Of a stretch of DNA of 64,000 nt, positions 1-64,000 are shown piece by piece. Origin of the DNA: Paragordius varius (lineage: Eukaryota; Animalia; Nematomorpha); the NCBI GenBank assembly GCA_964247055.1, contig OZ176055.1, positions 8,060,001 through 8,124,000 of the forward strand, given 5' to 3'. The position numbers and the translations under genes were made by a program. The notes under the pieces are model-generated. The model was not told the origin of the DNA. It saw only the letters and a list, made by a program, of their open reading frames with translations, and ran no database searches. Every line of letters begins with the position of its first letter. The first letter of the stretch is position 1.

Positions 1-68
1 CCCATTTTTAGACGCTTTATAAAATGCATATAAATGACAGATTTTTGCATAATTTTATTATCAACTTG

Positions 69-108
<40 letters not shown>

Positions 109-1043
109 CAGGGATCCATTAAATCGCGATAAGGATTTAACAAGAGCCCCAAAAAATTTGAATTATTTTCAAAATAATAATAATATAGATATAAAAACTC
201 TCCAAAATTTAGGTTTATCGCTGCAAATTAAATATTTTTCAATTTTTTGTAAAGATAAGTAATATAAATAATGTATAAACCAAATTATTCAACCGTAAGA
301 TGTAATAATTTTCATAATAATTATTACATAAAATTTTTATATTGGAATTGCATCTAAAAGGACAACTGTTAACTATTTTTTTGCAGACTTTAAAGTCAAT
401 TTTTCTTAACCTAATATATATATATATATATATATATATTTAATTATTTATACTTAATCATCTTAAAAACGTAATAATAAAATCAAAGTAATTTTGACAT
501 AAGTTATATATATTAATCTTTTAATTTTCTTTATATTCCTTTTCAAGGTGCGCAAAATACATTACCTGTCCACATAATTTATATTATATATATATATGGG
601 CCAAGTTTAAAAGTTATACATTTTATATTATTTTTTAAATGGTGTATAATTATAACTTTTAAATATTTTTTTAAGGAGAGAAAAAAATGTATGTCGGTAT
701 TTTTATGGACTTTTGTTTAAAATGGTATAAAAGATGACATAATTTTATATGTTTTTAATTTTTTGTCGGTGAAGATTTGTCTCGCTCGTAAAGTTAAATA
801 GATATATACATAGGTATAATTTTCAATCACTCATAAATTTTATAGATATTTTTGTGTAACATTTTAATATTTTAGTAATATATTTTACGCAATTATTATA
901 AATAAGCAGATTAATATATCAAAAATATGATAAAATTTTATCGACAAAGTCAATTATAGAATTATGTTAAAGAATGTGTGTGTATCCTATAAATTTTACC
1001 ATATACCCTTTAAAATTGTGAGTTTAAAACATTTTAAAATGTA

Positions 1044-1331
1044 CAGTGAAAATTTAAAATATACGGACAAAAATAACTTAAAGACAAATATTTTTTCTAA
1101 AAGACAACCAAACTTTTCAAAACTTTAATTTTTCTCAAATAATCTATTTTGTTACAATTCAAAAATATAGAATTAATTGTGTTTGTATTATATAATTCCA
1201 TTTCATACTTTGCCATTTAAAACAATTAGTTATATTGAAATAAGACATGATTTAAAAAGTATGGGGTTGTCTTTAGAAAAAAAAATTGTCTATATTTTTA
1301 CTTTTTGTCCGTATAATTTCAATTTTAACTG
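1044..1331. mobile_element. MITE family B (TA|CAGTAAAAATT...AATTTTTACTG|TA; Tc1/mariner-type ends)
   Basis: Long imperfect TIRs containing ATACGGACAAAA/TTTTGTCCGTAT. Confidence 0.75.
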
Positions 1332-4300
1332 TAATTTATAGATATATATATAGTATGAAAAATCTAAAAATAATTTTTTTTATCAAAATACTTAGCTGTT
1401 GACACCTACTTACCTCCTTTAAATTAATACAATAATTAAATTGGTGGTTTAACTAATTAAACGAGATCTATATATTACAAACCCCAGGAGAGATAGTTTA
1501 TTATCAAATTCTTTATGTTGCGTTTTTGTTTGAAATGACAAAATCTTTGATTTGTCCTAGCCTGTGCTTAAGCTTGAGCTTTTAAGATTTCAAAAAATAA
1601 TTAAATTTATATTTGTTTTTTGTTTTATATTTGAAACAAAATTTTCAATTTTTACAATATAATTGTACATATAAAGAGATGAAACATAAAGCAATGCAAT
1701 GCAATTAATATAATTATAGATCATAATATTTAAATATTTTAGAAAACATGATATATTTCACTTTAAATACGCTTAAACATTTCGATTTTACCCTTGATTT
1801 CAAATTCACCCTTAAAATTAGTTACCAGTTAGTGGGCTAAATGTTGTCAAATTGATTATAATTATTGATTGCTGGCATAATTTTTAAATGTTTCAGTGTT
1901 ATTACTCAATTTTGTTAATTTAATGTTTAATATTTGATTTCACGTGAAATTTTTCCTATAATATTAATAAATGAAGACTTAGGACCTTAAATTAAAAATT
2001 ATTTCTAATTTTTGATGCGTATATATATATTAGAAAAATTATTTTTTTTAATAAAATAAAGTTTCTAAAACAGAACAAATAATTAATATTACAATAATAA
2101 GTTATCATAATTTTGACTACTATAATGTATTATTTTATTAGATATCCACGGGTAGGTAAACTTAAAAATTTAATATCTGATTTTCTAACTCAATAATAAT
2201 TTTTAAAAAAAGTAATTAATATAAATATATATGATTAGAAATATTTTATCATGAAATATTTCTTTTAGGCATATAATAAATAATTATATATTTTAAAGTG
2301 TTTCCTCATAGAAAAATAATAATATTTTATTTTAAAATCTGTACTAAAAAAAGATATAATTTTCTTATGATGATATAAACTAAACTACATTTCATATTTC
2401 AAATGTCAATAAACATATATAATAATAATACATTAAATTTAAAATAGGTGATAAAAATTTTTTTTTATTGAATAAAATTAAATTTTAATATTGATTGATG
2501 GCATTGATTGATAGATTATATATATATACACTAAGTTAGGAAAAGATTTTACACATATATATATATATATATATATAAACTAAAACACAGGTATAAAAAG
2601 TTTATGTATATTAATAATATATAAATTTTTACAAGTATTTTATTATTAAAATAAATAATATCTCAATTTGTTTTTGTGTATAATAAGATATGCTTCAAAA
2701 AAATATTATTGACTCTTAATTATACTTTGGATTTAAGTATGTAATAATATATATTTATGTATTCCGTTTAAAATATTTTTTGGGTATAGAAAAAATTTAT
2801 TTTTATTTTCACATACAAGCATACAACAAATGGTCATTTTTTATTGAAATTATTATAAATAATTACATTGTTTTTCCGCCTTCTCTATAATGATATAATA
2901 AAACTCATTGCTGTAAAATACGTTTGAAATGAATAATTATGATTTTTGAAGGTTAAAAAATTTTTTTTATGAAATGAAAGAATATTTTCCCATATAATTT
3001 ATCGGGTATTCCAAGTTTTTATTTGATTATTTCTTACATCTAAAGAGCACCGCATATTTAACATTATTAATCCATATTTTAGCATATAAATCCATAATCC
3101 ATATCTGAAATGAATTTTTAATTTCAAAATTTAATATTCACCATTCAAAACAAAATATTTTGTATGATTATTATCAATTTTTTTGGATATCTAAATTCTG
3201 AAGCTGAGAGGATGGTAATGTAACTTTTATATTTAAAAATTTATTTCAATTTTATGCTATTTCTTTGGAATTTAACTCTTTTTACGAAAAAAATTTCATA
3301 TTTTGCAATCATAGGAATTCTTTTCAAAAAGGTTATACTGTTTTAAAGGGGGGGGGGATATTTAAATAAAAGCCCATTATTCTGTCTTAGCCCCAATTTT
3401 GAATTTTATGGGTTTTTTCAAATTAAAGTAAACTGATTTTTTGGAATGCTACAATTTTTTACCCTTTGTTAAAATATATATATATATATATATATCAATC
3501 GTTTTTGTAGACAATTACCACATAAAGATATTTATTTTATTTTTGAAGTAAAACCACATACTCATACCTCATATTTGGTGGATGTCTTGTCTCCTTTCAA
3601 CTTGTCATATTTTGGCATTCATAAAAAATAATTATATATTCATTTTTATCATGTTGTATAATATATAAAAACAATTGGGCTTTACGCAACATAACTCTCT
3701 TTTTTTCTCATTTACATAAATTTTGTTTGAAAAAGGATGAGTCTACAACCAGCCCATCTTTATACGATATCACGAAAAACCATATTGTGGGTAGAGGTTA
3801 AGATTTTTTTAAGATATTGTTTTTCATATTCATTACATTCTTCTTTCCTGTGTCAAACTAAACAACAAAGATATTTGAAATATATCTTTTATAGACGTCA
3901 TAAACCATAACATATTTCAGGCTCCGATAATAAAGTTTACCCCAAAAAAACTTTTTGGTGTATGGTGGAGCTTGTTCAAATATACTATGATGAGTTTTTT
4001 TATCCAAAAAATTATCAGAGTTAACTTCCAATTACTTGATTTTGTCATATTATTATTAAAAGTATTATTATTCAATTACATTCAGTAAATTTGCTTAGGT
4101 AAACTACATTATTAAGGTTAAGGTTATCTCTGACCGGTTAAACAACTATCATTGCATTCAGGCCTGCGAGTTATCGACTTCAAATAATCCATCAGAACAT
4201 GTAAATTATGAGCTAAATTATATATATAAGGATTTTGTATTTTAATTCAATATGCGCAGTTGATGAATGCAAAATTACAAAAGTCATCCGTATTTATCTA

Positions 4301-5221
4301 AATGGTAATTGTGCTTTAGTGTCTTATTATTATAAAGTTTGGTCTTTTGAGTTAAAAAATTGATAACCAGTCAAGTAATGGAAAATTTTAGCATATTCAT
4401 AACTGATATTTTGCAGTACGTCTCTCTTAAAAATATTTAGAATTTATGAAAAAAACTCATTGTGATTAAATTATATTATTTTTTTCATTCATTGAATGAT
4501 ATGACCGTTAGTAATCTGATTGGCCCAGAAACATACCTTAACATTATTAGCGCATTTTTTGGATTATTTAATATAATTTTTCATTTTATATTAACTGTTT
4601 ATCGCTTACATATAACCAGGGAGGGAGAATTATTGCATTAGTCTAACAAATGACAAATAGTTTAGAATAAAACATTTTTTTCCCTTTGTTCTTAACTTTA
4701 ATAGATTATTTAATTATAAAACAACTTTTTTATAAACCATACGCTACTGTATACCACCTATTTCAGTAAGAAATTGTCAAAATCATTGATTTGAGTCGAA
4801 AAAAATTAATATTTTCATTTATATAATAATAAGTAAAGTTTTTTACAAATATAGTAATGTTTAATGGTTATGTGTTGAAAAAGTTTGTAGTAGCCAACAG
4901 TTTGTCACTCTCCTTTTTTTCGTTTTAAAAAAGTTGTTTAGCCTTTATGTTACTTTTGTTTAAGGAGAATACCATACCACAAAACAAACTGATGATAATT
5001 TATTAGTTAAATTAACTTGGCTTTTTTTTCACGCCACACAATGTAGATAATATATAGGTTGCATTTTTGGCTAAAGTTTATTATTTTTAAATAATACATA
5101 TTGAGTTGTAACGAAAGGTTAATATGAAACATCAACAAATTTCACATGTTTCAATAGCATTCAAACAAAATTGATGATATCAAAATCTAAGTTTAGTGCA
5201 ATCTTTCCGAATGTCCGAATA

Positions 5222-5434
5222 CAGTAACGAGCACTATTATAGGCCATATCTGTATTTTATATGGGGGGTCATCTATGAGATTTTTACGTTTTTATATTAG
5301 TTACATGTTTAAAACAGTCCACAATTATTAACAATGTATCTAATGAAAACGAAAACTCTCATACATGACATTAAACATATGTTAATTGTAGCCATTTAAA
5401 ATACTGATATGGCCTATAATAATGCCCGTTGATT
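5222..5434. mobile_element. MITE (TA|CAGTAACGAGCACTATTATAGGCCATATC...GATATGGCCTATAATAATGCCCGTT)
   Basis: ~35-bp imperfect terminal inverted repeats. Confidence 0.65.
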
Positions 5435-6885
5435 TATAGATGATTTGAGTTTAAAGCGGCTATTTCTATGTATGTCTTTTACAAAATTTGAGCGAGTTAA
5501 TTAACTTTTGGAAAAAATTAACTACACTTTTTCCGTCCATTTATAGCTTAAATTTTACGAAGTATTTTTAACATATAATACACATATTTATGGTTGGTTT
5601 TTGACATGAAGTTTGATTTTAGAACACATATAAATACCACAAATTTTGATGCGTAGAATATTTAACATAAGATATAAACATCTCACCTTTGGAAAATATA
5701 TTACGTAAGAAAACAAAGTTTTTATAATATAATATATAATTTGTTGAACATAATAGAGTGTATATATGCATACTTATGTTCTTTCTTATATGTAAGATAA
5801 TTTTATGTTTTTTATATCAATATAAAATATATGTATCATATCAAAATGACAAGAGCGACGACATATCAAGAACAAATTTTATATTTTTTGAATTACCTTT
5901 ATTTATTTATTTCAAAACACACAAGCCATAAAAAATATAAAAAAAACGGCGTGTTTCAACAATTTAAAGTATGATTTAAAGCTGATGACAAAAAAACTAC
6001 AATTTAACGCAATATATGTCGAAATGTTTGCGCTCCAGGGTTTTTTATCTGCCTTTTGTTTTTTAAGTTATTTTAACATTTTTACCCGCATTTTTAATTT
6101 TTTGGTAATAATAATAAAATATCAGATAAATTTAAAAGTGTGGGTGATTTTATAATAATTTACGAATTATACCATAAACTGAGTAAAATGTTACAAGCCA
6201 ATTATTGAATAAGGCGAATCTTAATATATTTGCGTTAATTTAATAATTTTTAATTATACTTGGTCATAAAAATATGATATATAAATATTGAGTAGGCGAA
6301 ACTTAAAGATGGTAGATTTTATAGAAACCGCATAAAATTATTTTTAATTTTGTATATAACTTAGACACATGTAAGGAAAAAGGTATTTTTAATGCATTTG
6401 CATATGTGGGAATTTTCTACATTAAAATTTATTTATATATAAGGCCAGGTTAAAATTTGTGACTCCCCCTCAAAATGAATGTTATATAAGATTTATACGG
6501 CTCATGCATGTTTTAAAGTTGTTTTTTATGTGTGTATTTATAACAACTTTTTTTTCAAAATATAAAACAAAATAGGATAAGGTGATGAGATTTGATATTT
6601 TGCATAAATTAGCATAAATCATCGCACACATACCAGAAAATATGTAAAAAACACTAATTGTAAAACATCTTTTATCCTTGTTATTACGTATAAATTTTTA
6701 TACAATGTAAAAAAATAAAAAAAATTAAGGTGGTTTTAAAATATTATTTTATATAAAGTGGTTTAAAACACAATAAAACATGTAACTAGAGGCGATATAA
6801 AGGGTGGAAGTATATGAGGATCAAAAGACAAATCAAAGGTCATAAATTTTCAATTATTGGTAAAACCGAGGAATTAGTATCATTA

Positions 6886-7963
6886 CACTAGTCGACAAAT
6901 TTGGACATTTTTAAGCACCACCACTCAAACTTTTTAAATTATGACTAATTTCAGTGTTTTAAAACCGAATTTGAAAATAATTTTGATCCCGCCAATCAGA
7001 ATTTTGAAATTTAATAGGTTTTTCAATTTTTCAAAAACTATAATAAAATGTTATTAATTATAAACTTAATATCATTTAATAAAGCGTTTTAAACTCTATC
7101 TTTTGAATATAAATATGTCATTTAAATATCAGAGAAAAAAAAATAGTACGGACTTAAACTTCAAAATTTAGTCTTTTTTTTCAAGTGAATTTTTAACACA
7201 TATAAAATTTTTTTAAAAAAATACTATAAAAGGCATTCTATGGTTTACCCTCGGCTTTCAGATAGGCTATATTTTTTTTGTTAGTTTTCGTTCTTTCGAG
7301 TACTTATTAGGCTTTTTTTCTTGAGTTGGTTCTTAAAAAAAATCCTTTATTTATACCTAGTGGATATACTTTATTTTTTAAAATTATTGGTTGTTTTGTA
7401 TTTTGAATTTCAGATGGATGTTATGTAGCCACTTTTAGTAGAATTTACTGTTATGAGGTTGGACCATTTGTATTTATCTAATTTATATTCAATTTAATTG
7501 TATTTATCTAACTTTATTCTGTAAATTGGTTAATTTGACATGTCAATTTGCCTGGATTTTGCTTGCAAGTCTCTCTTATCGGACACGATTACTTATTGTT
7601 ATCTTTGCCACATCTGGCATAATTATAGGATCGCTTGGGGGATATGCAGAGCTTGTGCAGCCGCCCGGATCTATCACACTATACTAAGCCCTTTTAGATT
7701 TTTAATACTTTGGCTCTTATTTAATGCCTAGAATTTGTTATCCATGCATGAAAAATTACTTGTATCGACTTGCTTGTTTGAATATTTAAACATATGTACA
7801 CGAGGAATGATTGTTATTTTTGAATTAAATACAAATTTAAAAATAAATTTTGGAAAAATCCTATTGGTGGCTTCAATTTTATTTTTTGTTTTGGCCTATC
7901 CATGCCATTAGGTATCAAAAAATGCAAAAATAATGGGGTGGTGCAAAACCTTGTTGAGCAGTG
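6886..7963. mobile_element. Tc1-like TIR element (~1.08 kb), TA-flanked CACTAG/CACTG ends
   Basis: Left end TACACTAGTCGACAAATTTGGACATTTTTAAGCACCACC; degenerate right end GGTGGTGC...TTGTTGAGCAGTG. The minus strand holds a broken HTH-like stretch IRAAAQALHIPQAIL...MWQR. Confidence 0.5.
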
Positions 7964-8149
7964 TTATTGTTTACATGGATGAATATTAAACTAAAGTTTT
8001 CGCTCACACAATTATAAATGTGGTTGAATTGTTTTTGTATAGGTTTTATTTAATAAACGGCGGATTTATTATATACTTTTACCATATATTATTATTATTT
8101 TCTAAAAACAAATGTTTAAAGAAGTTGTATTGCTTGACGGTTAGGGAAT

Positions 8150-8200
8150 TTTGACCAATCTAACTACATTTATAGAAATTAGCCCCAGACATAACCAATC
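8150..8200 (+). promoter_or_regulatory. Two CCAAT boxes, possible labial promoter region
   Basis: TGACCAATC and AACCAATCA ~40 bp apart, ~700 bp upstream of the ATG; acceptor-like TTTTTCCTTTATATAG at 8877. Motif-only evidence. Confidence 0.2.
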
Positions 8201-8899
8201 ATTGAATGCATGTATGCCAAACATATGAAATTTTTACGTAGGAAAAAACAAGTTCTATTTTTTTGTGGTTACACTTACTGTCATGTATGGCTCTATTCAC
8301 CGGTTAGATTGAACCGTATTACATTTATATTAAATGTAGTACGCTTAAACAATGAATGTATCGAGGGTTAATATTTGGCGATACAATAACTTTATAATGT
8401 TCATTAAAATGTTATAATCACGATTTTTATGATTAATTTTTAACAAAAAACGAATAAATATACACCTATGTATGGAACAAGAAATTTTTTTTATATACAA
8501 TCGTATGGAAGAAAGGAGGTACGAAATTTAAGGACCGTGTTAAGATTTGTCTGAATGAGCCGGCTCAAATGTATGGCTCAAAAGTTGAGATGGATGATAT
8601 GGTGAGCCATTTTTGTGGCTCAAGGAATTTTAAAACTTGTCATTTAAAAAGTAGGAGAAAATACGGGACATATTTGAGCTGGCTTATTGACTCGAGCTTA
8701 CCATAGATACAAATCATTCATACTCTTATGTCTATAAGTCCGTGCATACTATGACCTAAAAGCGCCCAATCGTTTTATACTATTATATGTTGTAAAACGG
8801 TGAAAGATTACACAATTAAATGCAAATTTTTATTACCACACCTTATCTTATAGTCATATATTTTTTCCTTTATATAGGTGTGCCCAAGTCTAATGCTAA

Positions 8900-10816
8900 A
8901 TGTTAATGATGCCTAAACATTTATTAGCATCCATTACACCTCCAGCCATCATGTCACATCAAATCTGTTTCGAAGAAGATGATATAAACAAAGCTAATCA
9001 AAATGCGCCCAATATATTGTTGAATAGCAACAACAAATGGAATTCTTTGCATCTAACCAGTTTGGATAATCAAAATAGGAGCACATCCCCTAACACTAAT
9101 AGCAATTATACAAATGATTCGGCTATCTCATTATTTGATGATTGTACCGACAATTTATTATACCTAAGCACAAATAACAATAATATTATTAATGACGCCG
9201 AACGAATGTATTACAACACATATTTCAATGATCCTGCAAACCTTAGAGATCATACCACTACTGCCATAGTCAATAAGAAAAATATGAGTTATGCTTTATG
9301 CTCAACTATAAGTCTCAATAATTTAGATAAATATTCGTTAGCTAAACAAACAACTTCGACTCATTATGACCTAGAAAGTGTTTTTGCCGATGATTCAAAC
9401 GATTCTCCAACCCAAAAACTGACATTAAATACGGAATCCAATGACAAAAGTGACAAATCAAATACCTTTTGCCAGGAATATATTAGTATTGAACATGCAA
9501 CGACTGTAAACCATTTTGACTCCGCGCCATTGCCGCATAGTTATAAAGCTAATGAACAAATTGTGAATTTGTTACCCAACATTAACCATAACTTACATCA
9601 TAAAATTAATTGTCCTAAAACAATATCTCATCACATAGAGGCAAACACCTACAGTTACTGTAATAATACAACAGATAATAGTTTTGAGTCGTCATGTAAT
9701 ATGGGCAAAAATATGAATCAAATATCCCCGGCAAATACAGCCACAACCACGAGTGGTCGAACAAATTTTACCAATAAGCAATTAACTGAATTGGAGAAAG
9801 AGTTTCATTTCAATAATTATCTTACGCGTTCGCGAAGGTTAGAGATTGCCGCCTCTCTTGACTTGAATGAGAATCAGGTAAAAATATGGTTTCAAAATCG
9901 TCGGATGAAACAAAAAAAACGGATTAAAGAAGGCTCGATTGTCATCGTTTCTTCCCATTCTTTGTCAACTTCGCTTTTTGCGACAAATACGACACCATCG
10001 ACCCCTAATAGCTATAACACCAACTATTACATGTCACCCTATGCTGTAAATAACAATAATAATACTAATAATGGGTCTTTTTTTGATTTTTCAACGGGAG
10101 GGGGAGGGGGAGGAGGTCTTTCATACGATAAACCATACCACACTCACGGAATAACGCAGGACAAATTAGATTTCTACGCAACTCCGTATTCACCCATAAG
10201 CATTCACCCGCCATGTAATAAGGATACGAGATCATCCCATTCATCGTATAGCAGTGGAGGCGACTCAATGCTTGGACCTGCTGACCATTTATATAATAAT
10301 AATACTTTTGAACAGGGCGGTCTTTCTTTGCTGAGAAAAGAATCTCAGACATACGAGCTGTATCCAACAAATGTCCCACCTAATAATGATGAAGAAACCT
10401 ACGAAAAAATTATGGTACCTAACAATATCGGCGAAAAAACTACATTGTCCTCCTACAATTTGTCAGATATGTCATCATCATCATCAGATAAACCAGGTAA
10501 GAATTTTATTACCTTAATAGCACAAGAACGGGAATCGTGTGCATACAACTCAACGACGTTCAACAATAAACAATATTGCTCAAACTCTATGGATGATTTT
10601 TCGATCCCTAACCTACACGAAAAAGAAAATGAAAACTGTTCCCCACATCCACCCATCCTTAAAATAGGTAGGTCAAGTTTTTCAACTAATACTTATAGCC
10701 CGGCTGTGTCTTTAGCCATACAGAAGAATACCTTACCCTCGGACCAAATGGAATTTTGCTCAAATAATTATTGCATACCACAAGCGCCTTTTTTCTCAAC
10801 CTCGACTGAATGTTAA
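8900..10816 (+). CDS. lab: Labial/Hox1-class homeodomain transcription factor, 638 aa, single coding exon
   Basis: The homeodomain [55 protein letters not shown], followed by IKEG, has PG1-diagnostic residues ([21 protein letters not shown]). The 1.9 kb stop-free ORF sits in AT-rich DNA, with an in-frame TAA immediately before the ATG (8897-8899). Confidence 0.93.
9746..9925 (+). other. Homeobox (aa 283-342 of the labial ORF), uninterrupted
   Basis: 60 contiguous codons with WFQNRR helix 3. Confidence 0.95.
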
Positions 10817-11915
10817 GGGGAAAAATCCACAAGGTTTCCATAATAGTTTTAAAGTACTAAAACAATAGTAAATATACCTCTCTTTTACTTCAAAATTGTT
10901 TAAAAGCGAACTCAATTTCGACCATTTTTTATTTGAATAATATATATACATATATAACTGTTTAGTTGTAATAATCCGGTATTGAGATATACATATCTAA
11001 TTTTAGCATATTACACCATTCAAATACTCCTCCTAGAAGACACATATTAACTTTTTATCATAGTGTATTATTATCATAATTAATTTAAAAAAATGAAATA
11101 TCAGCAAATTATTTTTAAAATTTTCAAATAAATTTAATATTATGGTTATCTATATATCTATAAATTTTTTTGCAATTGTAATTAAAGATTGATATAACCA
11201 AATGCAATATATTTTGTTGCCTATACAAGCTCATTTCTGACCATAATAATTATTGTTTAATATACAGTAAAAAGAAAAAATATTGCCTATATGAGTCATT
11301 TTATTGGTAAACAGAGAATTCCTTTCCACTTGCCCTCATACATTAATGCTTTTATGAGAGAGATTCACCAATAAAAGGACCTTTATACCTATAACTTTCG
11401 TTTTTTATTGTTTGCTAACAATTCAACCTTCCGATATCTATCAATCAAAAATCCAAGATGATTATTTATAAAAATTAAATATATGTATTGTTTTATATAT
11501 ATAGATATCATTGATGCCAATAGGAAATCAACAATATTAAAATTACGATTATTTTGTGCTTTGAAATAAAGGAAGGGATTTTATTAACGTTCTTTCTCCG
11601 GCTGACTGATAGGGATCAAGGTTAAGAAAGTTTAGTTTATGTGCACTTTATTATGTAATATGTAATCATATATAACATAATAAAGTTACCAAAAAGCGGA
11701 AATCTTGGAAATAAATATTTTTTATACCATCAAAAGATATGCTGATTATTTTGCTAATTTTTGCTAAAATTAATTAATAAATGGCAAACCATCTTATGTT
11801 TGAAATACGGAAATAGAGTGTAGTAAATAAATTATTTTCGATTTAGTTAAAAGTGCTTATAAACTTTACATATAAAAAGTATTTGTTGATTCAACAACAA
11901 TGAACAAATATTTTA

Positions 11916-13072
11916 CCAGGTGTATTTATAAGTTTTTACCGGTTTTTTATTAGTAATTTTGGATGGAAAAAATTATTAATATTTTTAAAAATATTATACA
12001 TCGGCTTCTACACCTTTGGCTCATCTTTCAATTTATATATGAAAACCGGGCCAAAAAACAAATTGACTTTTGTGGAAAATCATTCGTAGCCATTATCCAA
12101 TGTCTTCAAAATTATGGAAGTGTTGATCTGAATGGGTGTGCCTCTTTGATGGTAAGTGTTATTAGTAATATGGAGCCAAGTCAGGAGATTTTGCGGAAAA
12201 AATTCCCATAGAAGTGATGTAGGTGTCTTTCAATGGTTTTGGTGTGCGAGACGAGGCATTGTCATGTAGCAAAATCGTTTTGTCGTGATTTCTGGCTCAT
12301 TCCAGTTGTGTATTGATGCACGATTTCAATTAGGTTGTTGGCGATGGTGCTGTGGTTTTACAAATATCACAGGACTTTTAAAGTTTATAATATACAATAC
12401 CACTCTAGGACACAGAGCATAGTTTACTTGCCGAAGCGATTTGGCCTATTGTGGATGGAACGGCTTGGCAAGTTAATAGATTAAGCATTGGATTTACAAA
12501 ATAAATACTCATCGTCCGCCTTATTTCTATGCAAATATTTCTCTCCCTTAAAAGCAGGACTTAAAAGTAACATTGCGATTTTAGATACGTTCATTCAAAT
12601 TGTGAGACCCATTTACCCAGCTTTTTGATCTTAAACATTTCTCTTAGACATCCAGTGATGTTTTTATGACATATGTGATGCTTCTACCAATTGTTAGGTT
12701 CGAGTGTGATTATCATCCGACAATTCTTGTGTTTTAGCGTATTCGCAGTTATGCGGTCTACCAAAGCGCCCGTACACATGAAATTCTAATTTTCAATATT
12801 TTGAAACCACGTTTTACATGTGTAATCGATAGACCATGTTCACCATATGTTTCTGCCCGCAAACAATAACTTTCAACACCCTTTTTCTTCTGATGACAAT
12901 GCTTGCCGCAAAAGTTCCTTTTCAGTAAAAAATGCGACAGGAATAAAAACAAGACGCTACCTTTTGGTGAATTGTGGGTGTTTAATTTACTGTCAGATGA
13001 ACAATAATCGTCTGCCTAGTTTAATCAGAAGTCTTTTATTAGTTAAACCGGTAATAACTATGCATACAACTG
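11916..13072 (-). mobile_element. Degenerate mariner transposon
   Basis: The minus strand encodes broken LLHDNA and SPDLAP motifs. TA-flanked TIR CCAGGTGTATTTATAAGTTTTTACCGGTTT, with a degenerate inverse at ~13045-13072. Confidence 0.75.
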
Positions 13073-14198
13073 CTGAATGTGTATTTGTTATAAATCTAAA
13101 GTTCGATTTAATTTAACTATTTTTAAAAAGGAATAACCAAGAAATATTAGAAATGATTTCATAACCATTGATTTAGGAACTTAACGTAAATAAGATTTAT
13201 TATAAATATTAGTTGTAAATTTTTTTCAATTAATATTAAATTTTTTTTACAATAAACACCCAGAAATCAATTATAATTTTTCCGTCACTTATCTACTGAC
13301 AGACATTTAATATGTAATATATGTCTTAGTAATTAAAAGGTCATAACTATCAAACACAATTAATAATTAGCCGACATTCAAAAGATGGTTTAATTATGTG
13401 TAGTAGCTTGCTTTTACATGATCAACTTCTGATGTTTAAAAGACTAAAATTGTTTCTGATATAGTTCAATGGCACATTTTTAATCATTTAATTAACATTT
13501 TACGATTAATACTCTATTTATATGACATATTTTAGTTTTGGGTCGTGCATGCCTTTGCATGTCAGAATTAATGATGACATTATATATAACTAATCTTTCG
13601 AGTGCTGATTAAACTATGTTTTTTAACTTTTTACTGACTCTATAACCCGAAATATCAAGTAATTGTTAAATTAGGCGATGTATTTAATGAAAAAGACAGT
13701 GGGAACATAGTCGAATTACAATTAATTACGAATAAACTCTACAATATTATTTAGTCTTGGAAAAGGGAGGCAGCTTAAGGGATTTATGCACCGCATGCTA
13801 CATTAGTAACTGATTGAAACTAATAATGCAAGACCTTCATTGATATCTTATATAAATATTTTTGAGTTTTATAAGTAATCAAATTAACTAAATCTATTAT
13901 ATTAAGTTTTATAATATATTTACTTAAAGATATTATATTATTACATAAAAATCAAGCTTAAAGTTACAGCATTTTTATGATATTAAATGCCAAACTTTAA
14001 AATGACAAATATTTGTTTAACCCCAAATTTATAAAAAATAAAACGGCTTAGTTAAACTCTAAATAATATTAATAATAAGGCCAAATGTGAGAAAAATATT
14101 GACACGCAATCCTTTTATATAAAAACATGATGATAAATCACCATTATTAAAATACGATTTTTAGCGCATTTTGAAAAATTTTGGCTTGAAAAGATACT

Positions 14199-16666
14199 AT
14201 GTCAATTTTGGCAAATCTTTTGATAACAATTATTATTTTGTCATCAACTTACAATCATGTTAATTGCATTAAAATATCAAAAAATTTTGTGAGACAACTC
14301 AAGCTAATCGGAATAGTAGAAAATGATCCTCTTTTACAAAAAATTAATTTTCACCTCTCCTAATGTCGCGTTCCTTGGGTGTGTTTTACAAAAAGCTTCA
14401 AACTGTACCCTATTACCCAACTACCAATATGTTGTACAAAAATAAATCCAATTTTTAAGGCTAAATTATTGAACGATATCTACCTTAAAAAAGAAAGAAC
14501 GTCTGAATTCAGGGAAGAATTTCAAAAAGATGTCCTTGGCAAACATAGAGGCTCCATAATTTCAATTAACCCTGCCATAAATGAAGAGGATATAGCTATG
14601 TTCATCAATTCTCGTGTTTCTCTGCACACACCGATCGAGGATATTATTCTTGACACTCCGCCTAACTTTCAAGCTTTAATGATTAACACGTTGCATCTTA
14701 CAAATGGTTGGAAAAAATCTATACTATCCAAGTTTTTTTTATTTAGCGATTTGTAAAATTAGAACTAAGTTTGGCTCTTACAGTCATATATCCTTTATTT
14801 TATCAAAAATTTATTTATTTTTGCTAAATGGGTATAAATATTTGGTAAAGAATGGTAAAAACAAGAGCTCTATGGTAATTTTTATAATTTTATGATGAAT
14901 ATGATATTGTTAATACCATAGAGCTCTTGTTTTTTTCATTTTTTAACAAATATTTATACCCATTTAACGAAAGAAAATAAATTTTAAAATAAAGGATACA
15001 TGACTGTAAATAGATGTAAATATTAATGTAGAAAATGATGAAACTTTTTACTTTAGATTGGATATTAATATTCAAATCAAGTTTACAATTTCGCTTAATC
15101 AAAGTTTATTCAGAGGCGTAGCTTGCATTTCTGGCCCCCGGTGCATGAATCCGTGATGGCGTCCCTTATTAAATTCCAACTGTAATCATGACCACTCATA
15201 AATGGGTGATATTTTATGTATTATCACTTTTATGTACTTATTATTTTTTAAATAAAATCACATAATTTTAAAATCCAAGGCTTCTTCAACTATGGCGCCT
15301 GATGCATCAGTCCCCCCATTTTTCCCTCTAGCTTACGCCTTTAGGTCTGCCCGTTTACAAACATGTCATTTTCTGAAACTGTCAAATTTATGTTTGGAAG
15401 TAGGCCCATCTATTGTAATATAGTTTTTTCAGCCTAAAATATATTTTTTTACCTATCCATAGAAATATAGTTAATAACTTTTATGGTCGAAAAATGGTCG
15501 GTCTAACCTATATGATGGACGAAAATCGGCCAGCCCGTATTTATAATTCTTCAAGCCTTCAAGCAACTCTCATCAGTTTAGATCTTATGGCTGATATGAG
15601 TTTAATCATTATTTTTCCCCATGAAATCGTGGTTCAGAACAATGCTACCATTTCATTTGCGGATGAAATTGCTAAGTTACCCAACCAACCAGAAAACATT
15701 AGATTTGCCATGCCTCACATCATAGAGGAAACGGGTCTTTTGATGGATAAATTCATCGATTTCAATAAAAATTGTTCAAAGTTTATTTTACAATTTATAT
15801 ATATATATATATAAAATTAAACTTTTTGGGTAAATTACCAAATTTAGCTACTCTTAATGTAATTTTAACGTATTGCTTATTTGGTGGTAGAGTGGTTAAA
15901 AATAGTAACTCTAACTGCTTAAGGCTGCCATTCACGGTCATAACTAGTCAATCATAACGCTTACAACTATAAATAAAAATAAGTTTAACTATATATGTAA
16001 TTTCTCCCCAAGAGTGTTTTAATATCATATGCACTAAAATTATATCATAAAAACGTTAAAACTAAAAATATTTTTTTATTTTTTAACCCTGATTTTTTAA
16101 ATATAATCCAAACTCAAGATGTAAATCGGTACCATCAATTGTAATTATACATTTTGGGAAAAATAAAGATTATAAGCAAGGTTTATTTTGCATATATAAT
16201 TGTAATTACTGTAATCTCAAAAATTTTATAAATATACATAATAAAATAAATTTTTTTCATATGATATCATATTTTGTTTATGTTCGAAAGCGGTTAGTCA
16301 GACTTTTGATTATAAATGAAATTATCCTAAGGTCGTTTAAAACTCTTTAAACAAAATATATTTTGGTTAAATTTTCATTTATTAGTAATCTGTATTTAAC
16401 CTTTTTTAAATTTATAACATTCATATAGCTCACTGACAAAAATTTTCAAGGGAAACCATGCGTTGAATTTGGATTTATGGAAACACCAAATAAAAATGAA
16501 TATAACTGAACGCGGTGTAAACGGTAAAATGTTTAAGACAAAACGTAAATATATGCCTTTCACCAATGGCATAATACTTAATAGGCCGTTTGATTACATG
16601 GTGGTACTGAAAAATACCGGTCATATACTATACTTTGGGAGATATGTAGAGCCAAAGAGTAAATGA
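14199..16666 (+). CDS. Divergent secreted serpin (~343 aa), probably non-inhibitory; 5 exons
   Basis: Exons: 14199-14288, 14320-14433, 14460-14731, 15463-15780, 16429-16666 (1032 nt, phases compatible). Signal peptide MSILANLLITIIILSSTYNHVNC. Serpin-like motifs: IFTSP, LLNDIYLKK, MINTLHLTNGWKKSI, YMM, MSLIIIFP, FAMPH, HQIKMNITERG, LNRPFDYMVVLKNTGHILYFGRYVEP. Confidence 0.8.
14781..15006. mobile_element. MITE family C, near-perfect 226-bp fold-back, TA|CAGTCAT...ATGACTG|TA
   Basis: Arms pair over ~100 bp; second copy at 40569-40790; lies in serpin intron 3. Confidence 0.88.
15111..15344. mobile_element. MITE with CAGAGGCGTAGC-type ends
   Basis: Left CAGAGGCGTAGCT, right AGCTTACGCCTTTA; internal GGCGCC/GGCGTCC motifs; serpin intron 3. 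Confidence 0.6.
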
Positions 16667-16719
16667 TATCCAATAATTATAATATTAAAATAAATAATAA
16701 TACTTAAACTGCGTTTTAA

Positions 16720-17738
16720 TCTATATATTTATAAAAATGGAAAGTGGTGGCTTTGTGATCTGTTTCCGGATAACCGGTAGACCCATTCAAATCCAAACAT
16801 CGAAAAAATATAATCATTAATGAATGCCCCGACAATAGCTTCGCCCTTTTTTTGAATTAGGCCCCCAGTTCGGGCCCACCCCGTGTTAAAAACGGTTTTT
16901 TTTGAAAACACAAGTTCACAAAAATTGTGTCTTTGAGACAATTTTCCGGAGAACGTGTTGGACCATTTAATTTCAAATATGATTTTTGTTTAGTTATTTT
17001 CGATTGCGCCGAACATAGTCGTCTCGCTTTTTTATAGGCCCTCTTTTTACCCACTCCCCCCGTAAAATGCCATTTTTTTTCAAAAAACAAAGTTCACAAA
17101 AATAAATTTTTGATTCTATTTTTCGCCCATGGTATTACCGTAAACATCCAATAAGAATTCTACGTTTCCCTGTTAAAAGGCAAAAATTTTAGTCAAGCGT
17201 TTCTTTGATGATAGCTGCTGAGTAAGGAGCTACCCGCGAAAAACTCACCCGTCATATCGATATAGCGTGCTTTTGGGGCTAAATTTCAGAAAACCTATCA
17301 GGCCATATGAGTTCAATAGCTGCTTAAAGTAATACCCGTAAAAGGTCAAAAATTTTAGTCGAGCGGATTTTTTGAATTAGCCGTTAAATAGGCCCTTTAC
17401 TCCATAAAAATGCGTATCATTGAACTATTATTTAGTTTTGAGGCCATCCTTCCATAAACTATTAGGAATGAACGCTGATTCTAGGTATAAAGGCAAAATT
17501 TATTATCTGACTACATTTTTATAATGGTCTCTAAGTAGTGAGTCGTGCCCGCCTACAACTGCGTTATCATATCGATACAGAAAGCTTTTGGAGCCAAATT
17601 TCAGAAAACTTATGAGACTATGTGAATTATTTTAAAACTTCGTGCCGCATAATAAAATTGCTTCTAAAATTAAATATGCTCCCCCCAGAAGTCCGAAGGA
17701 CTTCCTCGGGCTGCGTAGCAGCACGAGATTTACGCTAG
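16720..17738 (+). mobile_element. Non-autonomous Helitron, copy 1
   Basis: 5' A|TCTATATAT; 3' hairpin CTCGGGCTGC-GTA-GCAGCACGAG 11 nt before CTAG|T. Internal ~165/330-bp repeats, no coding capacity. Confidence 0.88.
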
Positions 17739-18672
17739 TATTAAAATAAATAATACTACTTAAACTGCGTTTTATTATATATATATATTATATATATGTT
17801 TTAATTAATCAACAAATATTGTTGCAAGTTGTCTAACTGGTTTTGTTAGGAAAAACTTATGTTTTTTTGAAAATAAAATCCTTAAAGGGCTAACCCTATG
17901 TATGCGGTTTTAGAACCGATTTAAAACAATGGTTTAAAAACAAATTAATCATTTCGAGTACAAATCACCTCATTTAAAACATATAACCATTAGAATATAA
18001 TCTAAAATAATTGCTTAAACCATTTCGATTGATTTATATTTTGATAACTCTTTTAGATTTTTTAAAACTCCACATTCATCCCAAGTGAGTCTTAATCATC
18101 ATGAGTTAAGAATGTAAAAAGTCAGCGTATTAACTGTTTCTCAAACTATAAAAAAATTTAAAATTTTTTATCATCGATAGTTTGATTGACACGGTGGCTA
18201 AAACTCAAATATCGGTTTAAACCGTGGCACGTTAATCAGAAATCGAAATTAGGATTATTTTTTCCAAAAGAACCGATTTTGTTTCAATATCTAAACCACG
18301 ATTTTTAAAAAAATAATTTTGTTTTCAATATTTTTTACAATACTATAATGTCCTTATTTATAATATTGTTTGCTATATTTTTAAATAATTTCAGTTAAAA
18401 AGGAATTGAATTAATAAACTGTAGTTGAAAGGTTGTTTCGTTACCCATCCACATTGTAAAAAAATAATTAAGTGTAATCTTTTTATTATTGTCGAATATC
18501 GAAATAGACCAAAAAATACAACCACAAGAAACCAATGTTTTTTAAAACCAAAACCGTTTCACCCGGAACCGTAATATATATACGGACAAAACCCATTAGA
18601 TGAAAAATGACTTGGTATACTAGTACAACTATTTCCCATTTACATGCTTAACAAATTATACTTGTTTAATGA

Positions 18673-19750
18673 CACTAGACAACATATTTTTCTGCCACTC
18701 GAGTTTTTTGCATTTTCTGATATTTACTATCATTTTAACAGAAAATCTGAAATAAAAATTATAATTCCACCTAAGGATTTTGTAGAATTAAATTTTTGGT
18801 TATGGACCCTCTTTATCAAAATTTTATTAATAATTTTTCTTTCAAAATATACAACAAATGCTCATTTGTAATATATATCATTTGAAAGAGTAATACAAAC
18901 TCTATTAATGCATACTATCGATGTTGTACATCGATAGTTAATATTGGACATAGGAAGCGACAAACAGGCGAGAGCGTTTTTCTTAATTAGTATATCTTTA
19001 AAACTAATGTATAAAAATAGCTCCAACTTTGTTTAGATGGCAATGAATGTCCAAAAAAGATAACAGATGATTTAAACACATTATTGCTTTATGTTATGCA
19101 AAACCTCCATTTTTAAATTTCTGTTTTTTTAAAATACTACCATATCAATATTAATTATTTTCTTTAGAAGGCTTTTAATTTAAAAGACTAAAAATATAGT
19201 TTAAAATATTCTTGATTTTTTATAATCTTTTTCTAAAATAATTACATTAATATGGATTTTAGTATCCATAGGGGAAATTTTATAATAATAATAATAATAA
19301 TAATTTTTAGTAAAAGAGCAAATCAAAAGCTTTTTCAAAGTTTTTAAAAATTATTTACTAATTTAACCCTATAATTATATTAAAATAATTTATATCATTT
19401 TTTAATTAGTTTGTCTGTGATAAATTTTGACTTATTTAAGGGTTGAATATTTTGACTATACAAACCAAAATAACTTTTACATAAAATTGATTGACTAATT
19501 ACCATTGGAAAGATTCAGTTTTTGGCGCTCTTTCCAATGATATAAATTACATGGCTCTATATCTAAAACTCTTAATTTTGAAAATTTCGAGGTTAATATT
19601 GAATCGGGGCCAAAAATTATCGATAAATCCTAATAAAAAAATTCTGAGTTGTTAGACGAATTTTTTGCAGATTTATTATTTATATACTTTAATGATGTAA
19701 ATTTTAAATTTACAATGGCAGTTAAAAAAGTCAAAATTTGTTGTCTAGTG
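18673..19750. mobile_element. Non-autonomous TIR element with CACTAG...CTAGTG ends (1078 bp)
   Basis: Ends CACTAGACAACATATTTT and AAAATTTGTTGTCTAGTG|TA; colinear with 49320-50265. Superfamily (Tc1-like vs CACTA/EnSpm) not resolved. Confidence 0.7.
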
Positions 19751-20299
19751 TAATGCAATGTTTTCCTGTTACAACATTATTTTCTCCCGGATATATAGTG
19801 AAAATGTTTTTGAATTCCACCCGATTGAATTCTAATTTTAACATTTTTAAGGCAATTCCAGCTCGTTAACAAAAAATATAGGGGGAAAGAAAGCTGCAAA
19901 ATTAGTCTTTGATTTATGTTGATTGACAAAAGGTTGTATATATCCTTTTATTAATCCAATTATATTATCAATTACAAATTTCAGTATAATTTTAAGTTAA
20001 TCTAACATTCCTACAAGAGATTTCGAAAAAACATGCACTATTCTGTAAACTATAGTATTCAATTATTCGTAATAAAAATCTCTCTGGTGCAAAAGCTTTT
20101 GTTTAAAATGTGCATAAAGTTAATTAAATTTAACCGATCCCTGGCTATTTTTCTATTTTTATTTTATCTATTTACCTATTTAAAAATATAATATGTCATA
20201 AAAAAATTTATTATCTTATACTACTATATAGCTGCTAATATATTATTTGATATGTAAAAATGAAATAAAAGCAATTATATTGAAATCCCTCCTTCCTTT

Positions 20300-23200
20300 C
20301 TACAAAACAGTCCATCCACATTCATGTCCTGCGTTGTAAAGTTCCTTTAGTTTGGCCGTTAATTCGTGTGGGCTTAAGTTTTCAAATGATTCCATGTAAA
20401 GATTATATAGTTTTAGGGCATAAAAAGCATCCTCTACCGAATCATGAGTCTCTGATTGAATCACTTTTCCTAGCAATTACAAGTTTAAAAAAAGCTTAAA
20501 ATTAAAAATTAAGTATTGAATAAAAGTTGTTTAAAGAATTACTGTTAATTCGTAAATAATGTAAAAATTTATTACATATGATTAATTTTGTATCCAATAA
20601 CTCAATATCTTTAAGAATTAAATAAACGATATTTAAAATTGCTTTAAAATCTTAAAAATATAAAATTTTTCGATTTAAAATCTTGAAATATGAAAATAAA
20701 GGTGTAAATATAGGATCAAATATATACCAAAGTAATACCACACTAAAAATTTCAAAGATATGGACCGTTTATTTGGCAATCGAAATAGTTGAGAAGTATC
20801 AGCCATTTGTGTTTTAGGAACCTAGTTTATATTCAATAATTATAATATAAACAAAATATAATTAAATTTAGCTTAATTTTTTTGGTTGAGGCGTTTATAA
20901 AAATTTTATTTTCATTAATAATTTAATTAACCCAATATTTTAACATTTTATATGTCAAATATTATGTAGATAAAAAGAGCTAAATACCATAATATTGATA
21001 ATTTGGAAATCTTTGGTAAGGTTATGTCCAACAAACGTATAACCATGATCTATGAAATATCGTAATTGAACATAAATTTTTTTCAAGCTCACCGGATTTT
21101 TATCTGATAAATGATGTAAATCTCCCAATTGAATACCACTGTATTTAGTAACGTAATCCACAATTTGATCTTCTGTAGAATAAAAATAAAGATATATAAA
21201 AGTTTTTATTAAAACAGAATATATTTTTTTATTCAACTCAACATTAATAATTTATTTTGCAGATAAGTTTAATTACAACTTTTTCCAGAACCTTAATACA
21301 TTTCACAACTATGGTTTAAATTTTATTTTATCGAAATTAATTTTTTATTTTGCTATTAAATTAAAAATGGCCAATAAATTTTATCTTATTGTACATACAT
21401 AGATAAGGGATATGTTATCTCCTAAAATGGTAAAAATATTGAGTTTAAATAAAAAAGTTAGATATAAAACAACACACAAAATTAAAAAATCTAAAATCGC
21501 TTACCAGGAACTTTTATATACTGATCAAGGAAAGGAACACCCTCAAGCAATTGTTGAGCCAACACACTTTTTTGTTCTTTCAACAATTCCTCTTTTTTAT
21601 GGGAATTATCAATTCCATTTTTGCCATCATTCAATAAAAGAAGTTTTTCACGGACTGAAGGATAAAATCCGCGAAGACAGGTTATACGTGCCACACCTAA
21701 ATGACCTTGTTTAAGGGTGGTGTGAGACCCGTCCATGTTTAATATAGTTTCAGTCTTAACAAAAAATTGAAATTAAAAGGCAAATATTTTTTAAAAGACA
21801 ATATAATATTTTTCTCCTGATATTCCTTCCCTCCTCTATGAAATTATGATTTTGAAAATTTTACAACACAAAACAATGAAATATATGTAAAAAATCATAG
21901 TATAATCGTCTTTTAGTTTATACACTGGCCTTTCTTTATAATATTATATTTAATGTAAAGGATTATTTATATATAACTTTGATGATAAGAAATTCCAAAA
22001 TTTTAAAATACAAACGGAAAAGATAAAGTAAAGTTAAGATAAGGGGTAAAATACATTGAATACAAGGTTTTTAGGTAGAGTAATTAAATATTGACCTAAT
22101 ATTTTTCAATCCGTAATTTTTATTATAGGGTTGAGGAGAGACCCTTTACTATATGATTTAGAATCTCCTGTTTATATTGGTTATATACCATTTATAGTTC
22201 AAATTCACCCTTTAACAATTTAACCCATAAACAATTAAAATTCACCCTAAAAATAAAGTATGTGCTTTCGGACTAATATAACTCATTATTAATATGAAAT
22301 ATAGCTTTCTGGCATAGTTTATTATTTTTTTAATATTATATATAAAAATATAGGTAATTTTTGATCTTAAAAAGCATATAAATTATTTGAGGGTAAATTT
22401 GAGTTATTCGAGGGTGAATTTGAATTGTTCAAGTAAATTGTCAAAGGGTAAATTGGAATTGTAAATGGTATTTATAAAAAATTAATCTGAAAAAATGAGT
22501 TGCTTCACCACTTACCATTAAAATGTAATAAAAAATTACTTCAAGTACTATTTCAAACTTTACTGTTTATATACGAAATAAAATTAAAATTTGGCTCCAC
22601 CTGATTTAAAACAACGAATTCGGCATCGAGTGCTATAAAAAATTCATGGGGGTTAACATGTATTTCCTTGTCAAAATTTAAGGGTACAAATCCAAATTGG
22701 CTTTCCTTTGGATCTAAAAATAAAATTTAAATAAAGTAATTTTTAATAAAAAATATTGTTAAAATAATTACTACTAACTTTTTATAAATGTTTCCGTCAT
22801 CAAACTTTTTACAAGTTTTAAATCAATCGGATTCTCATTTTTGCTGTTTAACATGATTGTATCGAGATCTCTAGAGACGTAATAAAAAATTGAAGGTTTT
22901 TTCCAACAAGGTGAAAAATCTAAGGCATTTTCCTACGATATGTAATTTAAACAAAGTTATATAAAATATTTTTATATATAAAAAACTATTAAAAACGCGA
23001 ATTATAAAATAAAACCTGATTCAAGATAAAGACACAAAAATTGTTGAAAAGAACCCAATTTTTTTCATGAGGATATACGTTCCGTGATTCCAGCCACATG
23101 ATATCAACTAAATGGGATCCTATAAAAAGTTTTTTCGCATAAAAGTTATAAATCAATTTTCCGATTTAAAAAAATAAATAAAGTTTAACCTTTATGTCCT

Positions 23201-26200
23201 TCATCAATTTCTTCAATAATACCCAAGATTTCGTAATCCATACTGTTCATTTCATTTGCCTTTTTATTACGGTAAAAATTAAAATCAAAAAGAAGAATAA
23301 AAACTATAAAAAATTTTATAAGGAAAATAAGAAGTAATTATTATTGGAATATAATTACATGTTGTACCAATTAAAATCTATATTCCATTTTTTAGAAGAC
23401 AACTCAAAACGATATAAAATTAAGGATTAAGCCAGCACGCTTTATAAGTACGCAAAAATGCTCTAAAAAAACTTTAAAAAAATATAAAAAATGGTAACGA
23501 TTTAGAAGTAATATCATTCAAAATTGGGCTCAAAATACCTAAAAGTCAATAAAATTTACACAAGCTACGAAAATATTTGTATTAGAGACCCCTGGTTTAG
23601 GTGTTATTGCTGCGTTTATAAAATATGGGTCCTTTAGTTTTTACGTTTTGTCGTTATAAATTAAATTTTACTGTATTTTGATCATCCTTATCTATTCCAT
23701 TATTAAAGTTTATAGTTGTATCATTTGTTGCTATTTGTTCATTGATTTTAAGGGTAATTTCAATTAAATTTGCTTGACGTGCATTTAGACATGATTTTGA
23801 TATGGTTTCAGCATCAAATACATGCTTAAATTGTTGGATAGAACTCTCACATATATTGACAATCAAAATGTGAGGTAAATGAATAATATTCCTTTGAAAA
23901 TGCTAGAAAAGTACACAGTAAAAATTGAAATTATACGGACAAAATGTAAAAATATAAAGACAAAAATTTTTTTTCAAACGACAACCATACTTTTTTATAA
24001 ACCTTTAATTATCCTATAAAAAACATTTAATTACAATCTTAAAATACATAATTGATTATGTTACCAATTTACATTTCTATATTATACTTTCTAGTATAAA
24101 AGAATGAGTTATATTTTTAAAAATAAGATATGAAAAGTATGGTTAAAAAATATATTTCTTTATATTTTTACGTTTTGTCCGTATAATTTCAATTTTTATT
24201 AGATATAAAAAATAATCTTTAATAAGTTTTTTTTTTAAAAAAATATTTTTACCAATGATTGAAATTTTTGACAGTTTTCACACCAAGCCCGGGATACACT
24301 CCCGTGAGATATGGCAAAATTAATTAATTCAGCCATCGATGATGATTGATTGTCGCCATTTTTATTTTTGTCTTATTATAGAAACAAATAAATTATTTAT
24401 ATAAAAAAAATTCCCCTTATTTATTTGAAATTGGGAGATTTAGAAAAAAACACAGTAAAAATTGAATGTATATATACGGAGACAAAACGACAAGTATTTT
24501 CTTTTTTCAAAAGACACCCCATACCTTTTTAAACCTTGATTTTTCGTATGTAATTCATTAACTTACAATTATATAAAAATATATTTGATTGTGTTACCAA
24601 TTTACATCTCTATGTTTGATAAAAACAATAAATATGTAATAAATATTCAAATAAATCAAGTTAAAAAAAATATTTCTCTTAATATTTTTACGTTTTATCC
24701 ATACAAATTTAACTTTTACTGTATCTTTTAAATGACGGATGCAAATTCAAATATATATACCATTTACAGGTCAAATTTACCCTTAAACAATTCAAAATTC
24801 ACCCTCGAACAATTCAAATTCACCCTTGAAGAATTCAAATTCACCCTAAAAATAAATTATGTGTTTTCGAACTAATATAACTCATTATTAATGAGAAATA
24901 AATCTTTATGGCATAGTTTATTATTTTTCCAGTATTATTTAGATTTAAAACAAAATTTTTATTTTTTAAAAATAAATAAAAATATTGGGTAATTTTTAAT
25001 CTAAAAACATATATTTTATTTGAGGGTGAATTTGAATAGTTTAAGGGTGAATTTGAATTGTTTAAGGGTGAATTTGAATTGTTCAAGGGTGAATTTGAAT
25101 TGTTTAAGGGTGAATTTGAATTGTTCAAGGGTGAATTTGAATTGTAAATGGTATAATTTTCATCCTTTTCATTTATTTAATACATACAGAAACCATTATT
25201 TTCTCTAAAAAAACCAAAAAAAATTTTTTGTTAATAAATAAACTTTTCTTCGTGTATTAAGCAAAAATAAAATTATTTTTTTTACTAAAATTATCAAAGG
25301 TCTCCTTTCCCAGTGTAATAGTGTATCCATATTCTATAGTGGTTTGTTGTGTTTGACATTCACAACATTTGCTAACAACTTTAATAGCGTGTTGAAATAA
25401 TTCTCTAATGATAGATTCTGTTGACCTTAATATAGTGTTTTTGTAAAGAAATGGTGTTTTAATTCAGAAAAATTAAATATATAGTTTAGGTTAATTTAAA
25501 AAAATTTTGCTTTTTTCAAAAATAATTTATAATATATATACCCCATGGAGTTTAGTGAAAATTCTTTGTCCAAATACGGCAGTAAAAATCGATTGAAAGT
25601 TTGGATTAATCCATACAGCTAATATAAATCATAATATTTATTTGTTAAGTAATATAGAATCAAAATGTTATTTCTAATAGACATTATCATTAATTAAAAT
25701 CGTATAATTTTATTTTTAATGTAAATTGTCCTAATATAGTGTGAAATAAGCAACCACTAAAATGCATACTGTAATTGTTCATATATATATAAAACCAACA
25801 TGCAAATATACATTTTTTAATTGATGTTATTAACTCAAAAATAAATAAAAAAATTGGATAAAATTTACAAACATAATGGGGTTGATTGAATAAATGACTA
25901 TATATATATATATCAATAATTTAAGCATACAATCAAGATACTTGAAAATTAAAATAAGCTAAATAATCGCAAAAATGATCATGAATTTTGCTCAAAGAAA
26001 AAAGTTAATAAACTGGTAAAAATGGGTCAACTCTAAAAAACAGCACAAAAAGCTATTTAAATCTATATTGTGAATTTTACAAACCATAACTCACAGGGAT
26101 TTGGAAATGCTTATGGTTATTAATTGGAATTAAAACAACAACATAAATAGATTATTTTGTAAATTTTCCAAATTCAAGTACCATTTACAATCCAAATTCA

Positions 26201-29200
26201 CCCTCGAATTTCTCAAACAATTTAAATTAACCCTTGAACAATTCGCATTGACCCTAAAAACAAATTATGTGTTTTCGGACTAATATAACTCACCATTAAT
26301 ATAAATATATCTAAATGGCATAGTTTATTTTTTTCAGTATTTTTAAATTTCAAACAAAATTTTTAGATTTGTAATCTTAAAAAACACTTGATTTATTTTA
26401 GGGTGGATTTTCGAGAGTGAATTTGAATTGTTCAAGGGTGAAATTGAATTGTAAATGGTATATTAACAATAAATATTCCTCACAGGTGATTGGAAATGTT
26501 TATTACGGGTTAAATTAATTGGAAAATGGGTAAATTTAATTACTGTAAAGGATTAAAAAAATATTTTATTTAAGGTTTTTTTGTAAATTTTAAATAAAAT
26601 CGTTAAATTAATTTCGGGATAAAATTTATAAAATACCTTTTTATCCCATCGGGGAATGTCCATGGATAATGATAAGGCAGCAGTATTTTGCTTTTTCCAT
26701 TCTTCTGTCCCAGAATTATTATGATTATTACTATTCTATTGTTGGGTAACATAACATTGCAAATTTTACAGTATGCATTTTAATGGTTGGCAATTTGCAA
26801 CACAGTATAGTAGGGCAAATTTGCAACACAGGAGTGAGTGTATGGAAAAAATAATAAAATGTATATTGAATAAAGAATTATTTCCTTTCTTTTTTTCATA
26901 CACTAACTACTTGGTTACAAAATGCTCTATTATACTGTGTGAAATAAGCAACCATTAAAATGCATATTTTAACAGCGAAAAAAATTAAAAGATAACGTAG
27001 CCTTTATTAAAATGCATATTTTGAAATTCTCTAAAAAATTGGTAGCCCAATTATAAATAAAAAAACCAAAAAGTTTAATATGAAACTCTTACCCGCCCCC
27101 AAATTAATTTTTAGCATGTTTGTGTTACGCAAAATATTTTTAAAATGGAATCAAAAGCTAGGTTCGCGCTAATATATGAAATATTTGAACCCAGAATTTG
27201 GGTTTCAAAATTTATCATCAAATTTTTCCATTTGTTAATGAGCGCCCTCCAAAAAATATAATTCTCTAAATAAAAAAACTTAAATTACCGTATTTTGATG
27301 TTTAGTAGATGAACCTATTTTCTTTAAAGGTGATGAGGTTAGGCTTGAGGTATCAGAGCTGGTATCACCATAATTTCCACTAAAGGGAAAAATTAAATAT
27401 ATAAAAACATAAAAAGTAATATAAAATAATATACATTTTTTCGTGAAATAAACCATATTTTATATTATTCTTAATTTTATCTTATAAACTTGTAATAATG
27501 ACTAAAATTGTGAAATCTAAACTCGAATATGTTATTAATGTGCAACATATCTATTCCTTATTTCACAAATCGAAAAATAGGTTATCTTTTTCAAAAAATA
27601 TATAATTTTATTTATAAAAAATATTCCTTTTTTAAATTTTTTAACTTACTGTAACTTTGTGGAAAATTCATTTTGATCATCGTAGGATATGTTTTCATCA
27701 AGTATAAGACCAAATGCATGGGCAGTAGGAATATGTTTAAATGTTTTAACCAAATTTAATGGCTATAAAGGACAAAAATAAAAATTACGAAAAAAATTCA
27801 TAGTTAAAAATGATGCAATAAAACTATATTATTAATTATGGGAGTCTTTTTTAATTATTAACAGAGAAAAAATCTATATATTAAAAAAATAATTTTCATT
27901 TTTCAGCCTAAATTATAACGCATTCAGATTTATTCAAACATATATTTTAATTTTTTCTCTTTAATCAAATTAAATACCCATAAAAGGAATAATATGGCTC
28001 TTTACTAAAATTTAAAAGGCAAATCAATATTTATACAAAGTAATATAGGGTTTAAAACTTTCATGGAAAAATTGAGTCACCATTTTAAACCATTAGCCTG
28101 ACAAAATATGTAAAAAGTTAATTTTATGGAAATTTCTAAACTCAATACTTTGTGAAATGAAAAAATAATTTTGATGAATTAGTATGGAAATTACATATAT
28201 ATTTTAATATTTTTTACAAAAATATAATAAATTATATAATTTTGAGTTATATAATGTTATGTGTTGAAAATTCATTATTTGGGGTATTTCTATATCCCAG
28301 AGCCATTTGAAATTTGAATAGCTTAAAAAGTATTTAAAAGCCGAATTTAATAATATAGTTTCGTTAGTCTTTTGGAAACATTGTGAAAAAAATTTTTCTA
28401 ATGCAAAATTGTAAAAAATCCTCATCTCAAACATTTTTTTCCATAAATTTTTTTGAATCGCTAATGGAACAGGCACAAATGAATGTATTTTATGGTTAAA
28501 AAATGTAAACACTTAACTTTAAAAAGGTTTCAACTTGATATATTTTGATTTTAATATCAGCTGTTTGTTTCAATCGTGCTTTAGAGCTGTCCCAATTTTA
28601 TCTAGAAGTAATAAAACTGTAAAAATATAAGCTTTTTTATCTAATACATGACAACAATGTTTGATAATCAAATTTTAAGTAAAATAAAGTTCAATACTGT
28701 AATTTATTTACTAAATTAGGCTCTGGGATATAAAATTACCCCAAAATGTAAACTAGGGCAAAAAAGGGAAAAAGTATTGAAGTGTTAAAAGACATTTTCA
28801 TCACAAATTATATAGCTGTTTCCAAATACAAAAACCTTCAATATATACCATTTACAATTTAAGTTTACGCTCGAACAATTCAAATTCACCCTTAAATAAA
28901 TTATATGTTTTTTAAGATCAAATAATACCTATATTTTTATATATTTTTAAAATCAAAATAATACTAAATAATAAACTACGCCGTAAAGCTACATTTCAAA
29001 TTAATGGTGAGTATATTAGTTCGAAACACATAATTTATTTTTAGGGTAAATTTAAATTGTTCAAAAGTGAAATTGAATCGTTCAAGAGTAAATTTGAATT
29101 GTAATGGTATATTATATTTACAACAACAAAAATTATCAATCATCCTTTAGTTTCAATATTTTAAAATTCGCTTAATTTATTTATTTTGGGATAAAATTTA

Positions 29201-31703
29201 CCTGTACAGGTTCATTGTGGTAAAAAGCATCCATCATATGATATAAAAATGCCAATTCACAAGACAAACAAAATTCGCCCTCACATAAATGATTTAGTAT
29301 GTGGGAACGGAAAGGTTGAATAAAATATAGCATCTATCAATTAAAAAAAAGTAGTTTTTAATTATTTCATTCAGATGAATACAATTTTTTTATTATTTAA
29401 AACTTTTTTTTAATTTTGACACTCACTAAGCTAAAAAAAATAGGTTACTTGTTAAAAAAATATATTTGGAATTTCGCTTATAGCCCAAAATGATTTCGAA
29501 ATTTTATTATTTAATAAAAAAATTAATAATATAATTTCGTCAAATTATCAAAAAATGCAGTTTATATTTTAGTATTTTATAAATTAGTTTTTTTGATTAA
29601 AATTAAATTTACTTGAAGTACGGCATTTATATACGTGTTCTGTGAACCCGATAAAAGTGTAGGGAAATGTGTAGGATTATAATCATGGTAATTAATTTTA
29701 TCCTTGAAAGACGTATTCTTCAAATATTGCTAAATCCATATGTTATAATGTAAAAAATAAAAGTTATTTCACAAAATCCTAACTAATCGAAACATTTGAA
29801 AATATCCAGAAACCTAAAGTTTTAACTAAATTTTGTTCATTACGTAATATTTTTTTTTCAAAAAAAAATCGTATAAAATATTTTAGGAATAATAAAATAT
29901 ACCTTTCCATATATTTGAGGCACTAAAATCAATGATTCACTTGCATTTTTATTGTAATTATTATCAAAATTTTCAGGAGGATTATTATTGTCGAAGTGTA
30001 TATCCTCATTTGGAAACAAAGAAGTTTGACTATCAAAAAGTTTTGTTTAAAAAAAATAAATCAAAAAAATTTAATTTTTATCTGGTAATATGAAAAAAAA
30101 TTATCATACATTTCTTTAGCTGCTTTCAGGGGATCGTAATATTTTGGTGCGGAAGGATATATTTTGGCATATTCTGATATGTAACTTAGGTCTGTACATC
30201 TATGAAAATATAAATTATAACAAAATTTGTTCATGTTTGAATGAATCTTCAAAAAAAAGCATATATACCTGGAAAAAATATTTTTTTGTCTATTGATTAT
30301 TTAACATTCGAAAAACTATAAAAAAATGATACATTTAATTTTTGAAAAAAAATGTTAGTAAAATAATAATAGATAAATCCTGCTTTTATAGATTGCAAAT
30401 ATGCAAATTATAATTAAAAATATAATTAAATTTTTTAACTAATAAATTATTTAACTTTAATTGCTTATGAAGTAATTCAGGATCGTAGGGTAAACCATTA
30501 GGAATGTGTTGGGGTGAGGCTGGAACATACCCCACAAAATGCGACATTTTCATATTTTCTATCACATCAGCTGATATAGGGAGCACATTTCTGCACATCA
30601 TTAATATTATGCAATTATTAATTTAACATTTCTTAAATATTAATAAAAAACCTTTAATAAATGCAAAAATTCAAAAATTTAATATTTATTATTCGCAAAC
30701 ATTTTAATAAAATTATTTTTAAAAATGCTTTTTGGATTTTATCTCATAAAAGCAAATTTTAGTGTTTTATATATATATATATATATCCTTAAAAATATTT
30801 GACAAATGGTTATTTAAATTTTAATAATAAAAAACTATTATGTTACCCCTCCCGTTCCCACTTAATATATATCGATGATAAACTCTTTAACACAAATTGT
30901 CTTTTTAGGAGCTAATTTAATTGAATAATTTAACATATTTAAAGATTTATGGTAGACCGATCAAATTTTTGTATAAATTTCAATGGCCAATCTGAAGCTA
31001 GCGGGTAGGGATTTATTAATTTTTCCACGCAGTTAAATTCATTGCTATTCTCACCCAATGCTGTAATGAGAGGTTTCGTAAAATCATCAATATCTAATTA
31101 ACAGAACGTAATAAAATACCATTTAAAGTTCAAATTGACCTTAAACAATTCAAATATACCCTTGAATAATTCAAATTCACCCTTGAATAATTCAAATTCA
31201 CCCTTAAACAATTCAATATCACCCTTGAATAAATTATGTGATTATCAAGATAAAAAATACCTTTATTTTTTATATTTAAAAATGAAATTTCGTTTAAAAT
31301 TAACCTAATAATGAAAAAATAAGAAACTATGCCATAAGAATATATTTCTTATTAATGATGAGTTATATTAGCCCGAAAACACATAATTTATTTTTATGAT
31401 GTATTAAATTCAAGGGTGTATTTGAATTGTAAATGGTATATATTAAATATATAAATTATAAATTAAATTTTTACTTTGACGTTTACCCGAAGCTTTTACT
31501 GAATCTTAACTTATGCCATAAAATATTTTTGGCTAGAATATGATTATTTAAACCTGCAAATTCGAAGAAAAAAAATATTTTATTTTTTTATTAATGACAC
31601 CAAAATTTAATAAAAATAGACATCTGATTTTGAAATCAAAAGTTAACAAAAATTTGCTGTCAAAATGTAATATATATCATTTTAGTGTATCTTAATTGTA
31701 TTT

Positions 31704-31748
<45 letters not shown>

Positions 31749-34189
31749 TTGTTTGCTACCCATTTTAGCGATTAATAAAATATGCGAAATATTTGGTATT
31801 GAGATGACATTTTTTAAAATGCTTACATTTTTAAATAGGGGTAATGAGCCTAAAATGCCAAATAAACATCTATAAATTTGACTCAATATCATAGTAAGTT
31901 ATTTATATTTAAAATTGCTCAGGGATAAAAAAAACTTAACAAAAGGTAATAAAGTATTAGATTATTGACATATATAGAATTGAAAATTAAAAATAATATC
32001 AATTAAACAATTTCAAATAAATAAAAGTAAAAACACTATTTATAAAAAAATAAAATGTGTGGATAACTTAATGTGGGTAAATCTGTAGCAAGGTCCGGAA
32101 ATTCGGTTGGAAAACTGAGAATATTGAAATGCATTTCATTCGTTTCAGTCATGACTGCGTTTTTATCAGTTCGATAGATTTGAACTCCACCTATCAATAC
32201 GAAAAAAAAGTTAAAAAAATTAAATAATTATTACAATATTACAAAGTTATCAATTTTATAAATTTCTACAAAACGAAAAGATATAATAAAAAATGAAAGG
32301 TACGAAAAATACGGTTATAGTATAAAATATATTTGGCTTTTGATTTTACGTTTTTGTCTTTAAAATTAAATTTTTTTAGAAATATAAAAATTATATTATC
32401 ATACCTAACGCATCGCCCAATGCAAAAAATTTATTGTTTCCAGCAACATCCATACAAACAATTTGACCATGCTGAAAATTATAAATTATGCTACTGAGAT
32501 GTTGATTTGCTTGAACATCAAACAGTTGATAACCACCATCCTAGGGCCCCAAAAAATATTTCTTTCAGATATTAATAAAAATGAATTATATATTTTGAAT
32601 TTTTTTTGGAATTTTAATACAAAGGATTATATTTTATTTTAAGTTTTTTGTTAAAATATTGTAATAAATATAGTATCTATATATGTACCAATACATTCTG
32701 TTTTCGTTTTCTTAATACAGTTAAAATTTATTAATTCGAAACTCAAATAAACAATTATATAGCTAAAATTTCATAGAAAATATTTTATTTATTATATATC
32801 TTTATATATATAATAATTTAAGGAATAAAAAGTTTAATATAACTTTAACGATTTCCCATTAATTTAATCAAAGATTTTTAACTTAAAGGAGACCTTACTA
32901 ATTTATTGTTTATTTTATTTATAAAATCTAGATGACCAGCTAAACTACAATAATATTTGAATTAAGAAAACATTAAGGATTAATTAAAATAAAAAATCAA
33001 TACATTTGTAATGGCTATCATACGTTCAGTGTACGTTTTTATGAATCGAACAGCGCATGGCATCAAATTAAGTTGGATTGGGGTTAAACTTTGTTCACTT
33101 CGCACATCATATTTCTTGATAAATCTCTCCGATAAAATATTGTCGTTTCTAAGAGATTTTTACCAAAAATAAACTATTAAATGAAGTTTTTTTGGCAATA
33201 AAATGTTATGTTACAAAAACAGTCATATATATTTAGAGACCAAAAAATTATTTTATAAAGAAAACCATAATTTTTCAACTGTAATTTTTTAATATATATT
33301 ATCGTTTTGGTTTAAATAAGGTATAGCTTTTAAATGGGCAACATATGAAAAAAGTTAATTGGTTATTTTTAAAAAAATTGTCTCTTAGCTTTTACGTTTT
33401 GTCTTTATAATGTTAATTTTTATTTTAAAATATATTTAGTAATAATTGTAAAAGTAAACCTTTTAAAAGCACCACAACATATTATAATATAGTGGGAGAT
33501 ATCAATATCGACAATATAATTTTGTTTTGAATCAAATTCCCGTAATCGTTTTAATTGAAAGTCTCTCAAACAAATCTAAAAAGCAATAATAAAGGCAAAA
33601 AATACTTTTCCACCATGTGCAGTGGCTATATGTAAATCCGTTGCTTTTATTAATTCACAGCATGTGTATTCTGATATTTTTTCCTAACAAAAATTAAAAT
33701 GAAATTTAAAACTTCGCGTTTTATGTACTTTATATTTGAAATATTTAACACGACAAACTTTGGTTTGGATCCACCAATAACAATTTGATAATCCGTAATG
33801 TTAATAAAACAAAACGCTTCAAATATATTGGAAAGACTATTATGGATTATCAAATAAAAACTCATAATTGGTTTTTGGAAGACCGCCTCTTGTATATATT
33901 CTGATGGATGTTTTGCTCAAAATAAACAAAAACAATGGATTCATACAGATAGCTAATACAGGAAAATCCTTAAAAGTTTGAAATGATGTGTATCTGATAA
34001 AGGTTGGCCCGTAAAATGAACTTACATGTCCCTAAAATGAATTTAAAATAAAAATACATTCAAATTTCCCGTCCATAATAAATCCTGATATCGATCAAAC
34101 TTCAAGCAAGTTATTGGATAAGTTTCCACATCTTGAACATATTGTAAAAATTCGTATTCAGGAAAATTATTATCGTAAAATCTGATCAT
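20300..34189 (-). CDS. PAN2: PAN2 poly(A)-specific ribonuclease catalytic subunit (WD40 + pseudo-USP + DEDD nuclease), ~30 exons
   Basis: Exons: 34058-34189, 33862-34031, 33713-33836, 33606-33683, 33460-33575, 33004-33148, 32405-32540, 32068-32190, (31500-31553 possible), 30958-31093, 30456-30590, 30110-30199, 29903-30029, 29613-29729, 29202-29333, 27650-27762, 27289-27379, 26637-26735, 25542-25618, 25286-25425, 24253-24371, 23672-23902, [23260-23670 unresolved], 23190-23259, 23016-23119, 22779-22932, 22601-22713, 21505-21754, 20988-21172, 20728-20821, 20300-20469. Motifs: PLASDWP, HLCEGEFCLSCEL, AWCENCQ, IALDAEFV, VARITCLRG, FVGHNLTKDF, ISLKFLVWYYF, THDSVEDA; the four DEDD acidic residues are intact. 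The start codon is less certain than the internal exons. Confidence 0.92.
22186..22470. mobile_element. MITE family A (TACCATTTAC...GTAAATGGTA, 21-bp subterminal repeats)
   Basis: Matches the other six copies; lies in a PAN2 intron. Confidence 0.85.
23916..24200. mobile_element. MITE family B
   Basis: CAGTAAAAATTGAAATTATACGGACAAAA and its inverse; PAN2 intron. Confidence 0.75.
24452..24721. mobile_element. MITE family B
   Basis: Same TIRs; PAN2 intron. Confidence 0.7.
24758..25153. mobile_element. MITE family A, longest copy (six 21-bp GGGTGAATTTGAATTGTTYAA units in the right arm)
   Basis: TA-flanked TIRs; source of the spurious NNSNSPL-repeat ORF. Confidence 0.9.
26179..26460. mobile_element. 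MITE family A
   Basis: Same TIRs and core; in a PAN2 intron. Confidence 0.85.
28846..29109. mobile_element. MITE family A (core inverted)
   Basis: Same TIRs; core in reverse orientation. Confidence 0.8.
31117..31438. mobile_element. MITE family A (core inverted)
   Basis: Same TIRs; several 21-bp units in the left arm. Confidence 0.8.
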
Positions 34190-34287
34190 TATTCCCCTTT
34201 TTGTATCACATGTTTCACATTGCTAAAATTTAAATATTTGAAATTTTAAATTAAATAGAGCATTTTAATGTCTATTCATTGAGATCA

Positions 34288-34325
34288 GGGGTGTCCAATA
34301 CAATGGCCTCGCGTGCCGCATTTTC
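34288..34325 (+). mobile_element. Solo hAT-type terminus (CAGGGGTGTCCAA...); similar ends at ~35131 and ~61219
   Basis: Resembles the common hAT MITE end CAGGGGTGTCCAAAC; partner ends not found. Confidence 0.45.
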
Positions 34326-35333
34326 GCTTAAAACTACCCAAAAATATCGTAAATGAACTTTAATGAATGATTAATATGTTATAATTGTCGGATTAAAAAG
34401 ATATTAACGCCGAACTCAATGTAATTTTTTGGCAAAATTCAAATGACATATTCAGTTTTGCCTATTTATTTTTTTTTAATAAAAATCTATTTACGTTTAC
34501 GGTTTTATCTAAAAATATGAATGATGGTGTTTACTTTAAAGATTTCTTAGTATTTTACGGAATCTAATCAAAAGATATGTGATATATAAATATTTAACTC
34601 TATCGAACATTATTTTTGTCAAATAATATGGATAGAATTTTGAAAAACCTATCATAATAATTATGTTTTTTTATATTTTGGTTTCATTCCAATTTAATTA
34701 CGAGGATGGCCTGTTGGACACTTTTGATTTAGATATTAAATATAATATGTTTAGTCGATATAAAAAAATTAATATTAATATAGTGTCTCCAATTAAATTA
34801 TTTTATGGATATATAGGCCTATCAAAAAATGGCTCAAATATTTAACTTCAAATCAATCCAAATAAAAAATATTAACTTGCTTAAAGTGTAAAATCCAAAT
34901 TAACATTTTTGTTATATTATGACCTTGCCTGATCGTTTTTTACCTAGGTTTCAAGTATTTATAACCATTCAAATAAATATATATCGGGTGTTTTATTACA
35001 TTCTATAAAATTGGTCATCAGCTCATGACGTATTTTGATATTTTTTAGGACACAGTTTTAATATTTTTTCAAAATCATATTATACCTATTCAGGCAACGA
35101 AATCTCTAATCTACCTTGCTTATATATCTCTAGGGGTGGCCAACACGCATTTTTCCAAATTTCTGTAGCCCGTGAGTAATTTTAAATAAAAAATTTTACG
35201 AAGTCCAAATATTATTTTTTTAAACATATTTTCTGAATAAATCCTCCCGAACTCGACAGTGAACTAGCCAAAATGGTAAAATAATTAGTAGTTTTTAATG
35301 TATTATGTTTAAAATTTATATAATATTAGTCAA

Positions 35334-36973
35334 CCTTTATCAATCTTTAAGGGTTTTTTCTCCCAACAAGGAGGTAACCCTTCGGATAGATTTACGCCAT
35401 GAGCATCGGTCCTGTACATCATCAATTTTGAGGTTTAAAATAGCCAGATCGTTTTCCACAATAGAAAGCCAACTTTGTAATGGACGTCCTTTACGATTTC
35501 GCAAACTTGTAGAAAAATTGACCATGCGGTATAGCCAACTTTCATGTGGGCGTCGGTGAACATGTCCCGCGAATCTCAGACGATTTGTGCGCAAACAGTC
35601 GATAACTGGAGTCATTTGTAGGACAGTATATGGGTCAAATTTATTATAGTGGGTTTGTTGCATAAAGTATAGTTTTTAGAATTCTGTTTTCCGCTTGTAA
35701 CTTTAGTGAATTTGTTTTGGTTAAAGCCATAGCTTCTGTTGCGTAAATTAGAACGGGTCGTATGGTGGTGGTGTACATAGTCGATTTGGATTTGAATGAG
35801 ATGTATTTATTGTTTATAATACTTTTGAGTTGGTGGTATTTTGACCAGGCGTTTTTTATACGGTTATTGATGGTTGGTTCACGGCCCCCACCAGCGCTTA
35901 TAATGTCACCTAAATATGTGAAACTTTGTACTGTTTCAAAAGGTTCTTCATTACGTACACTTTGTGGAGGCTTAGTTGGGTTGGGCGTGGTGCAATTGCT
36001 GCATATAAAATCGCGATGTAATTTTAGCGATTTCAACTGAGAGCATTTTTTGTGGACCCATTTTTTACATTTGAGGCATTGGATTGCGTTGGTTTTGACT
36101 TCTTTATTACATATTGAGCAGGGCCATTTAATGGGATTGTATTTATTATTATCGTTCATTAATTTTGTTTTGGATACATTTACCTTAAGTCCAAATATCT
36201 CTAGCTGTTCTTTCCACCTCGAAAGATTTGTCTTTAATTGCACTTCACTGTTTGCCATTAATACCAAGTCGTCGGCGTAAAGGATGTTGTATGGTAAGCC
36301 TTGCTCTAAGGGTTTAGAGATTTCATCCATAATAGTTATAAACAAGAACGGGCTTAAGAGCGAGCCTTGATGCAGCCCGGAGTTAATTGAGAGTGAGTCG
36401 GAGTGCCCTACGCTTGTCGCCACCTGAGCTTTGCACTCGGTATATAATGCCATTATTGATTCAACCATCCATTCGTCAATGCCTTTGTTTCGTAGGGCCC
36501 ATGGGATTAAAGTTCGGGGTACCGAATCAAATGCCTTTTCGAGGTCGATAAAGGCATAAAATAAGGGGCTATTTCGAAGGTGTGCTTGTTGAAGTTGTCT
36601 TAAGATGAAAATGGCGTCTGTGGTTCCTTTGTTGGGTAAGAAACCACACTGCATTTCATTTATATCTATCCTATCTTTTAGCTTATTTAATAGAATAAGT
36701 TCAAAAAGTTTCATACCATGTTCGAGTAATTTTATTGGGCGATAGGAGTCAGGGTTAAGTCTGTCTCCTTTGCCCTTATATAGGGGTATTATTAAGCTAT
36801 TGTTCCATTCGTTTGGAGTTATATTATCGTTAATTATACTATTAAATATATTACACAGTATCGGTGTGCTTAGTTTTGAATCCAAGGCGCTGATCATTTC
36901 TACAGTAAATTCAGAGGGACCGGAGGCTTTATTCCTTTTCATGTAACGAATTCCTTTTTCAATATCAATTTCC
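35334..36973 (-). mobile_element. 5'-truncated RTE-clade LINE (reverse transcriptase with embedded PHD-like finger), 17-bp TSD
   Basis: RT motifs YRPIKLL, QCGFLPNKGTTDAIF, FIDLEKAFDSVP, GLHQGSLLSP, YADD, FTYLG; RTE-type C-terminus RLRFAGHV...GRP...W. One frameshift near 35650-35700. Perfect direct repeat TATATAATATTAGTCAA at 35317-35333 and 36974-36990. Confidence 0.93.
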
Positions 36974-37443
36974 TATATAATATTAGTCAATACTCATATT
37001 TGCGAATGATGCCCGCAAAGCGATTTTTTTAATAGATTATATCAATTTACCAAGGCGAAACCAATAAATTTTTTATAAACTGTCTATTAACAAAAAATAA
37101 TATACTGCCTTAAATAAAAATGACAGAACCTACAAGAATCTTATATTTTTTTAAAAAATATCCCTAACATTGGTTCGGCATAAAATATGCTCAAAATTTA
37201 TTATGCATGAAATATGTACATGAAACTGATTAATTTTACAAATAGCGTACATGGATATTTATTTTTTTTGTCCAGGAATAAGTAATGCTCTTTATAAGCA
37301 TAGTAGTATTGTATTTGCAAAATAATTTGTCATAATTACAAAGTACAAACGGGTTATAAAAAGGTTTCATTTAACATTGCATTTATATATAAATTTAGGC
37401 ACAACATATCTAATCAAATATTCATAATTTATTATTGTATATA

Positions 37444-39676
<2,233 letters not shown>

Positions 39677-39934
39677 GGCGCCAAATATACCGAATCAAAA
39701 AGAGCATTTTAGTTGTAACTTTGATTTGCAAGAAAGAAACTTTTATACTGTTTTGCAATATTTTTTCGAAGTCACACCTTATCTAACACTTAAACTCATT
39801 ATCTTTTAACCTTTCTGTGGTTTATTGAATAATATTGTCTTAATTAAAAAGTTGTAAAAATCTATTGATATAAAGGGTGTTTTTCCAATTTTATATCATT
39901 TGTGTAATTAACACTTGGATGCAACACACTCATT

Positions 39935-40497
39935 TTAGTCCTTCGATTCAAATTGGGGTAGTTGGATACCCCAGGCATGTTTAAAATCAAATACTTTAAA
40001 AAGTATGGAAGCAATCAAAACCATGGCAAAATTTTGCACTTATATAACATTAATAAAGCGAAATATATAAAAAATTTTATTCAAAAATACTTGATATTAC
40101 TTATTTTAAGCTAAAACCGAAAGGTAAAAATTTCATCAACATAACATGTGTCAAATTGTAAAATTAAAAAATAATACAAAATAAACCGCTTTTTCTATTT
40201 CTATCAATTTTAAATGTAATTTATTTAAAAAATTAGCTTTAGTTTTACCCTTAAAATTAAATGAAGAGGTTATTTTGTAAAAATTTTGTAAAATAAAAAT
40301 GGCGTCGAAGTAGTTTGAGATGGAACTTTTTTTTCAAAACAAAATTTTATCAAGCGATTTTGGCATATTTATATAATTTTTATCAGGATAGAAGCATAAA
40401 TTTAAAATGGGACCGTTTTCTTCAATACTTTTTAAAAAATATTAATTTAAATTTAGTCTGGGGTATTTAGATACCCCAATTTAAATCGAATTGTTAA
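39935..40497. mobile_element. piggyBac-like non-autonomous element
   Basis: Inverted ends TTCGATTCAAATTGGGGTAGTTGGATACCCCAG / CTGGGGTATTTAGATACCCCAATTTAAATCGAA with TTAA at the right. A related inverted pair lies at 28281-28304 / 28720-28743. Confidence 0.5.
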
Positions 40498-40568
40498 AAA
40501 AGCCTTTATATCTACAGTTTTATCATTTCTACATCTACCCGAAATAATTTATAATTTTATTGATTATA

Positions 40569-40790
40569 CAATCATAGCCTTTATTTTATCAAAAATTTAT
40601 TTTTTTGTTAAATGGGTATAAATATTTGGTAAAGAATGGAAAAACGTGAGCTCTATGGTAATTCTTATACTTTTTTGATGAATATATATTTTTAATATCA
40701 TAAGCTCTTGTTCTTCCATTATTTAATAAATATATATACCCATTTAATGAAAAAAAATAAATTTTTGATAAAATAAAGGATACATGACGG
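40569..40790. mobile_element. MITE family C, second copy
   Basis: Colinear with 14781-15006. Confidence 0.85.
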
Positions 40791-40849
40791 TAGTTAGGAT
40801 CATGTGGAAAATGAATAAATTACATGTGAATATTTAAAAATTAGCATAT

Positions 40850-41900
40850 CACGAACTTGAAATTAAATTTGCCCGATTTTGATTTAAATAAACTTTATAT
40901 TAATTTTTAATATTCACCTTTCGTCAATTTAAAAAATTTTTATAGACAGTGGAGCGAAATTTACATTGCAAGTTTTTGTTTAATTGCCTAGAACATACGG
41001 CTAAGAGTTTGGTTAAAGTTTTTAAAACCTTTTTTGTTATTCATCAATAATAATGATTTTCGCTACATTCATGCTATCTCGCAAAGATCAGTGAAAAACC
41101 ATAAGTGTATAGTTAGTCAAACTGGTTCACCTCTAAAAGTAAAAGATTTTTGATGCATTGAATGATATACTACATTGCAGACTCTGTTTTTATTATCACG
41201 CAAAATCACACAATATTTGTTATTAGATAAGCAATCTATATCTTTCCTATTCATTAATATGGCGGAGAACTTGCTAAGTGAATGAGAATAGGGGTGGAAA
41301 AATGATTCGTTAATTATATATATTATTCAAAAAAGTTTTAAATGAAAATCGAAGACATGAGGAATAATTATTTTATTAGTTCTACTATTTGTCAAAATTA
41401 TCACATTCATTGCACATTAGGTAAATACAATAGATAAAAAGTCCACCAATACTGTAAATATGGTCATAAAGATCTAAACGCAAAATGTTAACTCTAGATT
41501 TAAGAATAAAAGAATGAAATAAAAAAAATATTTGACCAAAGAGGATGTAGCTAATAATTGTAATAAATTTTCAATAAATCGAGTCTTATTTGGCGGGTTT
41601 TAATGTCCAAAAGCGGGGAAATAATCCAAATTAAACCAATCTAGCGTATGTGTTTGTAGCGAAAAGATTGAGTTATCCAATTATATAGAAACCTGACCTT
41701 ATAATTTCTATGATGCAGTTGGGCCAGTGGTGTGCTCTTAAAATTTTTAAGGGTCGAATGAGTTCTTGATTTGTATTTAGCTAAGTTAGATGTGGTCGGT
41801 ATCTTTCCATTTTTCGAAACTAGTACATCTTTGGCACAAGTTACATAATTCAATCACATAATTTGACCGTAGTATAAGAGTCGACTTTGTATGATTTAAT
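40850..41900 (-). mobile_element. Probable heavily decayed BED-finger hAT (Ac/ZBED-like) transposase remnant
   Basis: TCAKDVLVSKNGKIPTTSNLAKYKSRTH resembles a BED finger; ILRDN resembles the IVTDN catalytic segment. Many stops, and no termini found. Confidence 0.4.
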
Positions 41901-42167
41901 TGTTCTGAGATACTTTTTTATATGTAAAGATGTGATTTTTTTTGGATATGAATTATGTTTTCCGATTAACATATTTTCTTAATTAAATCACATCTCACTT
42001 CTGTTCGTTTGATTTTAGGATTTACGCTGCCAATAGCAATGTGTGCGTGCTTTACGGAGAAAATAATTTAAGTTATTATTGTTTATTATGATATGAAAAT
42101 TGTCGCATATATAATACTTGTTAACTTTTATTGGATACCAATGTAGCTATTTTCAATTAGGCTAACG

Positions 42168-44193
42168 CAGTGGTACTCATAAAAAAAAATTTACCAAATA
42201 AAATATATTTTTTTTTCGAGGGCCATGAACCTTTTAATGGCAAATATTCCATAGATATTTGACACATATGCACATTTTAATACTCTAAATCAGCACAACG
42301 AATTTTTTGTGGATCGCATGTAAATCCTAAAACTCGTTTGGACCATTTAGTTTAAAAAATTAAAATATTTTTATAACAAACTTTATTTTGATATTAACCA
42401 ATAATTTTTGACAAATTTGGTTTCGCCTCATTACAAGCCAATCTTAATACATCATCCACAGGATCATCGGTTAAGCGACTTCTTTATGTATTCTTGGCAT
42501 ACTTCATTTTTAAATATGCCGTCTCACAAGTGTAAATTCATGAAAAACGGTTAGGATAACTTGAGCACATTTTTTTATATTTTCATAATTATTTGGCACA
42601 TCTTGTCAAAACTCTACAAATCTTTCTTCTCTACGATTCTCCGTGAATATAGCCTCCAAATTGGAAACATTTTTTAAATCTACGAATTCTTCAATGGTAT
42701 GGGCCTGGGCGAAACCGAAATGCTCAAGTTGTTAATATTGGATATGTCCATATGGCATGGAACGAGCTTTAAGCAATTTTTATTATTTCTTAATTCATGA
42801 AATTTGAATTTCCTCTCATTAGATAATAATAAATGATTGTCTATTATTAAATTGATCTCCGCGGTAAATTTCATATTTTCTTCATGAATCGTTTTAAGTG
42901 TTGGAAAATAAGTCTTCAAAAGCAAATATTTGAAGCAAATAGGGTTATTATTTTGCTACTTTGAAGACTTGTTGAAAAAACCCACCAGCTGTCACTATTA
43001 ATTTCCTCGTCAAACTTTCTGTTATCTTTTATAATAATAGAATTTCATGTGGTCATCTCTCAGCGGTGTACAAAAGAATATCAATAAACTCACTGTGGAT
43101 ATCTTTAAGGTTTTTAAATTTACGGCGGTTGAATTTTTGCCACGGATGTGGTTAACTACCGTCTTAATTATTGAATTGAGGGATTTATCTTTTACACGCG
43201 AAACGAAGTTTTGCTATGAATAAAGCAATGAAAGGATAAAATATTTTGCAAATTATATTTGTTTTTTAATCGAATAAATCCTTTGTTTATTCCAATCATA
43301 GAGGGACAGCCATCTGCGCAGATCGAAACTTTTTTCATAGATATACCATTATTATAGAAAAAAATGCTAATTATTCGTGTTATTAATCATTAAAATTTTA
43401 AATATTCATCGTTGAATATGTTGTTGCAAAAAAATCTCACGAAGAGCGCACATTAAGGTGTTGAACTACTATCAGTGCTAGAATCAATAGCAATACTAAA
43501 ATATTTGCAGTTTTTTAGAGCCAATAATATATTGTTAAAAATACATTTAGACATATCTTCAATGCGTCAAGCACATGTTGAATCAGAAAGTTGAAGTTTT
43601 TAATTTGCGTTATGATTTGATCTTTATTATGGAATTTAGACATTAAAAAGTGCAACAATTTATTAGACATTTTTTATTAGTTGGGAATTGGTAAACGGTT
43701 TCATATTTTTTCCTAAAATATAGCAAATTTCATACGATTTTCATCGGATAATTTACGTTTTTTAGCATTAGATGTCATCCTTTGAATTTATGTATAAATA
43801 TTATGTAATTTTTTTTCAAAAAAATAATAATTTTGAATTATGCTATAAAAAACACGTCGTAAAAAATGATGCAGGATAGCAATGAAAAGAATAAGGAAAT
43901 GCAAGTTTTGGTGAAAGGCTTCCTTAAATAAAAAAAAAGGAATTAAAAATTATAAAATATAAATGAAAATTGAATACAGAAACAATATGTGCCAAAATTT
44001 TCATATTATTTGAATATAGGGAATTTTACTACATTTTAAATTGTGTAATAATTATAAATTTACCAATATTAAAATAAGCGAAAATTTGTATTTTATATAT
44101 TCATTAATACAAATAATTTAGTATCAATATGGTCATAGGGCAATTTTAAAGCACTATTAGGGCCCCATGCGGCCCGCGGTTTGAGTACCACTG
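42168..44193 (-). mobile_element. hAT transposon, Buster/Charlie (GTF2IRD2-like) family, with decayed transposase
   Basis: Perfect 12-bp TIR CAGTGGTACTCA/TGAGTACCACTG and perfect 8-bp TSD GGCTAACG (42160-42167, 44194-44201) with central TA. Fragments ICADGCPSMIGINKGF, FHCFIH, TYTCETAYLKMKYAK...RSRLTDD. Confidence 0.9.
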
Positions 44194-44468
44194 GGCTAAC
44201 GTATAGTTAGTTTTGTTCAATCGTTTTGATCATCATGTGCATATCGAAATCCATTTATTACAGGATGTGCAATTATATTAAATTAATTTATAGACAAAGA
44301 AAGAAATTATGAATTGCTTCTTCTGTCATAAAAACCTTTGGTATTTATAATTTGTTTCATTCTAAAGTCGAATAATAATATACGATTTTTATTAATCCAT
44401 TTAACGAACATATAATATGGCTTTTAATATATTTCATAAGTGCAAAGTATTAAAATATATTTATTCTA

Positions 44469-46052
44469 TCAAAGATAATATATTAGCATGGTTCCTGCTA
44501 AAGCAAAGAAAAACCCAACTATCATAGGGGACTGAAAATGTATATATGTTTGCAAATATCCGGCCATTATGGGGCAAATCATTCGTGAAAAAGATGACAC
44601 ACTTTGAGAATAACCTATCAATTCACCCATGTTGATGTGATGACTATCAACCTGTGATTAAAAAATTAGATTCATATCCAAAATTTAAATTAGATATCTT
44701 TGCTTAACTTATCCTAAAATTTTACATTTTTTAAGGTGAATGTGATGTTAAATGTATCCAATAAGTTACGGCACCAGGAATTTGTAATACTATTTATCCA
44801 AATGCACAGGCATATAAATACTGCTAAATTTATAAATGTCCAGTCGTTATTAAAAGGTGCAGTTAGTATGATCCCAGTGATGAGCATTGAAACGGCGTAA
44901 AACATGCCACATATTTGATACAAAGTTTTGGTGGTCGAAATGTTAGAAAATAGATGGGTTTCGGACCTAAAATAAGCCATTAATTAGCCAAATTACATAT
45001 TTTTTAAATAATTAATATAATCCGTCCCTACTTTTTGAATCTTTGGAAATACAAAGTAAACAGTATTGCCAAAATGGAAGCAATAAACGAAGACATCGCT
45101 GTGCTAGATAAAATAAAGGCAATCCAATTTGAGTTAAATAACTTGGAATGTTCTAGATGTCTACATGCGTATACAACTATAAATCAAATAAAAACACCTG
45201 TACAGATCATGACGAAATATAAGAATAGCTGAAACCATAAAAAATCTCACCAACATAAGTTTTTGAAAACCTTGATTAAACCGCAAATGTTGATAAAAGT
45301 TATTTAAGTTAAACAGAGGTTTTATTGCAACCTTTTCTCGGTTTTTATGAGTCAATTTGTGATTATTATTTATTGGGATTGATTTGGACATCTGATATAC
45401 TATGCCTAAATATTATGTTAACAAATATTTACTGATATTCAGCAAATAACCGCATAAAACAAGGTATAAAATTTTGTCATATGAATCCATATACGAGGTT
45501 ATATAAGGGCTTATCACAAATCCAAGGTTAGAAATGCAATTTAAAATTCCTATTTGCTTTATAGATTCCTGACATAACAAAACAAATTACCATGGCAGTG
45601 ATTTGATTAAGCGAAATAATAGTTTTGAATATTGTTCTAGTATGCTTAAAACAACCTACATATAATATTAATTGGATTAGAAAAGCGATTTTAATTTGAT
45701 GTAACTACCTGCAATAAACCGAGACAAAATTAAAATATAGATATTATCCTGTAACAAAAGTGCATAAGATACAAATGAGCCAAAAATACACAACCCTAGA
45801 AGTAAATAAGGGTTGGTCTGACTATAATGACCCTAAACATTAACCTTTCATACAATTAAAGGGGATAAAATTATTTGTAAAACACTGTACAATGCCCACA
45901 AATAGCCAATTCCAACATTTGATATGCCTTTATCGCTCAATAATTTATTTAAATACGGAACTATCAAACCGATATTTATATGATCCTATAGAATATTTAA
46001 AATTAAATACAATAAAGATTATCGGGTAAAAAAAGGTCTGGCAATTTCGCAT
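44469..46052 (-). CDS. MFSD9: Major facilitator superfamily transporter, MFSD9-like, 419 aa, 9 exons
   Basis: Exons: 46011-46052, 45854-45985, 45709-45832, 45591-45655, 45433-45568, 45198-45405, 45032-45160, 44726-44966, 44469-44651 (1260 nt). Segments colinear with MFSD9 as I recall it: LSRFIAGCFKHT, IGILNCISNLGFVISP, LMLVRFFM, GELIGYSQSVSSFSRMICPIMAGYLQ. The MFS call is firm; the ortholog name is less so. Confidence 0.8.
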
Positions 46053-46339
46053 ATGCAATATATGAAAATATGCAGATCAGCATAGGTTAACAAAATAACT
46101 AATATATAAAACACAAAAATTGGTTTCACATTATTTCTTAAGGATTTCTTTTTGTAACAGAATATTTTATTATAGTTGTTAAAAGATAAAATTTTAAAAA
46201 TTGTGATCTGCGCCTTAGGCTTTTAAAAAAATTTAATTGTCCTTTTTTACATAAAACAAAATTTGTTAGCAAACGAGCCTTATATTAAAAGTGTGTAACT
46301 GTTCAGTAGTTTTGTCTTATAGAAAATGTGCTATTAAAA

Positions 46340-47640
46340 CATTAACGTTTTTAAACTGTTTCCACGGCTCAAAACAGTATGAAGTACGCTTCAACAAAAT
46401 TTACTATTTAAATTTTAAAAAAAGTATGGAGTTAAAATTATTTTTGGCTGATACCAAAATTTAGCTTATGTTTAACCCTTATTGCGGCAATATCGAAATT
46501 TTTGCGCTTGTTTACAGAAAATAAGCTCTTAGAAAGAGTAAAAAAATTTGCGAATTTCGGGGCTTACATAAAAAATTAGGGTTTTTTTTAAAAAATATTT
46601 TTTCTTTTTATAGGTAGTTAATTATATATTTTGGTGATATGTTAGAATGTAGAATTTAGTTAAATACATTTTGTTTAAGAAAATGTGCGCAAATATTTCC
46701 ATTTATTAAACTTTTACCACAAAAGTGTAAATAACTTTCTTAAATCGCTTGTAACAGCCACAACAAGGAACATTGATAATTCTGATACATTTTCCTATGA
46801 GAAAACATATATTTAAGGAGATTTTTATACCCCACAATTTTGGACACAGTATTATGCTCTTAAAAGACTAAAGAAAGCATAATCGGCCATTAATTTAAAT
46901 ATTTAAGATATATTCAAGTTTCAATTTGCTCTAAGATATAATATACTTACAAGGTCAAGAAACGTTAATGGCAAAATGCTGTTGAAACATACCCCATACT
47001 ATTCTGAGGTGTACTGGAAACGGTATAAAATAACTTTACATAGATAATGCTTATTTCTATCACCTCAGAATTTTAAATTTTAGTTCCTCTTCTAATTTAA
47101 GTTAAATATAAATTAGTTTTATGAATTCCACCAAAACTTTGTAAATTAAGATTATGAAGGGATAGAAATATTCAGCATCGTAAAAAAGATATTATGATTA
47201 GAAAGCGTTTACCGTTTCCATCATGCCTAATATAAAGTACGCTTCAACAAAATTTTGCTAAAAAATAATTTTCATAAAAAGTATGCATTTTTTTAAGATT
47301 ATTTTTTATTTTAACATATTTTTTAATGCGCAATCTCTGCATTTTTGCTTTTATTTTAAGAAATAGCCCAAGGCAAAAAAATCGGACTTTTCGAACACAA
47401 CTAAATATTTTATAAAAACATTGTTTTGCTTTTGTATATGTATATCATATATTTTAAAGATTTACCACAAAAACATATTTAAAATAATATGCGCGAATTT
47501 GTTATTTTCCGACATGGAGCAGTTACTGAAAAAGTAGAATAGCTTTCTGAGATCTTGTAAAGGCCAAAAACACAAGCACCATGATAATCTTGATACATTT
47601 TCCTATCAGACTCATGATTTTATTTTTGTAGTAAGTGTGT
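46340..47640. repeat. Unclassified dispersed repeat with ~0.8-kb internal duplication; related block at ~57800-58400
   Basis: AAGTACGCTTCAACAAAATTT at ~46382 and ~47235; CCACAA(A/G)AGTGTAAATAACTTT at ~46717 and ~58308; GATACATTTT(C/T)CTAT at ~46785, ~47593 and ~58368. Confidence 0.6.
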
Positions 47641-47642
47641 AA

Positions 47643-49255
47643 TCTATATAATTATAAAAATGGAGAGTTATGGCTCTGTGATCCTTCGGTAAACCGGTAG
47701 ACCCATTCAAATCCAAATATCGAAAAATATAATCATTAATGAATGCCCCGACAATAGCTTCGCCTTTTTTCGAATTAGGTTTCCAGTTCGGGCCCGCCCC
47801 GTGTAAAAAACGGTTTTTCTGAAAACAGAAGTACACACAAATGTGTCTTTGAGATGATTTTCCCCAAAAAGTGTTGGACCATTTGATTTCAAATATGATT
47901 TTTTTTACTTATATCGATTGCGCCGAACATATTGGGCTCGCTTTTTTAATTTAGGCCCACTATTTACCCGCTCCTCGCATAAAATGCCATTTTTTCAAAA
48001 AAATTATGGCCACAAAATAATTTTTTGAATCTATTTTTCGCCCAAAGTATGACCGTAAAAATTCAAAAGAATCCAGATATTCCCTATTGAAAGGCAGCTC
48101 TTTGATGATAGCTGCTAAGTAAGGAAATACTCGCTAAAAACTGACCCGTCATATCAAAATAACGCTCCTTTGGGGCTAGATTTCAGAAAACCTATCAGGC
48201 CATATGAGTGTAATAGCTGCTTAAAATATTAACCGTAACAAGGCAAAAATTTAAGTGGTGCGGTTTTTTAAATTTAGCCGTTAATTAGGCCCTTCACGCC
48301 CTGAAAAATGCGCCACCATAAAATGATTTTTAATTTTGAGGCAATTTTTCCAAAAACTAATGAGAGCATATCGAATCAATCATGATTCCAGGTATTCTCC
48401 GTAAAAAGGCAAAAATTTAAATCAAGCGCTTTTTTGTATCAGCGTCTGGGTAGGGAGGTACCCGCCTAAAACTGCCCAACCATATCAAAATTGCGTGTTT
48501 ACTAGTTAATTTTCAGAAAACTTATCAGGCCACATAAGCTTTATAAGGGCCTGAAATAATACCCATAAAAAGGCATAATTTAAGTCGAACGGTTTTTTTT
48601 AATTAGCGGTTAAATAGGCCCTTTACACCCTAAAAAATGCGCTATCATTGAACTATTATTTAGTTTTAAAGCCATTCTTCCATAAACTATTTATAACATA
48701 TGGAATGAATGATGATTCCAGGTATTCCAGTATAAGGGCAAAAAATATTATCGACCGTCTTTTTTATATTGGCCTCAGGGTAGGGGCTACCCGTCAACAA
48801 CTCTATCACTATATCGATACAGCATGCCTTTGGAGCCAAATTTCAAAATACTTATGAGACTATGTGAGTTCAATAAGGGCCTTAAATATTATTTACCCCT
48901 TAAAAAAACAAATATTTTAGTGTAGGAGGTTAGTTCAATGAGTCGCTAAGAAAAGTTTTACGCCCTGAAAAATTCGCCACCATAGAAATTTATTTCTAAA
49001 CAATATTTCCAAGACTTATCGGAACATATGGACAGGATAATTCCAATATTCCGTATAAGACAAAAATTTTGCCCGACGCTCTTTTATACCTGCCTCTGGG
49101 TAAGAAGCTACCCGCCAAAAACTGCGCTACTATATAGAAATTGCGTTGTTTTGGAACTAATTTAAAGAAAACTTATGCCATATGAGCTCATTTAAAGTTC
49201 GAAATATTATCCGGAATAGATAAAAATTAAGGTCAGGTCTTTTTTTATTAGCCAT
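47643..49255 (+). mobile_element. Non-autonomous Helitron, copy 2 (3'-truncated)
   Basis: 5' A|TCTATATAATTATAAAAATGG, and the first ~450 bp closely match copy 1. Longer repeat array; no hairpin or CTAG end. Confidence 0.85.
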
Positions 49256-49319
49256 CCGCAAATACAATAATTACCTGTTTCACTCATATCAAAAAATTTA
49301 GAGACAAACAAAAAGTGTA

Positions 49320-50265
49320 CATTAACAAACACTAAATAAAATTTTTTCGAGTTTCTTCATTTTCTTATTTAACAGTAAATTATAATTCCACCAAAGAATT
49401 TTTAGTAAATTGATTTTTTTATGATTACAATGTTTTTCTTTGTAAATAAACAACAAATGCCCTATTATAATATATCATTCGAAAGAGTAATTAAAATTCT
49501 TTGAAGAGCTTATATTTATGTTTTTCATCGATAGTTAATAAGGAAGCGATAAACCCACGAAACGATAGGGTTTTTTCTAATTAATATATTTTAAAAAATA
49601 ATGGATAAAAATAGCTCAAACTTTGTGTGGATGACAATGAATGTCTACAAAATATAACACAAAATTTTTTTTGATTAAAACTCTTATTTATTGCTTTTAT
49701 GCCATTCAAAACAGCCATTTTTATTTTTTTAAAAAACAATTAACCTATATTCATTATTATCTTTTGAAGGCTTATAATCTTTAAATTTTAACGACTAGTA
49801 ATATAGTATAAGGTACTCTTGATTTTTTATAACCACCATGTAATAAATTTACAGTTATAACTATGCATTTTAGTTTGCTTTAAGAAAAATAATTACGCTA
49901 ATGATAAATTTAATTGAAAAAGCTAACCAGATTTTTTTTACTAATGTAAACCAAATATATATTAATAATAAATGATTTTTAAATTAGTATGTCTGGAAAA
50001 TTTTGACCATATAAACACAAATAACTTTAACATTTTAAATAACTAATTACCATTCGAAAGCTTCAGTCTTTTGCACTATTTTAATAATATAAAATACATG
50101 GCTCTATATCTAAAACTTTAAATTTCGAAAATTTCAAGTCTAATGTTAATTCGGGGCCAGGTGTTGAACCATTTTTTTTCAGATATATTATTTATGTACT
50201 TTAATGAAATAAATTTTAAATTTACAAGAATGGCACTTAAAAAAGTCAAAATTTGTTGCCTAGTG
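49320..50265. mobile_element. Second copy of the 18673-19750 element
   Basis: Shared internal blocks (TATAATTCCACC, GAAAGAGTAAT, CATCGATAGTTAAT, AAAAATAGCTC, CATGGCTCTATATCTAAAACT) and the right end GTTGCCTAGTG|TA. Confidence 0.7.
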
Positions 50266-50320
50266 TAATCTAAAATTAACATAGATGAAATGGTACAAAA
50301 TTTATTATATTCATAAATAA

Positions 50321-50632
50321 TTACATTTTGAAATTAAAATAGGATTGGTCAAAATAATTAATCTTGATGATACCATCTTCACCACCAGTACTAAAACTAA
50401 AATTTATATAAAAAATTGTTAAATATATTAATGATAAAAATTCAAAGTTTTGCATTTATAATACGAAATTAATATCTAACGAAATTGGAATAAATTTAAT
50501 AACATAAAAATGTCTGACTAAAAAACATTTGGCTAAAATTAACAATGTAAGTTACAACAAATATTTAAAAGCGCAACATATACGATTTGTTGTCAATGTA
50601 AAAAGAGCAATTTTCTAGCAAATAAATTTTAT

Positions 50633-50697
<65 letters not shown>

Positions 50698-53266
50698 CTT
50701 TACCTCAAATTATCATATCAATGTATATAATAAAAAACTAGCCCTTTAAACAACTTTATTATAATGAACAAAACTATGGACATTGCAAAAAAACTCATAA
50801 AAATGTAAAACTCATACAAAGATTTATATATATACAGTAAAATCAAAAATAAATAGTAAAAATACCTTTTTTATACATATCTTAAGAAAATTTCTCAATA
50901 GAAAAACAGACATTTTCGAAATAATACTTTCATATTCTTTCACCACTACATAATTTTTTCTCTCATGTAATATAATGTCTCTAAACCACTTATTTTTAGC
51001 ATTTATAAATTCCTTTTTTTTGCTCATTTTTATTTTAAAATTTTTCCTTCCTACCTTTTCCCATCCGGATGAAAAACAAGCGAATTGATTGGGCCAAAAT
51101 GGCCAGGGACCCGGGCAAATTCCTCCTCGTATACTAAATGGTAAAAACGGCTTTCAAAACCACCTTTATCTCCACTGCGTGTAACTTGACGCACATCTTC
51201 ACCACCTCCCAAAGCAACCTTTTAGTAAATAATTGATTAGTTTTCACGTATAATAATTCAAAATTATATAAAGGTAAAACAAAATAGAGAAAAGACAGAC
51301 TATTAGTATATTGGTAGGAAAAAAACAATATTGTATATTAACTTTGTTAATTTTCTAAAACGATGTAGGATAAAAATAAAAGGTTTCAAAAATTTAGGTT
51401 TATCCATAAAACACATTTTAATCTATATGTATTTTATCTTTACGAAATTAATGCAGTAAACTATACATATAAAGAAAAATTAAAAAAATACGATTGTGTA
51501 AAAGAAAAGGAGAAAAAACTTTTATAATCCATTATATATTATATTTAAAAATAAATTTTATACTATTTCAAATATTTATGATTTTATAAAGATATAATTT
51601 CACTAAAATTTAAAAAAATTAACTTTATAATATTATATTTTTACATGTTGATATATGGGTGAAATGGAGGCCGAATTGATTTTACGACTGGCTTTGTACG
51701 TTTTCATACATTGTAGAGTATCGAAATCATACAACTATATATGTAAGATGATATTGTAATGGTAATGAACGGATTGGTTATGTTTTGTAGTAACAGTTGT
51801 TAAAATCCGTAATATAATGATAAAGGATAATTAAATAGAATTAAATGAAATTATAAATAGAAATTATAAAAGATATGTGAAACCCTCCGTCAATAGTAAT
51901 CGCAGACTAGTTTCGTGCTTGTTAGCACTAATCAGTACGACACAACTATTTGACTTGGGATTTCACATATCGATTTCGTATATATATCCAACTTTGCAAT
52001 TTTGGTATAAATATATATGCAAGAGATAAAATATTGTTATTTGATAGTTAATAAAATGTATTTTTATAAAATTATAAATAAAAATACATAGTTTTTTTTT
52101 AAAATAGATGGAAAATGAATATATTTTAATAAAATTTAATAATCCGATAATTTTGTTATAAAATATAATTTAAAATTTAATTACCTTAGCGGTAAAATCA
52201 GAAGAAGCCGTAACAAAATAAATTTGATCTGCGGATGCTTGAATATCGTTAATCTCTTGTTTGTGTTCAGAGGCAAAATTGATGCATAATTCGTTCTATT
52301 TTTTTTTAAAAAAATTAGAAAGATGTATTTAGAAGAAAAAAATGATAGACTATCATGTAATCCAAAACTGGAAAACTGGCATGGATTTTTATTTTATCGC
52401 GCATTTCAAACCCTTTTTTCAAAATTTATCGTCATTTTTTGAAAATAATATATGTAAAGTTTTATGAGCAGAGTAAAAAATTGTATTTTTGATTTTTTTA
52501 CGATTACTTAAAACAGCAAACAATTAATATAAAGGAAAGTATATTCAAGATTTAGAGTTTATATTTAAGGTCCTCCCAAATAAAGAATGCTTTTCAATTA
52601 AAGTTATTACATTAATATAAAATTGTACTTTTAAATCCCATTGATTAATGCTACCATCGGAATGGGTAGTTATTATATATTCATCCAAAGGACCCCAAAG
52701 TGCATTCGTAACGTTCGGTTTCCCTGTCATATCAAAACTCGTTTGAGAATCTAACGAATCTTTTTTTCCAAATTCATTCAAGTTAATTACGTAGACTTGG
52801 GATGGTCGGTCTTTTTGTTGTTGAGTCGTCAATAACAAACGACTACCATCTAAATTAAAATTGACGGAACGCACAGTTGATTGAAAATCCATTTTAGATA
52901 TTGCTTTGCCTACATACATATTTTTATAGTATTATTCAAATGATTGTTTTATTTGGAGATGTCAAAATAATGATATGACTAAAAACCTAATTCAGCATCC
53001 CATAAAATAGATGTTTTGTCAGCCGAACCAGTAATAATTTGAGTGGTGTCCCATTTAACATCAAAACCGTAGACAGCTCCATTATGACCATTGTATGTTC
53101 CTAATCTTTCGCCATTCAAAGAAAACCAAACACATGGAAAAGTATCCTTAGCGATTGAAAACAATAAATCACCTTCCAAATTGTATTTAATTTTAGTTAT
53201 AGGTTTTTCATGACCGTGACAATTAATAGTTTTCTAATGGAAATTAAATCAAATTTTGCATACCAT
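50321..53266 (-). CDS. EIF3I: Eukaryotic translation initiation factor 3 subunit I (WD40), 323 aa, 7 exons
   Basis: Exons: 53264-53266 (ATG only), 52987-53233, 52629-52909, 52185-52295, 51645-51734, 51055-51218, 50321-50396 (972 nt). Motifs: [79 protein letters not shown]. Confidence 0.96.
50638..50696. repeat. (TA)n microsatellite, ~29 units; shorter ones at ~72-105, ~31707-31740 and ~37596-37620
   Basis: Directly visible. Confidence 0.95.
51872..51971 (-). ncRNA. Candidate structured intronic RNA (100-nt hairpin in eIF3i intron 4)
   Basis: The sense-strand arms pair over ~38 bp, including G-U pairs that work only on the transcribed strand. Confidence 0.35.
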
Positions 53267-53378
53267 GCTTACTGGGATAGAAAGCCTCACCGAAAAAAAT
53301 TAAAATAATGGTATAAATAAAATTTATTTTATTACACTACCAATAAATATTTATACAAAAGAATTTATTAAATGATAA

Positions 53379-54076
53379 TTATTTTTTTGGTGCATCCGGT
53401 TGATTGTCTGGATGGGCACGAATAAAACATTCAAGTTCATTTAAATTCTTAGATATTCTTAATATGATGGGAAAATTATTCATGTCCACTTCAAAACTAT
53501 AATAATTTAGACATCAAATATACCGTATTGCATTGTAAACTTGGGGAACTAATACACAATCTGCTAAGGTTACCTGATCCTCGAAGCAAAACTTTTTAGA
53601 TGTTTTGGCCAACATTTTTTCCAGTGCTAAAGTAAAATCGGAAAATACCTGTAAAACCCATTTCGATCCAATATTTAGCCCATTCCGGCTTATTAACATA
53701 CTTAAGAACGCGTAAATTTTGAATTGGTTGTATATCACATGCAATAACATCCATAATTGCTCGAACTTGAGCTTTCGAATTGATATCGCTCGGAAACATA
53801 GGAGGTTTCGGATATTTTTCTTCCAAATACTCAAGGATGGCCAACGATTGGTTGAGAACAAAATCACCCATTTGTAATACGGGAACCATACCCTCCGGGT
53901 TTAATTTCTGATAAACCGGTTGATACTAAACTATATACTAAAATAAAAACTTGTTCACCGCCTTCTTTAATTAAATTTATGGGAATATATTCATATTCTA
54001 TACCCTTATATTCAAGGGCACATCGGACTCTATAAGAACAAGAGCTGCGAAAATATGAATAAAGTTTAGGCAACAT
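53379..54076 (-). CDS. GSTZ1: Glutathione S-transferase zeta / maleylacetoacetate isomerase, 207 aa, 4 exons
   Basis: Exons: 53951-54076, 53649-53925, 53524-53626, 53379-53496 (624 nt). Zeta motif [14 protein letters not shown], plus [57 protein letters not shown]. Confidence 0.96.
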
Positions 54077-55317
54077 CAATCAAACGTAATTATATGTCTC
54101 AGATGGTATTGACCACATGAACTTTTTATAAAAAGCGTTTGTTTTCTTAGCCAATAAAGAGATATCGTGTTTTGCTGTGCTATAATTTTGTATGAAAATA
54201 AATAAATAAGGGGGATAATAAAAAGTTTGATTATTTATACAATCAAAAAATAAATAATGTCCAAAATTTTGGACAATTTGGCCAAAATAATAAGTGGCAA
54301 TATGATATGATGTACTTATGATCCCATAAACTGATCATTCTTCAGACAGGTACTTAAAAAATATCTAATATACGCTTTATAAGTGAGAATATCTGTTTTA
54401 CTTTAATTAAAGATTTATTTTGTCAGTACAAAAGGTTAAAATATGTATTTGATTAATCTACACTACATAACTATGTTAATTACCCATTATCTTTATCATT
54501 GGTTTATGATTTACCATATTAGTTTGGTTTTAGCGATGGCACATAAAACAATAAATAGATTTTAAGGCGATGTTGTAAATAGTCGATATTAGATAAATAT
54601 TTTTTGGTGAGGTCAAAGCAGTAGGAATATCGATAAGTAAAGCAGTCGTATCAAAAAATTTTCCAAACCGAATAAGATTTTTTTAGCATCCTTTACCACA
54701 TATTATAAAAATATATTGCCTGTTAATACTTACATCTGTGGAACAATATTAACATTAAAAACCTTAGGGTTCGTTATGCAGAAAATTTTAATTGCAACAA
54801 ACACTCTTCACAAATGTTTTTTTGATAATATTTATCGTAGATTATGGATAATTTTAAATGATAATTAAAATCGAATTCGTTTGATACTGTACTGTGTATA
54901 AATATTTTTTAAATAACAAAATATCTAAAAAAATCCCGATAGTTGATTCTGAAAATGAGTTAATATTAGATCCAATCATGGCCCATGTATTTTATTTGTG
55001 CAAAATTATAGTGTATATGTATATAAAGGATCAACAATATATTCTAAAATTTTTATTCCCGCTGCAGATAGTATAATGGTTTCATTAAATAAAGCTGTTC
55101 AAATTTCATTTCAAATTTTATAATCTTTATTCTAAAATACATTATTTTCATATAAATATGAATTAAAGTTCTTAGGGCTGGATCTGATTAGCGTATCATT
55201 CTTGGATCGACTTTAATTCAATATAAAACAATGGTAAAAAATTTAATTTTGACTTAAAAATGTAAAATTTTTAAATTTAATATAAAAAAATATTTTTTCC
55301 ATAATATATTCAAACTA

Positions 55318-55631
55318 TATCATTTACAATTCAAATTCACCCTCTGACAATTTAAATTTACCCTTGAACAATTCCAATTCACCCTAAAAATAAATTATGT
55401 GTTTTTGGGCTAATGTAACTCACCATTAATAAATATATTCTTTTGGCATAGTTTATTATTTTTTCAGTATTATAAATTTTAAACGAAATTTCATTTTAAA
55501 ATTATAAAAAAAAATTTAGTCTTGAAAAACACAATTTATTTTAGGGTGAATTTGAATTCTTCTAGGATGAATTTGAATTGTTTAAGGGTGAATTTAAATT
55601 TTTTAAGGGTGAATTTGAACTGTAAATGGTA
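55318..55631. mobile_element. MITE family A
   Basis: Same TIRs and core; intergenic. Confidence 0.85.
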
Positions 55632-56085
55632 TATTACAACCAATTTAAACGGTTCATAACTCTATTTTATTTGGTTAACTAATGGGACTGTTATGACCAT
55701 AATTTGCTTTCATAGGTCTCAGACCAGTTATTTTTTGTTTGGTTAATAATCTAATCTCTCCCTCAATAAACTTATCTAAATAATAAATTAAAGATGGCTT
55801 CTTTAACATTTATTAGTCAATATAATATCCGCCTATATGATTGCGTGATATGTGAGTTTGTGAAACAAATTTTCCACAATATATCCAAATTATAATTATA
55901 ATAGAATTTTAGGTAAATAATTTTTTAAAAAATAGATAGATATTTATGTCGAATTCCTTCTTTACAATTTCGACTCATCATTTTTATTTAACCTCATATT
56001 TATTACGATAAAAACTTGTTGGCAGATCATATTGATAAAGTTAGAAATATATTTTAGCATTATGATTCTTAAATAATTGGATGCG

Positions 56086-57596
56086 TATATATAACTATGA
56101 AAATGGAAAGTGGTGGCTTTGTGATCTGTTTCCGGAAAACCGGTAGACCCATTCAAATCCAAATATCGAAATAATAGAATCATTAATGAATGTCCCGACA
56201 ATTGCTTCGCCCTTTTTTTAGATTAGGCCCCCAGTACGGGCCCACCCCGTGTAAAAAACGGTTTTTTTAAACACAAGTCCACAAAAATCGTGTCTTTGAG
56301 ACAATTTTCCGGAAAACGTTTTCGACCATTCGATTTCAAATATAATTTTTTATTTTTTTTTTCAATTGCGCCGAACATAGTCGGCTCGCTTTTTTAATTT
56401 AGGCCCTCTTTTTACCCGCTCCCCCCGTAAAATGCCACTTTTTTTAAAAAAATTAAGTTCACAAAAATAATTTTTGAATGTATTCGCCCAATGTATGAAA
56501 CCGTAAAAATTCAGTAAGGATACCAGGTATTCCCTGTTAAAAGGCAAAAACTTTTGTCGAGCGTTTCTTTGATGATAGCTGCTGGGTAAGGATATACAAA
56601 AAATGACCCGTCATATCGAAATAGCATGCTTTTGGGGCTAAATTTCAGAAACCCTATAAGACATGTGAGTTCTATAAAGGCCTAAAATATTTATTACCCC
56701 TTAAAAAACAAATATTTTAGTATAAGGGGGTTACTTCAATGAGTCGCTAAGAAAAGTTTTAGGCCCTGAAAAATTCGCCGCCATAGAACAATTTTTTAGT
56801 TTTGAAGCAATATTTCCAAGAACTTATAGGAACATATGGACATTATAATTCCAGATACTTCCCATATAAAGACAAAAATTTTGCCCGACGCTTTTTTATA
56901 CCTGCTTCTGAGTAAGAAGCTACCCGCCAAAACTGCACCACTAAATAGAAATTGCGTTGTTTTGGAACTAATTTAAAGAAAATTTATGCCATATGAGCTC
57001 ATTTAAAGTTCGAAATATTACCCGTAACTAGGTAAAATTTAAGGTCAGGCCTTTTTTATTAGTCGTTAATTTGGGGCCTTTATGCCCTAAGAAATACGCC
57101 ATCATATAACGATTATTTAGTGTTGAGGTAGTTTTTTGAATATCCCATGAGACGATGGTATCAAAGATGATTCCAAATATTTTCCCTATAAAGGCAAAAA
57201 ATTTAAGTTAGCGCTTTTTCCATATAGGCCTATGGGTAGGGGTCTACCGGTTTAAAATTGAGACGTCATACAAAAATGGCTTAGCTTTGGAGCTAATTTT
57301 CAAAAAAATTTAAGAAGTTATACAAGTTCAATAAAGGCTTTAAATATTATCCATAAAAAGGTAAAAATTATAGCATAGCGGGGGCCTTTACACCAGTAAA
57401 CAATGTATTCGTATGAATGCACCGTTTTGAAAATCCTATGAGATCATAGCTATTAATTAATGTTTCGAAATAATCCATATATATGGATCATTTTATGGAT
57501 CCCTTTTTTCAAATAACCCTCCCCCCCCCCCCCCCCCCCCCCCCAGAAGTACGAAGGACTTCCTCGGGCTGCGTAGCAGCACGAGATTTACGCTAG
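56086..57596 (+). mobile_element. Non-autonomous Helitron, copy 3
   Basis: Same 5' block and the same 3' double hairpin plus CTAG|T as copy 1; C24 tract at 57521-57544. Confidence 0.88.
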
Positions 57597-58619
57597 TATG
57601 ATATTAAATATTCAATATAGTACAAGTAATTGAAAAACCTGTGCCAAAATTACGGTTAAAAAACTAGATTTTATTTTGATATTTAGCGAAGAATACAGTT
57701 TCAGATTCAAATGCTGCATAATAGTCGAATTTCAGAAAACACTAAAAACTAATATATGCTAACATTTAAAAAAATTGCATATTTTGTTTAAAAATTTAAT
57801 TTCGGCAATTTTGATGAACTGTACTCTATGGTAAACATAATATTATGGAAACGGTAAAAAAAAACTTTAATACATTGTAAAAACATTTTTTTAATTTAAT
57901 AATGCTAAATATTTCGATCACTTCAGAAATCGAATTAAATATAGCCCGTTTTCAATTTAAGTAAATGTTTCGTTTCCACCATGCGTTGTTCATATACCAT
58001 GAGGTAAGCCTCGACAAATTTTTCAAATTTACATTTCAAAACAAAGTATGAAAGTATATTTTTCGAAAATTTTTTTGGTGTCATAATCTAGCGTTTATTA
58101 GAAATTATTATCGCGCAATCTCAACATTTTTGCGTTTTTTTGAAGAAAATTAGTCCATTTTCTAGGTCTTATCTAATTATTCTGTTCAAATATAGTTTAT
58201 AAAATATTTTAATGATATTTTTCGGAATGAAGCATATAGATCTATATCAAAAAAAATATATTTAAAATAAACGCTAATTTTGCGCTTTTTTAATATGCAG
58301 CAATCACCACAAGAGTGTAAATAACTTTATTACACTCGTAACGAAACCAAAAGCACCATATGAATCCTGATACATTTTTCTATAAGAAAATATACATTTC
58401 ATCAGGATATTTTTTTTACGCTTTGTTTAAATTTAGTACTTCCTGTTAATCGAACTTTTTGTCATCAAAAATAAATTTTGAGATAAATCGCGCAATATGA
58501 GATTTTAACAAATCAATAGTGTCTCAATGTAAAGTCAATAATTTTAGTCAATAACCATTGGGTAGTGTTCTACCCTCTGCGAAATGTACTACCATAAACG
58601 AAGCTTTTTGATTTTCGAA

Positions 58620-59240
58620 GTTATGAGATTAATTGGATTTTTTTAGTTTGAAATATTCCCGTTAAAGGCCAAAAATTAGTGTACTGCCTTTTTGATACGC
58701 AAAGTAGGATTCCACTATGTTAGATACGCCACCAAAAAAACTATATTCAATTTGAAACTCTTTGGATAATCGGTGAGAATATGGAATATCAATTATTGTT
58801 TTGAGTATTTCCGGTATATAGACAAAAATTTTAGTTATCATTTTTATAAATTCCGCTGGCTAAAGCTGCTATTTCCAATTTTTCACTATATAGAAATAAG
58901 TTTTTCAAAATAGCGGGAAACTTATGAAACCATACGGTTTAAAGGAAATTGAAAGTACTAAATAAGCCGCGGGTAAGGCTCCACTCTGTGAAATTCGCCA
59001 TATATATATATATATATAACGTGGCTTTAAAGTTACTTTCAGATAATCTATCAAAACATGTGAATTTAAAAATGATTTTAGGTAAGCATAAGAGTAAAAT
59101 TAGTTAGTGCTTTATTAGCCATTAGGTAGGGCATCACCCTGTGTATGCACACAATAATATTCCATTATTTGTGTTTCCCTTATAAATGCAAAAGTTGTAG
59201 TTAACATTTTTTAATAAGCCGCTAGGCATGACCTCTACTA
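58620..59240 (+). repeat. Highly diverged array related to the Helitron internal ~165-bp repeat
   Basis: Recurrent CCCGTTAAAGGCCAAAAATTAG / TATAGACAAAAATTTTAG / GAAACTTATG-like motifs at similar spacing; no termini. Confidence 0.5.
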
Positions 59241-61324
59241 TATTAAATACTAAACAAAAAACCGTGTTAAACAGTTTTTATTGTCTTGGTTAGAGCGACG
59301 CGTGAAAGGCCATTAGCCAGTTATGGGTACAAATTTTTAATTTTAATCAGATAATTTTCTGGACAATTACGGTGAATCAGGACCCATCAACGTACCAGCA
59401 GTGATTATATAATCGCTTTTTTATTTAAAGATTATAATCCGCTAATTTGAATGTCAGAGCCTGATAATAACTATTAATTTAATTAGAGATCAATTTGTTA
59501 TGATTTATATATTACAATAAAAGTGTTTTCTAAATATACGTATAATAAATTTTTACGATCAAATGTCACGAATGGCATTAAATGTCTTGAAGATGGAAGT
59601 GTAGAAAATCAGATTTTTTCATTTCAACAATAGTTATTGATTTTATAATTATATTATGGGCAAAAAAAATTATAAAAAATTAAATTTTGCTATAAAAAAC
59701 TATTTGTAAGGTTTTGTAAATGATATAATCAAGGTTATATCAATCAAATTTATAATGGGATGAAACAGGAAAATTGCGCTAATAACTGTAATAAATAATG
59801 ATATAATTTTAACATTGTTAATAGTAAGACAACTTTGTTATCATTTTTTCTCTCCACGTTTTTTTCAAATAATTACATCAAACTGTCCAATTTGGTGATG
59901 ACAATTATATTATGACATGTTGTTAAACATTTTTGTTAAAAATTGGAACAATTGATCAATTTATAGTTATTAATATCCATTTTTCCTTTTTTATTATTGG
60001 TTCCTTAACCTTTATAACGCATCTAATACAAGATATTTCTTGATATTGATTGAAAACCAATTGCAAGATTAATTAATAAGGGTAATTGTTATGAATAGCC
60101 ATAAAAATTTTTATATTTTCTTTCTCTAACTCACAAAATTTTGCTTTAATATTGATTATTATAAGGTAAAATTAGTCAATCAAACATAATTATTAGTGTG
60201 CGTGTGATTGCTGCCTGCCTGCCTGAATAAAAAAATTTAATTTGCAAATTTTTTGCTTATTACTGTTCATGAGTAAAGATGTGAGATGAATTTTGCATTT
60301 AAAAGATGTGCTCTACAGAATAAAATAGTCTTGTGTTTCTGAAACTATACAGAGAGAATAGCCTATTTTCTCAATATGTTATGACTGAAAAACCATTTAT
60401 TTTCCAGCATGTTTTCATTCGTTAATTAGCACGAAGGATCTATTATGATGTTTTATTTTATTTTTAATTATTATTATTATCGCCATTTCTAAAATATAAT
60501 TAATATTATATAATTAATATTTATCCATTCTTTCGTTCTGTGCACCATAACATAAAATTTGGTTGTGTGGTTTTAATATCTATCTATGAATTTAATCTAT
60601 TCCATGTTTAACAAGGAGAGCCGAAAATCTCTAAGTAAATTGTCCGTTATTATTGAGTTTTAATCGCATAATTAATTTTTAATGTAATTTGGATTTAAGT
60701 AGCAAAATGATACCAGGTAGTGTTTAACTAAAAGCAGTCTTTCACGGGTGTCAAAAAATGTTATTAAAATTAATTTTAGGTTTTTTGGTTTTCGCAATTA
60801 AATTTATAATTTAGTTTTTTACATTATCCTCTTTCCCCTAATAACTTTGTTATAGATTCAATTAAAGAGCGTAAAAAGAAAATTTATGTTTTTATAGGCT
60901 TTGAAACTAACTACCAAATAATAAAAAGATGAATTAATATTTAAGCGATATTTTTACTTAAAGTTGCGATCAAATTTTAGACGATGCGCCTATTTTGGTT
61001 AATAAAACTAATAAACTGAAACATTTTGCAAATTTGTTTTATTACCCATATGCAAAAAATGATTTTACCCCAAAATAACTTAATTTCATTTAGTAAAATT
61101 TATATTTTGAACCAAATTAATTTTAAAAATATATTAGGATCTGAAATATAATTGGGTGAACATTTATAATATTTGACGATTATATGGAAAAGTTTTTTCA
61201 TATTGATTTAATAAATTAGAGGGGTGACCAACACACGACCCTCTTAGATATTTTTTGCAGCCCGCCGAAAACTAAATAAATACGAAATTCCATATTTTAA
61301 AAATATTTTCAAAATTTTAATATA

Positions 61325-61631
61325 TACCATTTACAATTCAAATTCACCCCTGAACAATTTCACCTTTGAATAATCACCCTAAAAATAATTTATCTGTTTT
61401 TGGGCTTATATAACTCAGTAATATGAATAATATCTTTGTGGCTTAATTTATTCTTTTTCAGTATTATATTAATTTTAAACGAAATTTCATTTTAATTGAT
61501 AAACTTATAGGTAATTTTAATCTTTAAAAACAAATAATTTATTTTAGGGTGAATTTGAATTGTTCAAGGGTGAGTTTATATTGTTGGTGGGTGAATTTGA
61601 ATTGTTCAAGTGTGAAGAACTGTAAATGGTA
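61325..61631. mobile_element. MITE family A
   Basis: Same TIRs and core; intergenic. Confidence 0.85.
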
Positions 61632-62278
61632 TATTTTATAATTTTAATTTGAAATATTTATGATCAGCGGTTTACATTTCGTTTTTCTGCATTGATTACG
61701 CATGTAAAAAATATTTCCCTTATTTTCGAATTTACCCGTTTAAAAATTTGTTTATACATAATCCAAGCTAAATTAATATTATAATTATATAATATTTTTA
61801 TATTTAGCTATATTTCAATTTCACAATCGTGACAACACAAATCTTAATACACAAAAATTTTGACTAAAATTGATATCATGGTCATTTAATATTTTTTTTA
61901 TCAAAAATATGAACTTATCCATTTTTATGGTTTTTAGGAAAAAACGAAGACGGCATGAGTCTCTTAAATTTAAAAGCCAGTTCTCCACCAAATTACATTG
62001 AATTGTGTAGGGATTCACAATTTCACCCCAAAGAATTGAAATACATGTATCGCATGTTTAAACAGGTTAACTAAAACCATACATTACAATATAAAATTTC
62101 TCGTATAATTTGTCAAAAATAAAACTCTTTCAGTTGTGGGATAACAGTGTGACTTGGTTTCAGAAAAAATTAGCAGGTGAGTTTCAATATTTTTGGTTAA
62201 AAAAGTTGCATTTTTTTGATATCAGGTAGCCTACTCGAGATACAATTTAGATAAAATGTCACAAAAGATACACATATA

Positions 62279-63300
62279 TCAGGTGTAGTTACAAGTTTAT
62301 ACCGATTTATTGGAAAAATGTTTTGAGATAATCTCTTATATTTTGATGTCAGCTCCCACACATTTCACCCATTCTCAGTAATATATGAAAGCCATGCCAA
62401 ATAAACTAATTGCATTTTGGTGCAAACCATTGGTCAAGCCTTTCTCTTGCGCCTCATAATTATTGAAGTGCTGCTCTTCGAGGATCTGACCCATGATGCG
62501 AACATGTCTAGTCAGATGGCGCTAGATCAAAAAAGCTAAGCAGACGCGAAAAAATATCTTTATAAGCGATTACAAATTCATTTCTGGTTCTGTTGTCTGA
62601 GATGGAGCATGTCAGGTAACAAAGAAAAGTTGATATGTTTGCTAACCGATATGTCGTTTCCACTTAATGTTTACTCTTAAAATTAATCTGAATATTTGCG
62701 TATTACCGGTTTTAGCGAGATTAAAAGTTAATAACAATATCGCTCTAATCTTACCAAACGTGCCGATGGACCAGCTTGACAAGGTGAGCACCATTTTTCC
62801 GTTTTGAAATTACTTAATAAGAATATTTCTTATCGTTTGTCCCAATTCGATGCAGAAATAATTTTTGTTACGTTAAAGCCGGTTTACACAAGTCTTTTTA
62901 CCATTTTTGCTCTTTGACGTTCATTCAAATTGTGTGAAACCCATTACTGAGGTTTTAATCATTCCCAGTGTTTGGAGATGTCTGCTGATTGTTTTTTGTG
63001 ATATATGTTATGCTTCTACAAATTGCCGATAAGTTTATTTTAGGCCAAACTTTTCCAGTTGTTTTTTTTCGCAGTTAAGTGGTTTACCCCACCCATAGTT
63101 TTTCATATATCGCACGAAACCTTGTTTTATGTTGTAATCGATAGGGGTTTACCATATGTTCCCACCCATCGATGACTTTTAGCCTTTTTCTTCTGATGGA
63201 AGAAAAGTGATGCGTGCCGCAATTCTTTTTTTTCATTCACAAAATTCCATATGAATACCAAATGAAAGACAAAAAGCTTCCTTTTATCTCCCTAAAAAAA
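62279..63300 (-). mobile_element. Degenerate mariner (Mos1-like) transposon
   Basis: TA-flanked TCAGGTGTAGTTACAAGTTT end. Minus-strand fragments DLAPSD, MGQILEEQHFNNYE and KCVGAD resemble the Mos1 C-terminus. The right boundary is approximate. Confidence 0.72.
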
Positions 63301-63483
63301 TTTAATGTTTGTAATTTAATGTCAGACGAGCAAAAATGGGTCTGTATCAAATTAATCGTCTGCGTACTTCTCACTCACGCCTACTCGTAATTAAGCCGGT
63401 ATTAACTCATGACTACACCTGTTATAAACCAGGAATCGATGGTGTCTAAAAAATTAAAAAATACCTTTTATGATCATGAAAAA

Positions 63484-64000
63484 TTATTATTATTATTATT
63501 ACATTACATAATTTCACTCGTGAGAGCGGTCACGTTATACAACCTGTCTCGCCATAGTACTCTATCTATGGCGTCTTCTGCATAAGATCGTATTCCGATA
63601 GCTCTCTTTTTATTGTATCTATCCATTTCGTTTTAGACCGCCTACGTCCTCGTTTTCCCTGAACTATATGATTATCTATTATTTTTGCAATATAATTAGG
63701 ATCTTTTCTTTCAATGTGCCCGAACCAACGTAGCACATTTTTTGACATTCTTTCCACTATTGGTTTAACATCTGTGCCCCCACAAATAAATCTATTCTCA
63801 TCATTCTAAGCATTTTCATTTCAGTCACGTTAAAATGTCTTTCTTCGGATTTTTTGAGACCCCACGTCTGTGAATACATCATTAAGGGCTGGACAACTGA
63901 ACAGTATTACCTTTCACTCTAACATCAATATTTGGATCGCATAATACGCTTAAAATATTCTTCCAATTTACCCAGCTGCTCTTTATTCTTAAATTAATAT
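63484..64000 (-). mobile_element. 3' end of a second, more decayed RTE LINE (runs off the window)
   Basis: LRWFGHIERK...GKRGRRRSKTKWIDTIKREL; (TAA)n tail on the minus strand at ~63484-63500. Confidence 0.8.

Follow-up and report, generated by a model that had tools for sequence, protein, structure and literature searches.

Why should introns of 20 to 30 nt and introns of many hundreds of nucleotides occupy different parts of the same genes in an animal genome? The question is raised by 64,000 nt of the hairworm Paragordius varius (contig OZ176055.1, positions 8,060,001 to 8,124,000; hereafter the window), for which an original prediction described introns of at most 31 nt close to the start of each gene and long, TE-filled introns downstream. 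Splicing was read from reading frames and homology at the DNA level, and gave the following models for four genes (positions are those of the window).

20303..34189, minus strand: PAN2 gene, 30 exons, from spliced alignment to Gordionus PAN2 P0001
34057-34032 (26 nt), 33861-33837 (25 nt), 33712-33684 (29 nt) and 33605-33576 (30 nt), minus strand: PAN2 micro-intron cluster, from the alignment
33149..33459, minus strand: first long intron of PAN2, 311 nt, beginning 730 nt from the ATG
37444..39676, minus strand: TYMS gene, the protein reading through conserved thymidylate synthase motifs
39656-39635 (22 nt), 39506-39484 (23 nt) and 39303-39277 (27 nt), minus strand: TYMS micro-introns
39105-38597 (509 nt), 38495-38260 (236 nt), 38184-37884 (301 nt) and 37811-37582 (230 nt), minus strand: longer TYMS introns
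50327..53266, minus strand: eIF3i gene (Pfam EIF3I), 3' end approximate
53263-53234 (30 nt, immediately 3' of the ATG) and 52986-52910 (77 nt), minus strand: short eIF3i introns
52628-52296 (333 nt), 52184-51735 (450 nt), 51644-51219 (426 nt) and 51054-50397 (658 nt), minus strand: long eIF3i introns
53379..54076, minus strand: GSTZ1 gene, with introns at 53950-53926 (25 nt), 53648-53627 (22 nt) and 53523-53497 (27 nt)

From 5' to 3', the PAN2 introns measure 26, 25, 29, 30, 311, 463, 214, ..., 1439, ..., 258 nt (ATG at 34189), and the whole micro-intron cluster (33576..34057) lies within 584 nt of the ATG. Support is weak for the PAN2 exons that encode residues about 595-840. Pfam EIF3I coordinates run continuously across the eIF3i exons (3-84, 82-182, 181-213, 214-243 and 244-298). 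Spliced alignment and exon models reproduced the intron lengths originally given for PAN2, TYMS, eIF3i and GSTZ1. For two further genes the proposed models are plausible, although homology support is wanting.

44469..46052, minus strand: MFS transporter (MFSD9-like) gene, from ORF chaining and splice-site scores only
14199..16666, plus strand: divergent serpin, with a weak Pfam Serpin match (E = 1.6e-5) in the last exon only
14289-14319 (31 nt), 14434-14459 (26 nt), 14732-15462 (731 nt) and 15781-16428 (648 nt), plus strand: serpin introns

Frame logic is the sole basis for the 31- and 26-nt serpin introns. The serpin falls outside positions 20300-54076, to which the original prediction referred, and no serpin was found on the minus strand at 41-43.4 kb. 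Pfam gave no usable support for the MFSD9-like gene, whose introns measure 25, 21, 53, 22 and 27 nt, then 19 or 37 nt, then 65 and 74 nt. The sixth is more likely to be 19 nt (45195-45177, donor GTTTTT) than the 37 nt first proposed (45213-45177, donor GTCATG); at 19 nt it would be a micro-intron at a distance of 857 nt from the ATG.

Among the 57 introns of the window, 18 are at most 31 nt long and 39 are longer, up to 1439 nt. Within 650 nt of the ATG we counted 17 of the former and five of the latter, versus one and 34 beyond (Fisher, P = 3e-9), and length rises with distance from the ATG (Spearman rho 0.62). No micro-intron in the window lies downstream of an intron of more than 100 nt. 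In PAN2, TYMS, eIF3i and the serpin, micro-introns occupy exactly the first positions (chance probability 3e-8), and consecutive runs comprise four in PAN2, three each in TYMS and GSTZ1, and three to four in a Rab-like gene.

We collected 39 micro-introns in total, of 19-33 nt with a mode at 22-23 nt, a range that is below the usual animal intron length; the next length groups are 50-99 nt and 100 nt to 3 kb. All 39 have GT...AG ends, 34 end in a TAG acceptor and 38 carry A or T at position +3, while a polypyrimidine tract is inseparable from the background at ~80% A+T. Rfam returned no matches across the window, and the four sequencing runs compared with it consisted of DNA contigs that read straight through the introns. 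Nothing argued for spliced-leader trans-splicing, since no consistent acceptor-like site was seen just upstream of the start codons.

The polarity from short 5' introns to long downstream ones is real and extends past the window. Five protein families were sampled from the same genome (CCT, HSP70, Ras-type GTPases, SNF2 and ALDH), with CDS positions estimated from Pfam coordinates and with junctions taken mainly between Pfam-anchored exons; for ALDH, 14 of 70 candidates were scored, giving 5 junctions. A minority of the 5' micro-introns came from our own ab initio finder (codon usage plus splice sites) and were retained only if the flanking protein was clearly conserved; this finder recovers 5' micro-introns but also calls spurious small exons, both inside long introns and ahead of true starts. 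Micro-introns were present at 25 of 65 junctions at CDS positions below 650 versus 0 of 32 beyond (P = 1e-5), or 0 of 55 beyond when SNF2 is included (P = 2e-8), an absence that may be overstated because in-frame, stop-free micro-introns are hidden from six-frame searches. Direct checks found no hidden in-frame insertions of at least 18 nt in PAN2 and no hidden in-frame micro-introns in BiP. At CDS positions below 650 but after an upstream long intron, the count was 0 of 11 (P = 0.005). In this sample, 19-33-nt introns look confined, almost without exception, to the opening 0.6-0.9 kb or so of a gene.

Short introns farther downstream belong to a larger size range. They measure 65-99 nt in PAN2 and 67, 69 and 79 nt elsewhere, with none below 50 nt; the 55 downstream junctions in well-conserved CCT, HSP70, SNF2 and ALDH exons include none under 67 nt, and repeat-free downstream introns have a lower bound of about 50-85 nt. 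The 5' zone itself is not free of long introns. The original statement that introns of more than 100 nt keep a distance of 533 nt or more from the ATG holds for the six window genes but is untrue genome-wide. Many CCT and Ras-type genes carry introns of 0.23-3 kb that start at CDS positions of about 130-330: two CCT genes, for example, have introns of 607 nt (CDS ~264) and 589 nt (~328), and Ras-type GTPase genes have introns of 1081 nt (~138), 2976 nt (~180) and 812 nt (~300). First introns of 53-79 nt are retained in HSC70, a Cdc42-like gene and two CCT genes.

Comparison with orthologous introns in a related species, a check proposed with the original prediction, showed that Gordionus PAN2 shares the polarity. 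Its introns at matching positions measure 49, 53, 44 and then 160...2472 nt, so that the P. varius micro-introns of 26, 25, 29 and 30 nt correspond, position by position, to 49, 53, 44 and 160 nt, with the same polarity and a larger minimum in Gordionus (the Gordionus locus was located with isoform P0154, and P0001 was used for the window alignment). The spliced alignment to full-length Gordionus PAN2 permitted introns down to 18 nt throughout, and placed micro-introns only at the 5' end. The PAN2 comparison between the species suggests that the polarity is older than the split of the two hairworms and that the minimum kept shrinking in P. varius.

Among the causes originally put forward, a distinct, 5'-linked mode of intron definition fits best. 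Under the reading that we tentatively favour, the pattern is as observed above, and micro-introns would be excisable only near the transcript 5' end, in a zone that permits them but is not shielded from insertion. Introns of 19-33 nt would be recognised and removed only where they lie close to the start of the growing transcript, where the cap-binding complex or promoter-proximal RNA polymerase II may assist intron definition. Shrinkage to that length would be possible only in this 5' zone, the workable minimum farther along the pre-mRNA would be ~50-85 nt, and introns anywhere in a gene could grow through insertion of MITEs or other TEs and through other gains. Because long introns occur inside the zone, it is not protected. 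Taken as a whole, this explanation, including the reading of micro-introns as probably ordinary GT-AG spliceosomal introns that form a separate ultra-short class and sit side by side at gene starts, stops a little short of what we would call probable. Two observations go against it: TYMS intron 6, a MITE-enlarged micro-intron at CDS 675, suits the rival view of expansion, and the probable 19-nt MFSD9-like intron lies 857 nt from the ATG. A broader proposal, that hairworms and, convergently, flatworms use position-gated splicing linked either to the cap or to early-elongating RNA polymerase II, which would excise 19-33-nt introns only within ~0.6-0.9 kb of the transcript start, is possible but rather doubtful; if true, the length class of an intron would record the reach of that splicing window.

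The original prediction had invoked a promoter-proximal zone of ~650 nt, about 3-4 nucleosomes, protected from insertion or expansion. Worked out as a rival, this would mean that introns everywhere drift towards the minimum length and that only those at the 5' end stay tiny, since inserted or expanded sequence is kept out of, or cleared from, the first 3-4 nucleosomes past the promoter. We regard this as unlikely, if still a serious competitor, and TYMS intron 6 (37884..38184, minus strand) speaks for it. Here, a ~275-nt MITE with terminal inverted repeats sits inside an otherwise 26-nt GT...CAG intron, and at least 40 dispersed genomic copies (67-81% identity) map exactly to the intron. Intron 6 records a former micro-intron at CDS 675 that was enlarged by the MITE, and shows that insertion does convert micro-introns into long ones. 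The lack, in all six window genes, of any intron longer than 100 nt within the first 533 nt, the conservation of short 5' introns in Gordionus PAN2 and the dispersed repeats in several long PAN2 introns (which also share a 21-bp minisatellite) likewise agree with protection.

Other evidence is hard to reconcile with it. Long introns starting at CDS positions of about 130-330 elsewhere in the genome indicate that a protected zone is not general, and TE exclusion, taken alone, does not account for repeat-free downstream introns that never go under about 50-65 nt and bottom out at about 50-85 nt rather than at ~23 nt. The description of long introns as TE-filled suits TYMS intron 6, several PAN2 introns and part of one eIF3i intron (a high-copy repeat at ~51600-52000), but not the remaining long introns of TYMS and eIF3i, for which no copies were detected elsewhere and which comprise most of those of 200-500 nt. 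Tandem repeats were checked as a cause of long introns and do not explain them. A model of a micro-intron plus one inverted-repeat element fitted 55 long introns no better than shuffled controls, in an insensitive test that missed even TYMS intron 6. CpG observed/expected was 0.94 in the 5' zone versus 0.82 in the gene body for window genes, 0.80 versus 0.95 for CCT/HSP70 exons, 0.95 in introns and 1.02 over the whole window. As values are alike (0.8-1.0) across 5' exons, 3' exons and introns, there is no depletion boundary and no footprint of a 5' domain defined by methylation.

A mutational bias, whereby transcription-associated small deletions near the promoter erode 5' introns faster and no special splicing mode is involved, seems to us quite improbable. 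It would accommodate the sharp lower length limit of micro-introns and the finding that the 5' introns of PAN2 orthologues sit at each species' own minimum, but leaves unexplained both the second discrete floor at 50-85 nt and the persistence of the 53-79-nt first introns. An artefact of hand-built models and a small sample, with micro-introns noticed only beside conserved exons, is very improbable and largely refuted: the MFSD9-like and serpin models without homology support, the over-splitting of long introns by the ab initio finder and the escape of in-frame micro-introns from six-frame searches would favour it, but micro-introns appeared only 5' in the full-length PAN2 alignment that allowed them everywhere, and never among the 55 conserved downstream junctions.

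The 5'-restricted micro-introns can be set against several known systems. Microintrons clustered at 5' ends have already been published for parasitic flatworms, including Opisthorchis felineus and other trematodes, Schistosoma mansoni, Gyrodactylus salaris and Echinococcus (PMC6530080, PMC4040987, PMC3254664), and intron definition has been proposed for them (PMC6530080). P. varius is thus a second animal lineage with such clusters, unrelated to flatworms, and not a new phenomenon. As here, flatworm introns show two short length modes with a long tail; the shortest class lies preferentially 5', near the TSS, with microintrons adjacent to each other and bounded by canonical splice sites, and long repeat-bearing introns lie downstream. 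In both, microintrons are missed by gene finders. Near-consensus splice sites with a reduced polypyrimidine tract are a flatworm feature. The flatworms differ in belonging to another phylum (the best homologue here is from the hairworm Gordionus), and hence the 5' pattern either had an independent origin or goes back much further than has been supposed. Their short mode is 32-37 nt versus 22-23 nt here, and a 5' preference is described for them versus a near-absolute restriction in our own sample, known here from DNA sequence alone. We know of no established mechanism for flatworm microintrons. The sharper contrast in P. varius (about 23 nt versus at least 50 nt) makes it testable whether transcript position sets the minimum spliceable intron size.

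Dicyemid introns are ~26 nt long. Those of Paramecium are ~25 nt (PMC5014332). Both systems resemble P. varius in having introns of ~20-30 nt with GT-AG ends, but in them almost every intron is tiny wherever it lies in the gene, whereas here tiny introns are a 5'-restricted minority among others of 50 nt to several kb. A genome type with tiny introns throughout was rejected, given that 39 of 57 window introns exceed 31 nt.

The nuclear cap-binding complex enhances cap-proximal splicing, and the likeness is that the 5'-most intron is handled differently from later ones. To our knowledge, this enhancement has been established for a single normal-sized intron next to the cap; clusters of 20-30-nt introns are not known to depend on it. 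Bradnam and Korf reportedly described in 2008, as a rule for eukaryotes in general, that the first intron of a gene is the longest. Negative correlations between intron length and position are also cited in PMC4040987. Intron length depends on gene position under that rule as it does here, but with the sign reversed for the 5'-most introns; to say that P. varius reverses the usual animal pattern is therefore fair, although flatworms provide a precedent. In practice, default minimum intron lengths in standard gene finders and RNA aligners would lead to mis-annotated 5' ends in many genes of such genomes. The P. varius genome is also AT-rich.

An original prediction, made from the sequence alone, placed micro-introns (ultra-short GT-AG introns, here 19–33 nt) at the 5′ end of genes and long, TE-filled introns downstream of a protected promoter-proximal zone. 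The gene models of the window that bear on this pattern are as follows.

8900–10813, plus strand, homeodomain protein; 638-codon uninterrupted open frame
14199–16666, plus strand, strongly divergent serpin; introns of 31, 26, 731 and 648 nt
20303–34189, minus strand, PAN2; introns of 26, 25, 29, 30, 311, 463, 214, 720, 260, 367, 271, 80, 173, 279, 1439, ... 258 nt
37444–39676, minus strand, TYMS; introns of 22, 23, 27, 509, 236, 301 and 230 nt
44469–46052, minus strand, MFSD9-like; introns of 25, 21, 53, 22, 27, then 19 or 37, then 65 and 74 nt
50327–53266, minus strand, eIF3i; an intron of 30 nt directly after the ATG, then 77, 333, 450, 426 and 658 nt
53379–54076, minus strand, GSTZ1; introns of 25, 22 and 27 nt

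For PAN2, TYMS, eIF3i and GSTZ1, these lengths are the ones originally predicted. PAN2 was modeled with a purpose-written protein-to-genome spliced aligner (GT-AG introns ≥18 nt, all three phases permitted), using as query the RefSeq protein P0001 from the hairworm Gordionus sp. m RMFG-2023, the top full-length PAN2 match with moderate overall identity, and as target the minus strand of 20200–34400. Exon support was poor at residues about 595–840, and none of the exons held an unaligned in-frame stretch of ≥18 nt able to conceal a micro-intron. The TYMS model combines three-frame reading with a codon-usage and splice-site model, and conserved thymidylate synthase motifs are read through in its protein; successive eIF3i exons have contiguous Pfam EIF3I coordinates. 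The serpin, which lies outside the interval first proposed, has clear introns of 731 and 648 nt, while those of 31 and 26 nt were deduced from the frame shift required for a serpin-like N-terminal segment, and homology does not support the model. The MFSD9 introns, obtained by ORF chaining with no homology support, agree except for the sixth, proposed as 37 nt, for which a 19-nt alternative located 857 nt from the ATG has a far better donor.

Of 57 introns in the window, 18 are ≤31 nt, all but one of them (17) at most 650 nt from the ATG (Fisher P = 3 × 10⁻⁹; Spearman’s rho = 0.62). No micro-intron was found downstream of any intron >100 nt among the 57, and for PAN2, TYMS, eIF3i and the serpin the probability that micro-introns take up precisely the leading positions is 3 × 10⁻⁸. 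Nonetheless, 5′ micro-introns are not present in every gene, as the homeodomain gene is intronless over its first 1.9 kb.

The same polarity was found in Gordionus PAN2 (locus L031, GCA_954871325.2, which gives the RefSeq protein exactly), with a larger minimum (introns of 49, 53, 44, 160, 104, 421, 354, 180, 913, 2472, ... nt). The first seven exons match closely in length (150, 170, 136, 84, 119, 145 and 142 nt in Gordionus; 132, 170, 124, 78, 116, 145 and 136 nt in Paragordius varius), and the introns were therefore treated as orthologous, based on exon lengths rather than codon-by-codon junction alignment. The Gordionus assembly is also similar in G+C content (26.93%) to the window (27%).

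To extend the analysis to the whole genome (110.6 Mb in 44 contigs), we searched it exon by exon with Pfam families, sampling CCT, HSP70, Ras-type GTPases, SNF2 and ALDH. Intron lengths were taken as profile-coordinate-corrected gaps between consecutive hits, which, where the DNA was inspected, equaled the GT-AG solution or differed from it by no more than about 15 nt, and CDS positions were estimated from profile coordinates. Micro-introns occupied 25 of 65 junctions at estimated CDS <650 and 0 of 32 at CDS ≥650 (CCT, HSP70, ALDH; minimum 67 nt; P = 1 × 10⁻⁵), or 0 of 55 with 23 SNF2-domain junctions added (SNF2 minimum 178 nt; P = 2 × 10⁻⁸). They were likewise absent from the 11 junctions at CDS <650 but downstream of a long intron (P = 0.005). 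Many Ras-type genes carry them (19–33 nt; e.g., RhoA-like, 23; Rab-like, 22/22/22 and 23/22/26), as do BiP (23 and 28 nt) and two CCT genes (25/26 and 23/23 nt), all at estimated CDS < about 550; some of the 5′ ones beyond the window were called from an ab initio model together with recognizably conserved flanking sequence. A second short class occurs downstream (65–99 nt in PAN2; 67, 69 and 79 nt elsewhere). Serpin loci number more than 25 in the genome (including C7:2.73–3.03 Mb, a tandem array, C3:11.36 Mb and C10:0.3–0.64 Mb; contigs of assembly G000); most start with a long exon (Pfam positions about 17–174) lacking a micro-intron, followed by introns of about 70–300 nt.

The sample did not bear out a protected zone. 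Introns >100 nt first begin 533 nt from the ATG in the window, as predicted, but elsewhere many genes have them much earlier: Ras-type genes at CDS about 138 (1081 nt), 180 (2976 nt) and 300 (812 nt), and CCT genes at about 264 (607 nt), 270 (1195 nt) and 328 (589 nt). In several genes the opening intron is of 53–79 nt rather than a micro-intron (HSC70, 79; Cdc42-like, 53; CCT genes, 61 and 71/79). Long introns are thus not kept out of the 5′ region, which is instead the one part of a gene where micro-introns occur.

The description of long introns as TE-filled was correct in part. TYMS intron 6 (301 nt) consists of a 26-nt GT...CAG intron plus an element of ~275 nt with terminal inverted repeats, of which at least 40 dispersed genomic copies (67–81% identity) map exactly onto intron 6; for the other three long TYMS introns, no copies were found elsewhere in the genome. 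Dispersed repeats are present in long PAN2 introns, six of which (22381–31232) share a 21-bp minisatellite within such a repeat (unit TTTAAGGGTGAATTTGAATTG and variants); this repeat recurs near 55.5 kb. An eIF3i intron includes a high-copy stretch (51600–52000, by read-contig depth), with the remainder of the gene at single-copy depth. Between PAN2 and TYMS lies a non-LTR retroelement fragment (35300–36973, minus strand; RVT_1 and PHD finger, 442-aa open frame), whose many genomic copies are 90–98% identical, such that the family looks recently active. Across 48200–54199, DNA contigs from a second sample labeled as this organism diverge from the assembly by a few percent, in introns and at synonymous-looking exon sites, and nucleotide diversity in the sampled organism appears high.

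TYMS intron 6 keeps expansion alive as a contributor to this pattern. Simple insertion exclusion as the reason that 5′ introns stay short is argued against by the two discrete length floors, the absence of micro-introns after any long intron, the long introns inside the zone, and 5′ introns at a species-specific minimum in both hairworms. These observations favor a positional limit on splicing, in which ultra-short introns would be spliced by intron definition only near the cap or promoter. A methylation-based boundary is not supported, since CpG observed/expected (~1.0 for the window, 0.8–0.95 in exons) is alike in 5′ and 3′ exons and carries no trace of past germline CpG methylation across the window.

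An exact 15-mer, TAAAATGCTCTWTTT, occurs on the gene strand 64–78 nt upstream of the PAN2 ATG (34253–34267, minus strand) and 21–35 nt upstream of the TYMS ATG (39697–39711, minus strand), its only two exact matches in the window (chance expectation about 0.01, a rough estimate). One possible role is as a core-promoter or TSS motif, in which case both 5′UTRs would be short. GSTZ1 and eIF3i share a strand, and just 113 nt separate the GSTZ1 stop from the eIF3i ATG downstream (53266–53379, minus strand). A T-rich, acceptor-like tract followed by CCCAG stops 5 nt short of this ATG; no such site was seen upstream of the start codons of the other genes. The two may form an operon-like pair, or eIF3i may have a trans-splice or 5′UTR acceptor.

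Short introns have been described in flatworms, with length peaks of 37 and 90 bp and a suggested preference for intron definition in Opisthorchis felineus (Ershov et al. 2019, PMC6530080). In Gyrodactylus the modes are about 32 and 58 bp, and the shorter dominates at intron positions 1–2 (Hahn et al. 2014, PMC4040987; see also Protasio et al.). The P. varius micro-introns, read from DNA, have a mode shorter than either of these short ones; they add a new lineage to a known architecture and take it to a further extreme. Introns are nowhere mentioned in the Gordionus genome preprint or the comparative hairworm preprint.

The 39 micro-introns compiled here are 81% A+T; all begin with GT, 38 have A or T at +3, and 34 end in TAG. 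Nine have a length divisible by three, a class in which stop-free, in-frame members are under-detected by the method. Three conserved GTPases (L015, Rab11-like; L016, RhoA-like; L026, Ral-like) contain 6–8-residue insertions of A/T-rich codons, at places where, to our knowledge, their relatives have none. Such insertions are probably micro-introns of about 24 nt, in frame and free of stops, which six-frame searches translate as coding sequence.
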